A stretch of DNA of 64,000 bases, taken from contig URXV01000004.1 in assembly GCA_900551865.1 (NCBI GenBank), positions 5,597-69,596 of the forward strand. Direction: 5' to 3'. This DNA is from an uncultured Rickettsiales bacterium. Lineage in GTDB: Bacteria > Pseudomonadota > Alphaproteobacteria > RF32 > CAG-239. The position numbers and the translations under genes were made by a program. This document shows positions 1 through 64,000 of the stretch, in pieces. Within the stretch, counting starts at the first letter, position 1, and each line of letters starts with the position of its first letter. The notes beneath the pieces were generated by a model, which had not been told where the DNA came from, did not search any database, and saw only the letters and a list, made by a program, of their open reading frames with translations.

Positions 1-72
1 GGCAAGCTCAATCTGGCGACGTCCATTGAAATGCAGGCTGCACGCATTGCCCAGTCATTGCCTGTCTTCTGA
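1..72 (+). CDS. 3' end of an unidentified CDS entering from upstream of the window
   Basis: Frame 1 is open from base 1 to TGA at 70-72 (..GKLNLATSIEMQAARIAQSLPVF*). Only 23 codons are visible and no family is recognisable. Confidence 0.2.
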   Translation, partial: GKLNLATSIEMQAARIAQSLPVF

Positions 73-160
73 TTTTTCAATTTTCAAATTACTAATTCAG
101 GCTTACGTTGTGATAATTTTGAATTGTATACCGAAAACCGTGTTGCTGCAGCCAAGACAG

Positions 161-829
161 TCATTTTATCGACCAGATTAAAGTATTCCCTGTATCAGCG
201 CAGAAGTCCTTGCTGGCGTATTTCTTTACCGGCAGAGAGTTCTCTCCGCCCCAGCTGAACAAATATGTTCCGGAAGAGTTGACTATTGTGATTTGTTCCA
301 CAACGACAAGTTCTTCCTTTGATAATATGCTTTCAGCGTAAGATATGCACTGAGCTTTGTTTAAGCCTGAAGCAACAATATCAAAAGTTGAAACGCGGGG
401 CATAACGGTTTCGGCTTTTTCTCCCGAACCAACCAAAACATTTAGCCCTCCGTCAAGAATAATTTTATTTCCGTGTATATATCGTTGAGATAAGACGTTG
501 CCTGTAATAAGATACTTTGTAGAAAGTCCCCAATAATCCGGCTTATCGGCATAATACGACCGAATTTCTTTCGAAAGTTCGAAAATGTCTTTCATATTGC
601 GTTCAATTTTTTCCTGTGAAGTCGAACAGGCATAAAACCCCGCAACAACAATTGCCATCGGAACAATCGCTTTGATAATAGTTTCCCGGTTACTGGCAAC
701 ATAAGCTTTAACCATTGGAATTCTACGGATAATATCCTCTTTATACTTCAGAAAAATATCAGTGCCCTGAATTTTGATATTTTTCAGTCGGGACATAATA
801 TTATCAAAATTGTCCTTATTAAACGCCAT
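161..829 (-). CDS. Pilin-like protein, candidate subunit of the type IVb pilus (PilS position), non-canonical N-terminus
   Basis: Last gene of the pilus operon, directly after the GspF-like gene. It has one hydrophobic helix (IIKAIVPMAIVVAGFYA) after a ~45-aa leader. A C-terminal Cys pair about 50 residues apart (AQCISYA ... DFCADTG) resembles the D-region disulfide of type IV pilins. No canonical Gly(-1)/Glu(+5) prepilin site is present. Confidence 0.35.
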   Translation of the reverse strand: MAFNKDNFDNIMSRLKNIKIQGTDIFLKYKEDIIRRIPMVKAYVASNRETIIKAIVPMAIVVAGFYACSTSQEKIERNMKDIFELSKEIRSYYADKPDYWGLSTKYLITGNVLSQRYIHGNKIILDGGLNVLVGSGEKAETVMPRVSTFDIVASGLNKAQCISYAESILSKEELVVVEQITIVNSSGTYLFSWGGENSLPVKKYASKDFCADTGNTLIWSIK

Positions 830-863
830 TGCCGCTTATTCCTGCTTCATTACCTCGGTCTTA

Positions 864-1985
864 TTATCCCATAGCGCTGGTAATCTGGTCTTGCATTTCA
901 AATACGCCAAACACCGCCCATGCAATAATACCGGAAATTGCAAACATTGCCACCATGTTCAAAATAGATGCTTTTTGTTCGACAGCCTCGGCCGATTCAT
1001 CCAGCCAGTCATTGGCAAGTCTGTCCAGTGCCTCTTCAAAGTTATCCAATTCGGCATAAATACGCAGGTCGGCAACAATCTCCTTATCCGGGAAATTTAA
1101 TTTGGATTTGGATAATGCTTGCCCCAGGTTATCGCCGTTTTTAATAAAATCCATTGCCCGGTCAATTCGTTCGCGCAAATAACGGTTTGAATCTTTTCTC
1201 AATGACGTCAGTGCCACGGAAATCGGCACGCCGCCTTTAATCAAGGCAGAAAGGGATAACAGCCAGGTAATTCCCATAAACATCTTGTACAAAGACCACG
1301 GCGGACAGTCGTCAATGGCTTTGCGCGTCGGGCCGGTCCAAATGCCGATTGTCGCATAAATTAATGCAAATATTGCCGGAAAAAACGCAAATGCCAACAA
1401 CCAGTTCTTTTGAATCCATAAAGATACGGCAACCAAATCCTTAGCCGTACCGGACCAGCGGGCATTCGGTGCGGCGTCCATCATTGGCGGAACCATGTAT
1501 GCGCCGATAGCATAAATAACCAATACAGACATAAGTAGCAGAAAGGAAGGATAAGCAATTGCCCCGATAATCGGTTTTAGCATTTTTTCCGTACCTTCGG
1601 CAACTTTAATTAAGTTCATTAATGCGCTTTCAAGGTCAGACATATCGCCCACCGAAAGCATCAGACGCTCTCGGCTCGGAGCCCAGCCTTTCAGTGCATC
1701 GGAAAACGCATTACCATTCTGCAGTGCCTTACCCCATGATGCAATTGCAATAGCCATTGGCTCGCCGGGATTTTTTCCGTTATCGGTAATACTGTCATAC
1801 ATAATATCAAGGGCATTCATCAATGAAAAACGGTTTCTCAACAATGAAGCTAGCTTTTTATACACTTTTAATCGGGCTTTGCCTGCCATTCCCACTCTGA
1901 ACTGGGCAAAGGAAACCTCCAGCGCACCCAAAGATTTCATCGCTTTATTAAAAGAACCGTTGCTTGTCTCCTCTTTTTTAGCCAT
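864..1985 (-). CDS. GspF/PilC-family inner-membrane platform protein (PilR in R64 thin-pilus naming)
   Basis: 373 aa with hydrophobic segments in a GspF-like arrangement (AYPSFLLLMSVLVIYAIGAY, LLAFAFFPAIFALIYATIGIW, MVAMFAISGIIAWAVFGVF). It lies 11 nt downstream of the GspE ATPase gene. Confidence 0.8.
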   Translation of the reverse strand: MAKKEETSNGSFNKAMKSLGALEVSFAQFRVGMAGKARLKVYKKLASLLRNRFSLMNALDIMYDSITDNGKNPGEPMAIAIASWGKALQNGNAFSDALKGWAPSRERLMLSVGDMSDLESALMNLIKVAEGTEKMLKPIIGAIAYPSFLLLMSVLVIYAIGAYMVPPMMDAAPNARWSGTAKDLVAVSLWIQKNWLLAFAFFPAIFALIYATIGIWTGPTRKAIDDCPPWSLYKMFMGITWLLSLSALIKGGVPISVALTSLRKDSNRYLRERIDRAMDFIKNGDNLGQALSKSKLNFPDKEIVADLRIYAELDNFEEALDRLANDWLDESAEAVEQKASILNMVAMFAISGIIAWAVFGVFEMQDQITSAMG

Positions 1986-1996
1986 TGGTCGTACCT

Positions 1997-3667
1997 CTAG
2001 TATACCGGACGTTGGTCAATCAAACCGCACCAGCGTTCGACTTCGTCCATATCAATCTGTCCTTTAATCATTCTTTCTATAGCGGCATCTTTTAACGGGC
2101 GTCCGTTTAACTCGCTGACCCAGTAGTCGATGGCCTTGGCGGTTTCATTGTCAATCATCAGGCGCAGAAAACGTGAATCCGGCAAAATAATTTCGTCAAC
2201 AGCCATTCTGCCTTTAAATCCTTTATATCCGCAGGCTTTGCACCCCGGACCACTGACATAAACGTTTTCAATGCCATAATCGCCCAAAGCATTACGTAAT
2301 CGCTCAAACTCGGGTGTTCCTTCTTTCGTTTTGATGGATTGCCTGCAATTGGGACACAATTTACGGAACAAACGTTGAGATACCAACCCCTTTACCAATT
2401 CAGGGTCGTTTAACAAATACGGTTGAATTCCCATATCGCGCAAACGCGTAACAATTGCCGGTGCAGAGTTGGCGTGAAGCGTTGTCCACACGCCGTGACC
2501 AGAAAGGGCGCCTTTAAAAGTCAATTCTGCCGTAGACAAGGAACGCGTTTCACCAACCAGAATAACATCAGGGTCGGAACGGAGTGCCGCAGACAAAGCT
2601 TTTGTAAATTGTTCGTTTTTCTCTTCTTCGGTATTGGCGTTTGTAACCGGCATTTGTCGCGCGCCCGGAATAGGATACTCAGGAGGATCCTCCACCGTCA
2701 GCAGGTTAATCTGATAGTTTTTTTCTTGTAATAGTTTAATTAGATTTCGTTGCAAGGTTGTTGATTTGCCGGAACCGGTCGGCCCGGCCACAACATTCAG
2801 GCCTACCGCCATACTGCGCATTTTATAAAATAAATCTTCTTCGTATTTGCCTAGGCCGAGCGAGCGTAAATCCGAACTTCCTTCCGGATTGTCATCGGCA
2901 TAAAGCAAACGCATAACCAGATATTGCGAACCAAACGCAATAGGGTTAAATTGTAAACGAATAGCCAAAACGTTATGCGGCAGCATCAATTTGCCTTTAG
3001 AACCACGCAAAGGAGTCGAACCAAGTTTTTGCGCACCTTGAAATTCGTTTTGCGAGTAGTTGGAGTCCGAAATATCCGCTGACGCAAAAACCGAACGGAC
3101 AAAAGCTTCGCCCCATTCGCCGCCATATTCGTTCTGTTTAACCATAATGCCGTTTTCACGAAACAATACCGTCGACGAAGAGCCAACAACAATATGTACG
3201 TCAGATACTTTCTTTTGCGAAGCGCGTTGAATAATATTGATGAAATCGATTTGCATTTGCATATCTTCAGCTTCTTCTGCAGATACATCAACAGTACCTG
3301 CACCGCGTTCTGCATATGCATAAATTGCCGCAATTTCATTTAGAGTAACATAGCGCGGCGCTTTAATCGGAATTTTTCTTCTTTTAACATTTGCTTCAAA
3401 GTTATATACTGCACCGTCAAAACGGTTGTCTTTCGATACCAGATAAGTTCCGTCGGAAAACAAGGCTAATAAGCGGCGTGTTTCATTGGATATCGCAAAT
3501 TCAGAACCATTAACCGTCAGCAATTTGTTATTATTTGCAAACAGCTGGTCAAATAAATTAACTTTTTTAACCTGAGAAGCTCCGGAATCTTCTTCTTCAA
3601 AGTTCGATTCCGCAGTTTTCTTCTCAAGTTCTTTTTCGTCTTTTTTTACTTCTTCCGCCATTTTCAA
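1997..3667 (-). CDS. GspE/PilB-family type IV pilus assembly ATPase (PilQ in R64 naming)
   Basis: Walker A GPTGSGKST, Walker B/Asp box DPDVILVGETR, His box GHGVWTTLHA, and a tetracysteine motif CPNC..CKAC. Confidence 0.9.
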   Translation of the reverse strand: MKMAEEVKKDEKELEKKTAESNFEEEDSGASQVKKVNLFDQLFANNNKLLTVNGSEFAISNETRRLLALFSDGTYLVSKDNRFDGAVYNFEANVKRRKIPIKAPRYVTLNEIAAIYAYAERGAGTVDVSAEEAEDMQMQIDFINIIQRASQKKVSDVHIVVGSSSTVLFRENGIMVKQNEYGGEWGEAFVRSVFASADISDSNYSQNEFQGAQKLGSTPLRGSKGKLMLPHNVLAIRLQFNPIAFGSQYLVMRLLYADDNPEGSSDLRSLGLGKYEEDLFYKMRSMAVGLNVVAGPTGSGKSTTLQRNLIKLLQEKNYQINLLTVEDPPEYPIPGARQMPVTNANTEEEKNEQFTKALSAALRSDPDVILVGETRSLSTAELTFKGALSGHGVWTTLHANSAPAIVTRLRDMGIQPYLLNDPELVKGLVSQRLFRKLCPNCRQSIKTKEGTPEFERLRNALGDYGIENVYVSGPGCKACGYKGFKGRMAVDEIILPDSRFLRLMIDNETAKAIDYWVSELNGRPLKDAAIERMIKGQIDMDEVERWCGLIDQRPVY

Positions 3668-3704
3668 ATATCCATAAACAATAATTCAATACGGTGTCAG
3701 AGGC

Positions 3705-5288
3705 TTATTTTTTGCTCTTTTCATCAGTTAGCCCCAAGGTCGGAACATAACCGTCAATGCTCCTGCCGACATATAAATAGTCATCGCTGCCGTCTCTGCT
3801 GAATTTTGCATAATCAGAGCCTATTTCGCTGAGAATATGTCCGGACGGCAGAGGTGAGCCAACCTTTAATGACAACGGTTGTCCGTCAATATCAATAACA
3901 TCAACAGTCATATTTCCGGCTCTTCCGCTGATGCCAAGAATGGCATATTTTGAACTCAGTTTTTCGGGAGCCTCTTCTTCAATCGGTTCTTCCGTTTCGG
4001 AGCTGATTGCAGAAACAGCTGCAGCATTGGCTGCAAGCACGGCAGCATTTGCGGCATTTTTATCCTTTAATTCCTCAATCGACTGCGATTTCAGATAAAG
4101 GCTGTTCTTGGCATTTTTTATAATTTGTGCATCTGCCTCAACCCTTTTGCGCAGTTGTTCGTTTCTTGCTTTCAAATTTTTGACGATTCGCTCAAAATTA
4201 GCCCGTGCTGCTTCTGCAACCTGAATATTTTTTGCCGAAGCTTCCAAAACTTTATTGATTCTCTGTTTAAAGAGCTCGATAAGTTCTTTCTTTTCTTCCT
4301 CCATCGCAGAAATCTGCGCATAAAGGTTTTCTTTCTCTTTCAGCCATTCCTGTTGGTTAACCAGCATTTGGTTCATATAGGCGTTCAGCAGCTTTCTTTG
4401 TTTCAAAACCTCAAATAGCTGTTCTTTGTCCAGCAATGCCTGCTTTTCCTGAAGAACCTGTGCTTCAATCTTTTTTTGCCGTTCCAAATCCTGAAGGCGC
4501 TGTTCTTCTTTTTGGCGGGCAAGATCATCAATATTTTTTTGCCGTATAGCCTTTTGTGCTTCAATTTCATTGCGAATTTTTTCCCGCCGCAATTCAAGCG
4601 TTAACAATGTCGTACTTTTTTCAATTTCAGACATTTGGGAAAACAAATCGCTGTCCATTTGCGATAATACGCTGTTTCCCAAAGCTTCAACCGGGTTTGC
4701 TTTATATTGGATATCTTTCGGCAAATCGGCATCGTTGATAGATGCTCCTCCTGTCTTGGACGCTGGCGCCGCATTATTGGCATTTTGCTGAGCCGGGGCA
4801 TTAATTGACTTCATTTTCAAGTCAAAATTAAAATCTTCTTTTGCTTGCGCCTGATTTTGCTGAGGTAAAGGAGCCGACACTGCTGTAGGCTGCGCAGCAG
4901 AAGTGTTTTTTGCCGCAGAAGAAACGGCAGCGTTATTTTGTGCTGGAGAAACAGGCGCATTTGCATTGGAATTGTCGGAAATTTTTGCATCTGCCGTATT
5001 TCCAGCGGCAGAAACTGAGTTGTTTGATCCGGCAGAACCGGTTTGCACGGTGGTATTTGCAACAGCCTTGGCTCTGGACGGGGAAACCAGTGCATTTGCG
5101 GGTTTATTCTGTTCAGACACGGCTTTTGCCGTTTCCTGATTGGAAACGTTAATAGGCAGGTTGGCTTCGTTAATCGAAACTACGGCCGCATTTACGGTTT
5201 GAACCTGCGCAGCACTCGCAAAAGCTATTGACACTGCCAGCCCTAAAAATCTGTTTTTGCTTTTACTGAACATAAATTGTCCCCTCAT
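3705..5288 (-). CDS. PilP-like pilus biogenesis protein with long low-complexity and coiled-coil insertion
   Basis: Contains a signal/anchor sequence (LGLAVSIAFASAAQVQTVNA) and an Ala/Asn/Ser/Gln-rich region. About 200 aa of charged heptads follow (QKEEQRLQDLERQKKIEAQVLQEKQ). The C-terminal beta-domain (KYAILGISGRAGNMTVDVIDIDGQPLSLKVGSPLPSGHILSEIG) resembles PilP. It sits between the PilO-like and ATPase genes. An alternative start is at 5273. Confidence 0.45.
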   Translation of the reverse strand: MRGQFMFSKSKNRFLGLAVSIAFASAAQVQTVNAAVVSINEANLPINVSNQETAKAVSEQNKPANALVSPSRAKAVANTTVQTGSAGSNNSVSAAGNTADAKISDNSNANAPVSPAQNNAAVSSAAKNTSAAQPTAVSAPLPQQNQAQAKEDFNFDLKMKSINAPAQQNANNAAPASKTGGASINDADLPKDIQYKANPVEALGNSVLSQMDSDLFSQMSEIEKSTTLLTLELRREKIRNEIEAQKAIRQKNIDDLARQKEEQRLQDLERQKKIEAQVLQEKQALLDKEQLFEVLKQRKLLNAYMNQMLVNQQEWLKEKENLYAQISAMEEEKKELIELFKQRINKVLEASAKNIQVAEAARANFERIVKNLKARNEQLRKRVEADAQIIKNAKNSLYLKSQSIEELKDKNAANAAVLAANAAAVSAISSETEEPIEEEAPEKLSSKYAILGISGRAGNMTVDVIDIDGQPLSLKVGSPLPSGHILSEIGSDYAKFSRDGSDDYLYVGRSIDGYVPTLGLTDEKSKK

Positions 5289-6555
5289 AATTCCATACGC
5301 CGTTATTATAACGTATATTATTAACCTTAAGTCCTGAAAATTTTGTTAACATCGGCTTCCAAATTTCGGGATCATACTTCGAATTAATTCTAAAGTTTAA
5401 AAAATTATATACCTTATTGCCGGCTTTTACTTTTCCGTTAGATAAAGAAATGCTCATATTCAGAGTCTGAAACAGGTCGTTTATCATATTTCTTAATTCG
5501 GACATCGTTTTTTTCGGAATCGAATTGACCTTCTTAACAGACTGAAACGGCATTGATATCGTAACGGTATTGCCCCTGTCGTCTATTGATTTATTGGTAA
5601 AGGTCATACCGGAATAGGATAAAGACATTTCAATCCATGACAATCTTCCGAATTCTCTTTTCCATGAAGTAACGGCCCCGGACGCCGAACAGGTAACGCC
5701 GCCATTCTTCCATCCCGGAGTCGATATGGCTACCAACGACTGAATGCTGTTACGACAATTGTCCAGCAGCCAAGTTGTATCAACCATGGATTCCCACGGT
5801 GCAGGAACGATTTTTTCCACTTCCTTGACGACTTTTTTCTTAGCCCTTCTGGTAACGACTTTGTTTTCTTGTGTTTTCGTTGCAAAAAAAGTATTGGCAA
5901 TAAACATGACAAGCCATGCGCCGGCTGCAATAGAAAGGACGACGACAATTGCCAGCTCTGCGCCGCGCAAAGCGTTAATCTTTTCCAGTTGGACGTCCAA
6001 ACCTTGCGAAAACACCTCAGAAATGTCTTTCTGCTCGGTTTCGTCGATTCCCCATTCGGCCGGTGCAATCTTTTTTGACCAGTCAGGAACGGAAAGCATC
6101 GACATAAACTGCTCTTTGGCGTCTTCTTCTTTGACGAACAAAACATCGCCGTCGGACAAAATAACATCGTTTCTGACACAAAGGTACCAATAGCCGGCAT
6201 CTACTTTAAAAACAGCCAAAAGGGAACTTGCATCGCTCATAGATGTAACCGCAGTTACCGCGGCAACATTCATTCCCTTTTTAAAGCCTTGGGAAGAAAC
6301 AGCCAATCCAAGCTGAGGGGATTTGCCGTGCTTGACGCAAAACAAATCTGCCCCGACCAAAACATTTTCGGCAGCCTCTTTCGCATCAAGAAAAGGGGCA
6401 TCAACGTTTTGCAGGCTTTCCCAGAAAATGCTTGCAGCATACTGTATACCGTCAACCGTAAAGCTTGACGCCCACTCTTTGCTGTTTTCCCGGGAAGGTT
6501 CAGCAGATAAATCTAATGCGCTATCCTCTTCTTCAGCCACGGTTCTCTCCCTCAA
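5263..6555 (-). CDS. PilO-like (type IVb PilO/PilO2) bitopic pilus assembly protein
   Basis: 430 aa with a single central TM (LAIVVVLSIAAGAWLVMFIANTFFA). Size and position immediately after the secretin match R64/PAPI-1 pilO. It has a 4-nt ATGA overlap with the secretin gene. Confidence 0.5.
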   Translation of the reverse strand: MRERTVAEEEDSALDLSAEPSRENSKEWASSFTVDGIQYAASIFWESLQNVDAPFLDAKEAAENVLVGADLFCVKHGKSPQLGLAVSSQGFKKGMNVAAVTAVTSMSDASSLLAVFKVDAGYWYLCVRNDVILSDGDVLFVKEEDAKEQFMSMLSVPDWSKKIAPAEWGIDETEQKDISEVFSQGLDVQLEKINALRGAELAIVVVLSIAAGAWLVMFIANTFFATKTQENKVVTRRAKKKVVKEVEKIVPAPWESMVDTTWLLDNCRNSIQSLVAISTPGWKNGGVTCSASGAVTSWKREFGRLSWIEMSLSYSGMTFTNKSIDDRGNTVTISMPFQSVKKVNSIPKKTMSELRNMINDLFQTLNMSISLSNGKVKAGNKVYNFLNFRINSKYDPEIWKPMLTKFSGLKVNNIRYNNGVWNYEGTIYVQ

Positions 6556-8162
6556 AATTTCATACGCGACTCAGGCATCAACGGTGATTCCAAAACAACA
6601 GGGGTCAGCAAGATAACTACAATGCTGCGCGTCTTTTCAACTTTTTCATGACCACCCAAAATATTGTTGTTGACCGGTCCCAAGCCTGCCTTGTCGCTGG
6701 ATGTTTCAACTCTTTCATAACCGGAAAGGACTAACGTTTCGCCGGATTTCAAAGCGACTTCCTGCGAAAATCCTCGTTCTTCAATAATCGGGTTTTGAAT
6801 GTATCCGGATTCTTCAGAACTGTCGAGGTTGACGTTTTCCAAATCAAGCAAATCGGAAAGGTTCAGGCTGAACAGCATCATCAACCGGCCGTGATCCATA
6901 ATTCTCGGCAAAACATCAAGCGTGAAACCTGTTTCAATTTCTTCCGTTTCAACCGTAACGTCATAACTGGCTTCGCCGCCGACGGTACCATTGTTCGTTT
7001 TGGTATATTCAGAAATATAATTCTGTGTTTTAACGACCTGAATTGGTGCCGGCTTGTTGTTCATTGTCGTAACCGTGCCGCTTGTAACCAGCGTCGTTAC
7101 GCCCTGTGTTGACAATGCCTGAATAGCGGCATTAACGGTAACGTCTCCGCTTAAAATCTTCATTGACATACCGCTGTTTCCGTCAACCAGTCCTGTAGGA
7201 CCGAAGTTGTTGTCCCCCAGCGTGATATTGCCGCCGGAAGCCGTTCTGTCCTTAAATGCCGCATCAAGGTCAAAGCCGAATCCCCTCGATTCGTCAACCT
7301 CAACCTGCAACACTTTGACGCTAATGGCAACTTGACGGGACAATCTTATATTCTGTTCATTGACAAATTTTGAAACCTTTTTGATTTCAGTCGGGGTTGC
7401 CGTAATTGTCAATGTACCGTTCATCGGATCCGTAACCAGGCTGGAACCTGCGCCAAGCATTGATTTTACGGCCGTCACGATATTCGCCCACAAGTCAATG
7501 CTTGAAATGCCGCTGGTAATACTGCCGCCGCCCGAAGAACTGCTGACGCTTGAAGTCATAGACGGTTTTGTCGGCAGCGTATACAGCGTAAACGTTTTAG
7601 TGGTATATTTATAAATGTATATCTCTCCGTGTTCATATTTCCACCAAACGCCGAAATGAGAGCAAACTTCGTCCAGCAATCCGCTTAAGGAGCCTTTGTA
7701 GGAAACAAGCATTCTTGACGTGTCAGACCATTTTGAACCGACTTTCGATACTGTCGGAGCATTTTTGTCTGCTGCAGCCTTAGCTGCGCCTTCAATTTGC
7801 GGAGCAAACCTGATTTTAATTGATGTAATCTGGCTAATCATATTGCCGATTTCATATAATGTTATAGGACGGTTGCTGACCAGGGTAACACCATCAGCAG
7901 CTTCGAGATAACCGGGCAGAGGCTTGTCGCCTTCATATTCTATCTCGCTCGTATCACCCAGCCAGATATCGTCTTTAATACGAATAACGTCTGTATCGGC
8001 AACTGTTTGCGGAGCTTTTGCATCTTCTTTGTACTTTATAGTCGCATCCACATCTCTTTCTATTGCAGCATCATAGTCGGTCGGTAGAGAACAAGAGGCC
8101 ACGCCCATAAGCAAAATGCCGGCAAATCCTGTCAAATATTTTCTGTTAGTATGCATTCTCAT
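6552..8162 (-). CDS. Lipoprotein secretin of the type IVb pilus (PilN-like)
   Basis: Lipobox MGVASC. The C-terminal secretin domain shows typical blocks (VTTLVTSGTVTTMNNKPAPIQVV, GFTLDVLPRIMDHGRLMMLFSLNLSDL, SGETLVLSGYERVE). Confidence 0.8.
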   Translation of the reverse strand: MRMHTNRKYLTGFAGILLMGVASCSLPTDYDAAIERDVDATIKYKEDAKAPQTVADTDVIRIKDDIWLGDTSEIEYEGDKPLPGYLEAADGVTLVSNRPITLYEIGNMISQITSIKIRFAPQIEGAAKAAADKNAPTVSKVGSKWSDTSRMLVSYKGSLSGLLDEVCSHFGVWWKYEHGEIYIYKYTTKTFTLYTLPTKPSMTSSVSSSSGGGSITSGISSIDLWANIVTAVKSMLGAGSSLVTDPMNGTLTITATPTEIKKVSKFVNEQNIRLSRQVAISVKVLQVEVDESRGFGFDLDAAFKDRTASGGNITLGDNNFGPTGLVDGNSGMSMKILSGDVTVNAAIQALSTQGVTTLVTSGTVTTMNNKPAPIQVVKTQNYISEYTKTNNGTVGGEASYDVTVETEEIETGFTLDVLPRIMDHGRLMMLFSLNLSDLLDLENVNLDSSEESGYIQNPIIEERGFSQEVALKSGETLVLSGYERVETSSDKAGLGPVNNNILGGHEKVEKTRSIVVILLTPVVLESPLMPESRMKF

Positions 8163-9252
8163 TCTCCATTGTTTCTATAACTATAACGCGGTTGCCTTTA
8201 TAATACGTTGCAATTGGTGCCGGTCTGGCTCTTGCAAATGCTCTGATTAAAGCTGAACTGACATCTGCAAATTTTCCTTTGAACATAACGCCTGCGCTTA
8301 AAATGTAATTGCGGTTCGTGTTCCAAAGCAGTTTCCAACCGGACATGGCGCTCCATTTCGTCAGCAATTCGCGCAGATTCTCACCTTCTTCGGCTTCCCA
8401 GGTCAGAACCGTATCGTCGCCGACCTGAATTTCATTAATGTCAACATCTGCCAGCAATTCTTTTTTGTTGCCGACATCGGTAAACTCAATATTCTCATCG
8501 TCAATATAATCGGCAATGTCAAAAGATTCTTCCGTAAATTCCGAAGTGATAACGTCGTCATCCATAATGTCGTCGCATTCTTCTTCGCAGACAATCTCGT
8601 AAGTTGAGCCGTCATTTATAACACTTTTCTTTGTTTCTTTCAATTCAATGTTGTCAGCGTGCCCGATTTCATTTTTAGGGGCGCCTGCAGGCTTGCGGAT
8701 AACAACTTTCCCGCTGGCTGTTTTTATCGGCTTAGGTTCAACCTTTAAAGGCTTCTGAGAATTTTGAGACTTCTGGGCTCTTTCGGCGGTCTGGGAGGCA
8801 GCCGGAGCGTAGTCTGCCGGATTCGTCTCCAGATTTAATGTTCCCGTTTCGCTGAAAATGCCGTCGTCCACCGTATATTTACGGTTGCTGTTTCTTCTGA
8901 CCGTATCGCCGACCGTTACGGGCTTGGTAACAATATCTTCTTCAATCCCCGGCTGAATCGTTGCCGTCAGATTATTGCCTGCAGACGACTGGGTGTAAAG
9001 ATGGTCTCTTTTGGTACGCTCGCCGTAAGCTCTGTAGTCAGCTTCCGTTTTTGTATAGTTTACCAACGCCGTGTCATTGCAGCTGATGCCGTTAACGCCA
9101 CAGCGGTCATAAGGGTTGATTGTTGCATCAATAACCGGCGCTTCTTCGGCTGTCAACGTATCTGTCTGCCCGTTGCTGCCGGAGAAGGAACCGCAGGCGG
9201 ACACGCCGCAAATACAGACTAAACAAAACGGTAATAAAAAATTCTTTTTCAT
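8146..9252 (-). CDS. PilL/TcpQ-like pilus lipoprotein
   Basis: Probable start is MKKNFLLPFCLVCICGVSAC (lipobox VSAC); the ORF is open to 9282. The C-terminal block LRELLTKWSAMSGWKLLWNTNRNYILSAGVMFKGKFADVSSALIRAF resembles the TcpQ/PilL C-terminal domain. It overlaps the secretin gene by 17 nt. Confidence 0.6.
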   Translation of the reverse strand: MKKNFLLPFCLVCICGVSACGSFSGSNGQTDTLTAEEAPVIDATINPYDRCGVNGISCNDTALVNYTKTEADYRAYGERTKRDHLYTQSSAGNNLTATIQPGIEEDIVTKPVTVGDTVRRNSNRKYTVDDGIFSETGTLNLETNPADYAPAASQTAERAQKSQNSQKPLKVEPKPIKTASGKVVIRKPAGAPKNEIGHADNIELKETKKSVINDGSTYEIVCEEECDDIMDDDVITSEFTEESFDIADYIDDENIEFTDVGNKKELLADVDINEIQVGDDTVLTWEAEEGENLRELLTKWSAMSGWKLLWNTNRNYILSAGVMFKGKFADVSSALIRAFARARPAPIATYYKGNRVIVIETMENENAY

Positions 9253-9358
9253 GTTTTGACCTATCTTTAAATCCAATCTCAATCAACCATAAATATTAAA
9301 ATTTAATTAATCAAGCTTAACACTTTATTTATAAGACGTTTATTTGTGGTAAAACGTT

Positions 9359-10732
9359 TTAAGGCAAATTCTGTTTAAGTTGCAAAGTCCTTATGATAAA
9401 AGCATTGGGCTCGGTTAACGAAAAGACGGTATCGACTTTTGAAAAATCTACGCCGTTGTTCATAAAAATAGTGTAAAGAAGATTCAGCCTTTTCCTTTGC
9501 AATTCAATCGGCGCTGTCGCATCCAGTCTGATTTGCAAATATGTCTTCTCTTCTTTTGCTTTTTCGGAAAAAGCTTTCAGCCAACGCAGGGTCTGGCCTG
9601 AAATTTCCGCTCTGTCCGGCTGGAATGAGAGCTTTAGCTCAGAGGGGATGATTTTGTTTTTGGCTTGCTCCTGTTTTGTCTCCTGAATGGTTTCATAAAA
9701 ACTGACCAAGGCATCATTGGAATTTATGGTTTCTTCTGCCTTGCTGGCGCCCTGACTGCTGTATGCGGGTGCAACTTTGGTTTTTGGTTTTGCTGCGGTG
9801 TCCGTTGGCTGTTTGTCTGAGAACCATGAAGATATGCTGTTGAGAAAGCCTTTTGATTCATCTTTTTTCTGCGCTGCAGTCGAAACTTTGGGGAGAATTT
9901 TTATGTTCTCTTCCGAAAGTTCGGGCTTAACCTCTTTTGCTTGTTGGGGAGTATTCTGGCGCCCTTGGGTGGGAACGCTGGCCTTTCTGCTGCCTTTAAT
10001 AAATGTGGGCGTGAGGTTTTCGTCATTTAATATTTCGTCCGGTATGGGAAAAATGATGCTTTGTTTAATTTTCTCGGCAACCTTATAGGAGATTTCCTGA
10101 TCTTCGTTTGCGGCTTGCTTGAAGTTATCGGTAAAAAGGTCTTGCGGTCGCTGGTCTTGATATTTTTCAAGCAGCTTCTTGTTTTTTATGTGTTTGCTCC
10201 CTTTTGCGACAACCCAGGGTGTATCGGGGATAAAATCTTCGCTGTCGGATAATGTGGATGTCGGCAGCATGGCAACTTTATTCTCGTCTTCGCTTTGAGC
10301 GATTTCCGCATTTAGATTTTGTTTGTCTGTATTTTCAAATTCAATCGGTATTGAACCGTCAATGTTAATGCTTAATATCTCGTCGTCTTCAATGCCGTTA
10401 ATGTCCTGCGGTGCGTAAGCTATCTCGGCGGTTTCTGTCTCGGGTAATTCTTTTTCGGAAAGGAAACGGAAAGTGTCTGCTTTGTCGGGGGCGGAAACTA
10501 AAGGGTTCGCTGTTAAGTCGGAAATCGCAGAGGTAGTAATAGTCTGCTTCTGTACTTTGGTCAAAATATCGGATGCGGCCTTGTTAATGGCCTCTTCTTT
10601 TGTTTTAAATAAATCAATTTTAATGTCCGCCTGAAGGGGGAGGCGCGTTTTGTCAGCCGCCGACGAATATAGCTGCCCGCCTACGGACATGCTAAATAAC
10701 GACAGGCTGAAGCCTAAAACAAAACTTTTCAT
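9359..10732 (-). CDS. Secreted protein of unknown function, first gene of the pilus operon
   Basis: Probable start is MKSFVLGFSLSLFSMSVGG (signal peptide); the ORF is open to 10759. The protein is acidic and low-complexity in the middle. No recognisable family. Confidence 0.5.
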   Translation of the reverse strand: MKSFVLGFSLSLFSMSVGGQLYSSAADKTRLPLQADIKIDLFKTKEEAINKAASDILTKVQKQTITTSAISDLTANPLVSAPDKADTFRFLSEKELPETETAEIAYAPQDINGIEDDEILSINIDGSIPIEFENTDKQNLNAEIAQSEDENKVAMLPTSTLSDSEDFIPDTPWVVAKGSKHIKNKKLLEKYQDQRPQDLFTDNFKQAANEDQEISYKVAEKIKQSIIFPIPDEILNDENLTPTFIKGSRKASVPTQGRQNTPQQAKEVKPELSEENIKILPKVSTAAQKKDESKGFLNSISSWFSDKQPTDTAAKPKTKVAPAYSSQGASKAEETINSNDALVSFYETIQETKQEQAKNKIIPSELKLSFQPDRAEISGQTLRWLKAFSEKAKEEKTYLQIRLDATAPIELQRKRLNLLYTIFMNNGVDFSKVDTVFSLTEPNAFIIRTLQLKQNLP

Positions 10733-10911
10733 ACCTCTCATAGGTAAAATATTCCCCAAAATTCACAATATAATCGGCTGCATTCGAAATATTAACCATA
10801 TTTTAAACATTAAATAGAATCTTTAGCAAGTATATTTACACAACTAATAACAACAAAATCATGTGTTTATGCATTTGCGCAAAACAAAAGCCGGATAATT
10901 GGCTCGCCGGG

Positions 10912-10931
10912 AGTGTGAAATTTTTGTTACA
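10912..10931 (+). promoter_or_regulatory. Conserved 20-nt box AGTGTGAAATTTTTGTTACA, copy 1, 120 nt upstream of the virB2-1 start
   Basis: An exact 20-mer is repeated at 11629-11648. It is partly palindromic (TGT-N12-ACA). It lies in the divergent pilus/T4SS intergenic region. Confidence 0.5.
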
Positions 10932-11050
10932 GAAGATGAAAATTATTAAAAAACAATTGGTTGCTTGTATTTTTAAGAGGCTTAAAAAACTTGAATTTTT
11001 TTCAAAATTGAGGTAAAGTAAATATGTATAATGAATTTAGGAGAACTGAT

Positions 11051-11398
11051 ATGAAAAATCTGAAAAAGATGTTGGTACTGTGCTCTTTGGCACTTGTATT
11101 CACGGCTGTGCTTGCCGATGCATCGTACGCTGAAAGCGTTATGGAAACCGGTATGAAAAAAGCTCTGGTTCTGTTCCAGCACATTAAAACCATTATTTTC
11201 GTAGTTGGTGCGTTTGGTTTGATTGGTATTGCGTTCCAGGCTATTTTCGGTAAGGTAAAATGGACATGGTTTGCTGGTCTTGCAGTTGGTTTGGCTATTC
11301 TGGCTGCGGCTGGTGCAATCGTAAACTACGCAACCGGCGGTAACATTAACGCTGGTCAGACGGGTGATACGTTCAGCCAGTCTGCTGACGGCTTGTAA
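11051..11398 (+). CDS. virB2: VirB2/TrbC-family T4SS pilin, paralogue 1
   Basis: RBS AGGAGA then ATG at 11051. Contains a signal peptide (..ADASYA) and two hydrophobic helices (IIFVVGAFGLIGIAF, FAGLAVGLAILAAAGAIV). About 115 aa. It is followed by its own terminator. Confidence 0.75.
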   Translation: MKNLKKMLVLCSLALVFTAVLADASYAESVMETGMKKALVLFQHIKTIIFVVGAFGLIGIAFQAIFGKVKWTWFAGLAVGLAILAAAGAIVNYATGGNINAGQTGDTFSQSADGL

Positions 11399-11426
11399 TC
11401 GGCAACTAACAAATAAAAAAGAAAAG

Positions 11427-11451
11427 AGCGTCGCTTTGCGGCGCTTTTTTT
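11427..11451 (+). terminator. Rho-independent terminator after virB2-1
   Basis: 8-bp stem AGCGTCGC/GCGGCGCT (one G-U pair), loop TTT, followed by T7. Confidence 0.7.
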
Positions 11452-11606
11452 ATCCGTAATATGCCGGCCTTATCCATGGGTGCCGTCTTATCTGTAATTC
11501 ATCGGTGTTATCCGCAGGGTATTGTTTTTCCTGTCACTTGTCGTTTTTATCTGCAAAGTGCCGTTTTCCACGCAATCTGTCGGTTTTGTCTGTAAAACAT
11601 CGTGCC
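11450..11606. repeat. Iteron-like array of about 8 degenerate direct repeats of 18-21 bp (TTATCYG-N7-GYCGKY)
   Basis: Units start at 11450, 11470, 11488, 11508, 11527, 11547, 11566 and 11586. Examples: ttatccgtaatatgccggcc, ttatccatgggtgccgtc, ttatctgtaattcatcggtg, ttatccgcagggtattgtt, ttatctgcaaagtgccgtt. Confidence 0.6.
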
Positions 11607-11628
11607 TGTTCGCGGTGCGCCTGATTTA

Positions 11629-11648
11629 AGTGTGAAATTTTTGTTACA
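11629..11648 (+). promoter_or_regulatory. Conserved 20-nt box AGTGTGAAATTTTTGTTACA, copy 2, 119 nt upstream of the virB2-2 start
   Basis: Exact copy of 10912-10931. Weaker similarity continues for about 24 nt downstream, ending in TAAAAA(A)CA in both copies. Confidence 0.5.
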
Positions 11649-11766
11649 AAACAGCAAAATAGCGTAAAAACATAAAGATAGGGAGAAAAGGAGAGATACG
11701 TTTTTGCTGGCTATTTTCTTATAATTATGTTATAATAAACATAATAATCGGGAGGGAGGTCTCGTA

Positions 11767-12102
11767 ATGTTTGGACTTGGACGCAAATACGGATTCTTTG
11801 TTATGGTATTGGGTGCCGCAATTCTGCTGACGCCTGTACCTGCATTTGCTGACGGAGCGTTTGGCGGGCTTATAGCTTCGGGGCGGGAAATATTTACAGG
11901 GCTGCGCGAGATTATTTATCCTGCATCCGCCGTCGGCATTATTGCCGTTTGTATCGGCGGCTTTTTCGGAAATATCAACTGGAAATGGCTGACGGCGATT
12001 ATTCTGGGGCTGGTTGTTATCAGCCTGTGCGCAGGATTTGTTTCCATGTTTGCTCCGGACGGGGCTGAATCTATAGCCGAAGATATCGCTTTGGGAAATT
12101 AG
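11767..12102 (+). CDS. virB2: VirB2/TrbC-family T4SS pilin, paralogue 2
   Basis: RBS GGAGGGAGG. Signal peptide ending PAFA. Two hydrophobic helices (AVGIIAVCIGGFFG, AIILGLVVISLCAGFV). 111 aa. Confidence 0.65.
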   Translation: MFGLGRKYGFFVMVLGAAILLTPVPAFADGAFGGLIASGREIFTGLREIIYPASAVGIIAVCIGGFFGNINWKWLTAIILGLVVISLCAGFVSMFAPDGAESIAEDIALGN

Positions 12103-12111
12103 GAGGGAACG

Positions 12112-12477
12112 ATGAACAGAAATATAAAAATAGCCTTTTTGTTTGCCGTATGCGCTGTTTCTGTCGTTTCTTTTTGTGGAGAAGCAGAAGCTGCTTCGGG
12201 CGTATTTGAAACGTTGCGGCAGAAAACGGCGACATTTGCTTCCCAGTTGCGTGTTTTTGCCTATGCCATATCCTGCTTTGGGATTGTAATGTTTACGTTT
12301 CTGGCCATCAGCGGCAAAATCAATTTCAAACATTTGGGATATATTTTTATCAGTTTGTTTATGTTGTCGGCAACGGGAGCTGTTATTGATTATTTCAGCG
12401 GCAGTCATGCCAATCTGAAGTCCGAATTTAATGATACGTATATGAATGCGGTTCCGCGCAGCAGCCTCGGAAGCTGA
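12112..12477 (+). CDS. virB2: VirB2/TrbC-family T4SS pilin, paralogue 3
   Basis: RBS AGGAGGG. Signal peptide ending AEA. Two hydrophobic helices (YAISCFGIVMFTFLAISG, GYIFISLFMLSATGAVI). 121 aa. It starts 9 nt after paralogue 2. Confidence 0.65.
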   Translation: MNRNIKIAFLFAVCAVSVVSFCGEAEAASGVFETLRQKTATFASQLRVFAYAISCFGIVMFTFLAISGKINFKHLGYIFISLFMLSATGAVIDYFSGSHANLKSEFNDTYMNAVPRSSLGS

Positions 12478-12588
12478 ATTTTGTCAGCCGTTTAATCTTA
12501 TTGCCATAATAAAAAATAGCTGAATTTAATAATTTTGTAAGATTTACCGGCTTAGAATTAAAAGAGAGATTCAACAGGGAGCTGGCTT

Positions 12589-12879
12589 ATGAAAGATGTT
12601 ATCCTGAAAGCAGTGGCTAATCCGCCCAAATTGTTTTGGGGGCCTGTTCTGCCGACAGCGCTGAATGCCGGTTTGCAGATACCGTTTATGTTTATGGCTA
12701 TCGGTATGGGTGATATCAATCCTCTGGTATTTTTAGTCAGTATTGTTTTGGGGCATTTGATTGTCGTAGCCCTCGGGGCAAAAGACCCCCACTTGTCGGG
12801 TATGATACAGGCTTTCGGCCAGACTAATGTTGTACCGCAGAACTTATACAAAGTGAAAGGGCATAAATTTGAACCTTGA
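12589..12879 (+). CDS. virB3: VirB3/TrbD-like T4SS protein
   Basis: 96 aa with N-terminal LFWGPVLPTALNAGLQIPFMFMAI plus a second hydrophobic helix. It lies immediately upstream of, and overlaps, virB4. Confidence 0.7.
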   Translation: MKDVILKAVANPPKLFWGPVLPTALNAGLQIPFMFMAIGMGDINPLVFLVSIVLGHLIVVALGAKDPHLSGMIQAFGQTNVVPQNLYKVKGHKFEP

Positions 12880-15322
12880 TTTTGACTTTTACACGCTTTT
12901 TATGGCCGGGCTGCAAAGCGCAGACGCGTTTGTTGCGACCTTTGGCATTATCGCTGCTGCCGCTATAGCGGTTTCCCTGGTTTCCAAAATAGGAACGTGG
13001 GTACTGCCGCAGCCGAGCGAGTCCCGCGTGGCTGACTTTCTGCCGTTTGACAGTCTTTTGTCAGACGGATCGACCCTGCGCTGCAGCAACGGGTCGTATG
13101 TCCGTGTGTTCAAGGTTGAAGGGGTGGATTTGACTTCGGCGCGCGAAGAAACGGTCTTGTCTATGTTTGAGGCGCGCAAATCCTGGCTGGATAATATGGC
13201 GGATTTGCAGATTACCTGTCGGGTAATTACCATCAGGGACCGGGTGCCGATGGAAAAAAACAAGGCCGACTTCGGCAATAAATGGCTGAAAATCGTTGAT
13301 GATACCTGGCGCGAAAATCTGAGCCGCGTTTATAAAAATGACCACTATATCATTCTGTCGATAGAAGATAAAAAAGACGCTGTCAAAGATTTAAACTATG
13401 CTTCGCAATCCGTCGTTGCTAATCTGAATGATTACGGTATCAAAGTTATGTACGAAGACGACGAAAGCCCGGCGGAAATGAGTCCCGTGTATCCGTTTGT
13501 CCGGGTGTTGAACCCGATCAGCCGCCCGGCGCCGAAAGCGCGCGGGGCGCAGGGGTTTCAATTAAAAGAGCTGTTGACCGCCGACGGAATTCATTTCACC
13601 GGCGAAGAAGGGGTTATCAAGTTTTTCTCCGGCGGCAAGGAAAAATTTGCCCTTACCATGGGGATAAGGAATTCCGGCGATTATATGGACGAAAGCATGA
13701 TTTCGTCGCTGCTGGCGATTGATTGCGAAATGACGGTTCTTCACAATATTCATCCGCTGTTTAAGCCCAAAGCGCGTATGATTTTGGTTCAGCAACAGAA
13801 AATGGCTGAAGTAACCAGCTTTTCCTCGGACGTTGTTGCGCAGTACAGTGAAGCGCTGGCTGCGATAGAAGACAGCGACGCCGACCACCAGTCGCTTGTT
13901 GAATATTCAATGAGTTTCATCTTAAAAGGCGATACGATGAAGGAAATTGAATTCGGCGAGAGTGAAGTCCAGCGTATCTGCCGGTTGTTCAGCGTAACGC
14001 CGGTTCGCGAAAACTGGATTGCTCAGGCAACATTTTTCAATCAGTTTCCGGGGTATGATACCTGTGGCAGAACATATTTTTATCTGTCAAGGATTGTATC
14101 GCTTGCCGTATCATTTGAACAATTGTCGACCGGCCTTCCGCGCAGTGACTGGGGCGAGGGTGCCATTACCGTTTTCCGCACCATGAGCGGGTCTCCGTAT
14201 CGTTTCCAGTTCCATATTTCCGCTGCTGAGTCAGCCGTGGCGCACTGCTGTATTGTCGGCCCGACCGGACAAGGTAAAACGACACTGCTGACGTTTCTGG
14301 CCGGACAGGCAATGCGGCACGGCGATTTGAAGGTCTATTTCTTTGACCGTCACCGCGGTGCGGAAATATTTACCCACATGGTACAGGGCGCCTATGTCGG
14401 CTTCAGCGGCGAACGCAAGAACGTATCGCTTAATCCTTTTGATTCCCGTGATACGATGAGCAACCGCGCTTTTCTCCGCAACTGGCTCAAGGCGATAACG
14501 ATGGCAAACGACGCGTTATCCGAACGTGAAGCCGCCCGGGCGGTTACGACGGCATTTGACTATCTGCGCCCGGAAGAGAGGGTTTTGAAAAACCTGTATA
14601 AGAGCTGTTTCTCTCCGACCGGCACGATGCGCCGCGAACTATACCGCTGGATAAACCCGGATCAGTACGGTAATATTTTTAACGCCGAGCACGATAGTCT
14701 TGATCTGAGCTCGAACCGCTTTGTCGCGTTTGACTTTACGGAGATTTTTGACGATGACACGCTGGCGGCGGCATCTATCAGCTATATTATGCATCGTATT
14801 CAGTCCGAAAGTACTGAAACCGGCGCTCCGGCTCTGATTATGATTGATGAAACGGCGCCGATGTTAAAACACGAAATGTTTCGTGACAATTTCATCAAAG
14901 GGCTTCAGGAAGGGCGTAAAAAACGCCAGGCATATCTTTGTGCGTTCCAACAGCCGAACATTGTTGACGAGCTGGGTGTCGGAGATGCCGTCCGCGGCCA
15001 GTGCAAGACGATGATTTTCTTCCGCAATACGCAGGCGACGCCGGAATCCTATGCCAAATGGAACCTGACCGACAGCGAGTATGATTTCATCAGCGGCAGG
15101 TCGTACCGCGACTGCCCGTATGCAATTTTGCTGAAACGTCCGGACGCCGGGGAAAACGGAGAGGGCGAGTCAGTTATTCTTGACGTTAATTTAAGCGGTC
15201 TCGGGCCTTATCTGAAGCTTTACAATTCAGGCATTAAAAACGTCTTGCTGGTGGAAAGTCTGGTCAAGGAATTCGGCGAAGACGGATTCGTAACCAAGTA
15301 TCTGGACGGTATGGGGGCATAA
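12869..15322 (+). CDS. virB4: VirB4/TrbE-family T4SS ATPase
   Basis: 817 aa. Walker A GPTGQGKTT, Walker B-like LIMIDE. The start is uncertain (TTG 12869 overlapping virB3, or ATG 12902). Confidence 0.9.
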   Translation: MNLDFDFYTLFMAGLQSADAFVATFGIIAAAAIAVSLVSKIGTWVLPQPSESRVADFLPFDSLLSDGSTLRCSNGSYVRVFKVEGVDLTSAREETVLSMFEARKSWLDNMADLQITCRVITIRDRVPMEKNKADFGNKWLKIVDDTWRENLSRVYKNDHYIILSIEDKKDAVKDLNYASQSVVANLNDYGIKVMYEDDESPAEMSPVYPFVRVLNPISRPAPKARGAQGFQLKELLTADGIHFTGEEGVIKFFSGGKEKFALTMGIRNSGDYMDESMISSLLAIDCEMTVLHNIHPLFKPKARMILVQQQKMAEVTSFSSDVVAQYSEALAAIEDSDADHQSLVEYSMSFILKGDTMKEIEFGESEVQRICRLFSVTPVRENWIAQATFFNQFPGYDTCGRTYFYLSRIVSLAVSFEQLSTGLPRSDWGEGAITVFRTMSGSPYRFQFHISAAESAVAHCCIVGPTGQGKTTLLTFLAGQAMRHGDLKVYFFDRHRGAEIFTHMVQGAYVGFSGERKNVSLNPFDSRDTMSNRAFLRNWLKAITMANDALSEREAARAVTTAFDYLRPEERVLKNLYKSCFSPTGTMRRELYRWINPDQYGNIFNAEHDSLDLSSNRFVAFDFTEIFDDDTLAAASISYIMHRIQSESTETGAPALIMIDETAPMLKHEMFRDNFIKGLQEGRKKRQAYLCAFQQPNIVDELGVGDAVRGQCKTMIFFRNTQATPESYAKWNLTDSEYDFISGRSYRDCPYAILLKRPDAGENGEGESVILDVNLSGLGPYLKLYNSGIKNVLLVESLVKEFGEDGFVTKYLDGMGA

Positions 15323-15327
15323 TTTTG

Positions 15328-15356
15328 TTGACAAAAAATAAAAAATATGGTACTAT
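15328..15356 (+). promoter_or_regulatory. Near-consensus sigma70-type promoter (TTGACA-17-TACTAT with TGn extended -10)
   Basis: -35 TTGACA at 15328-15333, 17-nt spacer, TGG then TACTAT at 15351-15356. It sits 40 nt upstream of ATG 15396. Confidence 0.6.
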
Positions 15357-15395
15357 ATCACTCAACAAACGTATTATTTGACAGGGAGGGAAATT

Positions 15396-16604
15396 ATGGG
15401 GAAATGTAAGCGGCATACAGCTATTATCCTTTGTTGCGCCTCGTTTTTAATAAACAAGCCGGCTTACGCGTTTTGGCCCGTACTGGATTTTGGCGAGATA
15501 ATTCCGATTGTTTCAAATGTAACAACCTCTCTGGATTCATTGTCCCAGACCAAATCTCAGTTGACTGAATTAAAAAACAGTCTGAAAGCGATTGGCGACA
15601 GTATAGATACCATTTCTCAGTTTAGTCAGGATTTACGCAATAATCTGGATGATATTGCGGATATCGCCAATGAAAGCGCTGGAATTGTCAATGATAATCT
15701 TGGAACAAACATAGATATTCAAAACGGCGTTACCGACGTTATTGACAAGGTAAATAATGTGCAAAGCGGATTAGTAAATAATGTTGTTGAGCAGACACAG
15801 GGCGCTTTGGATCAGGCTGACGGTATGGCAGATAAAGCAACATCGGGAATTGATACGGCACAAAAAACCGGCAAAGATGCGGAAGATTTGTTGAACAAGG
15901 CTCAGGAAAAGACCCAAAAGCCGAATGCTGATACGGAAAAATCCGGCAGTCAGGAAATATCGGGTTCCTCAACCCCTGTTTCGTCGCAGCCTGAAGCCGT
16001 AGAGGAAGAGGAGGAAGAAGAAGAAATCCCCGATATAAATGACATGGCCGCATTGCGGGAAGAAATAAAGGCAGGCTTTGTTGTGGCCAGAGATGAAAAT
16101 AAAAAAATGGCAGAACAGCTTAATGATGTTATGGATGCATCAGTCAGCGCCCTGAATAAAACGACTGAAGAAAGCCGTTTAGCACTGGAGAAATTAGCTC
16201 AGGCAATCAGGGATACCGACCGGCTGGATAAAAAGGACAAAGAGATGCTGGAGAAAAAAATAGGAGAACTGCAGGTTCGGCAGCAGCAGCTGTCTGACAG
16301 GATGATTGCGGTAGCCGAAAGCGCAAAGGACGAATATAACCTGGAATACCAAAATAAAATTGCCGACGGTATTGATAATTACGAAAAAGTTGTAGAGCGC
16401 TATTTGCGGGGGGATGCATCACGGGAAGAAGTTTTTTCTGCCGGAGAGAAATTAAAAGAGGATGCGGCATTGTTGAATGTTGCTCCCGATAAAGGGATTA
16501 TAGCAGAATTAAACAAAGATGCGGAGATGTTGAAATCGGAGTTTGCCGCTTTGGCAGCAGAAATCAGAACAACGGAAAAGAAAGGGAAAGAAACCGTAAA
16601 TTGA
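15396..16604 (+). CDS. Secreted coiled-coil T4SS-associated protein 1 (VirB5/TrbJ-like N-terminus)
   Basis: RBS GGGAGGG then ATG. Signal peptide ..KPAYA followed by FWPVLDFGEIIPIVSNV..KSQLTELKN. Contains a Glu8 run. The C-terminal block SAKDEYNLEYQNKIADGIDNYEK aligns with SAKEDYNEQYSEKVAAAFDSYSQ of the next ORF. Confidence 0.5.
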   Translation: MGKCKRHTAIILCCASFLINKPAYAFWPVLDFGEIIPIVSNVTTSLDSLSQTKSQLTELKNSLKAIGDSIDTISQFSQDLRNNLDDIADIANESAGIVNDNLGTNIDIQNGVTDVIDKVNNVQSGLVNNVVEQTQGALDQADGMADKATSGIDTAQKTGKDAEDLLNKAQEKTQKPNADTEKSGSQEISGSSTPVSSQPEAVEEEEEEEEIPDINDMAALREEIKAGFVVARDENKKMAEQLNDVMDASVSALNKTTEESRLALEKLAQAIRDTDRLDKKDKEMLEKKIGELQVRQQQLSDRMIAVAESAKDEYNLEYQNKIADGIDNYEKVVERYLRGDASREEVFSAGEKLKEDAALLNVAPDKGIIAELNKDAEMLKSEFAALAAEIRTTEKKGKETVN

Positions 16605-16703
16605 ATAAAAGAAACGGAAAATTAAGAGTATATCAATAAAGTTTCGCTTAGAATGGATTTGCTCGCAGGCCTATGAACCAAAGATTATTAGGGAGGACAC
16701 GAA

Positions 16704-18938
16704 ATGAGTAGGAAAACAGTAAACGGAAAAATTGCAGTAATGGCTGTAATCTGCAGCTTTCTTATTGCAGTGCGCCCGGTACATGCGTTCGTGTGGCCTG
16801 TAATCGATTTGACAGAAATAGTTTCCTTTACAAACAGCATCAGTACAGGGCTAAACCGGATTACCAACGCCAAAAGTCAGTTGGATAATGTAACCAATAC
16901 GATTAAAACAATTGGAGATCAGGTCGCTTCGGTTAAAAAATACGCAGCCGATTTAAAAGGGACAATAACCAATATCAAAGACAGCGTAAGTACGATTACC
17001 GATAATATTGAAGAGACGACCGATAATGTGTCGGGCATTGTTGATGATGTCAATAATACGCTTAACGGTGCAGGCACGACCGAAAATGAAAATGCGGAAA
17101 CGACGGTTGACAGCGTAAACGAACAAGTTGATTCGGGTGCTTCGGAAGAAGATGTACAGACGGTTGTTGATGAAGCCAAAAAAGAATCGGAGACCGTAAG
17201 GGAAAATGTTAACAAGACATTTGATGAAGCCGATAAAGCTATCAATGAATCGCTTGACGCCGCCAATCAGGCCTTGGATATGCTTGTCGACAGCGTTAGC
17301 GGATATGAAGGGCTGAGTGATGAAGAACGCGCCGGATTCGAACAGGAAGCCGGAAATATCAAAAATGATATTGACGGATTAAAGGATACTTCGTCAGACA
17401 TCATCGCTTCCGCTAAGGAAGACTATAACGAACAGTACAGTGAAAAAGTCGCGGCGGCATTTGACAGCTACAGTCAGGCTGTCAGCGATTATTACTCGGG
17501 AAAAACCGACCGCGAAGCGTTAAATCAGGCCGGTGAGGATTTTAAAAACAGCGTAGCTTCCCTTGATGCCGGAATAGACCAGAGCGTTATCGACGGGTTA
17601 GTTGCAAATGCGCAGGAAATTGCAGATAAGATTGATGCGCTTGAAGAAAATATGATGAACAGCATCAGCAATTCAGGGGATTATTCAGACGGCAGTGAGC
17701 AGATGTCTTTTTTAAGGCCGCAAATGCAAGAAAAGTTTGTACGGTCTGGTAAAGTATATGCTTTCGATTTTCACTCGGAAAACTTGTCTTTTTTTCTGAA
17801 AGGGGTTTATGCCGAAGATGCCGATAAAAGTTTTTTGCTGTCTAAAGAACTGGCATGCGATAATTTGGATGTTGCCGACGTAGAAGAAAATCCCGGAAAG
17901 TTAAGAACCTGCGTTGTAAAGGCTAAAACTGAAAAAGACCTGTATCCGAATGCATTCAAAGAAGAACTGTATAAGGATTATCAGAAAAACGGCGTTTACA
18001 AACACATCATTGAAGATTATAGCATTGCCAATATTGTCAGTTTAAGCAAGGCCAAACAATTTTCTGCGACTTGGGGGAGTTTGGAACCGGACGATGACAG
18101 CAATAAGGGAACGCTGTATGTCTTGCGCAAAACCCTGAAAGACGTAGACAATACGCGTAACGGTTTTGCCTTAATGGGGATGACCGATATTGAATCGCCC
18201 AAACTATGGAGCGAAATTCGCCGTATTGACGCATTGAACCGTGCTAAGGCCATGGCGCAGGATTTTGAACGCGGAACGACGCTTTTTTTGGACGGACGCG
18301 ATTCCGAGTTTGTCGAAGCAACCAAAAGGAATTGGGGAACAATGCAAAACGATGACTTGGATGCCAATGAAAATAAGGCAGTAAAAGGAAAAGCCGTTTT
18401 TTCAAATGTAATCTTGTCAATCTGCGGTCTGCGCGCCAAAGATATTTCCGTTTCGGAAATAAATAAAACCGATACGGCATCTATTGCCCAGAAAGAAAAG
18501 AATTTGGCTGATTGCCTGTTTAAATATGCTGAGGCTGCCAGCAAAGGGACAAGCAATGGTTCTGCCATAGGGGCAGATCCCGAGGCCGCCAAAAAAGAAT
18601 GGCGCGATAAACAGACTAAGGCCTATAACGATTCTGCATTTAATAATCTGACACTGGCGGTGGTAAATAACTATAAATCAAGTTTGGACTATGTTGATCC
18701 TAAAAAGCTGCCTGATCCGGATAAGGATAAAAACATTGTCAGTATGCAGGACGGGTTGAAGGAAAGTACGACAACCAAAGACGACTATGCTGCCGGAGCT
18801 CAGATAAACTACTATTCGACACAGCAGATTTTAAGCATAGTAGATGCGGATGCTCAAAATCAGCAGACGGAAATTTTGAAAGATTTGGCAACGTTTGATT
18901 ATAACTATTTTGGCAAAACCACGGGTGGAGAAGGCTGA
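16704..18938 (+). CDS. Secreted coiled-coil T4SS-associated protein 2, paralogue of protein 1 with an extra ~430-aa C-terminal domain
   Basis: Signal peptide ..RPVHA followed by FVWPVIDLTEIVSFTNS..KSQLDNVTN. The N-terminal ~310 aa are collinear with the previous ORF. Confidence 0.5.
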   Translation: MSRKTVNGKIAVMAVICSFLIAVRPVHAFVWPVIDLTEIVSFTNSISTGLNRITNAKSQLDNVTNTIKTIGDQVASVKKYAADLKGTITNIKDSVSTITDNIEETTDNVSGIVDDVNNTLNGAGTTENENAETTVDSVNEQVDSGASEEDVQTVVDEAKKESETVRENVNKTFDEADKAINESLDAANQALDMLVDSVSGYEGLSDEERAGFEQEAGNIKNDIDGLKDTSSDIIASAKEDYNEQYSEKVAAAFDSYSQAVSDYYSGKTDREALNQAGEDFKNSVASLDAGIDQSVIDGLVANAQEIADKIDALEENMMNSISNSGDYSDGSEQMSFLRPQMQEKFVRSGKVYAFDFHSENLSFFLKGVYAEDADKSFLLSKELACDNLDVADVEENPGKLRTCVVKAKTEKDLYPNAFKEELYKDYQKNGVYKHIIEDYSIANIVSLSKAKQFSATWGSLEPDDDSNKGTLYVLRKTLKDVDNTRNGFALMGMTDIESPKLWSEIRRIDALNRAKAMAQDFERGTTLFLDGRDSEFVEATKRNWGTMQNDDLDANENKAVKGKAVFSNVILSICGLRAKDISVSEINKTDTASIAQKEKNLADCLFKYAEAASKGTSNGSAIGADPEAAKKEWRDKQTKAYNDSAFNNLTLAVVNNYKSSLDYVDPKKLPDPDKDKNIVSMQDGLKESTTTKDDYAAGAQINYYSTQQILSIVDADAQNQQTEILKDLATFDYNYFGKTTGGEG

Positions 18939-19636
18939 TGAAAAAGAAACTGTGTATAGCCCTGTTCCTTTCTTTGTTCGTGTATACGAGAGAAGCGTAT
19001 GCAATTTTTGACATAATGGCAAAAGTGCAGTCGGCGCTGGAACTGTATAAGGATGTAGAAAATAAGGTTCAGCAATATACCAAAAAGCTGCGCGATATAG
19101 AAAAGAGGGCGCGGCAGGGGTTTGACTTGGCAAGCAGCTGTTACAAAAACCCGAAACAATGTGATCCGAAAGCTCTGGAGGCTTTTGCCAAGGATTCGGA
19201 AAGTTATGTAAAAAGCATGAAGGAGATTAGGGTTATGCCGGGCGCCGAAGAGCTGAAAAAAGGCGATTTGAAGAAAAAAAGCGACAAAAGCCTGGCGCAA
19301 ACGGTTGAAACCAGCTATATTTACCAGCGCGGCCAGGGGGATGATATTGAAAAGACCAGTGAAAACCGCCGTTTGATTAATGCCGTCATAGCGGATGATG
19401 CGGCGCTGCTGTTTGCCAAGGGCGTTTCGGCACGACAGAGCATACTCGTCGAAGACGGTTCTCTGTATCAGGTTGAATTCAAAAAGAATAATATTGATGA
19501 AATTCTAAATGCGCAAAACATCGTAGCTATCGCGACACAACAGCGTTTGAACCGGATTTTGGAGCTTCGCGCATATATGGCGAGCGCGGGAGCGACGGCT
19601 GAACTGACGCGTCAAACCAGAGAAGCGGATGAATAG
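18938..19636 (+). CDS. VirB5/TrbJ-like secreted protein (best size match to canonical VirB5)
   Basis: 232 aa. Signal peptide ..REAYA then IFDIMAKVQSALELYKDVENKVQQ. Helical throughout. One-nt overlap (TGATG) with the upstream gene. Confidence 0.4.
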   Translation: MKKKLCIALFLSLFVYTREAYAIFDIMAKVQSALELYKDVENKVQQYTKKLRDIEKRARQGFDLASSCYKNPKQCDPKALEAFAKDSESYVKSMKEIRVMPGAEELKKGDLKKKSDKSLAQTVETSYIYQRGQGDDIEKTSENRRLINAVIADDAALLFAKGVSARQSILVEDGSLYQVEFKKNNIDEILNAQNIVAIATQQRLNRILELRAYMASAGATAELTRQTREADE

Positions 19637-19648
19637 GGGAGGCAGGCA

Positions 19649-20995
19649 ATGAAAAAACAGTTAATTGCAACGGCATTAATCTTCTCGCTGGCACTCGGTC
19701 CCAAACCTGCCGCAGCGTTGATTATTGATGCGCCGACGCTGGCAGCAAAAATCAGCGAATGGGCAGGTAAGCTTGCCGATGCCTCAACGCAGATAACGAC
19801 ACACGTTTCTCAGGCAAAACAGATGACGTCGCAGGGCTTCAATAAGGAAGAACTTTTCGGACTGGCTAAAGAATATGCGACCGAAAACGGTAAAAAACTG
19901 GTTCAGGAAAAAATGAAAAAAGTTGTCGAGGGAACCAAAAAGAAAAACAAGGATAAGCTTCAGGCAGAGCAGGATGCTTATGTAGAAGGGCGTAATCTGT
20001 ATTATGACGAAAAAATCGGCATCGTTGAAGAAAGCATAAAAGAAACCAGAAGTTTGCAGGCGTCAAAAGAAAGCGAACGCGACCAGAAAAGGGCGGAAGT
20101 CCAGCAAAAGAAAGCCAAATACGAAAGTGTAAAGCATATTCCCGGTGAAGCTGAAAAGGCGCAGGATGAATATATGACAGCCCAGATGGAATATGATGCG
20201 CTGGTTGCGGCGTGTACAGAACTGGATACTTTGGCTATAACGCTGGAGTCCCAGCGCGATACGCTGGAAAATGAAAAAGCCAAGGTTGGAACTTCGGAAG
20301 ACCCGCAGTATGTATCGTATCAGGCCCGTCTGAAAGAATTAGATGCTGATAAAGAAGACGAAACTTTTGTCAGCAAAGTAGCAGATGAGGAAGATATTGA
20401 ATGGAGTATGAAGAGTAATCCGGATATCGTCAACCAGTTTACGCCGACTGAAGAGGACTATAAAAAATTTATTGAACGTTATTTTTATGATCCGGAAGAG
20501 TTGGGCAGCGCGTCGGGCGATGAAGGGCGCATTATGCACCAGACAAAAATTGATGCCGTTGCGCGCGAACGGAAGTACTTGCTGACCAATACGGCGGCGC
20601 ATCTTTTACAGGTAACGGCAACGCTGCGGCGTGAGATTCCGGTGCGAACCGAAATAATTGACGAAATGTTCAAAAACACGCCCAAAGCTACCGGCGAGTT
20701 GGAGGCTATTTCGTCTTATTCGGCAACCAGAATAGAAAATATGAAGGCTCTGCTGATGTATGCCAAACTGCAAAGCGCCCGCTTGCAGTATATGGCGGCA
20801 AGAGAACTTTTGAATCTGAACGGTGTAAAAACGCCGAACGGAACCTATAAGGATTTTGATTTGGAAAAATATATTCTGACTAAGGAATATGTTGATAAGA
20901 TTGTAAAAGAGGCTGATACGGCCAACAATGCCGTAACCGCGGTGGAAGAAAATTACAAAGTTAACGGGGAGGACTACCAATGGTTAAAAAATTAA
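19649..20995 (+). CDS. Secreted coiled-coil T4SS-associated protein 4
   Basis: 448 aa. Signal peptide ..KPAAA then LIIDAPTLAAKISEWAGKLADASTQI. Charged helical repeats. No membrane helices, so it is not VirB6/TrbL despite its position. Confidence 0.45.
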   Translation: MKKQLIATALIFSLALGPKPAAALIIDAPTLAAKISEWAGKLADASTQITTHVSQAKQMTSQGFNKEELFGLAKEYATENGKKLVQEKMKKVVEGTKKKNKDKLQAEQDAYVEGRNLYYDEKIGIVEESIKETRSLQASKESERDQKRAEVQQKKAKYESVKHIPGEAEKAQDEYMTAQMEYDALVAACTELDTLAITLESQRDTLENEKAKVGTSEDPQYVSYQARLKELDADKEDETFVSKVADEEDIEWSMKSNPDIVNQFTPTEEDYKKFIERYFYDPEELGSASGDEGRIMHQTKIDAVARERKYLLTNTAAHLLQVTATLRREIPVRTEIIDEMFKNTPKATGELEAISSYSATRIENMKALLMYAKLQSARLQYMAARELLNLNGVKTPNGTYKDFDLEKYILTKEYVDKIVKEADTANNAVTAVEENYKVNGEDYQWLKN

Positions 20996-23900
20996 GATTG
21001 CTGCAATGCCTGCTCCTGAGTGTCGTCATCTTGGGTGCAGAGGTAAAAAAGGCAGATGCATTCTTTTTATTGCCGCCGATGCCTTGGGACATTGAAGTCG
21101 ATATCCCCGGCAATGCCAATAAGGTGGTGTCCAATCTGAAAGCTTATTACCGCCAGCTTCAGACGATTAAATCCGAGCTGAACAGCCAAAAGCTTGAAGT
21201 TCTTAAAAAAGGACAGGTTTTTGCTTTTGTATCCGAAAAACTTAAAAGCGAAGGCGGTAAAAATAAAACCCCGGGCAAGGGAAAATTACAAAACAATGCC
21301 GAGCTGGGCATCAGCAAAGGCGGCCTTGATGAAGAAGAAAATTTCAATGCTTTCCATACGCTGTTTTTCACCTATCCTCCCGAAAGCGACTATCCGGACA
21401 ACTATCCGGCGGTGAAGACGGCATATAAACACAAGGCAATTGAATATAAGCAGGATGTAATAATGGAAACCTACCTGACCGGAAGGGTAACGGAAGATTA
21501 TCTGGGTTTAGTAGAAAAGACCATTGAGCGGTTGGATAATTGCCAGAAAGGGCTGTATACTAAGGAAGAAATGGCCGAACACTGCGTCTTTTTCGGTTTG
21601 CAGATGGCTTATGTCGAGCCGGAAAAGGCCGAGCCTGAAGGCGATCCGGAAAATAGTGAAAACCCCGGTCAGTACGGCGAAATTATGAACGCCTATATCG
21701 TAACGACGGTGTATGACCGCCTGATGCGTATGGTAGAAGACTTGACAGCGGCGGAAGCACAGTTTATGTCTGCTAAGCAGATTGATATGGTTGATCCGAT
21801 AAATCCTGATGACCAGCAGAGTTCGGCCGAGGATTATCTTGATAACGGATATCGTTTTGCTTATAATGAAAGCCGCACCTATGCCCATGCTAAAGGAACG
21901 ATGCTTGGCGGCGACTACATTCGCAGCGAAGAATGCAAAAACGGTGGCAAAAACTGCCCCGGACTGAACGAGGATAATGCCGAGCTCAAAAATGCGGACG
22001 ATACGGCAATTTTAGGAAAACTGCAACCGATTGACGAGCAGATTAATCAGGCGATGAACCTGCATAACTTAAAGGCTCAGCTGGGCGAATATAAGTCTCA
22101 GTACCGTAAATATTTGAAAGCTAAAGAAATTCATGAGCGTATGCTGAAAGTTCTGGAAAAGAGCGATCAGTGCACGGCCGGATTCTTTGACCGTTACAGT
22201 AATGGCCAGGGGGCATCTATCTGGTACGGCGGCAGCGCTCCGGCCAAAGCTAACGACCATGACAGTCGTTCCGGGCTCTCCCGTACTGTAATAGAAGAGT
22301 ACCAGAAAGATACGACGGATACGATATTGGGAACGAAAAGCAGTGAATGTGACGGGTTTTATGAAAGCTGCCCCGACGGGTATCGCTTGGATGAAACCAA
22401 TCCTTGCCAATACGAAGACGCTTCGGGCAAGACTGTAACCAGTTCAACCATGTTTGCCTGCGTATTGGATACGGTTACGTCAGATACGGAACCAAAAGAA
22501 GGTGATTATCCTAAAGTAGATTTTAATCCAAAGCTGGAAAGAATGAATTTTGAAGACGGAACCTCAAAATCAGGTTATGAGGAAGCCGGAGAGGAGATTA
22601 TAAACAATCGCGAATATAATGATACCGATTTCCTGATAGACGGAACGCAGGCCGATGATATCCAGACAGATAACCGTGTAAAGGCCGAAAAAGGCTGGCG
22701 CATAGGATACAATCACGTTATGGAACTGACTGAAAACGGCACCTTGCAGTTTGAACCCTGGAACGACCAGAAGAACCTGCAATCCGAATATCTGCGCAAT
22801 AAATATCGGAATATGCGGATGATAGTCAAAGCCGTAGACGAAGGTATGATGTCCTATCGCGTGGCTAAGACTCAGGCGGAGAAATATGGCAGAGTAGGGC
22901 CGATTGAAAAAGTGTTGCCTGCTGTTACCGCGTGTAAATTAACAACCGATGCAACAAAAGATGCCTGGAATCAGGAATGTGGTGATTTCAGCTTAACAAA
23001 TTCAAATCCTGGCGGAGATACCGCATCTTATTCTGGTACCAGGACCATAATGTGTACCTGCTACAACAGCGACGGTGAACCCTATAGCTGCTCCAAGATA
23101 CTGCACTGTAGTATCAGCGGCAGCAATGATACGGGGTGGATTACGGGAAGCAAAGAGGAAGGGTGTGTACCGACGACGGTTCCGATAAAATATGACCAGC
23201 GTATAAAATCCCTTTCCGGCGGCTGCGCTTTCCCGAAAGCAAATACCACCTATGAGGCTTCATTGGAAGACAAAAGCGGAAAATGTCCGGGAACGTGGGA
23301 TTTCAGTACGAAATTCCTTGTTCAGAAATATATGCCGGCCGTTGTTGGCAGCTGGAAAAATGGCGGCGGTTTTGAAAGCACCTGCCCGGGCAGTCTGGAT
23401 TCGCAAACTACCCATCTGTTTGACAATACACATGCAGCCGGACGGGTAGTAGCTTCTGACCGCTTTGAGGATATTCTGAAAAAGCGTAAAGAAGTGGAAC
23501 AAAGGCTTCAGAGTATGGTTACGCAGTATGAAAGCGAAATGAAGTCGCTGAAGGCTCAGCTGAAGTCAACCATTGAAGCGCGCAAATCGCACAGCGAACG
23601 CTTAAGCCAGGCAACGGATACCAAAAATGAAGCCGTGCAGGAGCGTCAGCGTTCTCTGCAAAGGGTAACTGCGATTGAAAATCAGATTAACGATTTGAAA
23701 AACAACCGTATACCGGCCTTGCAGGAACGTCTTGCCGGCAGAAATCCGAAGCCTGAAAAACTGCAAAAGGATTTGGATTCTATCCTGACCGGCGCCGGTG
23801 AAGATTTGGAAAAATATGAAAATCCGACCCTTGCGCAGAAAATCGGTCAGATTCCGGCGCTGGAAGAAGAACTTGCCTATATCTGCAAAAAGGCTCCGGC

Positions 23901-26436
23901 AAAAGACAAGGAATGTGCGCCGTACAGCGGCAAGTCCAATCAATATGACCCGTATGAAAATATTGAAGACGAAGACGATATTTTCAAAAATGTCGCCGAG
24001 TTGGAAAATACGATAACAACGGCTCAGGTAACAATGGACAGTGCGCAGTCTATGCTGGATGTGCTTCAGGACCAGATTGACAGCCTTAGCGAACAGATAA
24101 GGGAGCGCGCATCCCGCTTTGCCAAGGAATATCTGGCTGCCGCGGAGCAGGGACAGCAGGAAATTGAAGCTGCCAACAAAGAATTTGAAGACAAGCTTGA
24201 AACCAAGGATGACGGCAGTGAGCCAGACCGTATGGTTAATAATAACCGCCGTTGGTGCAAAAAAGACGGGTTCTTGGGAATTGGCTGCAGGGAATACAGC
24301 CACGAATATAAATTTGACAACCTTAAATGGACGATGGCGAGAGTTATGTTCGGCAACGGTACGTCAAACAGCGAAGGGGCCGTAGACGGTGAATTGCCGG
24401 GAATTGTCAATGATACGATAGACGAGCGCTGGTTCAAAAACAACTGGTCGCAGTACCCGCAGAAACTGTCAAGTGTCGGTGTTGTTCGCAAGTTTGTGGT
24501 TGCATGTGGCAACTGTATGGCAGATGCGGGAGTCCCTGATAAAAACGAACCATACACGCCGGATAGTTTAGCTCAGGCAGTCAAGAAACAGGCGATGAAA
24601 GAAGCTGTTGATGCGCTCGCAGGAGCTGGCGGATATATTCCGAAAGCCGATGAAATTATCAAAGATGAAGTTGATTCGGCGGTAAAGGAAATTACGACCG
24701 TTATGGAAGAATGGGGCGTAACCGGAGAAGACGGCGTAGCGCCGAATGAAGCCATATACAAGCATGCAAATTATGCAGGCAATGGCGAAGGTAACGGCGG
24801 ACAGGCTGTAACGGCTCGCCATTACAAACTGATTGACGAGCTGAAACAGGCCGAGCATCAATCTGAACTTGATGCAGCAGAAATTGCATTGGAAGAAAGT
24901 TTCGGTATCCCGTCCGGTATTGTAACCGATGACGATTTCTTTGCCGGGTTGCCTGCTCGCGGTGCATATACGGTAACTGTTCCGTCATATGGCAAACAGC
25001 CTGAAAAACTCAAGTTTGATGAAAATGACGGACGCGATTATATGGCGCCGCACCGGCCGTTGCTGAATTTGGCGCCGATAAGGGAAGTGTTCTATTTCAG
25101 TGCTATGGATTATGACGATGTTCCGCAGGAAAACGGCGCGCCGTCGCTTTCAACGCTGGTTGACCGGAAATATAAAAATACCGAGGGCGTTGAACCTGTA
25201 GAATATTTGCCGGAGACCTGGCGTTATCTTCTTGCGACGCCGAATATGCGCAATGAGCCGACACCGAAATATCAGCAGACGTTTGTTGAACGGTCTTATG
25301 GCAAAGACAAGTTAAAAGACTATATAAACAATAAAGATATCGGTGGTAAAGAAGAACACTACCGCGCAATAATCGGACGCGCCGGCGTATATCCGTGCAA
25401 GCTTGGCGGTACGGTAATTGACGAAGGGGGCGGCGATGGTGTCGGCGATATGAGCTTTAAACGGCGCAGTTCAATCCCGGCCGGAGCTAATACCGAAACC
25501 TGTCAGGAAGTAGAACTCCATAAAAACGGCGTTCGCCATTTGCTGGCAGATCACAATGCCAAGGATGAAGGCAAGTCAAAAGCCTTGCAGGGAAGTCTGG
25601 GCAGCACGTCCGAACCGATGTACACAAACTACAGCGAATTAGGGCAGTTTCTGAACGGTGATTTGAAATATCGTCCGATGCTGAAGAATATATATGATTA
25701 TTTGCTGGATGAAAATAATCAGGACAACAGTATCGAACGCCAGCGCGGAGATTTGGCGACGTTTAAGCGTAACGTTATCGGTGGATTCCTTGAAGCTGTA
25801 AATGCCGAACATAATGCGCAGAAGACATTGGATAACAATAAGGAAGACGTTGTTAATTCTCTGAAGAACTTGTGTACGCAGCTGCATAACTTTGGGGAGA
25901 GCGTCAACGGCGAGGCCTGCGAAGATGAAAGCGACAGTACCTGTGCTGATCAGATTGCAGAACAGTGTGCAGCCTATATTATGGATAACGGAGGTCTGGC
26001 GAAAAATGCAGCTGATGACAAATATGAGGTTGATTGTGCCCAATCTTCCGGCGGTTCCTATTACGAGCAGATATTCTGCAAACTGAATGACCTGAAAGAT
26101 GAGGCTATTGCCAAAGCCCATCAGGGGTATTCCGAAACAGACAGCGATGGAACCACGGTTACCTATGTCGGTTTCGATAACCTGAAAGGGGAAGCTTCTG
26201 CTACGGATTCTGACAGGGTTAAAGAGCGCATTCAGGAAATTGAGGATTATTTCGGAGCCTTTGAAGCCGATGCCGATGAAGTATCTTATATTCAGCCGAA
26301 AGCGACAAAAGCGTCTGTAACTGAAGACGTCAAAGAGGCTAAGGCCAACTGGGAAGCTTCGCGTGCGGCGGAAGAGGAGGGTATAACCTCAATGGATAAT
26401 CAGAGTCAGGCGGTAGCTTACTGTCCGGTATATTAA
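20980..26436 (+). CDS. Giant (1818 aa) secreted, Cys-rich, coiled-coil-containing T4SS-associated protein
   Basis: RBS GGGGAGGA. Signal peptide ..KKADA then FFLLPPMPWDIEVDIPGNANKVVSNLKAYYRQLQTIKSEL. Cys clusters include CKNGGKNCPG, CDGFYESCPDGYRLDETNPC and CTCYNSDGEPYSCSKILHC. A central ~250-aa coiled coil is present. No TM helix follows the signal peptide. Confidence 0.55.
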   Translation: MVKKLRLLQCLLLSVVILGAEVKKADAFFLLPPMPWDIEVDIPGNANKVVSNLKAYYRQLQTIKSELNSQKLEVLKKGQVFAFVSEKLKSEGGKNKTPGKGKLQNNAELGISKGGLDEEENFNAFHTLFFTYPPESDYPDNYPAVKTAYKHKAIEYKQDVIMETYLTGRVTEDYLGLVEKTIERLDNCQKGLYTKEEMAEHCVFFGLQMAYVEPEKAEPEGDPENSENPGQYGEIMNAYIVTTVYDRLMRMVEDLTAAEAQFMSAKQIDMVDPINPDDQQSSAEDYLDNGYRFAYNESRTYAHAKGTMLGGDYIRSEECKNGGKNCPGLNEDNAELKNADDTAILGKLQPIDEQINQAMNLHNLKAQLGEYKSQYRKYLKAKEIHERMLKVLEKSDQCTAGFFDRYSNGQGASIWYGGSAPAKANDHDSRSGLSRTVIEEYQKDTTDTILGTKSSECDGFYESCPDGYRLDETNPCQYEDASGKTVTSSTMFACVLDTVTSDTEPKEGDYPKVDFNPKLERMNFEDGTSKSGYEEAGEEIINNREYNDTDFLIDGTQADDIQTDNRVKAEKGWRIGYNHVMELTENGTLQFEPWNDQKNLQSEYLRNKYRNMRMIVKAVDEGMMSYRVAKTQAEKYGRVGPIEKVLPAVTACKLTTDATKDAWNQECGDFSLTNSNPGGDTASYSGTRTIMCTCYNSDGEPYSCSKILHCSISGSNDTGWITGSKEEGCVPTTVPIKYDQRIKSLSGGCAFPKANTTYEASLEDKSGKCPGTWDFSTKFLVQKYMPAVVGSWKNGGGFESTCPGSLDSQTTHLFDNTHAAGRVVASDRFEDILKKRKEVEQRLQSMVTQYESEMKSLKAQLKSTIEARKSHSERLSQATDTKNEAVQERQRSLQRVTAIENQINDLKNNRIPALQERLAGRNPKPEKLQKDLDSILTGAGEDLEKYENPTLAQKIGQIPALEEELAYICKKAPAKDKECAPYSGKSNQYDPYENIEDEDDIFKNVAELENTITTAQVTMDSAQSMLDVLQDQIDSLSEQIRERASRFAKEYLAAAEQGQQEIEAANKEFEDKLETKDDGSEPDRMVNNNRRWCKKDGFLGIGCREYSHEYKFDNLKWTMARVMFGNGTSNSEGAVDGELPGIVNDTIDERWFKNNWSQYPQKLSSVGVVRKFVVACGNCMADAGVPDKNEPYTPDSLAQAVKKQAMKEAVDALAGAGGYIPKADEIIKDEVDSAVKEITTVMEEWGVTGEDGVAPNEAIYKHANYAGNGEGNGGQAVTARHYKLIDELKQAEHQSELDAAEIALEESFGIPSGIVTDDDFFAGLPARGAYTVTVPSYGKQPEKLKFDENDGRDYMAPHRPLLNLAPIREVFYFSAMDYDDVPQENGAPSLSTLVDRKYKNTEGVEPVEYLPETWRYLLATPNMRNEPTPKYQQTFVERSYGKDKLKDYINNKDIGGKEEHYRAIIGRAGVYPCKLGGTVIDEGGGDGVGDMSFKRRSSIPAGANTETCQEVELHKNGVRHLLADHNAKDEGKSKALQGSLGSTSEPMYTNYSELGQFLNGDLKYRPMLKNIYDYLLDENNQDNSIERQRGDLATFKRNVIGGFLEAVNAEHNAQKTLDNNKEDVVNSLKNLCTQLHNFGESVNGEACEDESDSTCADQIAEQCAAYIMDNGGLAKNAADDKYEVDCAQSSGGSYYEQIFCKLNDLKDEAIAKAHQGYSETDSDGTTVTYVGFDNLKGEASATDSDRVKERIQEIEDYFGAFEADADEVSYIQPKATKASVTEDVKEAKANWEASRAAEEEGITSMDNQSQAVAYCPVY

Positions 26437-26473
26437 GAGGGACTGCACAGGTTAAGGGGTAAAGAAGCAGACA

Positions 26474-27232
26474 ATGGCTAATTTGATAAATCAAAAGATT
26501 TTGCGTATTGCCGACAAAGGGAAAGCCAAAGAGCCTCCCGCGTTCATCACGGAAGATGTTGTTGAAGTCCGTCGCGCAAAGCTGATTTATTACAAATGGA
26601 TATCGCGATTAATGGCGATGTTGGCCACTGTTTCGCTTCTTTACGGCGTTTGTACCACATTATCCATTTTAAAACTGGCTCCGGAAATAGTCATTGACCC
26701 GCAGATGTTTGTTGAGCTGTCTGATTCGCAGTCGCTTGTTAAAAGAGAACATATTAACCGCCGGATGGATTCGCGGGAAAAAATGATGATTAACTTTATG
26801 AAACAATATGTCGAACTGCGAAACACCTATATCAAAGACGAGCGGGAAATGAATAACCGTTGGCTTTGGGGTGGTCTTGTATCGTACTTGTCAACGTATA
26901 AGGTTTACAAGGAGTTTGAAAAAGTGTTTCCCAAACTGCGGGCAGAAATGGTAGAGAACAATTCCAGCCGCTCGGTAGAAATCCTGTCGGTTGAACGTAC
27001 CGGCGGCGAAAACAGCAATACTTGGAAAATTGAGTTCAAAACCTATGACTATACGTTTAAAAGCGACCGTTTAAGCCGCCGGTCCAGCGTTACGCCGACA
27101 ATTACCGAAAGGTATTGGACCGCCAACATCCGCGGTTATGTCGACCCGAACCGGAGAACGGCATACCGTCGCCTGCTAAATCCTCTCGGATTTGTCGTCT
27201 ATAGTTATTTTCAAAGCGAAATCGAGATTTAA
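26474..27232 (+). CDS. virB8: VirB8/TrbF-family protein, paralogue 1
   Basis: 252 aa. N-terminal cytoplasmic tail, one TM (LMAMLATVSLLYGVCTTLSIL), then a periplasmic domain with YVELRNTY..EM..RW and the C-terminal NPLGFVVYSY motif. Confidence 0.75.
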   Translation: MANLINQKILRIADKGKAKEPPAFITEDVVEVRRAKLIYYKWISRLMAMLATVSLLYGVCTTLSILKLAPEIVIDPQMFVELSDSQSLVKREHINRRMDSREKMMINFMKQYVELRNTYIKDEREMNNRWLWGGLVSYLSTYKVYKEFEKVFPKLRAEMVENNSSRSVEILSVERTGGENSNTWKIEFKTYDYTFKSDRLSRRSSVTPTITERYWTANIRGYVDPNRRTAYRRLLNPLGFVVYSYFQSEIEI

Positions 27233-27375
27233 AATATTGTTAAACATTTTCGTGCTATACTAAACATGGTGCAATTTAGCCTGTTGATAAGTTGCGGCAA
27301 TTTATTTTCTCGTTAGACTTTTAAAATTAAAAGTTCTAATTATATAAAAGGGTTATTTTAAAAAGAGGAAAAACC

Positions 27376-27564
27376 ATGTATAAAGCGCTGATTTTGGTAT
27401 TTGCCGTCTTAATTTTAGCCGCCTGCAATCTGGTTGGCAGCTATTACGAGCCTGAACCCGTCGGAATAGGCAAAGACGTGTACGAACTTAAGCTTTCTCC
27501 CTGTGCCTGTATAGAGGTGGAACTGCCGAAGACGCTGCCGGACTGGTTCCGGGCAATGAGCTGA
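27376..27564 (+). CDS. Small lipoprotein (VirB7-like by size and context)
   Basis: 62 aa. RBS AAGAGGA. Lipobox LAAC (MYKALILVFAVLILAAC). It lies between the two virB8 paralogues and upstream of virB9. Confidence 0.45.
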   Translation: MYKALILVFAVLILAACNLVGSYYEPEPVGIGKDVYELKLSPCACIEVELPKTLPDWFRAMS

Positions 27565-27580
27565 ATTAGAGGTACGGTTG

Positions 27581-28345
27581 ATGGCTGAACAGATTTCTTC
27601 TGACAATACAAAAAAACTGCTCTTGGAGGGAGGCGGAGCCAAAGCGGCGCCGCAGCCTCGTCCGGCACGCCCGCACCGGCGTCCCGGAAATGCGGATATT
27701 GTTGTCGAGAATGCAACGGAAAAGCGTTATCTGTGGACGGCGCGGGCTTTTGCCATCATCTTTGCCGTCAGCCTGTGCTGTAATTTGATTCTGACGTATG
27801 TCGTATTCGCCATAATGCCGCTGTATCGGATTGAACCGTATTTGTTCAGTTTTTCAAACAAAGAAGACCAGATATATACTATCCATCCGGTGAAAAATAT
27901 CTATGAACATAAATATTTGACGGAAATTTTTGTCAGGGAATATGTCCTTCTTCGTAATACGTTTGTTAATGATGTTGAAGAAATGGAACAGCGTTGGGGG
28001 GCTGGCAGTACGATACAGGAGATGTCCGCAACCGGAGTTTATGATAAGTTTCGCAAGGAATTTGCCGATGCGGCGATTGAACTTATCCGCAAGCATAATA
28101 TTACCCGTAACATAAAGATTTCTTCCGTAACCGAGGTTGGCGGTGTAAACGGTGAAACCTGGTGGCAGGTGGAGTTTCGGGTTGAAGATATGATGCCGGA
28201 ATATGAAACGCCCCGTTTGAGCGTGTGGGTGGCTTCCGTTAAGATAAGATACCGTGCCAAACGGGTTAAATTTGGCGAAAGGCTGAAAAATCCGTTGGGA
28301 TTTACCGTCCTTGACTATAAACAGGTTGAACGCAAAACAAATTAA
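27581..28345 (+). CDS. virB8: VirB8/TrbF-family protein, paralogue 2
   Basis: One TM (FAIIFAVSLCCNLILTYVVFAIM). Motifs YVLLRNTF..EMEQRW and NPLGFTVLDY. ATG at 27581 is preferred over TTG at 27578. Confidence 0.75.
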   Translation: MAEQISSDNTKKLLLEGGGAKAAPQPRPARPHRRPGNADIVVENATEKRYLWTARAFAIIFAVSLCCNLILTYVVFAIMPLYRIEPYLFSFSNKEDQIYTIHPVKNIYEHKYLTEIFVREYVLLRNTFVNDVEEMEQRWGAGSTIQEMSATGVYDKFRKEFADAAIELIRKHNITRNIKISSVTEVGGVNGETWWQVEFRVEDMMPEYETPRLSVWVASVKIRYRAKRVKFGERLKNPLGFTVLDYKQVERKTN

Positions 28346-28367
28346 TTGAATGTTTAGGGTATGCATA

Positions 28368-30356
28368 ATGACTAAAGTATTGAACATTTTATCAGCGGCA
28401 ATTTTATCGTTGGGGGCGCTTGCAACTTTGGCCGAGGCTCAGGTAACCAAAGATAATCTGGATCAGAACGCAGACCAGAGCCAGGGGAATTATGCAGCTA
28501 CCAATTTAAATTATTTGGGGGGCGTCGGATCGCTTGGTATGATGCAAAGCGCGTGGAAGGACCCTCTGCAGCACATGGGAGAAGGGCAGACACGGCCGGG
28601 GTATACCAAATATTATTGGACACCGGAATTGGTTTTGCCGGTCAGAGTCCGCGAGGGAATGTATACTCTGATTAATTTTCCGAATTGGGAAGTTATTGAG
28701 AATGTCTATATCGGCGACGGACAGTCGTTTAATGCGGAAATACAAGGGCCTTCAAGTTTGATGGTTTACCCGGATTCGTCGCAGTTTGTCGGAGTGGATA
28801 CCAATATGATTGTTTTTGGTCGATCCGGTAATAAATATGTTTTTTATGTTCAAAGTGAAACGGTAAATACCGACCGCATTACTAATGCTATTATTGATAT
28901 AGAAGTCGTTAAAAACCGTCAGAATGCCAACGGCTCTGCGGTTATCGGAGCGGGAACAGGCGGCGGCCACATAAACGCCAACAGTTACAGCCAGGACGGA
29001 ACCAGTGCGGATGCAACGTTTACGCGTAATTTGCAAAAAGAGGACTGGATTGAAAAAATTCCTGTCGATCCGACGAAATTCAGGTTTGATATTGAAGTAT
29101 ATGTTCCCAATCCCGACGATATTGTTATTGCGCCGGAGCGCGTTTGGCGTGATAACATATTCACATATATTGATTTGGGAGACAAAGCTCTGACTGCGGT
29201 ACAACGGCCGATTGTTACATTGATTGTCGAACGTTCCGAAACACCCGTAGGCTTCCGGACAGCCGGGCCGAACAACCGTTTGATTATTGTTGAAGGCATG
29301 GGAGATATGGTTTTGCGCAGCGGAAAACGGATTGTTTGCCTGAAGCTCCGTCGCGCAGATTCTGACGGGTTGGAAAATACCGTTTATGCCAAAACGAACG
29401 AGTGGGATCTTCAGTCGGCGCATGCTTCCAAGCCGGAAAATGGCCTTGAAACCGGGCAGTATGAGGACGTGTACGGTAATGGCGGAGCCTCTCGGCCGAC
29501 CATGGGAAATAATAGTACGTCGGGAAATAACAGTGCATCTGGAAATAGTGGCACATCAGGAACCGGTGCGGCATTTTTTGAAAATAATTCATTTTCTGGA
29601 ACGCAAAATGCGACACAAAATAGTGGCGGCTTAAGCTATGAAGACATCATAAGCGGGCAAAAAGTCCCGGCCGGCAATGCAAATCAGTCTGGCAGGCAGC
29701 CGTCTTCAGGAGAAATGTCGCTAAACGATGCCTCCGCATTAAATTCTATTCCGAAAGCAACGCCTGTTGTTGCTCCGGTACAGAATAAACAGGATAATAC
29801 AACAGCTCCGCATCCGTCTCTGTCCGGGCAATATGACGTCAAGGCCGGCGGTGGTGCAGAACTTGTTACGCCGGAATACAACGGGAAACAGGATGTTTCG
29901 ATAACATATCAGAAGGATAAAGTTCAGGGTACTCCGGCGGCAGGAACACCGGCCGTGGGGAATTCGTCCAATAACTCAAGCCCCGTGCTGATTACGCCCA
30001 AAGAAGATGCCGCTGATAAAAACGCTGTTGTTTCCGCAGAAACGGAAGCTTTGCTGAAAGAATTCCGTGACGGCAAGGCTTTTGCCAATGTTGATGAAAG
30101 CAATATTTCTATTGAATTGGGAACGGATGAAGACGTGAATAATCTTGAAAAGTTGTGGAACGATATTTCCAAAAATTATTCAGCCGCTATAGGAAAATAT
30201 CAGCCCTTTTATTCGGTGGACACGCCTGCCGATGGTCAGGGGAGAGAAGTTTTTCATCTCCGCGTCGGGCCGGTAAAGTCATTGGATGAAGGGGATAATA
30301 TTTGCAGCCAGCTTGGGCGTAACGGTATCTTTTGCAGCGTGGTCAGAATACAATGA
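28368..30356 (+). CDS. virB9: VirB9/TrbG-like protein with low-complexity linker and C-terminal SPOR-like domain
   Basis: Signal peptide MTKVLNILSAAILSLGALATLAEA; the ORF is open from 28350. VirB9-like N- and C-domains are present (YYWTPELVLPVRVREGMYTLINFP.., IFTYIDLGDK..PIVTLIVERSETPVGFR..RLIIVEG). A Gly/Asn/Ser-rich linker follows, then the SPOR-like end. Confidence 0.7.
   Translation: MTKVLNILSAAILSLGALATLAEAQVTKDNLDQNADQSQGNYAATNLNYLGGVGSLGMMQSAWKDPLQHMGEGQTRPGYTKYYWTPELVLPVRVREGMYTLINFPNWEVIENVYIGDGQSFNAEIQGPSSLMVYPDSSQFVGVDTNMIVFGRSGNKYVFYVQSETVNTDRITNAIIDIEVVKNRQNANGSAVIGAGTGGGHINANSYSQDGTSADATFTRNLQKEDWIEKIPVDPTKFRFDIEVYVPNPDDIVIAPERVWRDNIFTYIDLGDKALTAVQRPIVTLIVERSETPVGFRTAGPNNRLIIVEGMGDMVLRSGKRIVCLKLRRADSDGLENTVYAKTNEWDLQSAHASKPENGLETGQYEDVYGNGGASRPTMGNNSTSGNNSASGNSGTSGTGAAFFENNSFSGTQNATQNSGGLSYEDIISGQKVPAGNANQSGRQPSSGEMSLNDASALNSIPKATPVVAPVQNKQDNTTAPHPSLSGQYDVKAGGGAELVTPEYNGKQDVSITYQKDKVQGTPAAGTPAVGNSSNNSSPVLITPKEDAADKNAVVSAETEALLKEFRDGKAFANVDESNISIELGTDEDVNNLEKLWNDISKNYSAAIGKYQPFYSVDTPADGQGREVFHLRVGPVKSLDEGDNICSQLGRNGIFCSVVRIQ
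30102..30353 (+). other. SPOR-like peptidoglycan-binding domain at the VirB9 C-terminus
   Basis: ISIELGT..FHLRVGPVKSLDEGDNICSQLGRNGIFCSVVRIQ parallels the FtsN-type SPOR ending (..RVVIGPVKGKENADSTLNRLKMAGHTNCIRL) in its shared G-P-V-K core. Confidence 0.55.
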
Positions 30357-33300
30357 ACGAAAATACCCGTTTTGAAGAATATGAAAGAAAAACCAGAAAA
30401 ATAATCCTTACGATAGGAATTATTGCCGGCATTTTTTTCCTGTTCGGACTGCTGGTAATTTCGTCGGACGAAGAAAATTATAACCCGGAAGAAACCTCTC
30501 CTGATTTTGTTGAAAACCAGAATATTCTTCCTGATGTTTCTGTTGATACGGAGCCGGTGTTTATAGATGCGGAGGACACGCCTGCTTCAGAGCGAAAAAA
30601 GCCGATTAAGGTTACTCCGGCTCAAATTAACATGAACAAATTTATCCTCGGTGTAGATACGCAGAATCAGAGTGTCTTAACTATTGGAACCGACGGCAGC
30701 GAAAGTATCCATATTGAGCGGGTTGAGTTGGTGGAAGAGACAGAAGACGGATTTGAGTTTCGAGACAAATGCCGCAATCGGGATTTGCGCGGAGATGAAA
30801 CCTGCAACGTTCTGATAACATGGGTGCCGCATCTTCCCGGAAATGTACAGAATAATTTTAAAATAATCTGGTATGAAACCAGATTGGATAAATCAAGTGC
30901 AAAATCGGAAGAAGTCAGCATAAAGGGAAGTGCGGTTTATCCGGAGGACACGCGCCAGGGGTGCGATGCGTCAACGGGGTGCAGCATCGGTGGCGACGGT
31001 ATAGGCGCCCATCGCTTGGCAATAGGGCCGAATGGCGAAATTATCGGCTATATAGACGAAGCGGGAAATGTACATGACCGGGACGGCAATATTATCGGCC
31101 GCGTTAATGAAGACGGAATGGTTGTCGATTCTGACGGTAATATTATTGGCGTTGCCCAAAATATGAAATTGGCTTATGACAAAGACGGCAACATTATCGG
31201 CTATGTCAAAACCGACGGCACCGTTGTCGATTTGCAGGGAGAAGTTATCGGCAAGGCTCTTCCGGACGGAACGATTGTGAACAGCAAAGGCGAAGTTATC
31301 GGCAAAGCTGTTGAAGCCGGATTTGTTTATGATGAAAATGGCAAAATAATCGGCCGGGTTCTGCCTGACGGAACCGTGGTGGACATCAATGACCCCAAAA
31401 AAATAATCGGCCGGCTGAATGAAAACGGCGAGGTTGTTGATGAAAACGGTAACGTTATCGGTAAGGTAACATCTTCCGGCAATATTGTAGTCGATGAAAA
31501 CGGCAATGTCCTCGGCGTCGTAATGCCTGATAACAGCGTTGTGGACAAAGACGGCAATATAGTCGGTTATGTTGATGAAAACGGCAATGTTTACCGGGTA
31601 GCTGAAGAAAAAATCGGTACCAACGGTGAGAGCCGGAAAATCGTTTATGACAAAGACGGCAAAGCCGTCGGTTATGTTGATGAAAACGGCAAGGTCGTTA
31701 AATTTTCAAAAGACGATAAGCCGAAAGTCATCGGGAAAGTCGGTGCCAGCCGGCGTTTGGCTTACGATAAGGATGGCAATGTTATCGGGTATGTCGATAA
31801 AGACGGAACAGTCAGGGATTTCAAAGGCAACACCATTGGCAAAATGGATAAAGACGGCAATATTGTCGGCAAAGACGGGAAAATAATTGGTAAAGCCGGA
31901 GCTTATGCCAAATTAGCCTTAGATAAGGACGGAAAAGTCATCGGGCATATTGACGAACAGGGGCGCGTCTTCGACCACAATGGAAAACACATCGGCAATG
32001 TTGATAAGAACGGCAATATCATAAGCACGGAGCGTGCCGGCAATTCGGCGGATAAAAAGCGCATTGCGTTGGGGAAAGATGGCAAACCAATCGGTTATAT
32101 TGATGATGACGGCAATGTTGTTGATTTTGATGGAAATGTTATAGGCAAAGTTAATGATAAAGGCGACATCATAGATAAAAACGGCCGCAGGATAGGAAGT
32201 GCCGGCGATTATGCGACTCTTGCTTTTGATAAAAGCGGCAAGGTAATGGGAATAGTTGATGATAAAGGACGGGTCATCGGCAAAGACGGAAAATTGCTGG
32301 GGTTTGTTGACAAAGACGGTAAAATTATCGGAACAAACGGCAAGATAATCGGCAAAGCAGGAACTTCCCGCCGGCTCGCCTATGATAAAAACGGCAAGTT
32401 TATAGGATATGTCGATACTGACGGCACGGTAAAGGGATGCGGTGGTATAGTCTTAGGAAAAGTTGATAAAGACGGTAATATTTTGGATAAAAATAACCGC
32501 GTAATTGGCAAAGCCGGAGAAGTCAGGGAACTGGCATTTAACGGCAAGGGCGTGTTTATCGGCTATATAGACGATAAAAAACGCGTAATCGATTGCAGCG
32601 GCAAAATAATCGGTGTTGTTGATAAAAACGGGAACATTATTGAATCCAGCGGCGAAAATCTTGGTACCGCCGGAAATTTCAAACGTCTTGCGTATGACAA
32701 AGACGGCAAGGTGATTGGCTATGTAACGCCTGACGGTACTGTAAAGGATTTCAAGGGTAATCTCATCGGCAGAATGTCTGCAGACGGAACAATATTGGAT
32801 AAGAAAGGTCGGGCTGTCGGCAAGGCCGGCGATTTTAGGAAAGTTGCAACGGACAAAAACGGCAATATTATCGGTTATGTTGATGAACATGGCCGTGTTG
32901 TTGACGAGAAAGGTAAAATTGTCGGTTTTATAGATAAAAACGGCAATGTAGTCAAAGCCGGAGATACCGTCATCGGCAAAACCTGCGTCAGAAAGAAAGT
33001 TGTTTATAACCGGCGCAACCAGATTATAGGTTTTGTAGAAGCCAATGGTACCGTAAAAGACTTCAATAACAAAGTTATCGGCAATGATAAAAATGGAGAT
33101 GTGGCTGATACCAAAGGAATTCTAATTGGAAAGACCGGCATAGCTTTGAATGTTGTCCGCCGGAGTGACGATGTCGTTATCGGTTATGTTGACGATAAAA
33201 ACTATGTGCGCGGTAATGAAAACAAAATTGCCGGTCTGGTTGATTTAAAAGGAAATGTGCTGGCCGTCAGGGAAAATATCATTGGAAAACTGGATGCAGA

Positions 33301-36300
33301 TAAGAAGACGCTGCGTGATAAAGGCGGTGAAATTATCGGTTATATGAAAAACAATAATTTCGCTTTTGATAAAAGCAATGAAATAATCGGATATGTAAAT
33401 GACAAGGGCGAAGTTGTCGCATCGGGAGAGATAATTTGTACGGCCTGCAAGAGCGCTAGGCTCGCTTATGATAAAAATGGCAATATCCTCGGATATGTTG
33501 ATGAAAACGGCAATGTTATCGGACCCGACGGAAAAATTGTCGGATATGTGGATAAAGACGGCAATGTTATAGGCGCCAATGGCGAAATAATCGGAAAAAT
33601 CGGCGATGGCCGCAGGCTGGCTCTTGATAAAAACGGTAAAGTCATCGGCTATATTGAGCCGGACGGCACAGTGAAGGATTTCAAAGGAAACATCCTTGGC
33701 AAAGTCGATAAAGACGGCAATATTGTTGACAAGGACGGCAACATCATCGGCAAAGCCGGTGCGGAACGCCGCCTGGCATTAGATAAAGATGGAAAGGTTC
33801 TCGGCTATGTCGATGAAAACGGGCGGGTTATCGATGAAAACGGCAATGTACTGGGGATGGTCGACAAAGATGGCAATATTATCGGAATTAACGGCGATAT
33901 TATCGGCTCGGTGGGCGAAGCCAAAAATCTGGCGTACGACAAAGACGGCAATATAATAGGCTACGTTGGCGAAAATGGCGAAGTCAGGGATTTTGCCGGA
34001 AATACGCTGGGGTATGTCGACGATAACGGTAATATTCTCAATAATACCGGAGAAATTATAGGTTCAGTCGGCAAAAATGGCAAATTAGCTTATGACAAGG
34101 ATGGCAATGTTATCGGATATGTTGATGAAAACGGCAACGTTTACGACTTTGATGGAAATTTAATCGGTAAAGCCAATCCTGACGGTACAATTACGGATCA
34201 ATACGGCCGGGTCATTGGCAGGGTAGGGGGAACCGCCGGGCTGGCTGTTGACAAAGACGGCAATGTTATCGGTTATATCGGCGAAGACGGAAACGTCTAT
34301 AAAGAAAACGGCGAACTGTTGGGTTTTCTGGATGATGACGGCAACGTCGTCGGGGTAACCGGAGAAGTCTTGGGAAAAGCGGATATAAGCAAGCGTTTGG
34401 CTTATGATAAGGACGGCAAAGTTATTGGTTACATTGATGATGATGGAACGGTTCATGATTTTGACGGCAATTTAGTCGGATATTTGGGCGAAGACGGGAC
34501 GATTCATGATATCAATGGCAATATCATCGGCAAAGCCGGAGATTTGTCCAAAGTTGTAGTTGACGAAAACGGCAAAGTTATCGGCTATGTTGATGATAAA
34601 GGACATGTAATAGGAAATGGCGGCAAGGTGATTGGGTTTGTTGCTGAAGACGGAACTGTTCATGGCAGCAGCGGAGAGGTAATCGGTCGCCTTGCGCAAA
34701 ATGGCAGCGGAACATTGAGCGTTGTTAATCGCCGGGCAGTATTGGACGGTAACGGCAATGTTATCGGCTATGTCGATGAAAATGGCAATGCCCGTGATTT
34801 TGACGGTAATATTTTAGGAACCGTGCAGGAAGACGGCAGCATTAAAGATTCTTCGGGAAAGATTGTCGGCCGGGCTGGCGACAATATGGAGTTTACTGCT
34901 GATGAGAACGGAAAGATTACCGGAAAAGTGGGGGAATATTCAAATCTGGCCGTGGATAATGACGGCAATGTTATAGGTTATGTTGGAAAAGACGGAAAAG
35001 TATATGATGCTGACGGGTTGGTAATAGGATTTATTGATGAGAATGGAAACGTCATCACCTCACGGGGTATTAAAATCGGCGCCGTCATAAAGAAGGATAT
35101 GATAGCTGTTTCCCCGAACGGATACAGCTTGGGAAGCATCAACAATCGCGGAGAAGTCGTTAATGCCAAAGACGAGGTTATTGGCAAAATACTGCCGAAT
35201 TCATTAATTCGGGCAACGGAAGGCAACAGCATTATCGGCAAAACGGTTGTCGGCGGTTTGGCTGTAGGCTGGGGATGCAGGCACTACGGATATGTTGACC
35301 GCGATGCAAAGGTAAAAAAAGACGGACAGGATACCGGATACCGGATGTTATTTGACCGCAGCATTGTAGATAAAGACGGCAATTATACCGGCGACGTAGC
35401 CAAAATAGGCTGGGTTCGGGATGATAAATGCAATATCATCGGCAAAGCCGGTTCTGACGGCTATGTGCGCGGCGAAAACGGGGAGTATGTCGGCTGTGTC
35501 AATCCTGACGGAGGAGTTTTGAATCCTGACGGAAAAGTCATCGGAAAAGTTTTTGAAATGTCCTATGCCCTGTATTACAGCGGCGAGATGATGGGACTGC
35601 TGACCCCGGACGGAAGCATTAAGTCAGGAGCCGGAACGGTTGGATGTGCAAATCTTCAAGGAGAGGTTCTGAACAAGGACGGTTTTATCGTTGGACAGGT
35701 GATGGACAAGTCTCAGGCGTATGATTTAAATGGAAAATTTATAAATAATTTATCAACATTCGGTTATGACAGCACGGAAGTTATTCCCAATACTAAAATT
35801 CTCTTGAACCGCCTTATTGTTAACCCGAAAAAAGAAATAAAGGGAATAGTGCTGCCTGAGAAAAATATAGTTGTCGATTCTAACGGTAAAGTTATCGGAC
35901 ATCTGTTTGCCGATGGTTATGTTTACAATCAAAAAGGCATTGCCGTAGACAGATTCATTTATGACGGAAGTTCTTTTTATGCAAACCGTCCCGGACGGCT
36001 TTTGCCGCAAGGGAATGTAGTGGATTTTAACGGTGATTATATTGGCTTTGTCAATGGTGATGGTACGGTTATAGATGTTTTGGGAACAGTTCTGGGACGA
36101 ATTGATGCCAAAGGTCGGATGTTTAACGAAAAAGGAGAATATAAAGGCGGAGTTCTACAAACCGGAGTTGGAATTGGGTATGACGGTTCGTATCTTGGAT
36201 ACGTCAGTAAAAGCGGCAAAGTGATTGACGTAGACGGCAATATGAGCGGGCTTGTCAGCTCAGACGGGCATGTGCTTGATAAAAATAAACAGATTATCGG

Positions 36301-36940
36301 CGAAGTCATCGGCGAAGATATTGTCATAGATGTTCAGGGCAATGTAAAAGGGTATCTGAACGCGTTCGGAGATATCATTGACGTTGAAGACAAAATTGCG
36401 GCGACAGTCCTTCCCGGCGGTACGTCAAACAAAAACTATAGTGTCCTGAAACATGGGGTCGTTTTGGATTATTCGGGGCGCATAATCGGGCAGGTCGTAG
36501 CGGATGGGTCGGTAGTTTCGGCTGACAATCGCCGCATCGGAAAAATACTGAGCTCAGGGCAGGCTGTTAATGACAGGGGGATTCTCTTAGGAGAAATCGT
36601 TGAAGGGGATATTGTAATAAACGAACAGGACAAAGTGGTTGGTTTTGTTAATGCCGAAGGAAAAGTACTGGACGAGGAGCAGTCTGTTATAGGAAAAATG
36701 ATTTCTTCAAATTTAGTTGTAGATAACAATGGAAAAATTATGGGACATCCGTATAAAATAGGTGCTAATATACTAGGGAACGGAGGAAAATATTTTGGTC
36801 GCCTTGCCCCGAACGGCAATGTGCTGAGTATAACAAACGGAAGGATTGGATATTTGAAGAGCAACGGCTCATATATAAATATCAGAAATCAGGTTTCCGG
36901 ATATGTATTGGATGAAGTCGCTCAAAACCGGAGGAACTGA
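30353..36940 (+). CDS. Giant single-pass membrane protein made of ~100 copies of a 17-residue repeat
   Basis: ATG at 30353 overlaps the virB9 stop (ATGA); the ORF is open from TTG 30332. Short basic N-tail plus one TM (IILTIGIIAGIFFLFGLLVI), then a ~170-aa non-repeat domain. The rest, to the C-terminus, is the unit (I/V/L)G-x-(V/I)-x-x-DG-x-(V/I)-x-D-x-x-G-x-(V/I). Confidence 0.85.
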   Translation: MNENTRFEEYERKTRKIILTIGIIAGIFFLFGLLVISSDEENYNPEETSPDFVENQNILPDVSVDTEPVFIDAEDTPASERKKPIKVTPAQINMNKFILGVDTQNQSVLTIGTDGSESIHIERVELVEETEDGFEFRDKCRNRDLRGDETCNVLITWVPHLPGNVQNNFKIIWYETRLDKSSAKSEEVSIKGSAVYPEDTRQGCDASTGCSIGGDGIGAHRLAIGPNGEIIGYIDEAGNVHDRDGNIIGRVNEDGMVVDSDGNIIGVAQNMKLAYDKDGNIIGYVKTDGTVVDLQGEVIGKALPDGTIVNSKGEVIGKAVEAGFVYDENGKIIGRVLPDGTVVDINDPKKIIGRLNENGEVVDENGNVIGKVTSSGNIVVDENGNVLGVVMPDNSVVDKDGNIVGYVDENGNVYRVAEEKIGTNGESRKIVYDKDGKAVGYVDENGKVVKFSKDDKPKVIGKVGASRRLAYDKDGNVIGYVDKDGTVRDFKGNTIGKMDKDGNIVGKDGKIIGKAGAYAKLALDKDGKVIGHIDEQGRVFDHNGKHIGNVDKNGNIISTERAGNSADKKRIALGKDGKPIGYIDDDGNVVDFDGNVIGKVNDKGDIIDKNGRRIGSAGDYATLAFDKSGKVMGIVDDKGRVIGKDGKLLGFVDKDGKIIGTNGKIIGKAGTSRRLAYDKNGKFIGYVDTDGTVKGCGGIVLGKVDKDGNILDKNNRVIGKAGEVRELAFNGKGVFIGYIDDKKRVIDCSGKIIGVVDKNGNIIESSGENLGTAGNFKRLAYDKDGKVIGYVTPDGTVKDFKGNLIGRMSADGTILDKKGRAVGKAGDFRKVATDKNGNIIGYVDEHGRVVDEKGKIVGFIDKNGNVVKAGDTVIGKTCVRKKVVYNRRNQIIGFVEANGTVKDFNNKVIGNDKNGDVADTKGILIGKTGIALNVVRRSDDVVIGYVDDKNYVRGNENKIAGLVDLKGNVLAVRENIIGKLDADKKTLRDKGGEIIGYMKNNNFAFDKSNEIIGYVNDKGEVVASGEIICTACKSARLAYDKNGNILGYVDENGNVIGPDGKIVGYVDKDGNVIGANGEIIGKIGDGRRLALDKNGKVIGYIEPDGTVKDFKGNILGKVDKDGNIVDKDGNIIGKAGAERRLALDKDGKVLGYVDENGRVIDENGNVLGMVDKDGNIIGINGDIIGSVGEAKNLAYDKDGNIIGYVGENGEVRDFAGNTLGYVDDNGNILNNTGEIIGSVGKNGKLAYDKDGNVIGYVDENGNVYDFDGNLIGKANPDGTITDQYGRVIGRVGGTAGLAVDKDGNVIGYIGEDGNVYKENGELLGFLDDDGNVVGVTGEVLGKADISKRLAYDKDGKVIGYIDDDGTVHDFDGNLVGYLGEDGTIHDINGNIIGKAGDLSKVVVDENGKVIGYVDDKGHVIGNGGKVIGFVAEDGTVHGSSGEVIGRLAQNGSGTLSVVNRRAVLDGNGNVIGYVDENGNARDFDGNILGTVQEDGSIKDSSGKIVGRAGDNMEFTADENGKITGKVGEYSNLAVDNDGNVIGYVGKDGKVYDADGLVIGFIDENGNVITSRGIKIGAVIKKDMIAVSPNGYSLGSINNRGEVVNAKDEVIGKILPNSLIRATEGNSIIGKTVVGGLAVGWGCRHYGYVDRDAKVKKDGQDTGYRMLFDRSIVDKDGNYTGDVAKIGWVRDDKCNIIGKAGSDGYVRGENGEYVGCVNPDGGVLNPDGKVIGKVFEMSYALYYSGEMMGLLTPDGSIKSGAGTVGCANLQGEVLNKDGFIVGQVMDKSQAYDLNGKFINNLSTFGYDSTEVIPNTKILLNRLIVNPKKEIKGIVLPEKNIVVDSNGKVIGHLFADGYVYNQKGIAVDRFIYDGSSFYANRPGRLLPQGNVVDFNGDYIGFVNGDGTVIDVLGTVLGRIDAKGRMFNEKGEYKGGVLQTGVGIGYDGSYLGYVSKSGKVIDVDGNMSGLVSSDGHVLDKNKQIIGEVIGEDIVIDVQGNVKGYLNAFGDIIDVEDKIAATVLPGGTSNKNYSVLKHGVVLDYSGRIIGQVVADGSVVSADNRRIGKILSSGQAVNDRGILLGEIVEGDIVINEQDKVVGFVNAEGKVLDEEQSVIGKMISSNLVVDNNGKIMGHPYKIGANILGNGGKYFGRLAPNGNVLSITNGRIGYLKSNGSYINIRNQVSGYVLDEVAQNRRN
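31620..35080 (+). repeat. Higher-order in-frame tandem repeat (~57 aa / ~170 nt, about 20 copies) inside the giant gene
   Basis: The recurring block is KAG-x4-LAYDKDGKVIGYVDEDGTVKDFKGNxIGKVDKDGNIVDKDGxIIG. Many exact 15-20-nt DNA matches recur, such as gataaagacggcaatattgt. The copy number is an estimate by eye. Confidence 0.7.
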
Positions 36941-36941
36941 T

Positions 36942-39900
36942 TTGCGCATTAAGATATTTGGATTAGGCAGGATTATATTGTCTGCGGCGTTGTTTTGGAG
37001 TATCAGCCAGAATGCCGTTGCAGCAGATATGAGTGCGCTTAATTTTAATGGAGATCTTATCGGTAAAGTCATTCCGGACGGTTCTGTTATTAACTTCAAT
37101 AATGAGCTTGTCGGTCATATTACGGCTGACGGCTTTGTGTTAAATGAGGATAACAGCCTGGCAGGCGGCATTGTTCCGCAGGGAATAGCCATATCTTATA
37201 ACAACAGCATCTTGGGAAAAGTCAACAATGACGGTTCTGTAACATCAATTAACGATAATCTTGTCGGAAAGGTTCTGCCCAATGGTTTGGTTGTAAATGA
37301 TAATTATGATGTACTGGGAGCCGTGGTCTCTCCCGGGCTAGTTTACAATGATTCGGGCAGTATCGTCGGAAGAGTTTCCGGAGACGGGCGTTTTTATAAT
37401 CTTGCGGGAGAAAATTCGGGGTTTGTAACCGCGGCAGGATATGCTTACGGCTATGCCGGAAGCGAAAGAAAAATCTTTTTGGCCGGCAGGTTGATTTCTT
37501 CCAAGATGGTTGTTTCATCGCAGGGGAAATTTTTGGGAAGTATCGCCCCGGACGGAAAAGTAATTGATTTGAAGAAAAATGTTATCGGCAATATTCACGC
37601 CAACGGTTTTGCATACAGCCCAGACAATCAGGTAATAGGCCATGTTGTCGAGGGCGGGTATGCTTTTGCTCTTGACGGAAGTTATATGGGGGTTGTCAGC
37701 TACAACGGAGAAGTCGTCAATAATGGTACGGTTGTTGCCCTGGCAGTTAGCGGCAATCGCGTTATTAACAGGGAAGGCGGCATTATTGGCTTTACCGTAA
37801 GTATGTCTGCTACGGCTAATACGTTGGACGGGAAATATCTCGGGCGGATTACGGCAGACGGAAAAATCGTACGGGGGCGAAATAAGGTTGGAAAAATCGG
37901 CGCATCCGGGCATGTTATAGATGACAAAGGGACGATTATTGGCACCGTAAATGCAACCGGGCCGATATTTGATTATTTAGGACAGCTTCGGGCAAATGCT
38001 TCGATTGGCGGAAAGGTCGTTTCTTTGGAAGGCGTTGACTTGGGGATAATGAAATCCGATGAAGCTTTTGATGGCAACGGCAAACGCATCGGTAAAATCT
38101 TGTCTGAGCGGCTAAATTTTAACAACAGCAATGACTTCATCGGTATCAGTGGCGTTAATTCAGTTTTGGAAGTTGGCGGAAAAACTTATAGAATATCGCC
38201 TTATGGCTATGTTTTCAATGAAACGGGAAATGTTAACGGAAGAAATTTCAACTTTGGCGACATTTATTCTCCTGAGGGAACAGCCCTGTCCTACACATCA
38301 GGCAATGGAAAAACAGAAAACGGTTCTCTGAATGAAATTGCTCGATTAACCGGCTCCGGTATATTTCTGGATAAAAATGATAAGCCGTTAGGTAAAATAA
38401 TTGAAGACAAATATATAACGGACTTTTCTGGAGAAAGTCTGGGAACTGTCAATTCGACAAATCTGGTTGTAAACGGGCAGAATAAGGCTTTTGCCAAAGT
38501 ATTGCCGGATGGCAGCGTTGTGAGCCTTTCCGGTCGGATTTCCCGGAATTACGGTAGAGCCGGAAGTGCCCCGGTAAGCATCAGCATAAACGGCGACTAT
38601 CTGGGAACGAATTTAATAAGCGGACAGGTTGTAAACGGAAATGAAACGGTCGGAAAAATAAGCTCTAACGGATACGTTTTGGATAACATGGGAGCGTTGT
38701 ACGGAACTGCTCTCTCTATGGGAGCCGTTGTTTCGCCTGAGTGCGGATTTTTAGGCGTAGTTTCTGACGGCGGAGAGGCAAGAACAAGCAAAGACGCATA
38801 TTTGGGAATGGTTTTGGCAAATGGTCAGGTTGTTAATGAAACGGAGCAGGTCGTCGGCCATGTCATCCACCCGCGTACGGTAATTGGCGAAAACGGAACG
38901 TCAATTGGGGTGTTAAGTCCGTTGGGAACGGCTCTGAACTATAAAAATCAGAATTTGGGATGTCTGGATATCAATGGTAAAGTTCGAAATGCCCAGAAAG
39001 AAATTATCGGTCAGATAATCCCGTATATGTCGGTAATGGGGTTTGATGATAAAATTATCGGATATACGGATTTTTATGGTAATGTGGCAGATAGTTCCGG
39101 AATTCAAACCGCTGTTATTGATTTAGACGGCAGTATTAAGGCCAAAGATGGGCGCAATATTGGTGTTCCTTTTAAATACACGGTAGCTTTTGACCGGAAT
39201 AACGTTTATCTTGGGCGCGTAAAGGCTGATGGCAGTGTAGTTTCCGATAGCGGCGAAACTTTGGGGCAAGTTAGGTATAACGGCGAAGTAATCACTAAAA
39301 ATGGCGGGAACGGCTACGCGTTATATGATTTGTATGTCTATGACAATGAGGGGAAAACCGTCGGATATATCGCCAAAAACGGTCGGGTTTACAGCGTAAT
39401 GGGAGAAATTATCGGAACTGTTTATCAGGGATTTGTACTGGATAAAAAACAGAATTTAATCGGTAGAGGAGCAAGGGGCTATGAAATTCTTGATGCGCAG
39501 AAACAGGTAATAGGTCATTTGAAGTTAGATGGTTCGGTTGTTAATGTCAAAAATGTAGAAGTTGGAAAACTTCAGCCGGATGGAAAGGTAACGGATGCTG
39601 GCGGCAACGTAATTGCTGTGGCCGAAAAACTCCAATATTATCAAAAACCGGTTGAACCGGAAAATGGAGTAAAGACGGCTGTTGAAACCAAAGGTGAAGA
39701 AACGGAAAATAAAACTCCGGCAGACGAAATTCATGAACAAGACGAAACTGATAAAACAGCAGAAAGCAGTGATGCGCAGTCAGGCATATCCACGGAGGAA
39801 GAAAATATCCCGGAGCTGACCGAGGAAGAAAAAGAGGCCGCTGATACCAAAATAAACCATAAAGTCATAGGGATAGCCGTAACACCGGGAGGAAGGTATA

Positions 39901-41264
39901 TCGGTGATGTATACAGCAATAATAAGGTAATAGATGAAACCGGAACCGTTGTTGGCAACATGGGAGAAAATGGCGAAATCACCGATAACGAGGGGAATAC
40001 GGTAGGCTCTCTGCAAGAGCAGAAATCGGAAGATGCCAAAAATATTAATACAAGATGGTGGCAGCAGATTGCAAGCGGAGCTACGGTTAATCCCTGGGAT
40101 TACCGAAACGAAGTAACCAATGTCGGTCCCGGCGGCGGTATAGGTCCCGGCGGCAGATATAATCCGAAACGTGCCGCTATATTGTCCCAGCTGCAGGAAG
40201 AGCGCCGTAGGACAATGACTGCGGCAAAAGTAATGCCCGGCTATAATGCTGCTTCATACACCGGTTGGCAGGACGATTGGGGGATAAACCGGGCAGTTTC
40301 GACTTTGCGGGTTAATATGGATAATATGATTACCGCAGATAAACCGATACCGGCTGTTTTGGCCAGATCCTTGATTTCTTTGGGTGAAGCGCCTGTTACT
40401 GCAATTGTGGAAAGGAATGTGTACGGAGATTCGGGGCGTAACGTTATTATTCCGGCCGGAAGCCGGGTAATCGGCGGGCTGCAGACAGTAGATGTAGAAA
40501 GCCGTTTTGACAATTCAAGTGGCGGTGTCAAACTTGAAATATCTTGGAGCAGGATAATTCGTCCTGACGGGATTGCATTTCTTCTGGATGCAGGAAGGAC
40601 GCAGACCGGTGATGCGCAGGGGCGCGGTGGCGGCGCTTTGGGATATGTTGATGAACAGCTGGTCAAAAAATATACGTTGCCAATCGTAGGAACGATGGTC
40701 AGCTCGGCAATAACGTATATGATGGCTGCTGATGAAGACAGTACCGGAGAGGTGGAAACGTCCAAACAGCAGGCAGCAACAGATGCCCGGCAGGAATTTA
40801 TGGATAAGATGGATCAGATATTGCAGGAAATTATTGACAGCAAATCGCAAATTCAGCCGGTTACCTATGTTCCGGCCGGAACAAGAATAATCATTTATCC
40901 GATGACCGATTTGTGGCTGAGAAGTACGAAAGATATTGAAAAGAACGTTGAGACAGCGCGTCCGGGCGGCGGAGACGGCGGTTTGGTCAACGAAGTATAT
41001 CCTGACGATGGCGGGACAAGAAGCACATCTCAGGTAGAAGGAAATAATGCCAATAACAGCCAGAAGGTTATTTTGGGCAATCAGGCGCAGACCAACAATA
41101 ATAGCGGTGGTGATGGCCTTGTAAACGAAAATCCGCAGAATAATCCGAATGCTCCTCAGCCGAGAAAGAATATCGGGGCAATTCCGCCGCCGGCAGCAGA
41201 CGGATCGGTCACGGAAGCTCCCGAGAGTGAAGAAGAAATATCCGGCGATATTGAACTGTTCTAA
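36942..41264 (+). CDS. virB10: VirB10/TrbI-family protein with ~900-aa N-terminal 17-residue-repeat region (CagY-like architecture)
   Basis: RBS GGAGGA then TTG at 36942 (the ORF also has ATGs at 36903 and 36912). N-terminal anchor/signal IFGLGRIILSAALFWSISQNAVA. About 50 repeat units follow (LIGKVIPDGSVINFNNE, LVGHITADGFVLNEDNS ...), then an acidic linker. The VirB10 C-terminal domain is at 40335-40920 (PAVLARSL..VTAIVERNVYGDSGRNVIIPAGSRVIG..WSRIIRPDG..TYVPAGTRIIIYPMTDLW). A ~110-aa Gly/Asn/Pro-rich tail ends the protein. Confidence 0.8.
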   Translation: MRIKIFGLGRIILSAALFWSISQNAVAADMSALNFNGDLIGKVIPDGSVINFNNELVGHITADGFVLNEDNSLAGGIVPQGIAISYNNSILGKVNNDGSVTSINDNLVGKVLPNGLVVNDNYDVLGAVVSPGLVYNDSGSIVGRVSGDGRFYNLAGENSGFVTAAGYAYGYAGSERKIFLAGRLISSKMVVSSQGKFLGSIAPDGKVIDLKKNVIGNIHANGFAYSPDNQVIGHVVEGGYAFALDGSYMGVVSYNGEVVNNGTVVALAVSGNRVINREGGIIGFTVSMSATANTLDGKYLGRITADGKIVRGRNKVGKIGASGHVIDDKGTIIGTVNATGPIFDYLGQLRANASIGGKVVSLEGVDLGIMKSDEAFDGNGKRIGKILSERLNFNNSNDFIGISGVNSVLEVGGKTYRISPYGYVFNETGNVNGRNFNFGDIYSPEGTALSYTSGNGKTENGSLNEIARLTGSGIFLDKNDKPLGKIIEDKYITDFSGESLGTVNSTNLVVNGQNKAFAKVLPDGSVVSLSGRISRNYGRAGSAPVSISINGDYLGTNLISGQVVNGNETVGKISSNGYVLDNMGALYGTALSMGAVVSPECGFLGVVSDGGEARTSKDAYLGMVLANGQVVNETEQVVGHVIHPRTVIGENGTSIGVLSPLGTALNYKNQNLGCLDINGKVRNAQKEIIGQIIPYMSVMGFDDKIIGYTDFYGNVADSSGIQTAVIDLDGSIKAKDGRNIGVPFKYTVAFDRNNVYLGRVKADGSVVSDSGETLGQVRYNGEVITKNGGNGYALYDLYVYDNEGKTVGYIAKNGRVYSVMGEIIGTVYQGFVLDKKQNLIGRGARGYEILDAQKQVIGHLKLDGSVVNVKNVEVGKLQPDGKVTDAGGNVIAVAEKLQYYQKPVEPENGVKTAVETKGEETENKTPADEIHEQDETDKTAESSDAQSGISTEEENIPELTEEEKEAADTKINHKVIGIAVTPGGRYIGDVYSNNKVIDETGTVVGNMGENGEITDNEGNTVGSLQEQKSEDAKNINTRWWQQIASGATVNPWDYRNEVTNVGPGGGIGPGGRYNPKRAAILSQLQEERRRTMTAAKVMPGYNAASYTGWQDDWGINRAVSTLRVNMDNMITADKPIPAVLARSLISLGEAPVTAIVERNVYGDSGRNVIIPAGSRVIGGLQTVDVESRFDNSSGGVKLEISWSRIIRPDGIAFLLDAGRTQTGDAQGRGGGALGYVDEQLVKKYTLPIVGTMVSSAITYMMAADEDSTGEVETSKQQAATDARQEFMDKMDQILQEIIDSKSQIQPVTYVPAGTRIIIYPMTDLWLRSTKDIEKNVETARPGGGDGGLVNEVYPDDGGTRSTSQVEGNNANNSQKVILGNQAQTNNNSGGDGLVNENPQNNPNAPQPRKNIGAIPPPAADGSVTEAPESEEEISGDIELF
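37050..39600 (+). repeat. 17-residue repeat region of the VirB10-like protein
   Basis: Same periodicity and consensus as the upstream giant, but more diverged and less charged. A few more units follow the acidic linker (39860-40010). Confidence 0.65.
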
Positions 41265-41293
41265 AGTTTAATACTGTCGGGCAGGCTTCAAAA

Positions 41294-41322
41294 CTTGACG
41301 AAAAAGGGCAGACGTGGTACAA
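41294..41322 (+). promoter_or_regulatory. Near-consensus sigma70-type promoter (TTGACG-17-TACAAT with TGn) upstream of virB11
   Basis: -35 TTGACG at 41294-41299, 17-nt spacer, TGG then TACAAT at 41317-41322. It sits 41 nt upstream of ATG 41363. Confidence 0.55.
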
Positions 41323-41362
41323 TAAAACAAAATGGAAAATATTTTTTTGGAGTAAGAAAGTT

Positions 41363-42343
41363 ATGGGAAAGTTGGACGATGAGGTGCTCTGCTCCGTTTT
41401 GAGGCCGCTTGCCTATTGGTATGAACAGGAAAATATCGAGGAAGTTGCAATCAACCATCCCGGAGATATTTGGCTCCGCTTGCGCGGAAAACGGGCTTTT
41501 CCTTGGGTAAACTATAAAGACCCCAAACTCTCAAGAGAATATTTGACCAATCTTCTGCATATTATTGCCAATTTGAATGATCAGGAGTTTGATCCTATTA
41601 ACGGGTCTCCTGTAGTTTACGCCCGAATTCCCGGAGGGCATCGTTTCACCGGCGTGGCCGGAAAAAACATTGAATACGATTTGGACGATTCGGCAACGGG
41701 GGGCATAGCCATAACAATACGTCTTCATACGGATGATGTTGCTTTCGGTTTTGGCGATTACGGGCTGGAGCAAGGTAAAAGGCTAAAGGAAATAAATCCG
41801 TTAAAAAACATAAAAGACCCGGATGACGCTTATGAACGTCTTCTTCTTGCGTTACGCCGCGGAGACCATATTCTTGTCAGCGGTGGTACCGGTACCGGTA
41901 AAACGACGTTGTTGAACAATTTGCTAAAGCTTTTGGATATTCATAAGAGGGTTATTACCGTAGAGGATACGCGGGAACTTAATGTGCCGCAGCCAAACCA
42001 TGTTCACATCGTCCTGTCGCGTACGGAACAGACTAACAGTATGGATTATTCCAAAGTTATCGACTTGATTGTGCGTTTTACGCCTGATGCCATTATTGGC
42101 GGTGAGATTTCAACCAGCAATGCTGCCGCCATCTGGGAACTGATGGGTTCCGGTCATGATAACTGCTTGGCGACAATCCATGCGGAAAGTTCGACTGCTG
42201 CCTATGAAGCGTTTGTAAAACGTATAATGCGCACTCAGCCTCACATTGATGTGGAAAAAACCATTGAAGAAATGCGTCGCAAACTCCATGTCGTCCAAAT
42301 TGTCCGAGATGGAAACATCCGCGGCATAACCGAAATCACCTGA
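41363..42343 (+). CDS. virB11: VirB11/TrbB-family T4SS ATPase
   Basis: 326 aa. Walker A GGTGTGKTT, VITVEDTRE, and His box GHDNCLATIHA. Confidence 0.9.
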   Translation: MGKLDDEVLCSVLRPLAYWYEQENIEEVAINHPGDIWLRLRGKRAFPWVNYKDPKLSREYLTNLLHIIANLNDQEFDPINGSPVVYARIPGGHRFTGVAGKNIEYDLDDSATGGIAITIRLHTDDVAFGFGDYGLEQGKRLKEINPLKNIKDPDDAYERLLLALRRGDHILVSGGTGTGKTTLLNNLLKLLDIHKRVITVEDTRELNVPQPNHVHIVLSRTEQTNSMDYSKVIDLIVRFTPDAIIGGEISTSNAAAIWELMGSGHDNCLATIHAESSTAAYEAFVKRIMRTQPHIDVEKTIEEMRRKLHVVQIVRDGNIRGITEIT

Positions 42344-42393
42344 AAACGGATAACGGAAATTTTATCGGAATTCCTTGCGCAAAACAGCAAATG

Positions 42394-43035
42394 TTACAGC
42401 AAATCTGCCGTTTCTGCCTTTAGCTCATCTAAATACAAATTTTTTTCCGAACTTGTTTTCAGAACCGTAACATGGGCAGCTGTATGTTCTCTGACAATTT
42501 TATCCGTTGCCGTCAAAACCTTTTCCAGTTCTTTGGCGCTTATCTTGTCAATTTTGGTTAAGACAATCTGATAAGTTACCGCAGCTTTGTCCAGCATTTC
42601 CATAATTTCCTCATCGATTTTTTTTATGCCGTGGCGGGAGTCAATCAATAAAAAAACTCTCCTTAGGGTTGCCCTGCCAACTAAATAGGAATTAATCAGT
42701 TTCTGCCAGTTTTTAACAATATCTTTCGGAGCCTTGGCAAAACCATAACCGGGTAAATCAACCAGATAGAGTTTGTCATCAAGGTTAAAATAATTGAGCT
42801 GCTGTGTCCGTCCCGGCGTCGACGAAGTTTTTGCCAGTTTTTTTTGGCCGAAAAGAGCATTAATCAAACTGGATTTCCCGACATTGGAGCGGCCGGCAAA
42901 AGCCACTTCCACCCTGTCGCCGTCCGGTAGCTGATTCAAATTTGCAACACTTAAGACGAAATCGCATTTTTTATTAAAAAGTTCCCGTCCGCGTGCCAAA
43001 CGCTCTTTTTTTTCTTCAGAGATGTCTTCAGCCAT
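42394..43035 (-). CDS. engB: Ribosome biogenesis GTPase EngB/YihA
   Basis: G1 GRSNVGKSS and G3 DLPGYG. It follows yidC with a 1-nt overlap. Confidence 0.9.
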   Translation of the reverse strand: MAEDISEEKKERLARGRELFNKKCDFVLSVANLNQLPDGDRVEVAFAGRSNVGKSSLINALFGQKKLAKTSSTPGRTQQLNYFNLDDKLYLVDLPGYGFAKAPKDIVKNWQKLINSYLVGRATLRRVFLLIDSRHGIKKIDEEIMEMLDKAAVTYQIVLTKIDKISAKELEKVLTATDKIVREHTAAHVTVLKTSSEKNLYLDELKAETADLL

Positions 43036-44756
43036 TACTCTACTCCGTTTTTGCGCATAATCGCTTTTTGCTGGATGATAGACAGGATATTGCTCAAAGT
43101 CCAGTAAATAACCAGACCGGAAGCAAAATGGCCGAGCATAAAGGTAAAGAATACCGGCATCAGGGCAAACATCCTCGCCTGGTCTTTATTAACCGGTGCC
43201 GGATTAAGTTTTTGCTGCATCCACATGGTGAACCCCATAAAGATGGGCCATAAGCCGATATCAATAAATCCCGGAACATAAATATGAAGAATTTGCGACA
43301 GTGTCAGCGGATCCGGGGCAGACAGGTCTTTAATCCAGCCGATAAACGGGGCATGCCGAATCTCAATTGCAATGTTCAAAACCTTATACAGTGAGAAAAA
43401 TACCGGAATTTGAATCAGCAGCGGCAGACAGCCCGAAGCCGGATTAATCTTTTCCCGCTTATAAAGTTCCATTGTCGCCTGCTGAATAAGCATTTGATTG
43501 TCGCCGTATTTGCTGCGGATATCGTTGATTTTCGGCTGCAGTGCTTTCATCTTTGCCATACTTGTATAAGACTTGTTGGCAATAGGGAACATGCACAACC
43601 TGAGCAAAGCGGCAAAAAGCAAAATAGCCCAGCCCATATTGCCGAGAAAGCCGTACAAAAAGTCCAAGATATAAAAGAACGGCTTTGTCAGGAAATAATA
43701 CCAGCCGAAATCAACAGCCAAATCAAACTTGGGAATATGGTTTTCTTTGGTATATTTATCCAGAAGTTTCACCTCTTTGGCTCCTGAAAACAGTCTATAG
43801 GAATAAGAGGCCTCTCCGCCGGCAGGAAGGATAACCCTTGACCCAAGAAAATCAGCCTGATAGTTGTAATCGCCGTTATTTTTAAAAGTTACTTTGGCTT
43901 TGTCTTGGTTGCCGAGGATTAAAGCTGAAAACCAATAGCGGTCAGAAAAGCCAAGCCAGCCGCCGGAAGTTTCAAAACTCTCGCTGTCATCGCTGTCTAA
44001 ATCTTTGTATTTTAGTTCATGAAGCGTATTGTTAATAACGCCGTTCATACCTTCATGCACAACGGAGCGCGTTTGAGCCATATCTTTTATATTGCGGCTG
44101 ATAAGGGCATAAGGGAACAGCTCGATTTCTTCTTTTGTATTGTTTACAACAGTGTCATCAATCGTAAAAAGATAATTTTTATCCATAGAAATTTTTCTGG
44201 TAAATATAAGTCCTTGTCCGTTTTCCCAACTCAAAACGATAGGTTTGTCAGGCGTAAGAGCAGTATCCTGCGTCCTCCAGATGGTATTGGCCGTCGGCAA
44301 TGCCAGATTCTTGTCCAATGAAAGCCATCCCAAGTCAGCAAAATATTGGTTTGCCGTTTGAGCAGGTTTTAACAATTCGACTTTGGAACTGTTTTCCTCT
44401 AAAGAAACGTTATATTTTGTCAGATACAAATCGTCAAAACGGGCGCCTTTTAGCCTGATGCTTCCGGCAACGGAATTATTTTCAAATTTAATACGGGCAT
44501 CTTCGGCAACAGCATCTTCGGTTGTTTTAACTGCTGCGGGAGAAACCTTTTCGGCAGCAGGATGTTTGAATTGCTCCGTAGCCTGTTCAATTTCGGATAT
44601 TTGCCGCTGGACAGCGCTCTTCTTGTCAATGCCGAAAAAATAGTTGACGGAATAAATGGCAATAAAGGACAATAAAATTGCCAGCGACAGAGATCTCAAT
44701 TCATCTTTCATCTTTAATATGTCTCCTGCAGTATTGTTTCTCTTTAATAATTTCAC
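43035..44756 (-). CDS. yidC: Membrane protein insertase YidC
   Basis: 573 aa. N-terminal TM, a large periplasmic domain, and a C-terminal 5-TM core (GCLPLLIQIPVFFSLY). Confidence 0.9.
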   Translation of the reverse strand: MKLLKRNNTAGDILKMKDELRSLSLAILLSFIAIYSVNYFFGIDKKSAVQRQISEIEQATEQFKHPAAEKVSPAAVKTTEDAVAEDARIKFENNSVAGSIRLKGARFDDLYLTKYNVSLEENSSKVELLKPAQTANQYFADLGWLSLDKNLALPTANTIWRTQDTALTPDKPIVLSWENGQGLIFTRKISMDKNYLFTIDDTVVNNTKEEIELFPYALISRNIKDMAQTRSVVHEGMNGVINNTLHELKYKDLDSDDSESFETSGGWLGFSDRYWFSALILGNQDKAKVTFKNNGDYNYQADFLGSRVILPAGGEASYSYRLFSGAKEVKLLDKYTKENHIPKFDLAVDFGWYYFLTKPFFYILDFLYGFLGNMGWAILLFAALLRLCMFPIANKSYTSMAKMKALQPKINDIRSKYGDNQMLIQQATMELYKREKINPASGCLPLLIQIPVFFSLYKVLNIAIEIRHAPFIGWIKDLSAPDPLTLSQILHIYVPGFIDIGLWPIFMGFTMWMQQKLNPAPVNKDQARMFALMPVFFTFMLGHFASGLVIYWTLSNILSIIQQKAIMRKNGVE

Positions 44757-44800
44757 TCTTTCTAATATAAAAAAGCCGTTTTGTAAAGCATTATAGGGGG

Positions 44801-45097
44801 TTAATCCGTATCTTTGTTTTGTAGCCGGGGATTCTGCTTTGTTTGTTCTTTTGCCTGAGGAACGGGGTCATAGCCGGAGCCGCCCCAGGGATTGCATCGA
44901 AGCAGGCGCTTTATGCCTAAAATGGAACCGTGGAACAAGCCGTGCTCCTGAATGGCCTGCAGCATATATTCCGAACAGGTTGGCGTATAGCGGCAGGCAT
45001 GAGGCAGCAATGGCGATATCCATTTTTTATAAAACCGCAGCGAAGATGTAACGAAAACAAACAGAATATTGCGGCAAATATGGAGAGCTTTTTTCAT
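44801..45097 (-). CDS. yidD: Membrane protein insertion efficiency factor YidD
   Basis: [31 protein letters not shown] motif. Confidence 0.85.
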
Positions 45098-45105
45098 TGT
45101 GCCTC

Positions 45106-45522
45106 TTAGGCAACGGAGTTGTCAGGCTTTACCGGAACAGCATCGTCGCAAGGCGTGTCACGGTTTTCATCGTTTTGTGGAACAAAGTTTTTATTAATGC
45201 GTTTAATGGCATAAATAACATCTTTTTTCAATTCCTTGAAATTGCATTCGGCAGTAGAAAGCCGTGCAATAAAAACATAATCAACCCCGGGCGCGGCATA
45301 ATGCGGCAAAACGTCTCTGGCAATAGCGCGCAACCGTCGTTTGCTTTTGTTGCGGATAACGGCATTGCCGATTCTTTTGGTTGCGGTATAACCGGTCATA
45401 ATGTCCGGTGTTGCAGATAAACTATGAGCCGCCTGAAGAACCATATTGTGTGTTGCAACATGAAAACTCTGGGCGACCCGTAGAAAATCTTTTCTTTTTT
45501 TAAAAGTAAGTATTTTTGTCAT
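45106..45522 (-). CDS. rnpA: Ribonuclease P protein component
   Basis: Small basic protein between rpmH and yidD. Contains the RNase P protein-like block [20 protein letters not shown]. Confidence 0.8.
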
Positions 45523-45533
45523 CTGCTTATAAA

Positions 45534-45668
45534 CTAAGCTGAAAGTCTTTTACGACCTCTCGCGCGGCGGGCAGCCAAAACCTTGCGGCCGCCGGCAGTT
45601 GCCATACGGGTACGAAATCCGTGACGGCGGGCTCTTACCAGCTTACTGGGTTGATAGGTACGTTTCAT
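45534..45668 (-). CDS. rpmH: 50S ribosomal protein L34 (not in the supplied ORF track)
   Basis: The reverse-strand translation is [44 protein letters not shown]. Confidence 0.9.
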
Positions 45669-45873
45669 ATTAAATCTCCGGTTAGTTATTAATTATTTAA
45701 AGGCAGGCTAAACGGCCGCCTCTCGGTTTACGCAACCTCTTATAAAAGCAAATATCTAAGAAGTCAATATTTTTTTGCACCCCGGACCGATGGCGTAAAA
45801 ACAAAGAAATGACTTGAAAAATAAAATAGTTGTGTTATAAAACTTATATATTTTGGAGGTTTGCGTTCTTGCC

Positions 45874-46230
45874 ATGATTATAGACAGCAAAAATGAAACA
45901 CAAAAAAGTATTTTGACCAATAAGTGTTTTTATCAGACGACAGCTCAAATTATGCATGAATTTGAGAAAAAGGGATATGCTAATTCGGCTGATGAAACCG
46001 CTAAAGTTATTGCTGCATATCATGATTTGGTTCAGAAAAAAGCCAAAAATAACTTTAGCAAAGATTATAATGAGGCATTTAAAAAAATTGACGATGCCAT
46101 TAAGGGGCTGGCCAATAAGGTATTTTACGGATATGAAAATAAAAGTCTTGACTATGCCTATAAATCATTTGCAAAATTTGACTATATTAATGCTATAATC
46201 GGTCGCCAGAGAATTAAAAAGAAACTCTGA
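45874..46230 (+). CDS. Small hypothetical protein (AT-rich orphan)
   Basis: RBS GGAGG then ATG at 45874. Lys-rich and helical. No recognisable family. Confidence 0.4.
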   Translation: MIIDSKNETQKSILTNKCFYQTTAQIMHEFEKKGYANSADETAKVIAAYHDLVQKKAKNNFSKDYNEAFKKIDDAIKGLANKVFYGYENKSLDYAYKSFAKFDYINAIIGRQRIKKKL

Positions 46231-46432
46231 TTTTTCCCCATTTATCCTTTTTTTTAAATTAAAGTAAGGATTTCTTATCTGTCCAATAATGCTCTGTCCG
46301 GTGCATATTCGGCCAAATAAGGGTATTTCCTCAACAGGCTTGTTGATTCTTTATAATCTTGATTTGCCAAGACGGGAAAAGGAGCATACGATAAAAACAT
46401 AACATAATATTATATTGCAAAAGGATTTCGAT

Positions 46433-47407
46433 ATGTCTGAAATTTCTGTTATTGGCAGTGGCCGTTGGGGAACTTTCCTTGCCTGGTATGCTGCAAACTG
46501 CTGCGGAATGGAGAGGGTGAAAATATACAGCCGTCCGACATCTCCCGATTTTATTGAATTGAAGGAAACGCGCAAAAATGCATATTTGTCGTTGTCGGAC
46601 AATATGTTTCTGTATGAAAAAGTTTCGGAAGTCTTGGATAACGATTTTATCATTATCTCTATTGGCAGCCAACATCTGCGTTCGTTGGCAAAAGAGTTGA
46701 ACGGGTATAATGTCGCCGGTAAAACCTTTTTGCTGGCAATGAAAGGACTGGAAGAACCAAACGCAACGTTGTTGAGTACGGTTATGCGTGAGGAAATTAA
46801 GCAGCCGATTCATATTGCGACCTTAGGCGGGCCGGGGCATGTTCAAGATTATATGAAAAAAGTTCCGTCCTGTGCCGTGATAGACAGCGATGAGGAAGAG
46901 GTTAAAGGCCGTGTTATCAAAATGCTGCAAAGTGATTTGATACGGTTTTATTATGGTGCAGATTTTATAGGCAATCAGATAGGTGCGGCGCTCAAAAACG
47001 TTATTGGCATAGCGGCAGGTATTTTGGATGGTCTGGAATGGTATGGGTTAAAAGGCGCACTGATGGCGCGTGCACCGGTAGAGGTCGGGCGCTTTATTAA
47101 GCATTTTGGCGGCAATCCGATGACTGCTTATGGGCTGTCTCATTTGGGGGATTATGAGGCAACGCTGTTTTCGAAGCATAGTCATAATCGTATGTTTGGA
47201 GAAATGTTTGCTAAAGGAGAGGGGTTTGGCAAATTGGCCGAGGGATATTATACCCTAAAGGCAGTAAAAAATATTGCCGACAGGGAAAACATCAATATGC
47301 CGATATGTCAGGCTTTATATAAAGCTGTGTACGAAGGGGCAGATGTAAAGCAGACTATTCGCTCAATGTTTGACCGCGACCTCAAACATGAGTTTGAGCA
47401 GTTCTAA
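46433..47407 (+). CDS. gpsA: NAD(P)H-dependent glycerol-3-phosphate dehydrogenase family protein
   Basis: N-terminal Rossmann motif ISVIGSGRWGT. Also GPGHVQD and ALKNVIGIAAGI blocks. The ORF is open from 46415. Confidence 0.75.
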   Translation: MSEISVIGSGRWGTFLAWYAANCCGMERVKIYSRPTSPDFIELKETRKNAYLSLSDNMFLYEKVSEVLDNDFIIISIGSQHLRSLAKELNGYNVAGKTFLLAMKGLEEPNATLLSTVMREEIKQPIHIATLGGPGHVQDYMKKVPSCAVIDSDEEEVKGRVIKMLQSDLIRFYYGADFIGNQIGAALKNVIGIAAGILDGLEWYGLKGALMARAPVEVGRFIKHFGGNPMTAYGLSHLGDYEATLFSKHSHNRMFGEMFAKGEGFGKLAEGYYTLKAVKNIADRENINMPICQALYKAVYEGADVKQTIRSMFDRDLKHEFEQF

Positions 47408-47433
47408 ATTTTTATTTTTTCAATATGTAAGTA

Positions 47434-47462
47434 AAAGCGCTGATTTTTAATGTCAGCGCTTT
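47434..47462. terminator. Bidirectional hairpin terminator between convergent gpsA and recF
   Basis: Perfect 10-bp stem AAAGCGCTGA/TCAGCGCTTT with a 9-nt loop, flanked by A/T runs. Confidence 0.65.
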
Positions 47463-47498
47463 AAGTATTATCTTTTGTGGAAAGGCGCTGCTTAAAAA

Positions 47499-48734
47499 TC
47501 AACCGAGGACAATTTCCCGAACCGTATTGTCTTTGACTTCAAAAAATTGAGCGTTTTCTCTGATGCTTAAAAATTCAAATAAAGTTGTTGTCGTAAGCCA
47601 GGCCTGTAAATGCATTGCTTTTATTTTTGACAGCAGGGCGTCTTTTTTAGAGTCGTCCAAATGGGCGGCAACCTCGTCAAGCAGCAATATCGGCGGGATT
47701 CCTCGGCTGTGAAGCAGAGATTTTGCCTGCGCCAGTATAATGCTCAGTAAAAGGGATTTTTGTTCCCCGGTAGAACAGAGACCCGCAGGAACATTTTTCT
47801 TTTTATAAACGGCGCATAAATCCGTTTTGTTAATGCTGCTGCTTGAATCGTTGAATAAAATACTGCGTCTTTGGTTAAACAGGGATTCTCGATAAAAGTC
47901 TTCAACGTAAATTGCCGGTTTTGTATCCAGCATTTGTTCAATAGTGCCGTCAAGGGTCAATACGGCCTCGGGAAAAACATCGTCGGGATTCTGTTCAATG
48001 AAAGCATTAAGCTTTTGTACCTGTTCCCTGCGTGCGGCAGCGATGGCAACGCCGATTCCTGACATCTGCTCTTCTAATGCCGTCAGCCAGGAATTATTTA
48101 CATTCCCGCTTTTTAATATTTGCTGCCATTGCCGGTATAAATTTTCGTATGAGGAAAGTCTGCGAGCGTGTTCTGTGTCAAAAGCATAGACAATCCGGTC
48201 CAAAAAACTGCGCCGAGGTTGGGTTCCGCCAAGAAAGAGGCGATCCATTTGCGGTGTAACCCAAATGATGGATAAATAATTTCCTAACTCGTTTTGTGAA
48301 GGCAGTTTCTGGTTATTGACTTGGACGATTCGCCTTTCTACTTCTTTGGCTTCATTGAAATCAGTTTCTTTCATGACACTTTCTACGGCAGTACCCAAGC
48401 TGAATTCCTCGCCGGCTTTTTCAATTTGTGCCGAAACAGCCCAGCCGCTGTTGTTGATAAAAACAGGAGTCTTTTGCTTATCCGCCAAAAAATCAAAAGT
48501 CTTAATTTCGGAAAGTTTTGCGCTGCGCAAACCGCGCCCTTGCGATAAAAAAGAAACAGCTTCCAAGACATTGGTTTTGCCGCTTCCATTTTCGCCGCTC
48601 AGAATAATAAACGGCTGCGTCAAGTTTAAGCGCAGATATTTATAGTTCCGAAAATTAACTAAGGTCAGGCGCCTGACGGCAGACCCAACCTTAGTTTCTT
48701 CTTTGTTTGTATTCGAATAAACCGCTGCGCTCAC
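47499..48734 (-). CDS. recF: DNA replication and repair protein RecF
   Basis: Walker A GENGSGKTNVLEA and LLLDEVAAHLD. It lies directly downstream of dnaN. Confidence 0.9.
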   Translation of the reverse strand: MSAAVYSNTNKEETKVGSAVRRLTLVNFRNYKYLRLNLTQPFIILSGENGSGKTNVLEAVSFLSQGRGLRSAKLSEIKTFDFLADKQKTPVFINNSGWAVSAQIEKAGEEFSLGTAVESVMKETDFNEAKEVERRIVQVNNQKLPSQNELGNYLSIIWVTPQMDRLFLGGTQPRRSFLDRIVYAFDTEHARRLSSYENLYRQWQQILKSGNVNNSWLTALEEQMSGIGVAIAAARREQVQKLNAFIEQNPDDVFPEAVLTLDGTIEQMLDTKPAIYVEDFYRESLFNQRRSILFNDSSSSINKTDLCAVYKKKNVPAGLCSTGEQKSLLLSIILAQAKSLLHSRGIPPILLLDEVAAHLDDSKKDALLSKIKAMHLQAWLTTTTLFEFLSIRENAQFFEVKDNTVREIVLG

Positions 48735-49853
48735 TTAGATTCTCATTGGCATCAGAACATAAATGGCACTGTTGTCGGAAGTGTCGTTGATAACGGTAGC
48801 GGCGGCACTGCCGGACAAACTGAAACGAACTTCTTCGCCTTTAATTTGTGCTAAAATATCCAACAGATAACGGAAGTTATAACCGGTATCAATCGATTCC
48901 TTGTCATATTTTGCTTCTAGTTCTTCGGTAGCGTTACCCAACTCGGCATTTGATGCTGCAATAGTTACATGATTCGTATCTGTTATCATGCGGATTCCCC
49001 TGCTTCTTTCGGTAACAACGGAAACACGGTCAACCGCAGCAGCCAGCTCCTTCACGTTAACTTCAAGAATTTTATCGTTGTCGGTCGGGATAACGCGCTC
49101 ATAGTCAGGGAAAGTTCCGTCAATAAGCTTAGAAGTCAAAGTGATGTCTTCAAAAGAAATGCGCACTTTGTTTTCAGACAAAGCCATCGTAACGTTGTCA
49201 GTCGACGCGTCATCAAGCAGCTTTCTGATTTCCAAAACAGATTTTCTCGGAATAATAACTCCTTCAAGCTTTTCAGCCCCATCGGGTAACGGGGATTCGG
49301 CACAGGCAAGCCGATGTCCGTCTGTCGCTACAACGCGGAGAACTTTGGCATCACCTTCGTTTTTAGCATGAACATATAAGCCGTTCAAATAATAGCGCGC
49401 TTCTTCCACCGAAGCAGAAAACTGCGTGCGGTCAATCAAAGTCTTCAGTTCATCACGGCTGATGTCAAAATTAATCGGCAGGTCATCACCGGATATAATC
49501 GGAAAATCTTCGACACCGATAGTTGATAATGAAAATTTAGAACGCCCGGACGCAATACTTAAAGCATTCTTGTCGTCAGGGTAAGTTATTTCGACATCCG
49601 AGCCGTCGGAAAGTTTCCTGACAATGTCATAAAGCATATGAGCCGGAGCTGTCGTAGCTCCTTCTTCAATAACTTTCGCTTCAACGATTTCGGTAATCTC
49701 AATATCCATATCCGTTGCTTTAAAGTTAATGCTTCCGCCTTTGGCTTCGATTCGGACATTCGATAAAACCGGAATCGTATTCCTTTTCTCAACAATGCTC
49801 TGTACATGGCTGAGAGTCTTTAACAGATGTGCACGTTCAATTGTAAATTTCAT
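48735..49853 (-). CDS. dnaN: DNA polymerase III beta sliding clamp
   Basis: 372 aa. MKFTIERAHLLKTLSHVQSIVEKRNTIPVLSNV start and LMPMRI end. It sits between dnaA and recF. Confidence 0.9.
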   Translation of the reverse strand: MKFTIERAHLLKTLSHVQSIVEKRNTIPVLSNVRIEAKGGSINFKATDMDIEITEIVEAKVIEEGATTAPAHMLYDIVRKLSDGSDVEITYPDDKNALSIASGRSKFSLSTIGVEDFPIISGDDLPINFDISRDELKTLIDRTQFSASVEEARYYLNGLYVHAKNEGDAKVLRVVATDGHRLACAESPLPDGAEKLEGVIIPRKSVLEIRKLLDDASTDNVTMALSENKVRISFEDITLTSKLIDGTFPDYERVIPTDNDKILEVNVKELAAAVDRVSVVTERSRGIRMITDTNHVTIAASNAELGNATEELEAKYDKESIDTGYNFRYLLDILAQIKGEEVRFSLSGSAAATVINDTSDNSAIYVLMPMRI

Positions 49854-49979
49854 TATTTTTATCCTAAAAAAAGACTTATCTTTATCTTCTTACACTCTAC
49901 CACAAATCAGCAAAAGCAGAAGTCAAAAAATAAGTCTTCAACAATTTTTTTGTTTAAGCCCAAAATCCGGAAAACCAAA

Positions 49980-51446
49980 TCAGTTTTCAAGAGTCCGTCT
50001 TAAAATTTCAATGTTTTCAGCCAAGGACTGATCCTCAATAATCAGTTCCTCAACTTTCCGAACCGCATGCATAACCGTCGTGTGGTCGCGGTCAAACTTG
50101 CGTCCGATTTCCGGCAGCGAACGCGATGTGAGCTGCTTAGCCAGATACATAGCTACCTGCCTCGGTCTGGCAACCGTTCTTGCTCTGCGCGAAGATTGGA
50201 GCTCTTTTACTGAAATATTAAAATGTTCGGCAACTTTCTTTTGAATTTCATCAATCGTTGTTTTTCTGTCAATGGAACGCAACATATCTTTAAGAACGTC
50301 CTGCGTCATATCAAGCGTGATTTCTTTGCCGGAAAGCAGCTGCGAATGTGCGGCGACTCTTTTAAGGGAACCTTCCAGTTCGCGAACATTAGAGGTAATC
50401 TTCTGTGCCAGAAATTCGGCAACCTTTTGCGGAAGATCGATTCCCATTAATTCTGCCTTTTTTTGCAGTATTCCCATTCTCAATTCAAAATTCGTCGGCA
50501 TAATATCTACCACCAATCCGCCGACCAAACGTGATTTCAGGCGCTCTTCGATTCCGTCCAAATCCGTCGGCGACTTGTCTGCCGAAATAATAACTTGCTT
50601 GCCCTCTTCAACCAATGAACTGAATGTATGGAAAAACTCTTCCTGAGTAGTTCCTTTGTTTCCCATAAATTGAAAGTCATCAACCATCAGGACATCTACG
50701 GAACGGAACTGTTCCTTAAAGGCTGCGGTATCTTTGTAGCGCAGGGCTTTCACGAATTTATAAACGAATTGTTCGGCCGTTAGATAAATAACGTTGCGAT
50801 TCGGATCATTTTTTTTAATGTGCCAGATAATTGAGTGCATCAAATGCGTTTTGCCCAAACCAACGCTGGAATACAGAAACAAAGGGTTAAAAGAAACATT
50901 TTTAGATTCGGCGACCTTACGGGCGGCAGCATAAGCAAACTCATTGGTCTTTCCGACAACAAAATTTTCAAAAGTATAATTGGGGTTTAATGGAGCGCCG
51001 TTAGTCGTATTGCTGTTGCTTTTTATGCTGTCATTGGCAAGATTGGCTCCGGCAACAAGCCCAAACGAACTGCTGTTAATGTTACAGCCATAAATGTTTT
51101 GCGGTGTCGGTGTCGAGGATATCTTTTTTAACAAGGATGTATCAACGCTGCGCCGGTCGCTGAAACCTGTCTGTACGATAAAGTTTATTTTTTTGATGTT
51201 CGGATTCTGCTGTTCCCATATTTTATTGATTCGATCCGAATAATGAGTTACAACCCAGTTTTTCATGAAAGCCGTCGGAGCGCAAATATTCATTACCCCG
51301 TTACTGAAGTCTCCGACTGTAAGCGGTTTCAGCCAACTGTCAAACGCAGTCTCCCCAAACTCCATTTTTAACTGGCTGCAAATTTGGCTCCATTGGGTAT
51401 CAATGGGTCTTCCCTCACTTACATATGCTTCTTCTGCCATATCCAT
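49980..51446 (-). CDS. dnaA: Chromosomal replication initiator DnaA
   Basis: AAA+ Walker A GLGKTHL, and a C-terminal DNA-binding block RDHTTVMHA. Confidence 0.9.
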   Translation of the reverse strand: MDMAEEAYVSEGRPIDTQWSQICSQLKMEFGETAFDSWLKPLTVGDFSNGVMNICAPTAFMKNWVVTHYSDRINKIWEQQNPNIKKINFIVQTGFSDRRSVDTSLLKKISSTPTPQNIYGCNINSSSFGLVAGANLANDSIKSNSNTTNGAPLNPNYTFENFVVGKTNEFAYAAARKVAESKNVSFNPLFLYSSVGLGKTHLMHSIIWHIKKNDPNRNVIYLTAEQFVYKFVKALRYKDTAAFKEQFRSVDVLMVDDFQFMGNKGTTQEEFFHTFSSLVEEGKQVIISADKSPTDLDGIEERLKSRLVGGLVVDIMPTNFELRMGILQKKAELMGIDLPQKVAEFLAQKITSNVRELEGSLKRVAAHSQLLSGKEITLDMTQDVLKDMLRSIDRKTTIDEIQKKVAEHFNISVKELQSSRRARTVARPRQVAMYLAKQLTSRSLPEIGRKFDRDHTTVMHAVRKVEELIIEDQSLAENIEILRRTLEN

Positions 51447-52221
51447 CTCCCACAGTTAGATATTGTTACATAAATTCATAGTTATTTATTGTTATCCTGA
51501 AAATTCCGCCGCAGCTGTTCTGTATGCCAAATGTAAATGCTTTATGTTTAATATACTTGTACGTGACACGGGCTGTTACACCGGTTTGCGTAATCTATGA
51601 AAAGCTGACATATGTTACTGAAAGCTGTTTTCGAAATTTTCCGTTAACATATTTAATATCAAAATAATTTAATAAACTTATACCGTTATATCGCGAAATC
51701 CCGATACAAACAATATGACGCCATAAAACCAAAATCCGATTCTCCGTTTCGGAAATGTCGGCATTATAGCGAAAGCTCAAGCAAAATCTGAATACAATCA
51801 TACTATCTCACATTTAGGATATTATTTAAAAATATCCTTAGTAAATTTATTCAAAATTTACTTGAGGCGGCGGAATTCACCGCTTCACCAAATTATTATA
51901 CGGTTTCTTTTCATCATGCCGGCAACGCACATTCCATATCTTTAGGAATCTCTGGTTGCAGGCAAAAGTTGCCGTAAAATAATAAAAGTGCTATCATCAG
52001 AGAAAGTATCGAATTTTTTTTTATTACAAAGCCTGTCAGATTTTTTTTGATATGCCAAGCTTCAATTATAAAGTTCAACTCTCTTTGCTCTCATCTCATA
52101 ACATGGTGAAACCATACGAAATAAAAATATAAAAGACAATAGCATATTTTAAGAAAATTTAAATAAAACTGCTTGACACAGATTCTAAAAAAGATTCGTA
52201 ACAAGTCTTTGAAAAATAAAC

Positions 52222-52262
52222 AAAAAAGCGCAAACACCCTCTAACAGAAACGGTGCTTGCGC
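52222..52262 (-). terminator. Rho-independent terminator downstream of rpsT
   Basis: 11-bp stem GCGCAAGCACC/GGTGTTTGCGC (one mismatch), followed by T6 on the minus strand. Confidence 0.6.
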
Positions 52263-52287
52263 AACTGAAAAATCAAGAAAAGAAAAA

Positions 52288-52548
52288 CTACAGAGCTTTT
52301 ACTTTTTGGCTTAAACGCGAAATTGTACGGGAAGCCTTGTTTTTGTGAAATACGCCTTTCTGGGCAGCTCTCATCATTTCGCTCTCAGCAACTTTTAAAG
52401 CCGTCGATGCTGATTCCTTATCACCGGACAGAACCGCTGCAATAACTTTTTTTACAAAAGTTCTGACTCTGCTTCTGCGTGCGCCGTTGATAATGCTTCT
52501 TTTGTTGTTTCTGTTTATTCTTGTTTTTGCCGATTTATGGTTGGCCAT
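52288..52548 (-). CDS. rpsT: 30S ribosomal protein S20
   Basis: [30 protein letters not shown].. is a typical S20 N-terminus. Confidence 0.9.
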
Positions 52549-52654
52549 ATTTTTTATCCTGTCTTAAAATTTAAGTTAAACACAAATAAAATTCTGACAC
52601 ACTTATACTCTATAATCCGGGATAGTCAACAGATTTTTTTAAAAATCGTTAAAT

Positions 52655-53029
52655 TTAGCTTTTATTTTTCAAACTGATGCTGATTTTTAAAGGTGTTGTT
52701 TCAACTTGGTTTATTTCCAGAATGTCATTTTCTCTGCTGAATTGCAGAAATGTCGCGCTTCCGGCTTGTTCCGTCCAGCCGAGCTGTGGCAGAGTCTCTC
52801 GGTAAAATTTTTGTATATCGGCGAAATTTTTTTTGCGGACGGCGACCAGTTGCGCTTCAAGATACCGGGTTTCTTCGTTTCCGAATGCAATATCATCGCT
52901 TTCAATCTGCTTTAAGCCTTCCATTAGGGGGATGTCCTCAAAGCCGGAAACGAAATTTTTGGCAAAAGCTTCGGCTGATGTAAAACATAATCCGCAGATA
53001 AGTGTGAAAAAGAAAAATATTTTGTTCAT
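52655..53029 (-). CDS. Small secreted hypothetical protein
   Basis: Signal peptide MNKIFFFFTLICGLCFTSAEA. 124 aa. Confidence 0.5.
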   Translation of the reverse strand: MNKIFFFFTLICGLCFTSAEAFAKNFVSGFEDIPLMEGLKQIESDDIAFGNEETRYLEAQLVAVRKKNFADIQKFYRETLPQLGWTEQAGSATFLQFSRENDILEINQVETTPLKISISLKNKS

Positions 53030-53088
53030 ATTGGTTACCTCTGTTTTGTATTGTTTTCGTCAAAGTTTCATTTTATTGCGCAGATAGA

Positions 53089-53925
53089 TTACTTTTGCAA
53101 ATGGCTGCAGTAAAAAGTTGAACGTCCTCCCTGTATGATTTTTTTAATGCCTTCGGTACAACCGTCGCAAGTACAGTCCGGACATCTCTGTCCGGCTTTT
53201 CCATAAACGCAGTGCATATGCTGGAAATATCCCATGCTGCCGTCGGGCTTGCGATAATCGCGCAGAGTCGAACCTCCGGCATCTATGGCTTTTTGCAGAG
53301 TCTCCCGTACGGCGTTAATAAGGTTGGAAATTTCTTGTTTTGATAAGCTGCAACATTCTCTTAGCGGGGAGATTCTTGCAGCATATAATGCTTCTGAGGC
53401 ATAAATGTTGCCGATTCCGTTGACAATGCTTTGATCTAGAAGGGCGATTTTAATGGCGGTTTTTTTATGGCAGAGTTTGGCTGAGAAATAATCCGCGTTA
53501 AACTGCTCGTCAAAAGGATCTGGCCCGGTGTGTGAAAATAAGCTGCAGGTTCTTAAATCGGATGTCTTTGTACAGGTCATCAATCCAAAACGGCGGGCAT
53601 CGTTAAACGTCAGGATTCCTCTTGTCGTAACGATAATAATATGGTCGTGTTTTTCTAAAACGGCAGGAAGTGTATCGGTAATTTTAACTTTTCCGCTCAT
53701 GCCGAAATGCCAGACCAGGCTGAAACCGTTGTTCAAATCCAAAACGGCATATTTGGCAATTCGAGATACCTTTAATATTGCAGCTCCCTCAAGCGTATCT
53801 TCAAAATCAGCGGGAACGGGAATGCGAAATCTTCTGTTACGCACGATTACCTTTTTGATAACGGCGCCTTCTACCGCTTTTCTCAGAGCCTCTTTGATTG
53901 TTTCTACTTCTGGCAGTTCGGGCAT
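53089..53925 (-). CDS. mutM: Formamidopyrimidine-DNA glycosylase
   Basis: Start MPELPEVETI (the ORF is open to 53955). C-terminal zinc finger CPDC..GRSTFYC. Confidence 0.9.
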   Translation of the reverse strand: MPELPEVETIKEALRKAVEGAVIKKVIVRNRRFRIPVPADFEDTLEGAAILKVSRIAKYAVLDLNNGFSLVWHFGMSGKVKITDTLPAVLEKHDHIIIVTTRGILTFNDARRFGLMTCTKTSDLRTCSLFSHTGPDPFDEQFNADYFSAKLCHKKTAIKIALLDQSIVNGIGNIYASEALYAARISPLRECCSLSKQEISNLINAVRETLQKAIDAGGSTLRDYRKPDGSMGYFQHMHCVYGKAGQRCPDCTCDGCTEGIKKIIQGGRSTFYCSHLQK

Positions 53926-54090
53926 TGCTAATCCTTTTATTTGCATATATTTCAAAAATAACCGCTAATTTGACGGGAAGCGACTACAAACTTTTGTTTA
54001 TGCACCAGCATTTTTTGCATTATTGTTTGACTAGTGTCGCGATTTATATTAATATCAAAAAGATTTTAACTTAAAAAAGAGAGGATTGTC

Positions 54091-54648
54091 GTGATAAAAA
54101 CTGCTTCGGCAAGAAAAAGGGCTCGTAAATATTTTGCGCCGCAAAATGAAGGAGTGCATCGCAAGTGCGACCATCCGGGCTGCAATAAGGATGGAGAATT
54201 TAAAGCCCCGAAAGACCGGAGTCTGAAAGATTATTACTGGTTCTGTCTGGAACACGTGCAGGAATATAACTCCCGCTGGAATTACTATACGGATGATAAC
54301 AGCGAACCGGAACACGAAGCCTTTCGCAAAAAGACGCGTTTCAGCGGATTTCATTCCAAAATTAAATATAAATTCGGTTGTGATTTAGATGAAGAGCTTG
54401 AGTTTCTTCATGGGTTTTCCGGATATGAAAAAGTATCCGACAATGTTTATTTCAGTCGGGAAGACCGCTGCGAAATGGAACATTTGGAGTTGTCTGCCGA
54501 GGAATTTAATCTTGACAACTTAAAAAAACAGTACAAAAAACTGGCCAAAGCCTGCCATCCGGATTTGAATCCGGACGATAAGGAAGCCGAAGAAAAGTTC
54601 AAACGTTTGACTGCCGCTTATAAAAAACTGCTGGAAAAGCTCTCCTGA
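54091..54648 (+). CDS. J-domain protein with N-terminal Cys/His region (alphaproteobacterial type)
   Basis: GTG start with RBS AGAGAGGA. C-terminal J domain with [20 protein letters not shown] (HPD motif). Confidence 0.75.
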
Positions 54649-54712
54649 CTGCGGCAGAAAAACTGATTCGGTTAAAAAAGCGGACTTTTCATTTTAAGAA
54701 AAGGCTGTCGGT

Positions 54713-57700
54713 TCAAAGCGAAAGCTCATAAAGTTTTGCCGCGTATTTTCTTATCGTATCCAATCGAGTCTTGTATACGGTCAAATCCCTTTCGACAAAC
54801 AGTTTCTGATCTGGGCGGACTTTTATGGCGCCGCCCTGCCGGTTAATAAAGTCCATAAGCTTGTCGACGTTTCTAAACGTATTGTTATGAAAAGCTATCA
54901 AGATACCGCGCGCGCCGGCTTCAATGCGTTCAATGCCGCACATTGCGCAGATTTGTTTTATTTCAACTGTCTTAAGCAGGTTTTCGACCTCTTCGGGAAC
55001 TGGGCCGAAGCGGTCAATCAACTCTTCGCGCATATCATTGATTTCTTCAACTGTTTTAAGGCCGCCAATGCGCTTATAAAGCCCGAGTCTTACGCCTAAG
55101 TCCGCCACATATTTTTCCGGAATGATAATCGGAACGCCGGTAAGAATTTGTACAGTCCAGTCTGTATCAGTCGCGGCAGTTTGAGAATTTTTATCGGATT
55201 CTCCTGCTTTCAAACGGTTGATTTCCTCTTCCAGTAAATGATGGTAAAGAGCGATACCGACATCTTTTATGTGCCCCGATTGTTCTATTCCGAGAATGTT
55301 TCCTGCGCCGCGGATATCCAGATCATGGTTGGCCAGAGAAAAACCGGCGCCGAGTTGGTTGAGTGCCTGCAGAATATTCAGCCTTTTTTCGGCAATCGGT
55401 GTCAGCGTTTTTTTGTTGGGAATGGTAAAATAACAGTAGCCGCGGAGTTTTGAACGGCCGATTCTTCCGCGCAGCTGATACAGTTGAGCCAACCCGAACA
55501 TATCTGCCCGGTAAATAATCATCGTATTGACGTTGGGCATGTCAATTCCCGATTCGATAATTGTCGTTGCCAAAAGAATGTCCGCCTTGCCATCGGCAAA
55601 GTCACACATAACGTCTTCCAGGTGGGACGGGGACATTTGGCCGTGAGCCACAGCGATTTTAATGTCCGGAACCAGTTCCCGGAGTTTTGGCTCAATTTGC
55701 AGAATGTCCGATACGCGGGGGCATACGAAAAATATCTGTCCGCCACGATATTTCTCACGGTATATAGCTTCCCTTATCATAACTTTGTCAAAAGGCATGA
55801 CAAACGTTCTTGCTGCCAGACGGTCGACTGGCGGAGTCGCAATAATACTGAGCTGTTTAACTCCGGTCAGAGAAAGCTGCAATGTCCGGGGAATGGGTGT
55901 GGCGCTGAGTGTCAGGATATGAACGTCGGATTTCAGCTGTTTCAGGCGTTCTTTGTGTGCAACGCCAAAATGCTGTTCCTCATCAACAATCAAAAGTCCC
56001 AGATTGCAGAATTCAATATCCTTAGCCAACAGTGCATGAGTGCCGATAACGATTTCCAAACTGCCGTCTTTCAGTCCCTGCTTAATCTCTCTGGCTTCTT
56101 TGGGCGTAACCAGCCGTGACAGCATCTTGACCTTAACCGGAAAGCCGCTCAGACGTTTCTTGAAGTTCAGATAATGCTGGCGCGCCAGCAGAGTCGTCGG
56201 TACTATCAGGGCAACCTGCGCACCGCCTGTAGCCACCGTAAAAGCAGCCCGCAGCGCAACTTCCGTTTTGCCGAAACCGACATCGCCGCAGATAAGCCTG
56301 TCCATCGGCATACCAAGCGACAAATCGTGAATAACATCTTTTACGGCGTTCAGTTGGTCATCGGTTTCAGTATAAAGAAACCGGCTGCAGAACTCGTCAT
56401 AAAGACCTCGTTCGGGAACAAATATCTCCGCTTTTTTCATCCGCCTTTGTGCTGCGATTTTAATCAGTTTTTCCGCAATGTCTTTAATCTTTTCTTTGAC
56501 GCGAGATTTCTTTGCTTCCCAGGCTGAACCGCCGAGCGTGTCCAGCGCCACATTGCTGTCTTCGGCGCCGTAGCGGCTGATGACGTCAATGTTTTCCACC
56601 GGAACATAAAGTTTGTCGTTATTGGCGTATATCAGCTTCAGGCAGTCGTGCGCTACGCCGTCTGTTACGATATTCTCCAGCCCTTCAAATCTGCCGATGC
56701 CGTGTTCAATGTGAACGACATATTCGCCGATATTGAGGGATGATATGTCGGCAATAAGATTTTCGGCAGAAACCTTTTTGTGCGCACGGATATTCTTGCG
56801 TTCGCCCCAGATGTCCTGTTCCGTAACGATAAAATAGTTGTGGCTGGTAAAGCCGTGTTGCAGTTCAAGTCTGATTAGGGCAATTTTTCCTTTGGCGGTT
56901 TCTTTTTCCGCTTGTGCCCAAGTTTCGGAAACAGCAAGGTTTTTAATTTTGTTTTCGGTGAGGATATTTTTCATCCGGTCAAGAGAACCGTCGCTGTAGC
57001 AGCAAATAATCCTTTTTTTATCTTTGTTGCGGCCGAATTCCTGCGCCAAATCTTCATAAACCGTCAGGTTATTGATGTTTTTTAATGAGGCAAATATTTT
57101 TTGCGGAGTCGCTCCATAATCTGTAACATCACTGCTTTCCGGTATAGAGCGCTTGGAAAATAAGACATAGCGCCGGCGATGAATTTGCGCTGCAAAATTT
57201 TGCGCATCAAGGAACAAAAGTTCCGGTGGTACGGGACGGTACTTGTCAATATCGGAAACTTCACGGATTTTCAAAGCTTCCAGCCGCGCTTCATAGTGGT
57301 CGGCAATCGTTTCTTCTTTTGCCTTCAGAGCATTGTCGGCATCAACGCCCAGAAAAATGTCGGCACCTGGCAGATAGTCAAACAGCGTCGGCAGGCCGCC
57401 GTCATAAAAAAACGGCAGCCAGTTTTCCATGCCGAGATATTTCTTTCCTTCCGAAATGCTTTCGTATAATTCGTCTTTAAGCCCCTCTGCGCCAAAAGCC
57501 TCACGATATTTGGAGCGGAATGTCTTAATGGTGTTCTTGTCAAGCACAACCTCGTTGGCGCTGTCAAAGCTGTAAAAATTTAAATCCTCCGTACTGCGCT
57601 GCGTTTCCACTTCAAACAATCTCAGCCGTTCGATTTCGTCGTCAAACAAATCAATGCGCAGCGGCTGTTCGGCTCCGCTGGGAAAAATGTCGATGATATC

Positions 57701-58195
57701 TCCCCGTACGGCATATTCACCCGATTCCATAACTTGCTCAACGCGGGTATAGCCGTTGACCGCTGCATAGTGCAAAAATTCGTCAAAATTAAGTTTCCCG
57801 CCGACTTGGATGTTTTTGCGCGTGTTTAAGAATATTTTTTTCGGCGGCAGTTTTTGAATTGCTGCGCCGATACTGGTCAGCACAATGCGCTGTTTTTTTG
57901 CCCCTGCATCCAAAACAAGTTTAGCCAGCGTTTCAATGCGTTTAGATAAAATTGCGGCATTAGGCGATACTCGGTCATATGGGACAGTATCCCATGCCGG
58001 CAAAGTAAGAATGTTTGCTTCCGGCTGAAGAAAAGAGAGTGTTTCATAGACTTGGTTAAGGCTGATGCCGTCGCTCAAAATACAGAGGATGTCCCGATCC
58101 GTTTCTGCAAGCAAATCCCGTATGGCAAAAGCTTCGGCGTCTTTGGCTACGCCGGCAAGGGTTTTTTTGTTGTATTTTTCAAAATCATTAGACAT
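54713..58195 (-). CDS. mfd: Transcription-repair coupling factor Mfd
   Basis: 1160 aa. Helicase motifs GDVGFGKTEVALRAAF, DEEQHFGV and QLRGRIGRS. Confidence 0.9.
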   Translation of the reverse strand: MSNDFEKYNKKTLAGVAKDAEAFAIRDLLAETDRDILCILSDGISLNQVYETLSFLQPEANILTLPAWDTVPYDRVSPNAAILSKRIETLAKLVLDAGAKKQRIVLTSIGAAIQKLPPKKIFLNTRKNIQVGGKLNFDEFLHYAAVNGYTRVEQVMESGEYAVRGDIIDIFPSGAEQPLRIDLFDDEIERLRLFEVETQRSTEDLNFYSFDSANEVVLDKNTIKTFRSKYREAFGAEGLKDELYESISEGKKYLGMENWLPFFYDGGLPTLFDYLPGADIFLGVDADNALKAKEETIADHYEARLEALKIREVSDIDKYRPVPPELLFLDAQNFAAQIHRRRYVLFSKRSIPESSDVTDYGATPQKIFASLKNINNLTVYEDLAQEFGRNKDKKRIICCYSDGSLDRMKNILTENKIKNLAVSETWAQAEKETAKGKIALIRLELQHGFTSHNYFIVTEQDIWGERKNIRAHKKVSAENLIADISSLNIGEYVVHIEHGIGRFEGLENIVTDGVAHDCLKLIYANNDKLYVPVENIDVISRYGAEDSNVALDTLGGSAWEAKKSRVKEKIKDIAEKLIKIAAQRRMKKAEIFVPERGLYDEFCSRFLYTETDDQLNAVKDVIHDLSLGMPMDRLICGDVGFGKTEVALRAAFTVATGGAQVALIVPTTLLARQHYLNFKKRLSGFPVKVKMLSRLVTPKEAREIKQGLKDGSLEIVIGTHALLAKDIEFCNLGLLIVDEEQHFGVAHKERLKQLKSDVHILTLSATPIPRTLQLSLTGVKQLSIIATPPVDRLAARTFVMPFDKVMIREAIYREKYRGGQIFFVCPRVSDILQIEPKLRELVPDIKIAVAHGQMSPSHLEDVMCDFADGKADILLATTIIESGIDMPNVNTMIIYRADMFGLAQLYQLRGRIGRSKLRGYCYFTIPNKKTLTPIAEKRLNILQALNQLGAGFSLANHDLDIRGAGNILGIEQSGHIKDVGIALYHHLLEEEINRLKAGESDKNSQTAATDTDWTVQILTGVPIIIPEKYVADLGVRLGLYKRIGGLKTVEEINDMREELIDRFGPVPEEVENLLKTVEIKQICAMCGIERIEAGARGILIAFHNNTFRNVDKLMDFINRQGGAIKVRPDQKLFVERDLTVYKTRLDTIRKYAAKLYELSL

Positions 58196-58264
58196 TTGCG
58201 CACATATCGGTTATTAACATACTTATAAATAACCTAAACCCGAAATTTGTAAAGAACATAAATT

Positions 58265-60346
58265 ATGCGTCCGAGTATTTTATATCCGCTGTTTGCTCCG
58301 ATTGAAGGGCTGAAAGGAATTGGCGACAAATATGCCAAGTTGGTAAAAAATCTTTGCGGAGAAAAAGTTATTGACGTTTTGTTTCATCTGCCGGCTTCTG
58401 TAGTCGACAGGACATGGATGCCGCCGCTCGTTTCGGCACAAAATGGCAGAATATGGACCGGGATTGTAACTGTTACCGAACACCAGCCGCCGCAGACGCG
58501 CAAACATCCGTATCGGATTTACTGTACAGACGGCACGGCGGAGCTTGTATTGGTATTTTTTAAGGTATATGCCGATTCGCTGGTAAAAAACTACCCCATT
58601 GGCGGCCAGCGTGCCATTAGCGGAAAATTGGAGTATTTTAACGGCCTCTGGCAAATGAGCCATCCTGATTACTCCGTACCGGCGGCAATGCTGCCGCAGA
58701 TAGCCCGGCAGGAACCGGTTTATCCGCTGACGGCCGGAGTTACCAATAAAATGGTCTGCCGGCTGGAAGAAGAGGCTCTGCAAAAGGTTCCGGAATTGCC
58801 GGAATGGCAGCTTCCGGAGTCGCTGGGAAATTTGGAATATATCAGCTTTAATGAGGCCTTACAGCGTGTGCACCATCCCCGGAGTCCTGCGGATTTGCTG
58901 CCGTCGTCGGCAGCCCGCCGCCGGCTGGCGTATGATGAGATATTGTCTAACCAGCTGGCTTTGGCCTTTATTCGCCAAAAAGTACGGCAACAGAAAGGGC
59001 GGAGCTTTACAGGAACCGGCATACTGTATCAAAAAGTGCTGTCGGCGTTGCCGTTTGCGCTGACAGAGGCTCAGGAAGGGGCGCTTGCAGAAATTACGGC
59101 AGATCAGAATGCGCCGTATAAAATGCTGCGTCTGCTGCAAGGCGATGTCGGTTCCGGCAAAACGGTCGTTGCCCTGTTGAGTATGCTGAAAGTCGTGGAA
59201 GAGGGGGCGCAGACCGCACTTATGGCTCCGACGGAAATTCTGGCCAAACAGCATTATGAAACTATAAGCACTCTTAGCGGTTCTGTCGGCATTCGGATAG
59301 GGCTTTTGACCGGAAAACTCAGGGCCAGAGAGAAAAAAGAAGTATATGCCAAGCTTGCCGCCGGAGAAATTGACATACTTGTCGGCACGCATGCTTTGTT
59401 TACGGAAGACGTGGTATTCAAAGACCTGGGATACGTTGTTATTGACGAGCAGCATCGGTTTGGCGTCAATCAGCGTCTGTCGCTTTCCTCTAAAGGGAGT
59501 TTATGTGATGTGCTTGTTATGACGGCAACGCCGATTCCGCGAAGCCTTCTGTTGACGGCGTACGGCGATATGGACTATTCTAAAATCGGCGCGCTCCCGG
59601 CCGGGCGCAAACCGTCGCAGACTGTTGTTATGAATGTTAAAAAAATGCCGGACATTATTGCCGCCCTGCGGCGCAAATTGGATGAAGGAGCCCGCGCATA
59701 CTGGGTCTGTCCGTTGGTTGAGGAGTCGGAAAAGTCGGATTTGGCCGCTGCTGCTGAACGCCATGAAATGCTGCAACAGTATTTTGGCAATAAGGTAGGC
59801 TTGATTCACGGCAAAATGAAAGAAACCGAAAAAGATGCTGTAATGGAAGAGTTTAAATCCGGAATCAAAACGCTTTTAGTAGCAACGACAGTCATTGAGG
59901 TCGGCGTTAATGTGCCCGAGGCGACAATTATGATTATCGAACATGCCGAGCGATTTGGATTGGCGCAGCTGCATCAGCTGCGTGGTAGAATAAAACGAGG
60001 TTATGAGGCGGGAACATGTATCTTGCTGTATGCCTATCCGCTGAGCAATATTGCCAAAGAGCGTTTAAATATTATGAAACAGACCGAAGACGGCTTCTAT
60101 ATTGCCGAAAAAGATTTGGAACTTCGCGGCGGTGGGGAAATATTGGGCACCCGCCAGTCGGGGTTTACGCAATTTAAACTGGCGGATATGTCCTGTCATC
60201 AGGATTTGTTGCTTCGTGCCCGTGATGATGTGCAGAATATCTTAAAAAATGATTTTCGGCTGGAGACGCCCCGGGGACAGGCGTTAAAGGTGTTGTTATA
60301 TCTTTTTGAACAAAATGAGGCGGTAAAGACATATCTTGCCGGTTAG
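58265..60346 (+). CDS. recG: ATP-dependent DNA helicase RecG
   Basis: 693 aa. Motifs GDVGSGKTVVALL, DEQHRFGV and QLRGRIKRG. Confidence 0.9.
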   Translation: MRPSILYPLFAPIEGLKGIGDKYAKLVKNLCGEKVIDVLFHLPASVVDRTWMPPLVSAQNGRIWTGIVTVTEHQPPQTRKHPYRIYCTDGTAELVLVFFKVYADSLVKNYPIGGQRAISGKLEYFNGLWQMSHPDYSVPAAMLPQIARQEPVYPLTAGVTNKMVCRLEEEALQKVPELPEWQLPESLGNLEYISFNEALQRVHHPRSPADLLPSSAARRRLAYDEILSNQLALAFIRQKVRQQKGRSFTGTGILYQKVLSALPFALTEAQEGALAEITADQNAPYKMLRLLQGDVGSGKTVVALLSMLKVVEEGAQTALMAPTEILAKQHYETISTLSGSVGIRIGLLTGKLRAREKKEVYAKLAAGEIDILVGTHALFTEDVVFKDLGYVVIDEQHRFGVNQRLSLSSKGSLCDVLVMTATPIPRSLLLTAYGDMDYSKIGALPAGRKPSQTVVMNVKKMPDIIAALRRKLDEGARAYWVCPLVEESEKSDLAAAAERHEMLQQYFGNKVGLIHGKMKETEKDAVMEEFKSGIKTLLVATTVIEVGVNVPEATIMIIEHAERFGLAQLHQLRGRIKRGYEAGTCILLYAYPLSNIAKERLNIMKQTEDGFYIAEKDLELRGGGEILGTRQSGFTQFKLADMSCHQDLLLRARDDVQNILKNDFRLETPRGQALKVLLYLFEQNEAVKTYLAG

Positions 60347-60749
60347 CCTTCTGGATAAAAGGCTATAATTAGTTGGTTTTATTAAGAAATGTCAAACAAA
60401 TATAACCGGGTTTGAAAGCTGCGGGATAATGCCTATATTAGCGGCGAAACGTTACATGCCTGAAAGTCAAACGGCTGGAAGGCGGTAAAATAAGCCATAG
60501 CGGTGAATATACCGCACTGTTCATTAGCAGCTTTCAACTTCCAGTCATCTTTTTAGAAAACTCTGTTATTGCCGGAAAAGTTTAATATTAGCGTATGGTT
60601 AGATAAAATGTCAGGGTAAGTTTAATAGACCGTTTTGAAATCTTAGCGAATATTTTACTAATCTATGCTCATATTCAATATATAAATTGTTGCCCGTACT
60701 CGGTGTATGAAGCAACGGGAAATTTGCATAAAGCAACGGGAGAAAAAGA

Positions 60750-61787
60750 ATGCCTTGTTACCTGATAACCGGTGGCGCCGGATTTTTTGGAACGGTTTTA
60801 AAACAGCACTTGCTGGAGCAGGGAGCCGAATGTGTCAGTATAGATTTGGAACCGGATTCGTTTCGGCATCCGCGTTTTACTGCTTATCAGGGAGATATAA
60901 ATGATGACAGCCTTATGGAAAAGATATTCTCGGTGCATAAGCCCGAAGCAGTTTTTCATTGTGCCGCCTTGCTGGCACATGTCAAAAAGGATTTAAAACG
61001 CCTTTGGCATGCTAATGTGGACGGAACACGGAACGTTTATGATTTTGCCTTAAAATACGGCGTGAAGAAAATAGTTTTTATTTCCAGCAATTGCTTGTGG
61101 GCAAAAAACTTTGATTCTCCCGTTACGGAAGATGAAGCGCCTAATCCTGTTGAAATATACGGAAAATCGAAGCTTGAAGGCGAAAAAATTTTGTTGTCCC
61201 AGCCCGATAAAATAAACAGCATCATCTTTCGCAGCCCGACGATAATGGACGAAGGGCGTCTGGGATTATTGGGCATCTTGTTTGAATTCATCGATGAAGG
61301 GCGGAAACTGCCGATGGTCGGCGATGGAACCAACCGCTACCAGTTTATTTATGCCAAAGATTTGGCGAAAGCCTGCGAATTGGCTCTTGCCGCGGATTAT
61401 TCCGAAGTCTTTAATATCGGCGCAGATGAAGTCAAAAGCTTTAATGAAGTGTATCAGTACGTTATCGATAAGTCCGGTTCCGGTTCCCGGTTGTTTCATT
61501 TTCCGAAACTGCCGATGATATGGGCGATGAAGGTCTGTTTTTGGCTGGGAATTTCTCCTTTAGGGCCTTACCAGTATAAAATGATTGCTTCCAATTTTAT
61601 TTTTGATACTTCCAAAATAAAAGAAAAGTTAGGATTTTGTCCGACTTTGAAAAATGAAGAGATGCTTTTGCGGGCTTATGAGTTTTACCATCAAAATAAA
61701 AACGAAATCTTAAACCGCAAAGACGTTTCCGCACATAATTCAGTCGCCAAAATGGGTGTGATAAAAATTCTGAAATGGCTGATGTAA
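60750..61787 (+). CDS. NAD-dependent epimerase/dehydratase family protein
   Basis: TGGAGFFG Rossmann motif and YGKSK catalytic YxxxK. Confidence 0.8.
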   Translation: MPCYLITGGAGFFGTVLKQHLLEQGAECVSIDLEPDSFRHPRFTAYQGDINDDSLMEKIFSVHKPEAVFHCAALLAHVKKDLKRLWHANVDGTRNVYDFALKYGVKKIVFISSNCLWAKNFDSPVTEDEAPNPVEIYGKSKLEGEKILLSQPDKINSIIFRSPTIMDEGRLGLLGILFEFIDEGRKLPMVGDGTNRYQFIYAKDLAKACELALAADYSEVFNIGADEVKSFNEVYQYVIDKSGSGSRLFHFPKLPMIWAMKVCFWLGISPLGPYQYKMIASNFIFDTSKIKEKLGFCPTLKNEEMLLRAYEFYHQNKNEILNRKDVSAHNSVAKMGVIKILKWLM

Positions 61788-61788
61788 A

Positions 61789-62560
61789 TCAGCTGCTGCG
61801 ACGCAAATTATGTATAAAGCAGCAAAGTTTGTATGCTGTATAGGCAAATACATAATTTATGCCGAGCCATTTTTCGTAGATGGCAACAAAAATTCCTAAG
61901 GAGAATTCCGGGATATGTCCAATGGCGTTGGCATACAGGCCGATACCGGTGCCACAGTATTTCATCCAGTATAAGGCAATGAGAAGATAAGAAAAACAAA
62001 TCAGAACAATATTGCTGATATCCTTTTGAATAAATTTGTACAGAAAAAGAAACAATAAGTAAAGCTGAATAATCAGGGAAAAGAACCACCACGGCCCGCA
62101 AACCAGAAACAGCGTTTCCGGCGAAAGATTTGTTGTCAGGGACAATACGTACAAGACTGCTTTATAATTAACTTTTGGTACAATAACAAGATACAGGCCG
62201 ACACTGCATAAAAAAAAGCAGATAAATTTTTACAATATGCCGTCCGATAAATCTTATATTCCTCTCGGTATGACGGTTTGCAAAAGATTTTGTCAAGCCG
62301 TATCCGCTAAGAAAAATGAACAGATAAACCCCGTAAAATCCCCAAAATGAAAATAAACAGTTTATAGCGTCAGGCCATGTAAAGTCCTGTAAAAAGCGTA
62401 AAAAATACATCGGGTAAAAATGCATTTCGTTTTCATAAGTTACAGGCGGCACCCAATGAAAAAAATTGTGCGACATAATGCACAATATTGCAAAGCCCTT
62501 CAAAAATAATGTCTGAACAGGGGTAAGATAACAATATTTAGAAATCATCACAGCCCTCAT
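61789..62560 (-). pseudogene. Acyltransferase-3 family gene interrupted by a frameshift in a homopolymer
   Basis: Two adjacent ORFs in different frames (62168-62560 and 61789-62154). The N-terminal part has LKGFAILCIMSHNFFH and IFLSGYGL motifs. Removing one base from A8 at 62210-62217 joins both into one frame. Confidence 0.65.
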
Positions 62561-63080
62561 CTACAATTTCTTTAGCAATATCATAGTCAAATCCTGCCCG
62601 GATGAGTGTTCCGAGATCTTTTTGGCGGAAGTTTTTGCGTTCTTCTTCACCGTTTCTGAAACAGCCGATTTTTTTCTTTTGGGCAAAATTTAAGGCAGTA
62701 TCTTTTTCCGAATAGTTTGCCTCTTCAAAAACTGAGGAAATGGTTTTCTCGTCAATGCCTTTTTGTTTTAATTTTTGCTCAATATAGCGTTTGGGCTTTC
62801 CTGCATTCAGATACCCGTTGACTTTAAATTCGGCAAACCGTCTGTCATTAATAAAATTATGGCTCAAACATTCATCTATGACCTCCTCCGCCCATTGATA
62901 GGCTTCAGAGGGATTATATTCTTTGTTTACGAAAGCATATTTGTCGATTCTTCGTTTTAATACCTGGCGCAGAGTTTCTTCAGAACTTTCAAAACGTTCA
63001 AGATAATACAGGGCTATATTGCGCAGCCTTGCTTTAGTGGGTGCTTTGGGGGCATTTTTTTTCGTTTTTTCTGTAAACAC
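62538..63080 (-). CDS. recX: Recombination regulator RecX
   Basis: 180 aa. ARLRNIALYYLERFESSEETLRQVLKRR and repeated helical modules with INDRRFAE. Confidence 0.75.
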   Translation of the reverse strand: MFTEKTKKNAPKAPTKARLRNIALYYLERFESSEETLRQVLKRRIDKYAFVNKEYNPSEAYQWAEEVIDECLSHNFINDRRFAEFKVNGYLNAGKPKRYIEQKLKQKGIDEKTISSVFEEANYSEKDTALNFAQKKKIGCFRNGEEERKNFRQKDLGTLIRAGFDYDIAKEIVDEGCDDF

Positions 63081-63150
63081 TTGAAAATTACCTTTTTATA
63101 TACTAGCTTAACCGTAAGATATATCTTTAATTATATAGAGGAATAAAAAA

Positions 63151-64000
63151 TTGGCTAATAAAAATTTTGATGAGTGCGTATCTTTTTTGATTGACAATGG
63201 GCTGTTTGTCGGCCGGATTTGCCGCTTGGAAAACGTGTTAAAGACAATTATTGCAAAACACGGGTACATGAAAAACGTTTCCGCCGCTTTGTCCGAAAGC
63301 ACTGCCTTGGCCGTGCTTCTTGCCAATGCCCTGAAGTTTGAAGGGCTTTTTACGCTTCAGATGCAGGGAAACGGGCCGGTATCGACTGTCGTCGTTGACG
63401 TAACATCGGACGGAAAGTTGCGCTCATGCACCAATTATGACAAAGAGCGCTTGGAGAAGGCTTTTGCCTTGCGCAAAAATGAGGGGGAAATAGAAGCAAC
63501 GCCGCATCTGTTAGGGGAAGGAACGCTTGCTTTTACAATTGATGACGGCAAAAATAATTATCATCAGGGGGTTGTCGACCTGCAAGGAAAGACACTGGAG
63601 GAATGCGCTTTGCGCTATTTCAAACAGTCAGAGCAGATTGAAACGATGCTGCGGTTGTTTGTAGATGTTCCGGCGGAAGAGGATGGAGAATGGAAGGCGG
63701 GTGGCATTATCGTGCAGCGTATTCCTGAAATCGGCGGTAAAAATATTGATAAGGAGCAGCTGCCGGAACTTCGAAACGAAGCTGAAATTTTAATGAATTC
63801 GCTGACGGCTGAGGAATTGTTTGATGAAAATTTAAGCTTACAGGAAATACTGCACCGATTGTATCATGCCAACGGCTTATCCGTAACCAAGGATAACCAT
63901 TATGAATTTTGTTGCCGGTGCAGCCGGGAGAAACTGCTGAAAACGCTGCGTGGATTTTCTGAAGATGACTTGGCCTCAATGCTGGACGAAAATTCAAAAA
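63151..64000 (+). CDS. hslO: Redox-regulated chaperone Hsp33 (5' part; continues past the window end)
   Basis: TTG start after GAGGA. Contains LKFEGLFTLQMQGNGPVS and GGIIVQRIPE blocks plus the first zinc-centre motif CRCSREK. No stop occurs before base 64000. Not in the ORF track. Confidence 0.8.
   Translation, partial: MANKNFDECVSFLIDNGLFVGRICRLENVLKTIIAKHGYMKNVSAALSESTALAVLLANALKFEGLFTLQMQGNGPVSTVVVDVTSDGKLRSCTNYDKERLEKAFALRKNEGEIEATPHLLGEGTLAFTIDDGKNNYHQGVVDLQGKTLEECALRYFKQSEQIETMLRLFVDVPAEEDGEWKAGGIIVQRIPEIGGKNIDKEQLPELRNEAEILMNSLTAEELFDENLSLQEILHRLYHANGLSVTKDNHYEFCCRCSREKLLKTLRGFSEDDLASMLDENSK

Follow-up and report, generated by a model that had tools for sequence, protein, structure and literature searches.

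An expanded P-type type IV secretion operon fixed in the chromosomes of uncultured gut Alphaproteobacteria, with VirB6 most probably encoded elsewhere

What kind of machine is specified by a 31-kb VirB/Trb-type operon that lies in a region with no gene for VirB1, VirB6, VirD4, or a relaxase? The question arises from a 64,000-nucleotide stretch of DNA from an uncultured Rickettsiales bacterium (referred to below as the window), in which an earlier note had described a remodeled VirB/Trb-type type IV secretion system (T4SS) missing those four components. As we detail below, the locus carries the main operon of a T4SS that is fixed in the chromosomes of a clade of uncultured gut Alphaproteobacteria. 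The reading that we favor, at a probability of about 0.6, is that of a vertically inherited, expanded P-type (VirB/Trb, MPF-T-like) system which obtains its VirB6 from a companion locus and serves in contact, adhesion, or protein delivery rather than conjugation.

All 17 co-directional ORFs of the operon are present on the plus strand of the window at positions 11024–42343, encoding three VirB2 proteins, VirB3, VirB4, five secreted helical proteins, two VirB8 proteins, a VirB7-like lipoprotein, VirB9 with a SPOR domain, a 2,202-aa beta-flower repeat protein, a 1,453-aa VirB10, and VirB11. Pfam scans of the ORFs, which the earlier note had called for, recovered the core T4SS families, and its inventory (VirB2 in three copies, VirB3, VirB4, two VirB8, a lipoprotein, VirB9, a VirB10 C-terminal domain, and VirB11) is correct; roughly two thirds of the coding sequence has no counterpart in model T4SSs, in support of its description of the system as remodeled. 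At the upstream end, two VirB2/TrbC pilin paralogs (11024–11398, PF04956 at 37.8 bits, with a signal peptide and two transmembrane [TM] segments; 11767–12102, 30.5 bits) are joined by a divergent VirB2-like paralog (12112–12477) that scores 15.9 bits, below the cut-off, and has the same topology as the other two. The VirB3-like protein (12589–12879) has no Pfam match and is assigned by synteny, being 27%–31% identical to syntenic plasmid proteins, of which that of Microvirga is annotated as VirB3, and 70%–96% conserved within the clade. The best PDB match of the VirB4 ATPase (12869–15322; PF03135, CagE_TrbE_VirB) is R388 TrwK (E = 8e-48), and its identity is 82%–96% over most of 35 related species and about 70% in the most distant. 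Two VirB8 paralogs (26474–27232 and 27578–28345; PF04335 at 51 and 68 bits, respectively) share 30% identity, and the PDB sequences closest to the second are 4MEI, 4KZ1, and 4LSO, deposited as VirB8, which we take to be Bartonella proteins. The operon closes with the gene for the VirB11 ATPase (41363–42343; PF00437, T2SSE/VirB11), which converges with engB; VirB11 is 92%–97% conserved in the window's clade, where engB-yidC come next.

The 62-aa VirB7-like lipoprotein (27376–27564) was identified by its LAAC lipobox and an SPCACI motif, the latter common to it and the syntenic VirB7-position lipoproteins of Erythrobacter and Microvirga plasmids. VirB9 (28350–30356; CagX/VirB9, PF03524, 54.6 bits) continues through a low-complexity linker into a C-terminal SPOR (peptidoglycan-binding) domain that is borderline, scoring 21.2 bits against PF05036, at the cut-off. 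Two repeat giants that had been noticed earlier proved to be Bflower_2 (PF21785) proteins. The larger, which we call G2202 (30332–36940), is a bitopic inner-membrane protein with an N-terminal TM segment and about 2,000 aa of beta-flower repeats (27 stretches, E = 7e-145), and is 52%–71% conserved across species. The other is VirB10 (36903–41264), in which the TrbI domain (PF03743, residues 1143–1339) follows an N-terminal extension, about 1,100 aa long, of beta-flower repeats (nine stretches) related to those of G2202.

Between VirB4 and VirB8, where the earlier note had seen about 11 kb of signal-peptide-bearing, helical, non-membrane proteins, five such ORFs indeed span 15378–26436 (11.06 kb); in each, an N-terminal Sec-type signal sequence, read from the translation, is the only hydrophobic segment, and Pfam, NCBIfam, and PHROGs contain no family for any of them. 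H408 (15378–16604) has an acidic insert and a VirB5-like N terminus, which hhalign matches to VirB5 of the nearest plasmid relatives over 54 columns (probability 94%, E = 1e-7). It is a paralog of residues 1–330 of H744 (16704–18938; E = 5.6e-43), which has a VirB5-like helical N-terminal half, followed by a conserved all-helical C-terminal domain (residues 320–744; AlphaFold2 model with pLDDT 78 and pTM 0.77). H232 (18938–19636) is VirB5-sized and helical, with two conserved cysteines and a model of three long helices plus an insert (AlphaFold2, pLDDT 67); it showed no detectable PDB, Pfam, or VirB5 relationship, the H408-type N-terminal match included. Structure searches with these two models found nothing, the H744 domain having no Foldseek match in the PDB with E < 0.2. 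H448 (19649–20995) starts with a module akin to the N-terminal modules of H232 and of H744 (probability 96% in both cases), and beyond this module it has no detectable relatives. The 1,818-aa H1818 (20980–26436), whose N-terminal module matches that of H448 (probability 83%), is the fastest-evolving gene of the operon, with 25%–65% identity among species and no match in Pfam, NCBIfam, or the PDB. The VirB5 slot would have been expanded into five fast-evolving secreted helical proteins, whose homology to VirB5 is limited to a brief N-terminal match that takes in the last part of the signal peptide.

Might one of these proteins be a true VirB6, as the earlier note had considered? None of the five is, and two of them, H408 and H744, display a VirB5-like N terminus instead. 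A six-frame Kyte–Doolittle scan found no plus-strand ORF in the locus with at least five hydrophobic helices, as had been claimed; its sole five-helix match is an ORF that runs antisense within the gene for the 1,818-aa protein. No polytopic ORF is present in the locus in any of the 35 species. Pfam scans of the window's flanks, covering all large ORFs and ten small ones, gave no match to SLT, VirD4, or relaxase families and revealed only pilus and housekeeping genes. As originally reported, genes for a polytopic VirB6, a VirD4, a relaxase, and a lytic transglycosylase (VirB1) are all absent from the window. What does not hold is the implied loss of VirB6 and VirB1 functions. Sister lineages possess a companion locus encoding four mutually paralogous polytopic VirB6-like proteins with 6–7 TM segments each, some of which match Pfam TrbL/VirB6 at 26.4–29.5 bits (cut-off, 25.9 bits) and one of which is fused to Peptidase_M23, a peptidoglycan peptidase. 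In some lineages (L068, L082, and L083) it comes immediately after virB11, in others (L086 and L087) the companion locus is unlinked to the main operon, and the main operon of these lineages is likewise VirB6-less. Because sister lineages encode VirB6 in a separate locus, it has probably not been lost: the genome of the window's species most probably has a companion locus elsewhere that supplies the VirB6 channel/stalk component and a wall-cutting enzyme, and the apparent absence of VirB6 and VirB1 is probably an artifact of viewing a single window.

The competing view, that VirB6 is truly absent, would have the stalk or platform built from soluble Sec-exported helical proteins, five VirB5-like paralogs replacing the VirB5 and VirB6 pentamers. 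It would account for the 0 of 35 species with a polytopic ORF in the locus and is in keeping with the Erythrobacter and Sphingosinicella plasmids, which have a hydrophilic helical protein of about 420–450 aa in the VirB6 position and no Pfam-detectable VirB6. In addition, companion-locus homologs are absent from the window, and no assembly ties that locus to the window's species, since no carrier matched any assembly known to have the window-type operon. According to a 2025 review, the bulk of VirB6 in R388 is periplasmic, anchored by only two helices; however, the same review describes VirB6 as highly conserved among all T4SSs (PMC12857230). We consider true absence distinctly unlikely, given that sister lineages with an equally VirB6-less main operon have four VirB6 paralogs next to virB11, and that the diversity of the companion family (48 sequence clusters, 26%–100% identity) roughly equals that of the T4SS clade.

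The setting of the operon bears on whether it is mobile. Divergent from virB2, a type IVb pilus cluster identified by Pfam occupies positions 161–10759 of the minus strand, comprising a bundlin-like pilin (161–829), a T2SSF platform (864–1985), a T2SSE ATPase (1997–3667), and, in the remainder, a 527-aa protein, an R64-type PilO, a secretin, TcpQ, and a 466-aa protein. It adjoins the T4SS in all lineages examined, including the distant L029, L044, and L047. Beyond it on the left lie atp F0 genes, dciA, and an XerC/D-type recombinase; on the right are engB-yidC-yidD-rnpA, gpsA, recF-dnaN-dnaA, rpsT, fpg, mfd, and recG. The 35 GTDB species that keep the gene order around VirB4 were sampled from the guts of humans, ruminants, and mice and from related sources, and metagenomes show a matching order for the right half of the operon. 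Type IVb pili are common companions of conjugation systems such as R64 and PAPI-1, and the nearest relatives of the operon are conjugative or mobilizable plasmid systems that encode VirD4 and a MobA/MobL relaxase, so that one could imagine an integrated conjugative or mobilizable element with its relaxase, coupling protein, and oriT outside the window. That reading is highly improbable in light of a position between the atp operon and engB-yidC-dnaA that is constant in dozens of species, VirB4 divergence that is graded from species to species, borders without integrase or attachment sites (the only nearby recombinase being the XerC/D-type one among housekeeping genes), and the presence of 11 kb of lineage-specific secreted proteins plus 11 kb of repeats. 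A decaying, nonfunctional remnant of a conjugation system, as the lack of canonical VirB6, VirB1, and VirD4 in the window might suggest, is hardly credible: every ORF is intact in all species, the ATPases are >90% conserved in the window's clade, and dN/dS is 0.00–0.15 for every operon gene. All operon genes are under purifying selection, with between-species identities of 82%–97% for the ATPases versus 25%–65% for the helical proteins.

Neither VirD4 nor a relaxase was found in any locus examined, in a search of about 100 kb around the loci. Judged by gene content, the T4SS of the window is probably a contact/adhesion organelle or a protein secretion system and not a conjugation system. A rival reading is an rvh- or VirB/D4-type T4SS that translocates effectors, with VirD4 encoded elsewhere and cytoplasmic effectors injected into host epithelial cells, protists, or bacteria. 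The scattered, duplication-rich organization resembles that of rvh (two VirB8, four VirB6, separate islets; PMC2653234), VirB11 is kept, and the carriers are gut-associated. On the other hand, virD4 follows virB11 in rvh and in the plasmid relatives, a place taken here by engB or the companion locus; no VirD4 Pfam domain occurs in any locus read, and no candidate effectors were identified, which leaves this possibility rather unlikely. Under the favored reading of a contact, adhesion, or delivery system, the machine would have descended from the T4SS family to which the systems of certain MOBQ conjugative plasmids of free-living Alphaproteobacteria also belong, elaborated by three pilin paralogs, the five-protein VirB5 slot, two VirB8 proteins, a SPOR-tagged VirB9, and beta-flower repeats in both the giant protein and the roughly 1,100 extra residues of VirB10. 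With VirB6 as the platform, a VirB2 pilus or stalk would be assembled by the power of VirB4 and VirB11; after Sec export, the helical proteins might be taken up from the periplasm as tip/stalk subunits or cargo, and the beta-flower repeats could form a larger or longer envelope-spanning core. Attachment may be supplied by the adjacent type IVb pilus, and instead of conjugating DNA the system would contact, adhere to, or deliver proteins to host or neighboring cells.

A search for a characterized T4SS subtype with a matching gene order, which the earlier note had raised as a possible explanation, found none. The nearest annotated relatives are MOBQ plasmids of Microvirga, Sphingosinicella, and Erythrobacter (E. 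aureus), with VirB4 34%–35% identical versus about 25% for canonical systems. Their order, relaxase-B2-B3-B4-B5-X-B7-B8-B9-B10-B11-VirD4, shares with the window the core B2-B3-B4-(VirB5, helical protein)-B7-B8-B9-B10-B11, the VirB7 lipoprotein motif, and a slot without Pfam-detectable VirB6. In contrast to the window, the plasmids encode VirD4 and a MobA/MobL relaxase, have one copy of each part and VirB9 and VirB10 of normal size, and lack a beta-flower protein; the flanks that were read contain no annotated type IVb pilus genes. Given this kinship with MOBQ conjugative plasmid systems, at about 35% identity in VirB4, the T4SS of the window looks like a domesticated conjugation machine.

Comparable elaboration is known from several systems. 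Helicobacter pylori Cag has a giant repeat-containing VirB10 homolog (CagY), an enlarged VirB9 homolog (CagX), and many system-specific proteins, and is an expanded machine (reviewed in PMC12857230) like the one described here. However, the Cag island keeps VirB6-like CagW and VirD4 (Cag-beta), its repeats are unrelated to beta-flowers, and we saw no sequence relationship beyond the common VirB domains. Bartonella Trw is derived from conjugation, lacks a coupling protein, has amplified TrwL/VirB2 and TrwJ/VirB5, and mediates host-cell adhesion rather than transfer (PMC2883598). The window's system is similar in its proposed conjugation ancestry, its amplified pilus/surface components, and having no coupling protein in view. 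In Trw, near-identical tandem copies are amplified, VirB6 (TrwI) is kept in the operon, and plasmid R388 is a very close relative; here, the paralogs are ancient and highly diverged, VirB6 is not part of the operon, and the nearest plasmids are only about 35% identical in VirB4. In the Rickettsiales rvh system, VirB8 is among the duplicated scaffold genes, four to five "extended" VirB6 paralogs stand in tandem, and the genes are divided among separate islets (PMC2653234). Compared by gene content rather than phylogeny, both it and the window's system are chromosomal, vertically inherited, alphaproteobacterial P-type T4SSs; the window has two VirB8 and three VirB2 proteins, and the sister lineages have four tandem extended VirB6 paralogs in a separate locus. 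Whereas rvh lacks VirB5, has VirD4 directly after virB11, and has duplicated VirB4 and VirB9, the system studied here fills the VirB5 slot with five secreted proteins, shows no VirD4, and has one VirB4 and one VirB9, along with beta-flower giants, an attached type IVb pilus cluster, and, in sister lineages, an M23–VirB6 fusion. The likeness to Trw and rvh drawn in the earlier note is apt, and our verdict is that the window's T4SS is a large, elaborate, undescribed variant of the P-type T4SS that resembles these two systems.

The main operon forms a single string of 17 ORFs, all in one direction (window 11024-42343, + strand), and its core parts were identified through a Pfam scan with gathering cut-offs. 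The operon opens with two VirB2/TrbC pilins above threshold for PF04956 (11024-11398 and 11767-12102, both +), followed by a third, weaker VirB2 paralogue below threshold (12112-12477, +) and a 96-aa VirB3-like protein without a Pfam match (12589-12879, +), which was assigned purely by its alignment with syntenic plasmid proteins, one of them annotated as VirB3. VirB4 (12869-15322, +) matches PF03135 (E 1.5e-9) and, in the PDB, R388 TrwK (E 8e-48). Further along lie two VirB8 paralogues matching PF04335 (26474-27232 and 27578-28345, both +), which are 30% identical to each other, and between them a 62-aa VirB7-like lipoprotein (27376-27564, +); the latter has no Pfam match and was recognized by its lipobox, its synteny, and an 'SPCACI' motif common to it and the VirB7-position lipoproteins of related plasmids. 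VirB9/CagX (28350-30356, +) exceeds the cut-off for PF03524 and carries, after a long low-complexity linker, a borderline C-terminal match to SPOR, a septal peptidoglycan-binding domain (residues 596-666, window 30134-30356; 21.2 against a cut-off of 21). The operon ends with a 1,453-aa VirB10 (36903-41264, +) and with VirB11 (41363-42343, +; PF00437). Among the constituents of a P-type (VirB/Trb, MPF-T) system, a VirB4-family ATPase, a VirB7/VirB9/VirB10 core, VirB8, VirB3, VirB2, and VirB11 are present, and the P-type scaffold and energising parts make up a complete set. ORF coordinates, Pfam matches, and hydropathy bear out the gene inventory of the earlier note in all material respects, and scans for promoters, terminators, Rfam families, and tRNAs returned nothing notable.

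Two of these genes depart from the usual form through beta-flower repeats, a fold for which no function is established (PMC10584680). In VirB10, the TrbI domain (PF03743) covers only residues 1143-1339, and beta-flower repeats occupy the region before it; related repeats make up the preceding gene product, G2202, a 2,202-aa protein with an N-terminal transmembrane anchor (30332-36940, +; 27 stretches, E 7e-145). Our literature searches returned no prior report of this fold inside VirB10, which, as far as we are aware, is its first placement in a defined machine.

The operon is widespread and well conserved. The human-gut MAG 'Acetobacter sp. 46_36' (MNTT01) encodes a VirB4 identical to the window's, and many human-gut contigs bear exact copies. 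The same gene order around VirB4 recurs in 35 GTDB species; these come from the gut of humans, ruminants, and mice and from comparable samples, and most are labelled uncultured Alphaproteobacteria. Between most species VirB4 is 82-96% identical, and VirB11 is 92-97% identical in the window's clade; the corresponding values between species are 52-71% for G2202, 50-61% for VirB10, and 25-65% for the five helical proteins encoded between VirB4 and VirB8. Since within-species dN/dS falls at 0.00-0.15 in all genes, the system is, judging by its substitution pattern, functional and under purifying selection. The lowest values belong to the ATPases and pilins and the highest to H408, H1818 (two of the helical proteins), and a 466-aa protein of the neighbouring pilus cluster; the parts presumed to be exposed are thus the fastest to evolve.

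The five helical proteins (H408, H744, H232, H448, and H1818, named for their lengths of 408, 744, 232, 448, and 1,818 aa) take up 11.06 kb together. All bear Sec-type signal sequences and are otherwise free of hydrophobic segments, and scans against Pfam, NCBIfam, and PHROGs yielded coiled-coil noise only and no family. Profile comparisons within the set are more informative: H408 is a clear paralogue of residues 1-330 of H744 (hhalign E 5.6e-43), and a short N-terminal module, consisting of the end of the signal peptide, an Asp-containing motif, and the first helix, is common to H232, H448, H744, and H1818 (probabilities 83-96%). The N-terminus of the H408 family matches VirB5 of plasmid relatives (probability 94%, E 1e-7, over 54 columns), including one VirB5 that is itself positive for PF07996 (VirB5/TrbJ), and that of H744 does so at a probability of 74%; H232 gave no match to these plasmid proteins, and no protein of the window operon matches PF07996 in Pfam. 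When the H232, H744, and H448 profiles were compared with all PDB sequences, only generic helical bundles were returned, with no TraC, TrwJ, or TrwI. AlphaFold2 models of H232 (pLDDT 67) and of the H744 C-terminal domain (all-helical, pLDDT 78, pTM 0.77) had no Foldseek match in the PDB with E < 0.2; the latter domain is confidently predicted to be all-helical, with no solved analogue. A search of 1.84 billion representative proteins with the H232 profile gave 92 matches; the VirB5 Pfam domain occurred in 0 of 40 remote matches, and of three whose context was looked up, two (L044 and L047) lie in the same T4SS architecture and one (L046) is on a short contig with scant context. These profile matches indicate a probable VirB5 origin for at least two of the proteins; the remainder occupy the same slot and share its entry module. 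The earlier note had allowed that one of these ORFs might prove to be a true VirB6; we conclude that none of the five is.

Where, then, is VirB6? The earlier note had put forward the lack of VirB6 and VirB1 as its headline, and within the window that observation stands: a six-frame hydropathy scan gave no polytopic + strand protein in the operon, Pfam found no SLT domain of a VirB1 lytic transglycosylase in the window, and a polytopic VirB6/TrbL is absent from the window and, in the 35 species, from the surroundings of VirB4 up to 10 kb away. An antisense ORF with five hydrophobic segments (25642-26388, -) was considered as a hidden VirB6 and rejected as spurious, because the sense 1,818-aa gene around it is conserved and under purifying selection. 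As a headline, however, the absence is probably explained by a second locus, which we observe in sister lineages. The VirB11 of L068 is 74% identical to that of the window, and the lineages around L068 (L029, L031, and L047) possess the same VirB6-less main operon. In L068, L082, and L083, the last two representing very abundant human-gut species, virB11 is followed directly by a convergently oriented companion locus (L068:10991-20956; L082:2334-19169). In two other MAGs (L086 and L087) the locus is unlinked from the T4SS, with a type IVb pilin gene on one side and dnaJ-like housekeeping genes on the other (L086:1400-18068). The locus begins with a 281-aa hydrolase-like protein and a 58-aa two-TM protein, continues with four consecutive polytopic proteins of approximately 889, 448, 831, and 976-1,001 aa with 6-7 hydrophobic helices each, and then encodes a highly conserved dual-HTH regulator (approximately 75% nucleotide identity between lineages) and four or five further proteins; a lipoprotein of approximately 420 aa and several proteins of no known family are among its products. 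The Pfam TrbL/VirB6 gathering score of 25.9 is exceeded by the 448-aa protein (28.1 bits), the 856-aa orthologue in L086 (26.4), and the 1,001-aa protein (29.5), the last of which carries a fused Peptidase_M23 domain, and the four proteins are mutual paralogues (BLASTP E 1e-27 to 1e-6).

Because sister lineages share the VirB6-less operon and the M23-VirB6 family is diverse (48 sequence clusters, 26-100% identity), the most economical inference would place VirB6-like companion proteins elsewhere in the window's genome as well. The window itself contains no companion-locus homologue, and companion sequences compared with the window and all fetched loci, at both nucleotide and protein level, matched nothing beyond the L067/L068/L070 lineage. 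None of the companion-carrying assemblies GCA_902489675.1, GCA_948690825.1, GCA_054265175.1, GCA_017465405.1, and GCA_964463185.1 is among the known carriers of the window-type operon, GC content did not discriminate in linking the locus to the window's species, and a search of plasmids for the M23-VirB6 fusion matched M23 domains only. In several different assemblies the contig bearing the companion locus has a similar length, approximately 12-15 kb, pointing to flanking repeats that interrupt assembly. One companion locus is followed downstream by a tandem-repeat region of repeated peptide-coding units and by an ORF that, by eye, we take to resemble an IS200-type transposase (L084:18066-21239).

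The operon is chromosomal. To its right lie engB, yidC, yidD, rnpA, gpsA, recF, dnaN, dnaA, rpsT, fpg, mfd, and recG; 51 bp separate the end of the operon from engB, and recF-dnaN-dnaA is approximately 8 kb away (window 42394-51446). A rnpA-yidD-yidC-engB neighbourhood commonly surrounds the origin of replication. The right half is the same in metagenome contigs, where virB11 of the window's clade is again followed by engB-yidC. Further right, two adjacent short ORFs of 121 and 130 aa (61789-62560, -) match different parts of Acyl_transf_3 and are probably a frameshifted or split acyltransferase gene. To the left, divergent from virB2, is a complete R64/Tcp-like type IVb pilus cluster (161-10759, -) that encodes a bundlin-like pilin, T2SSF, T2SSE, an R64-type PilO, a secretin, TcpQ, and two unknown proteins; past the window's left edge follow another T2SSE ATPase, atp F0 genes, dciA, and a XerC/D-type recombinase. 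One ruminant MAG has, in the interval separating virB2 from the pilus cluster, a 610-aa ORF with 9 TM segments (L027:6834-8663, -); the other species show no similar ORF at that position. The pilus cluster adjoins the T4SS in every lineage examined (including L029, L044, and L047), and the companion locus of L086 and L087 ends with another type IVb pilin gene; taken jointly, these observations suggest that pilus and T4SS act as one apparatus.

Comparison of VirB4 against 72,556 plasmids points to the origin of the system. Canonical plasmid VirB4 proteins are approximately 25% identical to that of the window, whereas a group at 30-35% comprises Microvirga pMVF16-3, Sphingosinicella p1, Erythrobacter aureus plasmids, and Paracaedimonas plasmids. 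In the first three of these the order runs from a MobA/MobL relaxase through VirB2-VirB3-VirB4-VirB5, a helical protein of approximately 420-450 aa, and VirB7-VirB8-VirB9-VirB10-VirB11-VirD4, with no Pfam-detectable VirB6 between VirB5 and VirB7; the slot instead holds the helical protein, which is hydrophilic (L041:22418-24658; L042:22378-25245; L088:11436-13581), and in Microvirga an additional 228-aa protein with 3 TM segments. The H448 family has no similarity to these VirB6-position proteins, and the more distant Paracaedimonas plasmid has a Pfam-detectable VirB6. By sequence relationship, the gut system resembles a domesticated offshoot of this family of conjugative plasmids, one that has lost its relaxase and coupling protein. 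The window, the 10 kb on its left side, the companion loci, and the other loci read contain neither a relaxase nor VirD4. There is no mobile-element context, the location between engB-yidC and the atp operon being constant across species. With neither a relaxase nor a coupling protein in view, conjugation is unlikely, and adhesion, contact, or protein delivery is the probable output.

We propose that the VirB6 paralogues of the companion locus would form an inner-membrane and periplasmic platform on which the VirB2 paralogues would polymerise. Sister lineages have an M23 peptidase fused to VirB6; this enzyme and the SPOR domain of VirB9 are possible substitutes for VirB1: the former would open the cell wall in its stead, and the latter may anchor the core to peptidoglycan. 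The Sec-exported helical proteins would join from the periplasm, either as tip or stalk subunits or as cargo, as do VirB5 of R388 and pertussis toxin, the cargo of Ptl, respectively (PMC12857230), and G2202 and the VirB10 extension would enlarge or extend the envelope-spanning complex. A bolder alternative is that the window's lineage truly has no polytopic VirB6, and that its stalk and pilus-assembly platform are built from the five soluble Sec-exported helical paralogues with their VirB5-derived modules and a beta-flower-extended VirB10/G2202 scaffold, jointly with the type IVb pilus. Such a machine would be the first T4SS without a component regarded as universal; we consider this quite improbable, and prefer a VirB6 platform encoded at a second locus. 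Because it is conserved and under purifying selection, the roughly 40-kb T4SS and pilus region, with the companion locus, is a prime candidate for attachment to, or manipulation of, host or neighbours by its carriers, uncultured bacteria whose genomes come from assemblies of many gut samples of humans, ruminants, and other animals.

Our literature searches found nothing relevant describing such a T4SS in RF32 or gut Alphaproteobacteria, and the closest functional analogies, drawn from gene content, are the Rickettsiales rvh and the Bartonella Trw systems, to neither of which it appears to belong. In rvh, scaffold genes are duplicated, VirB6 is present as four to five extended paralogues, and the genes are scattered in islets (PMC2653234); the window shares with it the two VirB8 copies, while the four VirB6 paralogues and split loci are seen only in sister lineages. 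However, rvh lacks VirB5, duplicates VirB4 and VirB9, and has virD4 after virB11, whereas here there are VirB5-slot proteins, single VirB4 and VirB9 genes, and engB after virB11. An rvh-like "archipelago with duplications" would have arisen outside Rickettsiales too. T4SSs without VirD4 are known in Ptl, Brucella VirB, ComB, and Trw (PMC12857230; PMC2883598). What remains of particular interest here is an elaborate, conserved, and widespread architecture that shows no VirD4 in the loci examined and offers T4SS biology a natural experiment: a VirB6-less operon, four extended VirB6 paralogues (one peptidase-fused), and five diverged VirB5-slot proteins. Trw is a domesticated conjugation system without VirD4 whose amplified VirB2 and VirB5 serve adhesion (PMC2883598), and the loci examined here show no VirD4, three VirB2 paralogues, and five VirB5-slot proteins; in contrast to Trw, the paralogues here are ancient and highly diverged, and VirB6 is probably displaced.

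Follow-up and report, generated by a model that had tools for sequence, protein, structure and literature searches.

An uncultured gut alphaproteobacterium carries a chromosomal type IV secretion (T4SS) gene cluster in which five secreted helical proteins, ORF1 to ORF5, occupy the VirB5/VirB6/VirB7 slot. The question raised by this locus is whether these proteins are parts of the secretion machine, its cargo, or unrelated proteins of the cell envelope. The original prediction, made on the same 64,000-nt stretch of DNA (hereafter, the window), placed five ORFs in the VirB5/VirB6 slot. This was borne out, as its coordinates were correct and the co-linear arrangement of the five genes, all in one orientation between virB4 and virB8, is confirmed. 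The cluster has the following features.

11024-11398, 11767-12102 and 12112-12477, + strand: three VirB2/TrbC-like pilin paralogues, each with a signal peptide and two membrane segments
12589-15322, + strand: candidate VirB3 (96 aa) and VirB4 (817 aa), directly 5' of ORF1-ORF5
15396-16604, + strand: ORF1, 402 aa from ATG (the longest ORF starts from TTG at 15378)
16704-18938, + strand: ORF2, 744 aa
18938-19636, + strand: ORF3, 232 aa
19649-20995, + strand: ORF4, 448 aa
20980-26436, + strand: ORF5, 1818 aa
26474-27232, + strand: VirB8 (PF04335), directly 3' of ORF5
27376-27564, + strand: VirB7-like lipoprotein of 62 aa with lipobox LAAC, conserved in all loci
27578-28345, + strand: second VirB8 (PF04335)
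28350-30356, + strand: VirB9 with a C-terminal SPOR domain (PF03524, PF05036)
30332-42343, + strand: 2202-aa membrane-anchored beta-flower/YD-repeat protein, VirB10 and VirB11 (PF21785, PF21784, PF03743, PF00437, TIGR01643)

The sizes of ORF2 to ORF5 agree with those given before, while ORF1, previously listed with 403 aa, has 402 aa when counted from its ATG. A GGAGG-type ribosome-binding site lies 6-9 nt 5' of each of the five ORFs, which are separated by gaps of 12-99 nt or overlap, and no convincing intergenic terminator was found. PF04956 matches the first VirB2 copy, as well as orthologues of the other two copies, and VirB4 is matched by PF03135, with TrwK as its best PDB match (E = 8e-48). 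The candidate VirB3, for which there was no family match, was assigned from its size, its position, its single membrane segment and its 11-nt overlap with virB4. VirB10 is 1453 aa long; in it, beta-flower repeats span about 800 aa and precede a TrbI domain. Genes for VirB6, VirD4 and VirB1 were not found within about 84 kb, comprising the 64-kb window and 10 kb on either side of it. The genes for VirD4 and VirB6 may lie elsewhere in the genome.

Signal peptides and mature N-termini

All five proteins are helix-rich and partly coiled-coil, and each begins with a basic and then a hydrophobic stretch that ends at a small-x-small site, with predicted cleavage at AYA|F (ORF1), VHA|F (ORF2), AYA|I (ORF3), AAA|L (ORF4) and ADA|F (ORF5). 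Thus, the signal peptides that had been proposed were found in all five, but the A-x-A ending ascribed to each of them was found in only four, the sequence in ORF2 being V-x-A. A membrane-segment scan detected no hydrophobic segment past the signal peptide in any of the proteins. The mature N-termini had been read correctly, and every one of the five begins with conserved hydrophobic residues that lead into a helix. In each family, this region is more conserved than the protein as a whole: when 40-residue windows were ranked by conservation, the first 40 residues fell in the top 1-6% in ORF1, ORF3 and ORF5, the top 16% in ORF4 and the top 30% in ORF2. Comparison with hhalign revealed weak in-register similarity between the N-termini of ORF3 and ORF4 (residues 1-43 vs 2-44, P = 2e-4) and a weak in-register alignment of those of ORF2 and ORF4 (P = 6e-4). 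The C-terminal helix pattern that ORF3 and ORF4 were thought to share was not recovered, the C-terminal halves aligning with P = 0.24.

Conservation and evolutionary rate

Each of the 26 related loci, which represent 18 species and come from metagenome-assembled genomes of Alphaproteobacteria from gut and rumen, contained ORF1 to ORF5 in this order. The dN/dS values of the five genes were 0.03-0.20 in five pairs of close species. Because of these values and the conserved order of the five genes in 26 loci, we consider ORF1 to ORF5 to be genuine genes. They evolve fast, under purifying selection. Over about 20 loci, mean identity to the window was 34% for ORF1, 48% for ORF2, 58% for ORF3, 48% for ORF4 and 48% for ORF5, as compared to 91% for VirB4, 87% for VirB3, 87% for VirB7 and 75-76% for VirB8 among the core genes. 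ORF1 is the fastest-evolving gene in the cluster, and the highest dN/dS values belong to the pilin paralogues and ORF1 (up to 0.21 for the VirB2 paralogues and 0.09-0.20 for ORF1, vs 0.01 for VirB4). A weakly constrained coiled-coil sequence may be all that lies behind the fast evolution of the five genes.

ORF1 and ORF2 are related to VirB5

ORF1 and ORF2 had been described as paralogues over about 300 aa, and both alignment methods agreed with this, blastp giving E = 1e-27 over 380 aligned positions and hhalign a probability of 100% over 295 columns. The two proteins are 24% identical and both copies are present in every species; the duplication is old and fixed in all species. ORF1 is composed of a VirB5-type mature N-terminus (FWPVLDF...KSQL...G) and helical regions that are parted by an invariant poly-Glu run. 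In ORF2, the N-terminal ~300 aa, homologous to ORF1, are joined to a conserved C-terminal domain of ~400 aa with four invariant Cys residues. This domain has no known relatives, and a profile search of PDB sequences returned only coiled-coil noise for it (TrwJ, E = 0.08).

As a comparison set of genuine VirB5 proteins, we used R388 TrwJ and five alphaproteobacterial plasmid VirB5s (n = 6). In hhalign, with ORF1 and ORF2 profiles stripped of their signal peptides, residues 2-42 of mature ORF1 aligned with residues 2-42 of these proteins with a probability of 81-96% (P = 1e-5 to 1e-8), and residues 3-42 of mature ORF2 aligned with a probability of 45-91%. The link was also seen in a PDB-sequence profile search in which TrwJ (7o3v) was matched at E = 1.8e-4. 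PF07996 (VirB5) was the commonest Pfam family among ORF1 orthologues, matching three of seven, one of them over residues 26-169 with a score of 25.5 bits, above the gathering cut-off (24.7). It also matched 4 of 15 ORF2 orthologues, and the window's own ORF1 and ORF2 fell below Pfam significance. Confident alignment of the two proteins is confined to their first ~40 mature residues, or up to ~145 residues in one orthologue. These results support the view that ORF1 and ORF2 are divergent relatives of VirB5, the pilus-tip protein.

Similar to members of the VirB5/TrwJ/TraC/TrbJ family (PF07996), which cap the stalk and pilus tip of type IVA systems, both proteins carry a Sec signal peptide, are encoded directly downstream of virB4, and have a mature N-terminus made of hydrophobic residues, P-V-x-D and a long polar helix that ends in Q-L...G. 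However, they are ~1.8 and ~3.3 times the usual VirB5 size, respectively; the former has a poly-Glu insert and the latter an extra domain, and VirB6 does not adjoin them. A VirB5 relationship had been proposed for all five proteins; it holds for these two but did not extend to ORF3, ORF4 or ORF5. PF07996 matched none of 33 ORF3 orthologues, none of 23 ORF4 orthologues and not the window's own ORF5, and hhalign comparison of the three proteins with VirB5 gave P values of at least 0.007, in alignments of just 8-25 columns.

A possible tip, stalk or adhesin module

In R388, a VirB5 pentamer sits atop a VirB6 pentamer to form the stalk, and the N-terminal part of VirB5 projects outward in a way that recalls pore-forming proteins (PMC9259494). 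VirB5 is later found at the pilus tip (PMC12624023). In the reading that we prefer, and to which we assign a probability of roughly 55%, ORF1 to ORF5 provide a chromosomal VirB-type (type IVA) system with its lineage-specific periplasmic and surface-exposed part, namely a tip, stalk or adhesin module around two VirB5 paralogues. Sec export and signal-peptide cleavage of ORF1 and ORF2 would expose the VirB5-type N-terminus, with its two or three hydrophobic residues, Pro-Val-x-Asp and long polar helix. Its counterpart in R388 would be the segment of the VirB5 pentamer that juts out at the stalk tip and, at a later stage, at the pilus tip. ORF1 and ORF2 would then cap a stalk or pilus made of the three VirB2 paralogues and touch the target, and ORF2 would use its extra C-terminal domain as an adhesin-like head. 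Points in favour of this reading are the place of the five genes between virB4 and virB8, the VirB5 homology of ORF1 and ORF2, the conserved mature N-termini and the weak similarities among them, the fast evolution, and the fixed number and order of the genes. Points against it are the shortness of the confident alignment with VirB5, the want of a significant link between ORF3 to ORF5 and T4SS proteins, and the failure to find VirB6, the usual platform on which VirB5 is mounted, in ~84 kb.

We infer that the five proteins reside at this location, assemble with the machine and act in adhesion or contact. Any role at all of ORF3, ORF4 and ORF5 is likewise conjectural. Presumably co-transcribed with ORF1 and ORF2 and Sec-exported like them, they would most likely join these two in the assembly as accessory subunits of a tip, stalk or adhesin. 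Such a role would resemble that of CagI and CagH, which accompany the VirB5-like CagL in Helicobacter.

ORF3, ORF4 and ORF5 are orphan families

ORF3 is a secreted helical protein of VirB5 size. Its mature N-terminus (I-F/I-D) is invariant, and it carries a QGF motif and a pair of conserved Cys residues (C68, C75). Its homologues formed 55 clusters, which all came from uncultured gut or rumen Alphaproteobacteria and lacked any Pfam domain; its AlphaFold2 model (pLDDT 67) is nearly all helix and shows three long helices and an insert in the middle. ORF4 has a conserved N-terminus (LIID...QGF), a long helical hairpin, modelled with confidence by AlphaFold2 at about residues 100-230, and a conserved C-terminal helical region; its homologues (31 clusters) are restricted to the uncultured gut and rumen alphaproteobacterial lineage. 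In Foldseek, the ORF3 model gave no significant match and the ORF4 model matched only generic coiled coils. VirB5, TraC, CagL and TrwJ were not among the matches of either, a weak negative given the low confidence of the models (pLDDT 65-67). Invariant Cys and Pro residues are numerous in ORF5, which has a coiled-coil region at its centre (about 830-1090) and an extreme C-terminus that is likewise invariant (...NQSQAV-x-YCP-x-Y), and which had no Pfam or NCBIfam match. An exhaustive phmmer search of 1.84 billion representatives with its residues 1265-1818 found 52 proteins, nearly all of them full-length and ORF5-like. Profile searches of PDB sequences with ORF2, ORF4 and ORF5 gave coiled-coil noise only. 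Judged by these searches, ORF3, ORF4 and ORF5 are lineage-restricted orphan families without a significant link to VirB5 or any other T4SS protein.

Among ORF4 orthologues, the top Pfam family was DUF4141, a 53-residue domain at the N-terminus of a protein that is encoded in Bacteroides conjugative transposons and listed between traG and traJ. The matches were weak but repeated (4 of 23 orthologues, residues 7-52); all were below threshold, with 11-18.5 bits against a curated cut-off of 30, and overlapped the signal peptide in part. The gene position is also alike, just 3' of a conjugative ATPase gene, which is virB4 here and traG in Bacteroides, where we take TraG to be the VirB4 equivalent.

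The lack of detectable homology of ORF3 to ORF5 to any T4SS component would also be expected if they were proteins of the periplasm or cell envelope with no tie to secretion, fixed in the operon by chance. We regard this as very improbable, because the three families were found only in this context and in strict synteny across the 26 loci, their start and stop codons overlap or adjoin those of neighbouring T4SS genes, and ORF4 has weak N-terminal similarity to ORF2.

Bordetella Ptl provides a precedent for another role, as the five Sec-dependent subunits of pertussis toxin are assembled in the periplasm and released without a coupling protein. At least some of the proteins encoded here, and in particular ORF3 to ORF5, might likewise be Sec-exported cargo that is assembled in the periplasm and released by a T4SS working without a coupling protein. 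Signal peptides on all five, their fast evolution, the failure to find VirD4 in the window or within 10 kb of it, the missing link between ORF3-ORF5 and machine components, and the great size of ORF5, rich in conserved Cys like many extracellular proteins, are consistent with this. However, VirD4 may lie elsewhere, ORF1 and ORF2 bear the N-terminus of a structural protein, the five genes lie in the middle of the operon among structural genes rather than beside them, and no toxin or enzyme domain was found in ORF1-ORF5. The strongly conserved mature N-termini fit an assembly interface instead. We consider a cargo role unlikely.

Comparison with Rickettsia rvh and Bartonella Trw

In the Rickettsiales rvh system, virB3 and virB4 are followed by five VirB6 paralogues, and the downstream order is virB8, virB7, virB8, virB9, virB10 and virB11 (PMC2653234). 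The present cluster has the same order and is likewise chromosomal and alphaproteobacterial, with a duplicated VirB8. In contrast, the Rickettsia five are hydrophobic VirB6 paralogues and VirB5 is missing, whereas the five proteins here lack membrane segments, two of them resemble VirB5, and it is VirB6 that is missing; rvh also includes virD4 and is split, its vir genes being scattered over five islets on the chromosome (PMC2653234).

The shared slot of five raises the possibility that ORF1 to ORF5, in one copy each, form a five-membered hetero-oligomer in place of the five-fold VirB5/VirB6 stalk, whose R388 form is a VirB5 pentamer on a VirB6 pentamer (PMC9259494). This would account for both the number five, which is exact in every locus, and the missing VirB6, and all five proteins have the conserved hydrophobic N-terminus and helix. 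However, their sizes vary about eight-fold (232 to 1818 aa), mutual homology is demonstrable for ORF1 and ORF2 only, and the hydrophobic helices that let VirB6 anchor the stalk and recruit pilin are lacking in all of them. That there are five may be coincidental, and VirB6 may be encoded elsewhere, as the islets of Rickettsia illustrate (PMC2653234). We think such an oligomer improbable.

The tip-module reading that we prefer has a partial parallel in Bartonella Trw, where trwL (VirB2) and trwJ (VirB5) are amplified and the coupling protein is missing (PMC2883598). This parallel had been suggested for the five ORFs, and it stood in part. What differs is that the ORF1/ORF2 duplication is old and fixed rather than a variable tandem amplification; that trwI (VirB6) and trwH (VirB7) are co-amplified in Bartonella, whereas in this locus VirB7 has not been co-amplified and there is no VirB6; and that three further unrelated secreted proteins, ORF3 to ORF5, are present. 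Both are chromosomal systems of host-associated organisms, with several VirB2 paralogues (three here), more than one VirB5-like gene (two here) and, in this cluster, no VirD4 in the neighbourhood. In both, the pilin and VirB5-like genes evolve fastest, the same rate pattern having been reported for the exposed TrwJ and TrwL (PMC2883598).

The T4SS cluster and its chromosomal setting

The central stalk of a T4SS is built from VirB5 and VirB6, and VirB5 is thought to touch the target cell. The original prediction assigned five consecutive genes between virB4 and virB8 (ORF1 to ORF5) to this VirB5/VirB6 slot, as secreted, coiled-coil, VirB5-like proteins. These genes lie within a T4SS gene cluster that occupies 11.0-42.3 kb of the window on the + strand. 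The closest solved relative of its VirB4 is TrwK (E = 8e-48), and the system is therefore VirB-type, type IVA.

Table. The T4SS cluster and the adjoining pilus cluster (window coordinates, strand, product).
161-10759, minus: type IVb pilus cluster (bundlin-like pilin, T2SSF, T2SSE ATPase, PilO, secretin, TcpQ)
11024-11398, 11767-12102 and 12112-12477, +: three VirB2/TrbC-like pilins, in a row
12589-12879, +: candidate VirB3, 96 aa, from its size and position
12869-15322, +: VirB4
15396-16604, +: ORF1, 402 aa
16704-18938, +: ORF2, 744 aa
18938-19636, +: ORF3, 232 aa
19649-20995, +: ORF4, 448 aa
20980-26436, +: ORF5, 1818 aa
26474-27232, +: VirB8, first copy
27376-27564, +: lipoprotein, 62 aa, lipobox LAAC, which we read as VirB7-like
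27578-28345, +: VirB8, second copy
28350-30356, +: VirB9, 668 aa, with a C-terminal SPOR domain
30332-36940, +: membrane-anchored beta-flower/YD-repeat protein, 2202 aa
36903-41264, +: VirB10, 1453 aa; about 800 aa of beta-flower repeats, then a TrbI domain
41363-42343, +: VirB11

The window and the 10 kb past each of its ends encode no VirB6-like polytopic protein, VirD4 or VirB1. VirB9 (28350-30356) carries a long low-complexity Ser/Asn/Gly-rich linker besides its SPOR (peptidoglycan-binding) domain, and the 2202-aa protein encoded between virB9 and virB10 has one N-terminal membrane segment and otherwise consists almost wholly of beta-flower/YD-like repeats, of the same kind as those ahead of the TrbI domain in VirB10. 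The VirB7-like lipoprotein (27376-27564, MYKALILVFAVLILAAC...), flanked by the two VirB8 genes, is 80-92% identical across related species.

On the 3' side of the cluster lie engB (recognised from its sequence), yidC, gpsA, recF, dnaN, dnaA, fpg, mfd and recG. Because these flanking genes include dnaA, dnaN and recF, the locus is chromosomal and near replication-origin genes. A mobile element was considered and rejected, as the cluster is surrounded by dnaA, dnaN, recF, yidC and ATP synthase genes and is similar to its flanks in G+C content. The ORF3 region is approximately 99% identical to contig MNTT01000014.1 of a metagenome-assembled genome named 'Acetobacter sp. 46_36'; we take such gut genomes to belong to the uncultured order RF32.

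Five conserved genes encode Sec-exported proteins

An ORF check confirmed all five genes at their predicted positions. A GGAGG-type ribosome-binding site stands ahead of each. Packing around them is tight: neighbouring genes overlap in two places and are otherwise separated by 73, 99, 12 and 37 nt, and no convincing terminator between genes emerged from a simple scan. The 73-nt gap between virB4 and ORF1 contains a good sigma-70-like promoter match at 15328-15356 (TTGACA, 17 nt, TG-extended TACTAT), from which the five genes may be transcribed internally. All 26 loci that we fetched for comparison (18 species in the genome collection) carry these five genes between virB4 and virB8, in unchanged order. 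Homologue clusters for ORF3 (n=55) and ORF4 (n=31) came entirely from uncultured gut or rumen Alphaproteobacteria, and dN/dS for the five genes was 0.03-0.20 in five close species pairs. From these clusters, the fixed synteny and the dN/dS values, we conclude that ORF1 to ORF5 are real genes.

The five N-termini are basic and then hydrophobic, with cleavage sites, in order from ORF1 to ORF5, of AYA↓F, VHA↓F, AYA↓I, AAA↓L and ADA↓F. Thus, the A-x-A ending that had been proposed for all five signal peptides holds for four of them, whereas that of ORF2 is V-x-A. The proposed helical, coiled-coil character of the proteins was backed by predicted structures for ORF3 and ORF4 and by the coiled-coil nature of the spurious database matches. 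Beyond the signal peptide, none of the five proteins contains a hydrophobic 19-residue window, and none has a TrbL/VirB6 Pfam match. The possibility that one of them is VirB6 was rejected, since membrane segments are absent from all.

Sec export would also be expected if some or all of the five proteins were secreted substrates, as in the Ptl system, which secretes pertussis toxin, a Sec-dependent cargo. Pfam and NCBIfam scans of the five window proteins returned coiled-coil noise only and no toxin or enzyme family. We consider a cargo role unlikely.

ORF1 and ORF2 are related to VirB5

ORF1 and ORF2 had been described as paralogues, and blastp (E = 1e-27) and hhalign (probability 100% over 295 columns) agreed; the two proteins are 24% identical and both are present in every locus. 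For comparison with VirB5 we used six annotated proteins, TrwJ (the VirB5 of plasmid R388) and five from alphaproteobacterial plasmids, and ran hhalign on mature sequences from which signal peptides had been removed. ORF1 aligned with the VirB5 set over residues 2-42 of each, with a probability of 81% for full-length and 96% for N-terminal profiles (P = 1e-5 to 1e-8), and ORF2 aligned over residues 3-42 versus 2-41, with a probability of 45-91%. The same comparison was negative for ORF3, ORF4 and ORF5 (P 0.007-0.16), with alignments of only 8-25 columns. Among PDB sequences, the joint N-terminal profile of ORF1 and ORF2 matched TrwJ (7o3v) with E = 1.8e-4, ranking second after a designed helical bundle; the ORF2 profile returned coiled-coil noise only.

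The Pfam VirB5 model, PF07996 (gathering cut-off 24.7 bits), did not match ORF1 to ORF5 of the window at E <= 1. Among orthologues, it matched 3 of 7 for ORF1, for which it was the commonest family, and 4 of 15 for ORF2 (best E = 2.7e-4). One ORF1 orthologue scored 25.5 bits, with residues 26-169 aligned to positions 3-143 of the 197 in the profile, and residue 26 is among the first of the mature protein. When the N-terminal alignment of ORF1 and ORF2 was used as a profile in a collection of 5.8 billion proteins, only 3 proteins came back, and therefore that search gave no bridge to VirB5.

Both ORF1 and ORF2 have a Sec signal peptide followed by a VirB5 N-terminus and long helix alpha-1; an adjoining VirB6 on which such proteins could be mounted was not found within the 64-kb window and the 10 kb flanking it at each end. 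Judged by sequence, two of the five proteins are VirB5 relatives and three are unplaced. The VirB5 interpretation was right for ORF1 and ORF2; for ORF3 and ORF4 it is unproven, and for ORF5 it has no support.

Two features of ORF1 were observed in passing. A run of at least six Glu residues (204-209, at about 16000-16030) is invariant in all orthologues, with very variable flanks, and ORF2 lacks it. In two species (loci L014, 5674-7731, and L016, 5630-7714), the ORF1 orthologue has a longest ORF of about 690 aa, compared with 350-430 aa elsewhere; the extra length may be a genuine N-terminal extension or fusion, or an artefact that arises from choosing the longest ORF.

ORF3, ORF4 and ORF5 form orphan families

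PF07996 matched 0 of 33 ORF3 orthologues and 0 of 23 ORF4 orthologues. In a search of all window ORFs (n=358) with an N-terminal HMM made from VirB5, ORF1 and ORF2, ORF4 ranked fourth but with E = 0.79, and neither ORF3 nor ORF5 was retrieved. The VirB5 fold, as seen in TraC (1R8I), consists of three long helices packed in a bundle, with a globular appendage. The AlphaFold2 model of ORF3, from a 33-sequence alignment, is almost all helix (pLDDT 67, pTM 0.47); at this poor confidence, its three long helices (residues 26-70, 136-171 and 186-225) and middle insert recall the VirB5 layout, and Foldseek against the PDB gave nothing below E = 0.48. In the ORF4 model (pLDDT 65), a helical hairpin at about residues 100-230 is confident, and Foldseek matched the model to generic coiled coils only. 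Neither of these low-confidence models matched VirB5, TraC, CagL or TrwJ; given the poor quality of the models, these structural negatives are weak.

A C-terminal helix pattern said to be shared by ORF3 and ORF4 was not upheld, as their C-terminal halves gave P = 0.24 in hhalign; neither half was significant against VirB5. Pairwise comparison of the five families yielded weak signals only at the extreme N-terminus, in register, namely for ORF3 and ORF4 (residues 1-43 versus 2-44, P = 2e-4) and for ORF2 and ORF4 (P = 6e-4). The commonest Pfam match of ORF4 orthologues was DUF4141 (4 of 23, all sub-threshold, residues 7-52). In the conjugative transposons of Bacteroides, the listed place of DUF4141 proteins is between traG and traJ, and we read this traG, a conjugative ATPase, as the VirB4 equivalent; the link of ORF4 to DUF4141 is suggestive only. 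ORF4 and ORF5 profiles retrieved only coiled-coil noise from PDB sequences. A match of the ORF3 profile to influenza HA2 (PDB sequences, E about 1-3) was judged to be due to chance; it spans residues 56-75 (19100-19165), around a conserved Cys pair (QGF...C-x6-C).

For ORF5, the C-terminal domain (residues 1265-1818) was searched exhaustively with phmmer against 1.84 billion representative proteins. This retrieved 52 proteins, almost all of them full-length and ORF5-like, and no relative outside the family. Comparison of full-length ORF5 by hhalign with ORF1, ORF3, ORF4, the ORF2 C-terminal domain and VirB5 gave nothing. By these searches, ORF5 is an orphan. Its C-terminal end (26380-26433; ...MDNQSQAV-x-YCP-x-Y) is invariant or nearly so in 13 of 13 aligned orthologues, which suggests a functional C-terminal motif.

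The five proteins diverge faster than the core machine

In each of the five families, the mature N-terminus is conserved above the average for the protein, and in ORF1, ORF3 and ORF5 it is near the top rank. In ORF1 to ORF4, as in VirB5, a nearly invariant Asp comes after the two to four hydrophobic residues that open the mature protein. We regard it as very unlikely that ORF3, ORF4 and ORF5 are unrelated envelope proteins. Across these species, the core machine is highly conserved, whereas the five ORFs are not.

Table. Mean identity of homologues to the window proteins.
VirB4: 91%
VirB3: 87%
VirB7: 87%
VirB8, two copies: 75-76%
VirB2 paralogues: 64-74%
ORF3: 58%
ORF2, ORF4 and ORF5: 48% each
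ORF1: 34%

Even in species with VirB4 95% identical, ORF1 is still only about 40% identical. dN/dS was highest in ORF1 (0.09-0.20) and the VirB2 paralogues (up to 0.21), compared with 0.01 in VirB4. The same rate pattern has been reported for the exposed TrwJ and TrwL proteins of Bartonella Trw (PMC2883598).

Our preferred interpretation, to which we assign a probability of roughly 0.55, is that the five genes encode a lineage-specific exposed tip, stalk or adhesin module, in which two old VirB5 paralogues would act with three new Sec-exported partners. The system supplies candidates for the proteins with which these bacteria contact a host or prey. With only the N-terminal ~40 residues of VirB5 retained, it is also a natural experiment on which parts VirB5 cannot do without.

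Comparison with the Bartonella and Rickettsia systems

The proposed parallel with trwJ amplification in Bartonella holds in part. The cluster has three VirB2 paralogues, but ORF1 and ORF2 are old (24% identity), occur in every locus and have no accompanying VirB6 copies, whereas in Bartonella Trw, trwJ has been duplicated in tandem together with trwI and trwH, as has trwL, and these duplications are recent and variable in copy number. The Trw system has no coupling protein and serves adhesion (PMC2883598).

The cluster shares with Rickettsia islets A and C the order virB3, virB4, five genes, virB8, virB7, virB8, virB9, virB10, virB11 (PMC2653234), its virB8-virB7-virB8 order being that of islet C. 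The contents of the five-gene slot are reversed: in Rickettsia it is filled by VirB6 paralogues, hydrophobic and 674-1154 aa long, with VirB5 absent, whereas here it holds two VirB5-like proteins and three orphans. Despite the matching order, the cluster differs in content from rvh (the Rickettsiales T4SS), as its five proteins lack a VirB6 domain and membrane segments and two of them are VirB5-like.

In R388, the stalk consists of five VirB5 subunits that sit on a pentamer of VirB6 (PMC9259494), and the positional match with the five Rickettsiales VirB6 paralogues raises the question of whether the five-gene slot is tied to five-fold stalk symmetry. The number in the slot, five genes here and five VirB6 paralogues in Rickettsia, coincides with the five-fold T4SS stalk. 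ORF1 to ORF5 might then form a five-membered hetero-oligomer that replaces the VirB5/VirB6 stalk, with one subunit each, two VirB5-derived and three new, and no canonical VirB6. We consider this improbable; if true, the fixed five here and the five Rickettsiales paralogues would both mirror stalk symmetry.

A literature search on RF32 or gut Alphaproteobacteria and T4SS found nothing, and no paper describing this system was found. Its make-up is unusual. This conserved chromosomal system of common but uncultured gut Alphaproteobacteria combines a pair of old VirB5 paralogues with three new secreted partners and three pilins; it has very large repeat proteins around VirB10, and neither VirB6 nor a coupling protein is encoded nearby. 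It may be an organelle dedicated to adhesion or contact, like Bartonella Trw, or have a differently built stalk.

The neighbouring type IVb pilus cluster

The type IVb pilus cluster is complete and lies back to back with the T4SS; two of its proteins belong to no family. This adjacency is kept in related species (loci L001, L005-L008 and L034-L035). In L034 and L035, a second T2SSE ATPase, PilT-sized, is encoded just past the point that matches the window start.

What the first reader, a model, noticed from the sequence alone, without database searches (positions are those of the whole stretch)
20980..26436. 1818-aa Cys-rich secreted giant: candidate surface-exposed adhesin or effector-like module of the T4SS
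This ORF overlaps the preceding gene by 16 nt and has a strong RBS, so it is probably co-translated with the T4SS genes. After the signal peptide it has no membrane helix. It contains several Cys clusters typical of extracellular disulfide-stabilised domains (CKNGGKNCPG, CDGFYESCPDGYRLDETNPC, CTCYNSDGEPYSCSKILHC, CGNC). It also has a central ~250-aa coiled coil and an acidic C-terminus. It is far larger than any VirB5-class protein I know. Its role could be host or target-cell recognition. That role is inference.
Basis: inference. Interest (0 to 1): 0.65.

Follow-up and report, generated by a model that had tools for sequence, protein, structure and literature searches.

The report
Giant orphan secreted T4SS accessory protein
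This 1818-residue gene encodes a secreted, disulfide-bonded, mostly helical protein with no known relatives; it always sits inside an unusually elaborate type IV secretion gene cluster of uncultured gut Alphaproteobacteria and is most likely an exposed contact or adhesion part of that machine.

Summary
An intact 1818-aa ORF lies at 20980-26436. It has a GGAGG ribosome-binding site, a 16-nt overlap with the upstream gene, and an N-terminal signal peptide as its only hydrophobic stretch. The mature protein has 34 Cys, and the centre is a roughly 250-aa coiled coil.

The gene sits in a VirB-type T4SS operon. About 70 homologues (21-98% identity) were found, all in uncultured gut and rumen Alphaproteobacteria, and always in the same gene order. 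An exhaustive HMMER scan of 1.84 billion proteins found no relatives outside this family. Pfam, NCBIfam, PDB sequence profiles and Foldseek on AlphaFold models matched nothing except coiled coils.

It is not a VirB5-class protein. The neighbouring genes X1, X2 and X4 are VirB5-derived, but this protein is not (hhalign 0.7%).

Three results point to an extracytoplasmic, probably exposed protein:
- 54 of 65 homologues have an even Cys count, and Cys columns are gained and lost in pairs.
- dN/dS is 0.09, the highest in the locus.
- Within-species variation falls in four two-allele cassettes that recombine freely.

A frameshift allele occurs in a minority of strains of the same species. The adhesin or contact role is plausible but unproven. 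An effector role is weakly supported.

The parts
20968..20972 (+). Ribosome-binding site GGAGG, 7 nt upstream of the ATG. It lies inside the 3' end of the upstream gene X4.
   Evidence: sequence read directly
20980..26436 (+). ORF 'G': 1818-aa secreted protein of an orphan family (stop codon included).
20980..21060 (+). Sec-type signal peptide (residues 1-27) with a family-conserved AxA|F cleavage motif. The mature N-terminus reads FFLLPPMPWDIEVDIP.
21217..21246 (+). Two-allele cassette P1 (residues 80-89).
21061..22347 (+). N-terminal helical region (residues 28-456). Conserved Cys pairs at 188/202 and 319/326. Cys398 co-varies with Cys1815.
22348..22461 (+). Four-Cys beta-hairpin module (residues 457-494). 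All four Cys are invariant.
22492..22608 (+). Two-allele cassette P2 (residues 505-543). The alleles differ by a 15-aa indel. The segment is a low-pLDDT loop.
22978..23385 (+). Cys-rich beta-sheet module and its flank (residues 667-802). It contains cassette P3.
22993..23043 (+). Two-allele cassette P3 (residues 672-688). The alternative allele gains two Cys.
23452..24198 (+). Antiparallel coiled-coil hairpin (residues 825-1073). The long helices are about 94 and 69 residues.
23734..23991 (+). Variable, indel-rich tip of the hairpin (residues 919-1004). It contains the site of the frameshift allele: the G at window position 23797 (codon 940) is deleted in L037 and L038.
24202..26433 (+). C-terminal alpha/beta domain (residues 1075-1818), the best-modelled (pLDDT about 80) and most conserved part of the protein.
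24460..24570 (+). Two-allele cassette P4 (residues 1161-1197). The CGNC motif is lost in the alternative allele.
24937..25299 (+). Highly conserved, mostly non-helical motif block (residues 1320-1440): LPARG, GRDY.AP, PLREVFYFS, EYLPE.WRYLLA.PN.R, YQQTFVER.
26380..26433 (+). Conserved C-terminal tail GI.SMDNQSQ.V.YCP.Y. The final Tyr is invariant, and Cys1815 co-occurs with Cys398.
11024..12477 (+). Context: three VirB2/TrbC-like pilin ORFs (11024-11398, 11767-12102, 12112-12477).
12589..15322 (+). Context: VirB3-like ORF (12589-12879) and VirB4 (12869-15322).
15378..20995 (+). Context: four secreted genes, X1 (15378-16604), X2 (16704-18938), X3 (18938-19636) and X4 (19649-20995). X1 and X2 are paralogues with a VirB5-type mature N-terminus. 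X4 has a VirB5-like C-terminus.
26474..30356 (+). Context: VirB8 (26474-27232), a VirB7-like 62-aa lipoprotein (27376-27564), a second VirB8 (27578-28345) and VirB9 with a SPOR domain (28350-30356).
30332..42343 (+). Context: a 2202-aa beta-flower repeat protein (30332-36940), a 1453-aa VirB10 carrying the same repeats (36903-41264) and VirB11 (41363-42343).

Best explanation
G is a Sec-exported, disulfide-stabilised, elongated accessory subunit of a lineage-specific, expanded VirB-type (P-type) type IV secretion system. The system is carried on the chromosome of uncultured gut Alphaproteobacteria.

Proposed mechanism:
- G is translated together with an array of VirB5-derived minor-pilin-like proteins (X1-X4).
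- It crosses the inner membrane through Sec and is oxidised in the periplasm. The N- and C-terminal domains pack side by side at the base of a roughly 14-nm antiparallel coiled-coil hairpin. They are possibly tied together by a Cys398-Cys1815 disulfide.
- Its nearly invariant core, especially the C-terminal motif block, docks on other T4SS parts.
- Four discrete polymorphic patches and the variable hairpin tip face outward and contact a variable partner on a target cell or host surface.

In function this resembles what TraN or VirB5/CagL do for other T4SSs: contact, adhesion and stabilisation.

Shown: operon membership, export signal, evidence for disulfides, overall architecture, restriction to one lineage, and the selection pattern.
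Inferred: docking partners, surface exposure, and the nature of the ligand.
For: T4SS membership:
- VirB2 (three copies), VirB3 and VirB4 lie upstream. VirB8, VirB7-like, VirB8, VirB9, VirB10 and VirB11 lie downstream.
- The order VirB4-X1-X2-X3-X4-G-VirB8 recurs in every related locus long enough to show it, down to 21% identity.
- G overlaps X4 by 16 nt and has a GGAGG site. No convincing terminator flanks it.

Extracytoplasmic and oxidised:
- A signal peptide with a conserved AxA site is the only hydrophobic segment.
- 54 of 65 homologues have an even Cys count in the mature protein.
- Cys columns appear and disappear in pairs: 652/749, 1511/1519, 1686/1700 and 398/1815.
- A within-species allele gains exactly two Cys.

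Architecture:
- AlphaFold models give pLDDT 69 for the N-terminal part and 80 for the C-terminal part. They show helical domains, small Cys-rich beta modules and a long antiparallel hairpin.

Exposure-like evolution:
- dN/dS is 0.094, against 0.006 for VirB4, 0.02-0.035 for VirB8 and 0.053 for VirB9.
- The 74 amino-acid differences from a strain of the same species cluster in a few cassettes that also have raised pS. Differences in X1 and X2 are dispersed.
- The four cassettes each have two main alleles and reassort: 7 of 16 combinations occur among 15 alleles.

Precedent: TraN is a Cys-rich outer-membrane T4SS protein with a conserved core and a variable tip that sets receptor specificity (PMC9246713).
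Against: - No localisation or expression data could be obtained.
- G has no lipobox, beta-barrel or other recognisable outer-membrane anchor, so how it would reach the surface is unknown.
- No fold or sequence similarity to any adhesin, VirB5, TraN or CagL was found.
- The clustered polymorphism could instead reflect co-evolution with another polymorphic machine component.
- A frameshift allele in a minority of strains, with the rest of the locus intact, shows the full-length protein is dispensable at least in some settings.
- VirB6 and VirD4 are not in the window, so the system's substrate and target are unknown.
Confidence: 0.42

Rival explanations
1. G is a periplasmic structural scaffold of an enlarged T4SS core or stalk. 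In role it would be comparable to the Cag-specific subunits Cag3, CagM and CagT, or it would supply a periplasmic function normally given by VirB6. It would not be exposed on the surface. The coiled-coil hairpin would act as a strut across the periplasm.
For: - Synteny is strictly one-to-one with the machine genes.
- The core is nearly invariant within the species.
- No outer-membrane targeting feature is present.
- No polytopic VirB6 gene lies in the locus or the window.
- The other subunits are also enlarged: VirB9 with a SPOR domain, a 1453-aa VirB10 and a 2202-aa repeat protein.
- A hairpin with about 94-residue helices would be about 14 nm long, comparable with the width of the periplasm (the length is inferred from helix geometry).
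Against: - G has the highest dN/dS of the locus.
- It carries four recombining two-allele cassettes with raised synonymous divergence, which is unusual for a buried scaffold.
- The gene is split in some strains while the neighbouring machine genes stay intact.
- It has no membrane segments, so it cannot replace the VirB6 channel itself.
Confidence: 0.3
2. G is a Sec-dependent cargo of the T4SS. It would be exported to the periplasm, folded and oxidised there, and then released or delivered by the machine as a toxin or effector. This is the two-step route known for pertussis toxin and the Ptl system (established knowledge).
For: - The signal peptide combined with T4SS linkage fits this route.
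- The protein is very large and acidic.
- The Rickettsia T4SS paper notes that the Ptl system lacks VirB5 because no cell contact is needed (PMC2653234). This shows that Sec-dependent T4SS cargo exists.
Against: - No enzymatic or toxin domain was found in Pfam, NCBIfam, PDB profiles or Foldseek.
- The C-terminal region is the most conserved part, not a variable toxin tip.
- There is no immunity-like small gene next to it. The next gene, 37 nt downstream, is VirB8.
- The locus does have VirB5-like and VirB2-like genes, so it is a contact-type machine.
Confidence: 0.12
3. G is a giant, highly diverged VirB5-class paralogue. It would carry a VirB5 N-terminal helix, fused to large extensions, at the pilus tip.
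For: - G follows an array of VirB5-derived genes. All five start with a signal peptide followed by a hydrophobic-Pro-x-Asp type N-terminus.
- With the signal peptide included, hhalign of the G N-terminus against X1 reached 59%.
Against: - After removal of the signal peptide, the mature G N-terminus scores 0.7% against a VirB5 profile and at most 26% against X1-X4. In the same test X1 scores 87% and X2 scores 81%.
- The full-length G profile scores 1% against VirB5.
- There is no PF07996 hit.
- The N-terminal 76 residues of the model have pLDDT below 50.
Confidence: 0.08
4. G is an unrelated gene that merely sits inside the operon and has no role in secretion.
For: - It has no detectable homology to any T4SS component.
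- The closest plasmid T4SSs lack such a gene.
Against: - Its position is invariant in every related locus inspected across deep divergence.
- It is translationally coupled to X4.
- Its rate of evolution matches that of X2 and X4.
- Some lineages have inserted into G the same beta-flower repeat that is found in VirB10 and the 2202-aa protein.
Confidence: 0.03

Closest known systems
TraN of F-like conjugative plasmids (mating-pair stabilisation protein)
   Same: Both are Sec-dependent, Cys-rich accessory proteins of a T4SS whose cysteines can all pair. Both have a conserved core with discrete variable regions. In TraN the variable tip decides which surface protein of the partner cell is bound (PMC9246713).
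   Different: - No sequence match: there is no TraN Pfam hit.
- G is three times larger, mostly alpha-helical, and has a long coiled-coil hairpin. TraN is mostly beta.
- G belongs to a VirB/P-type system, not an F-type system.
- Outer-membrane location is unproven for G.
VirB5 / TraC / TrwJ / CagL minor pilins (PF07996 and analogues)
   Same: Both are secreted through Sec, are encoded after VirB4, and are thought to mediate target-cell recognition at the distal end of the machine (PMC2653234).
   Different: - G is about 8 times larger.
- It fails profile comparison with VirB5, scoring 0.7-1%.
- The locus already has VirB5-derived genes (X1, X2, X4).
Helicobacter pylori Cag T4SS (an expanded type IVA system with CagY and species-specific subunits)
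   Same: Both are VirB-like backbones enlarged by lineage-specific proteins. Both have a very long VirB10 carrying internal repeats (here 1453 aa with beta-flower repeats). The comparison with CagY rests on my own knowledge.
   Different: None of the extra proteins is homologous. G matches no solved Cag subunit in PDB sequence or fold searches.
Rickettsiales rvh T4SS
   Same: Both are alphaproteobacterial, chromosomal, vertically inherited P-type systems with a duplicated VirB8. In both, several lineage-specific genes follow VirB4 (PMC2653234).
   Different: The rvh system has five polytopic VirB6-like proteins after VirB4 and lacks VirB5. Here the five genes after VirB4 are soluble secreted proteins with no membrane helices, and three of them are VirB5-like.
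Compact conjugative VirB loci of Microvirga, Sphingosinicella and Erythrobacter plasmids (closest VirB4, 34-35% identity)
   Same: In the two loci inspected (Erythrobacter and Microvirga), the backbone order is the same: VirB2-B3-B4-...-B7-B8-B9-B10-B11. They share a homologous VirB7-like lipoprotein motif, GIG...SPCACI.
   Different: Those loci have a relaxase and VirD4, a single 251-273-aa VirB5, and no giant gene. G and the 2202-aa protein are additions specific to the gut lineage.

Membership tests
VirB5/TraC/TrbJ (Pfam PF07996 'T4SS') | Match to the family profile | tested here: not met
   No Pfam or NCBIfam hit, even at E up to 10. hhalign of the G profile against a 25-sequence VirB5 alignment gives 0.7% for the N-terminus and 1% for the full length.
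VirB5/TraC/TrbJ (Pfam PF07996 'T4SS') | Sec signal followed by the mature N-terminus IPV(I/x)D...I...Q helix | tested here: inconclusive
   The signal peptide is present. The mature N-terminus FFLLPPMPWDIEVDIP only loosely recalls the motif. X1 and X2 align in register at 81-87%, but G does not.
VirB5/TraC/TrbJ (Pfam PF07996 'T4SS') | A protein of about 220-270 aa forming a three-helix bundle with a globular appendage | tested here: not met
   G is 1818 aa and multi-domain. No TraC, TrwJ or CagL chain appears among the top 50 Foldseek hits shown.
TraN (F-type mating-pair stabilisation) | Match to the TraN family profile and an F-type T4SS context | tested here: not met
   No Pfam hit. The surrounding genes are VirB/P-type.
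TraN (F-type mating-pair stabilisation) | Many conserved cysteines, all able to pair | tested here: met
   The mature protein has 34 Cys. 54 of 65 homologues have an even count, and Cys columns co-occur in pairs.
TraN (F-type mating-pair stabilisation) | Outer-membrane location and binding to a receptor on the partner cell | not testable with these tools
   This needs fractionation and binding assays.
VirB6/TrbL | Polytopic inner-membrane protein with at least 5 membrane helices | tested here: not met
   The signal peptide is the only hydrophobic segment. No such ORF occurs anywhere in the window.
Classical T4SS effectors | Cytoplasmic synthesis without a Sec signal, recruitment by VirD4 through C-terminal signals | tested here: not met
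   An N-terminal signal peptide is present. No VirD4 was found among the ORFs scanned in the window.
Autotransporter or other beta-barrel surface proteins | C-terminal beta-barrel domain | tested here: not met
   The C-terminal 200 residues are modelled as helices. There are no Pfam barrel hits. Only the terminal aromatic residue (Tyr) is shared.
VirB-type (type IVA, P-type) T4SS locus, as an accessory component | Encoded within and co-inherited with a set of VirB2, B3, B4, B8, B9, B10 and B11 genes | tested here: met

The most novel reading that the evidence does not exclude
G is the founding member of a new class of T4SS distal subunit. It would be a 200-kDa, disulfide-locked, coiled-coil 'arm' mounted on an array of VirB5-like proteins. 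Its four recombining two-allele cassettes would be receptor- or immune-facing surfaces kept by balancing selection. This would mark a Cag-like, host-cell-directed secretion machine in a widespread, uncultured human-gut alphaproteobacterium.
Probability: 0.2. Interest if true: 0.8.

Novelty: new variant of a known kind. Interest (0 to 1): 0.55.

Why it matters
T4SSs are well understood mostly for a few model systems. Their lineage-specific additions, such as the Cag subunits or TraN, are what determine which cells they touch.

This family has no detectable relatives in 1.84 billion representative proteins. It is nevertheless conserved across a whole clade of common but uncultured gut and rumen Alphaproteobacteria. 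The closest cluster alone holds 1046 sequences from public assemblies.

If the protein is the contact module, its four polymorphic cassettes would give a direct handle on what these bacteria attach to, whether host epithelium, mucus or other microbes. It would also add a new structural solution for T4SS target recognition. Even on the scaffold reading, it documents an expanded T4SS architecture that has not been described.

Tried and rejected
- Single-sequence and profile searches of G found nothing except coiled-coil noise. I used Pfam, NCBIfam, PDB sequences and Pfam on 13 family members.
- I modelled two overlapping AlphaFold segments. Including the coiled coil was a tactical mistake. Foldseek against PDB and BFVD returned only coiled-coil proteins (SMC, Rad50, dynein stalk, colicin R domain, tape measures) at E of 0.006 or worse, so the globular domains could not be ranked on their own.
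- A second homologue search with a profile that included the distant clade added no new lineages. An exhaustive phmmer search with the C-terminal 744 aa found only the same family. A profile-based exhaustive search was not possible because the alignment exceeded 1200 positions.
- The idea that G is a VirB5 paralogue came from the look of the N-termini. It was weakly encouraged when signal peptides were included and rejected once they were removed and a real VirB5 profile was used.
- Profiles of X2, X3 and X4 against PDB, and of X3 against Pfam, gave nothing useful.
- No internal duplication was found between the N- and C-terminal halves.
- G is not related to the accessory proteins of the nearest plasmid T4SSs.
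- A lysozyme or transglycosylase reading of the 'YSELGQFL' motif was considered because the locus lacks VirB1. I dropped it because no such fold or family hit appeared.
- Literature searches for RF32 or gut Alphaproteobacteria T4SS found no paper, and the 'beta-flower' search found no paper using that term.
- Read-level checks of expression and of the frameshift were not possible.
- The promoter and terminator scan was uninformative.
Full report
**1. The observation**

The ORF at 20980..26436 on the + strand is real and translates into 1818 residues without a stop. A GGAGG site lies at 20968-20972, 7 nt before the ATG. The ORF overlaps the preceding ORF (19649..20995) by 16 nt. The only hydrophobic 19-residue windows (Kyte-Doolittle above 1.4) are at the extreme N-terminus, and the next highest value in the protein is 1.25. 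The protein therefore has a signal peptide and no membrane helix.

There are 35 Cys, one of them in the signal peptide. The central region scores as coiled coil against Rad50, SMC, tropomyosin and similar proteins. The C-terminal 100-residue blocks are acidic.

**2. The surroundings**

The + strand from 11.0 to 42.3 kb is a VirB-type T4SS operon. In order it encodes:
- three VirB2/TrbC-like ORFs;
- a VirB3-like ORF;
- VirB4;
- four secreted proteins that I call X1 (408 aa), X2 (744 aa), X3 (232 aa) and X4 (448 aa);
- G, the protein under study;
- VirB8, a 62-aa lipoprotein (27376-27564, lipobox LAAC), and a second VirB8;
- VirB9 with a C-terminal SPOR domain;
- a 2202-aa membrane-anchored protein made of beta-flower repeats;
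- a 1453-aa VirB10 carrying the same repeats;
- VirB11.

The 62-aa lipoprotein shares the motif GIG...SPCACI with the small lipoproteins that sit at the VirB7 position in the closest plasmid T4SSs.

No polytopic VirB6-like ORF exists anywhere in the 64 kb. No VirD4, relaxase or VirB1 was found among the ORFs scanned.

Upstream on the minus strand lies a type IVb pilus cluster with bundlin, T2SSF, T2SSE, PilO, secretin and TcpQ genes. Downstream are engB, yidC, gpsA, recF, dnaN, dnaA, mfd and recG. The locus is therefore chromosomal and close to the replication origin.

**3. Relatives**

G has 66 full-length homologues at 30-98% identity, all unnamed or 'hypothetical'. A genome scan found 34 loci, all in MAGs of uncultured gut or rumen Alphaproteobacteria. 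The closest is 'Acetobacter sp. 46_36' at 96%. Three members of a distant clade are 1308-1427 aa long and 21-27% identical.

In every locus long enough to show it, the order VirB4-X1-X2-X3-X4-G-VirB8-VirB8-VirB9-giant is kept. The distant clade has one X gene fewer.

An exhaustive phmmer scan of residues 1075-1818 against 1.84 billion representative proteins returned 54 hits. All were this family or fragments of it.

The nearest VirB4 proteins in plasmids are 34-35% identical and come from Microvirga, Sphingosinicella and Erythrobacter. The two loci inspected (Erythrobacter and Microvirga) are compact conjugative loci with a relaxase, VirD4 and a single VirB5, and have no giant gene. G is thus a lineage-specific addition to a P-type backbone.

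**4. What it is not**

Pfam, NCBIfam, PDB sequences, a family profile against PDB, and Pfam on 13 diverse members gave no domain apart from coiled-coil noise. One lineage carries a sporadic beta-flower insert.

The mature N-termini of X1-X4 and G look alike, so I tested whether G is a giant VirB5. I built a VirB5 profile from PF07996 members related to the Erythrobacter VirB5. The results against this profile were:

| Protein | hhalign result |
|---|---|
| X1, mature | 87% (E 4e-6), in register (WPVxD..I against IPVIDP..I) |
| X2, mature | 81% (E 1e-5), in register |
| X4, C-terminus | 77% against the C-terminus of the single Erythrobacter VirB5 sequence |
| G, N-terminus | 0.7% |
| G, full length | 1% |

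G against X1-X4 without signal peptides scores at most 26%. The locus therefore holds an array of VirB5-derived genes, and G is something else. G also shows no relation to the accessory proteins of the nearest plasmid systems, and it has no internal N/C duplication.

**5. Architecture**

Two overlapping AlphaFold models were made with a 59-sequence alignment. Residues 27-1100 gave pLDDT 69 and pTM 0.43. Residues 820-1818 gave pLDDT 80 and pTM 0.55. They show:
- helical bundles at residues 118-270, 349-449 and 556-667;
- a four-Cys beta hairpin at 469-495;
- a Cys-rich beta sheet at 671-739;
- a long antiparallel coiled-coil hairpin (helices 825-918 and 1005-1073) with an indel-rich tip;
- an alpha/beta C-terminal domain.

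The most conserved sequence block (1320-1440) lies in the C-terminal domain and is largely non-helical.

Foldseek against PDB and BFVD returned no hit at E of 0.001 or better. The top hits were coiled coils only. Because the hairpin was included in both models, the globular domains were not ranked independently. This is a limitation of my design.

**6. Evidence for an oxidising, extracytoplasmic location**

- Fifty-four of 65 full-length homologues have an even number of Cys in the mature protein.
- Cys columns that are not universal come and go together: 652/749, 1511/1519, 1686/1700 and 1246/1258.
- Cys398 in the N-terminal domain co-occurs with Cys1815 in the conserved C-terminal tail in the same 25 of 29 sequences. 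This suggests a disulfide that ties the two ends together at the base of the hairpin (inference).
- One within-species allele gains exactly two Cys.

**7. Selection**

Against a strain of the same species (L003), dN/dS per gene is as follows:

| Gene | dN/dS |
|---|---|
| G | 0.094 |
| X1 | 0.087 |
| X4 | 0.070 |
| X2 | 0.059 |
| VirB9 | 0.053 |
| X3 | 0.052 |
| VirB8 (two copies) | 0.02-0.035 |
| VirB4 | 0.006 |

At about 65% identity, dN of G is about 0.26, equal to that of X2 and X4. It exceeds VirB9 (0.16), VirB8 (0.10) and VirB4 (0.04).

The protein is clearly constrained, yet it is among the fastest-evolving in the locus. Its within-species differences are not spread out. Most of the 74 differences fall in residues 505-543, 672-688 and 1161-1197, with a smaller group at 1295-1315, and both pN and pS are raised there. 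Differences in X1 and X2 are dispersed.

Among 15 alleles of the 90%-identity cluster, four patches each have two main alleles: 80-89, 505-543, 672-688 and 1161-1197. These occur in 7 of the 16 possible combinations, so they recombine. Old alleles kept at discrete patches on an otherwise frozen protein is the pattern expected for outward-facing or partner-facing surfaces. It does not prove exposure.

**8. A disrupted allele**

Four protein clusters of 887-996 aa, and a 797-aa cluster member, derive from a single 1-nt deletion. The change is GCCGGTG to GCCGTG at window position 23797, codon 940, in the hairpin tip. It is found in assemblies from different samples. In L037 all other T4SS genes called in the locus are intact. 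In L038 VirB9 is also split. The intact form dominates: 1046 sequences are in its cluster, and named members were seen on up to 53 contigs each.

Against that stand conservation over the whole clade and the low dN/dS. I read it as a recent loss-of-function lineage, and I could not check the reads.

**9. Mechanism and comparison**

The best-supported reading is that G is a Sec-exported, disulfide-locked accessory subunit of this expanded T4SS. Its conserved core docks on the machine, and its polymorphic cassettes and hairpin tip contact a variable partner.

In logic this resembles TraN of F-like plasmids: Cys-rich, a conserved core, and a variable tip that sets receptor specificity (PMC9246713). 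It also resembles the adhesin role proposed for VirB5/CagL (PMC2653234). G is a member of neither family.

The main rival is a periplasmic scaffold role in an enlarged core. A Sec-dependent cargo role in the manner of pertussis toxin is possible but lacks any catalytic signature.

The overall system resembles Cag (long repeat-bearing VirB10, many private subunits; my own knowledge) and the Rickettsiales rvh system (duplicated VirB8, several lineage-specific genes after VirB4). It shares none of their extra proteins.

**10. Verdict**

G is a real, conserved, lineage-restricted orphan protein that belongs to an undescribed variant of a VirB-type T4SS. The 'surface adhesin' interpretation is plausible and gains indirect support, and the 'effector' interpretation does not. 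Function remains inferred. Domain-wise fold searches, complex prediction, population genetics of the cassettes and localisation experiments would settle it.

Noticed in passing
window 15378-20995 (+): Four secreted genes lie between VirB4 and G. X1 and X2 are paralogues (hhalign 99-100%), and their mature N-termini align in register with VirB5. The X4 C-terminus resembles the VirB5 C-terminus. X3 (232 aa) is VirB5-sized but unmatched. Together they form an array of VirB5-derived genes.
   Followed up: partly
window 11024-12477 (+): Three tandem small ORFs of VirB2/TrbC pilin type (124, 111 and 121 aa), each with a signal peptide and two hydrophobic segments. Only the first reaches the Pfam TrbC threshold.
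   Followed up: partly
window 27376-27564 (+): A 62-aa lipoprotein (lipobox LAAC) lies between the two VirB8 genes. It shares a GIG...SPCACI motif with the small lipoproteins at the VirB7 position in Erythrobacter and Microvirga plasmid T4SSs, so it is probably VirB7.
   Followed up: partly
window 30332-41264 (+): A 2202-aa N-terminally anchored protein is made of beta-flower (PF21784/PF21785), DUF3659 and RHS-like repeats. It is followed by a 1453-aa VirB10 carrying the same repeats ahead of its TrbI domain, a layout like CagY. In P0028-P0030 about 240 aa of the same repeat are inserted into G near residue 1270.
   Followed up: partly
window 28350-30356 (+): VirB9 (CagX family) is 668 aa and ends in a SPOR peptidoglycan-binding domain. 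The SPOR hit is borderline (E 3.8e-4, at the cut-off).
   Followed up: no
whole window: No polytopic VirB6/TrbL-like ORF, VirD4 coupling protein, relaxase or VirB1 was found in the 64 kb. The closest plasmid systems have a relaxase and VirD4. These parts must be elsewhere in the genome or absent.
   Followed up: partly
window 161-9282 (-): A type IVb pilus cluster (bundlin-like pilin, T2SSF, T2SSE, PilO, secretin, TcpQ/PilL-like) lies divergently next to the T4SS. This recalls the thin-pilus clusters of IncI plasmids that carry adhesins for mating specificity.
   Followed up: no
window 23797; loci L037 and L038: The same 1-nt deletion in G occurs in assemblies from different samples and gives ORFs of 995-996 aa and 797-800 aa. 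L038 also has VirB9 split into 421 and 133 aa, which may indicate T4SS decay in one sub-lineage.
   Followed up: partly
window 42394-51446 (-) and 46415-47407 (+): engB, yidC, gpsA, recF, dnaN and dnaA lie directly downstream of VirB11. The T4SS is therefore a chromosomal, origin-proximal locus and not a mobile element.
   Followed up: no
window 25639-26121 (-): A 160-aa antisense ORF with four hydrophobic segments lies inside G. It is most likely a by-product of the acidic coding strand and not a gene.
   Followed up: no
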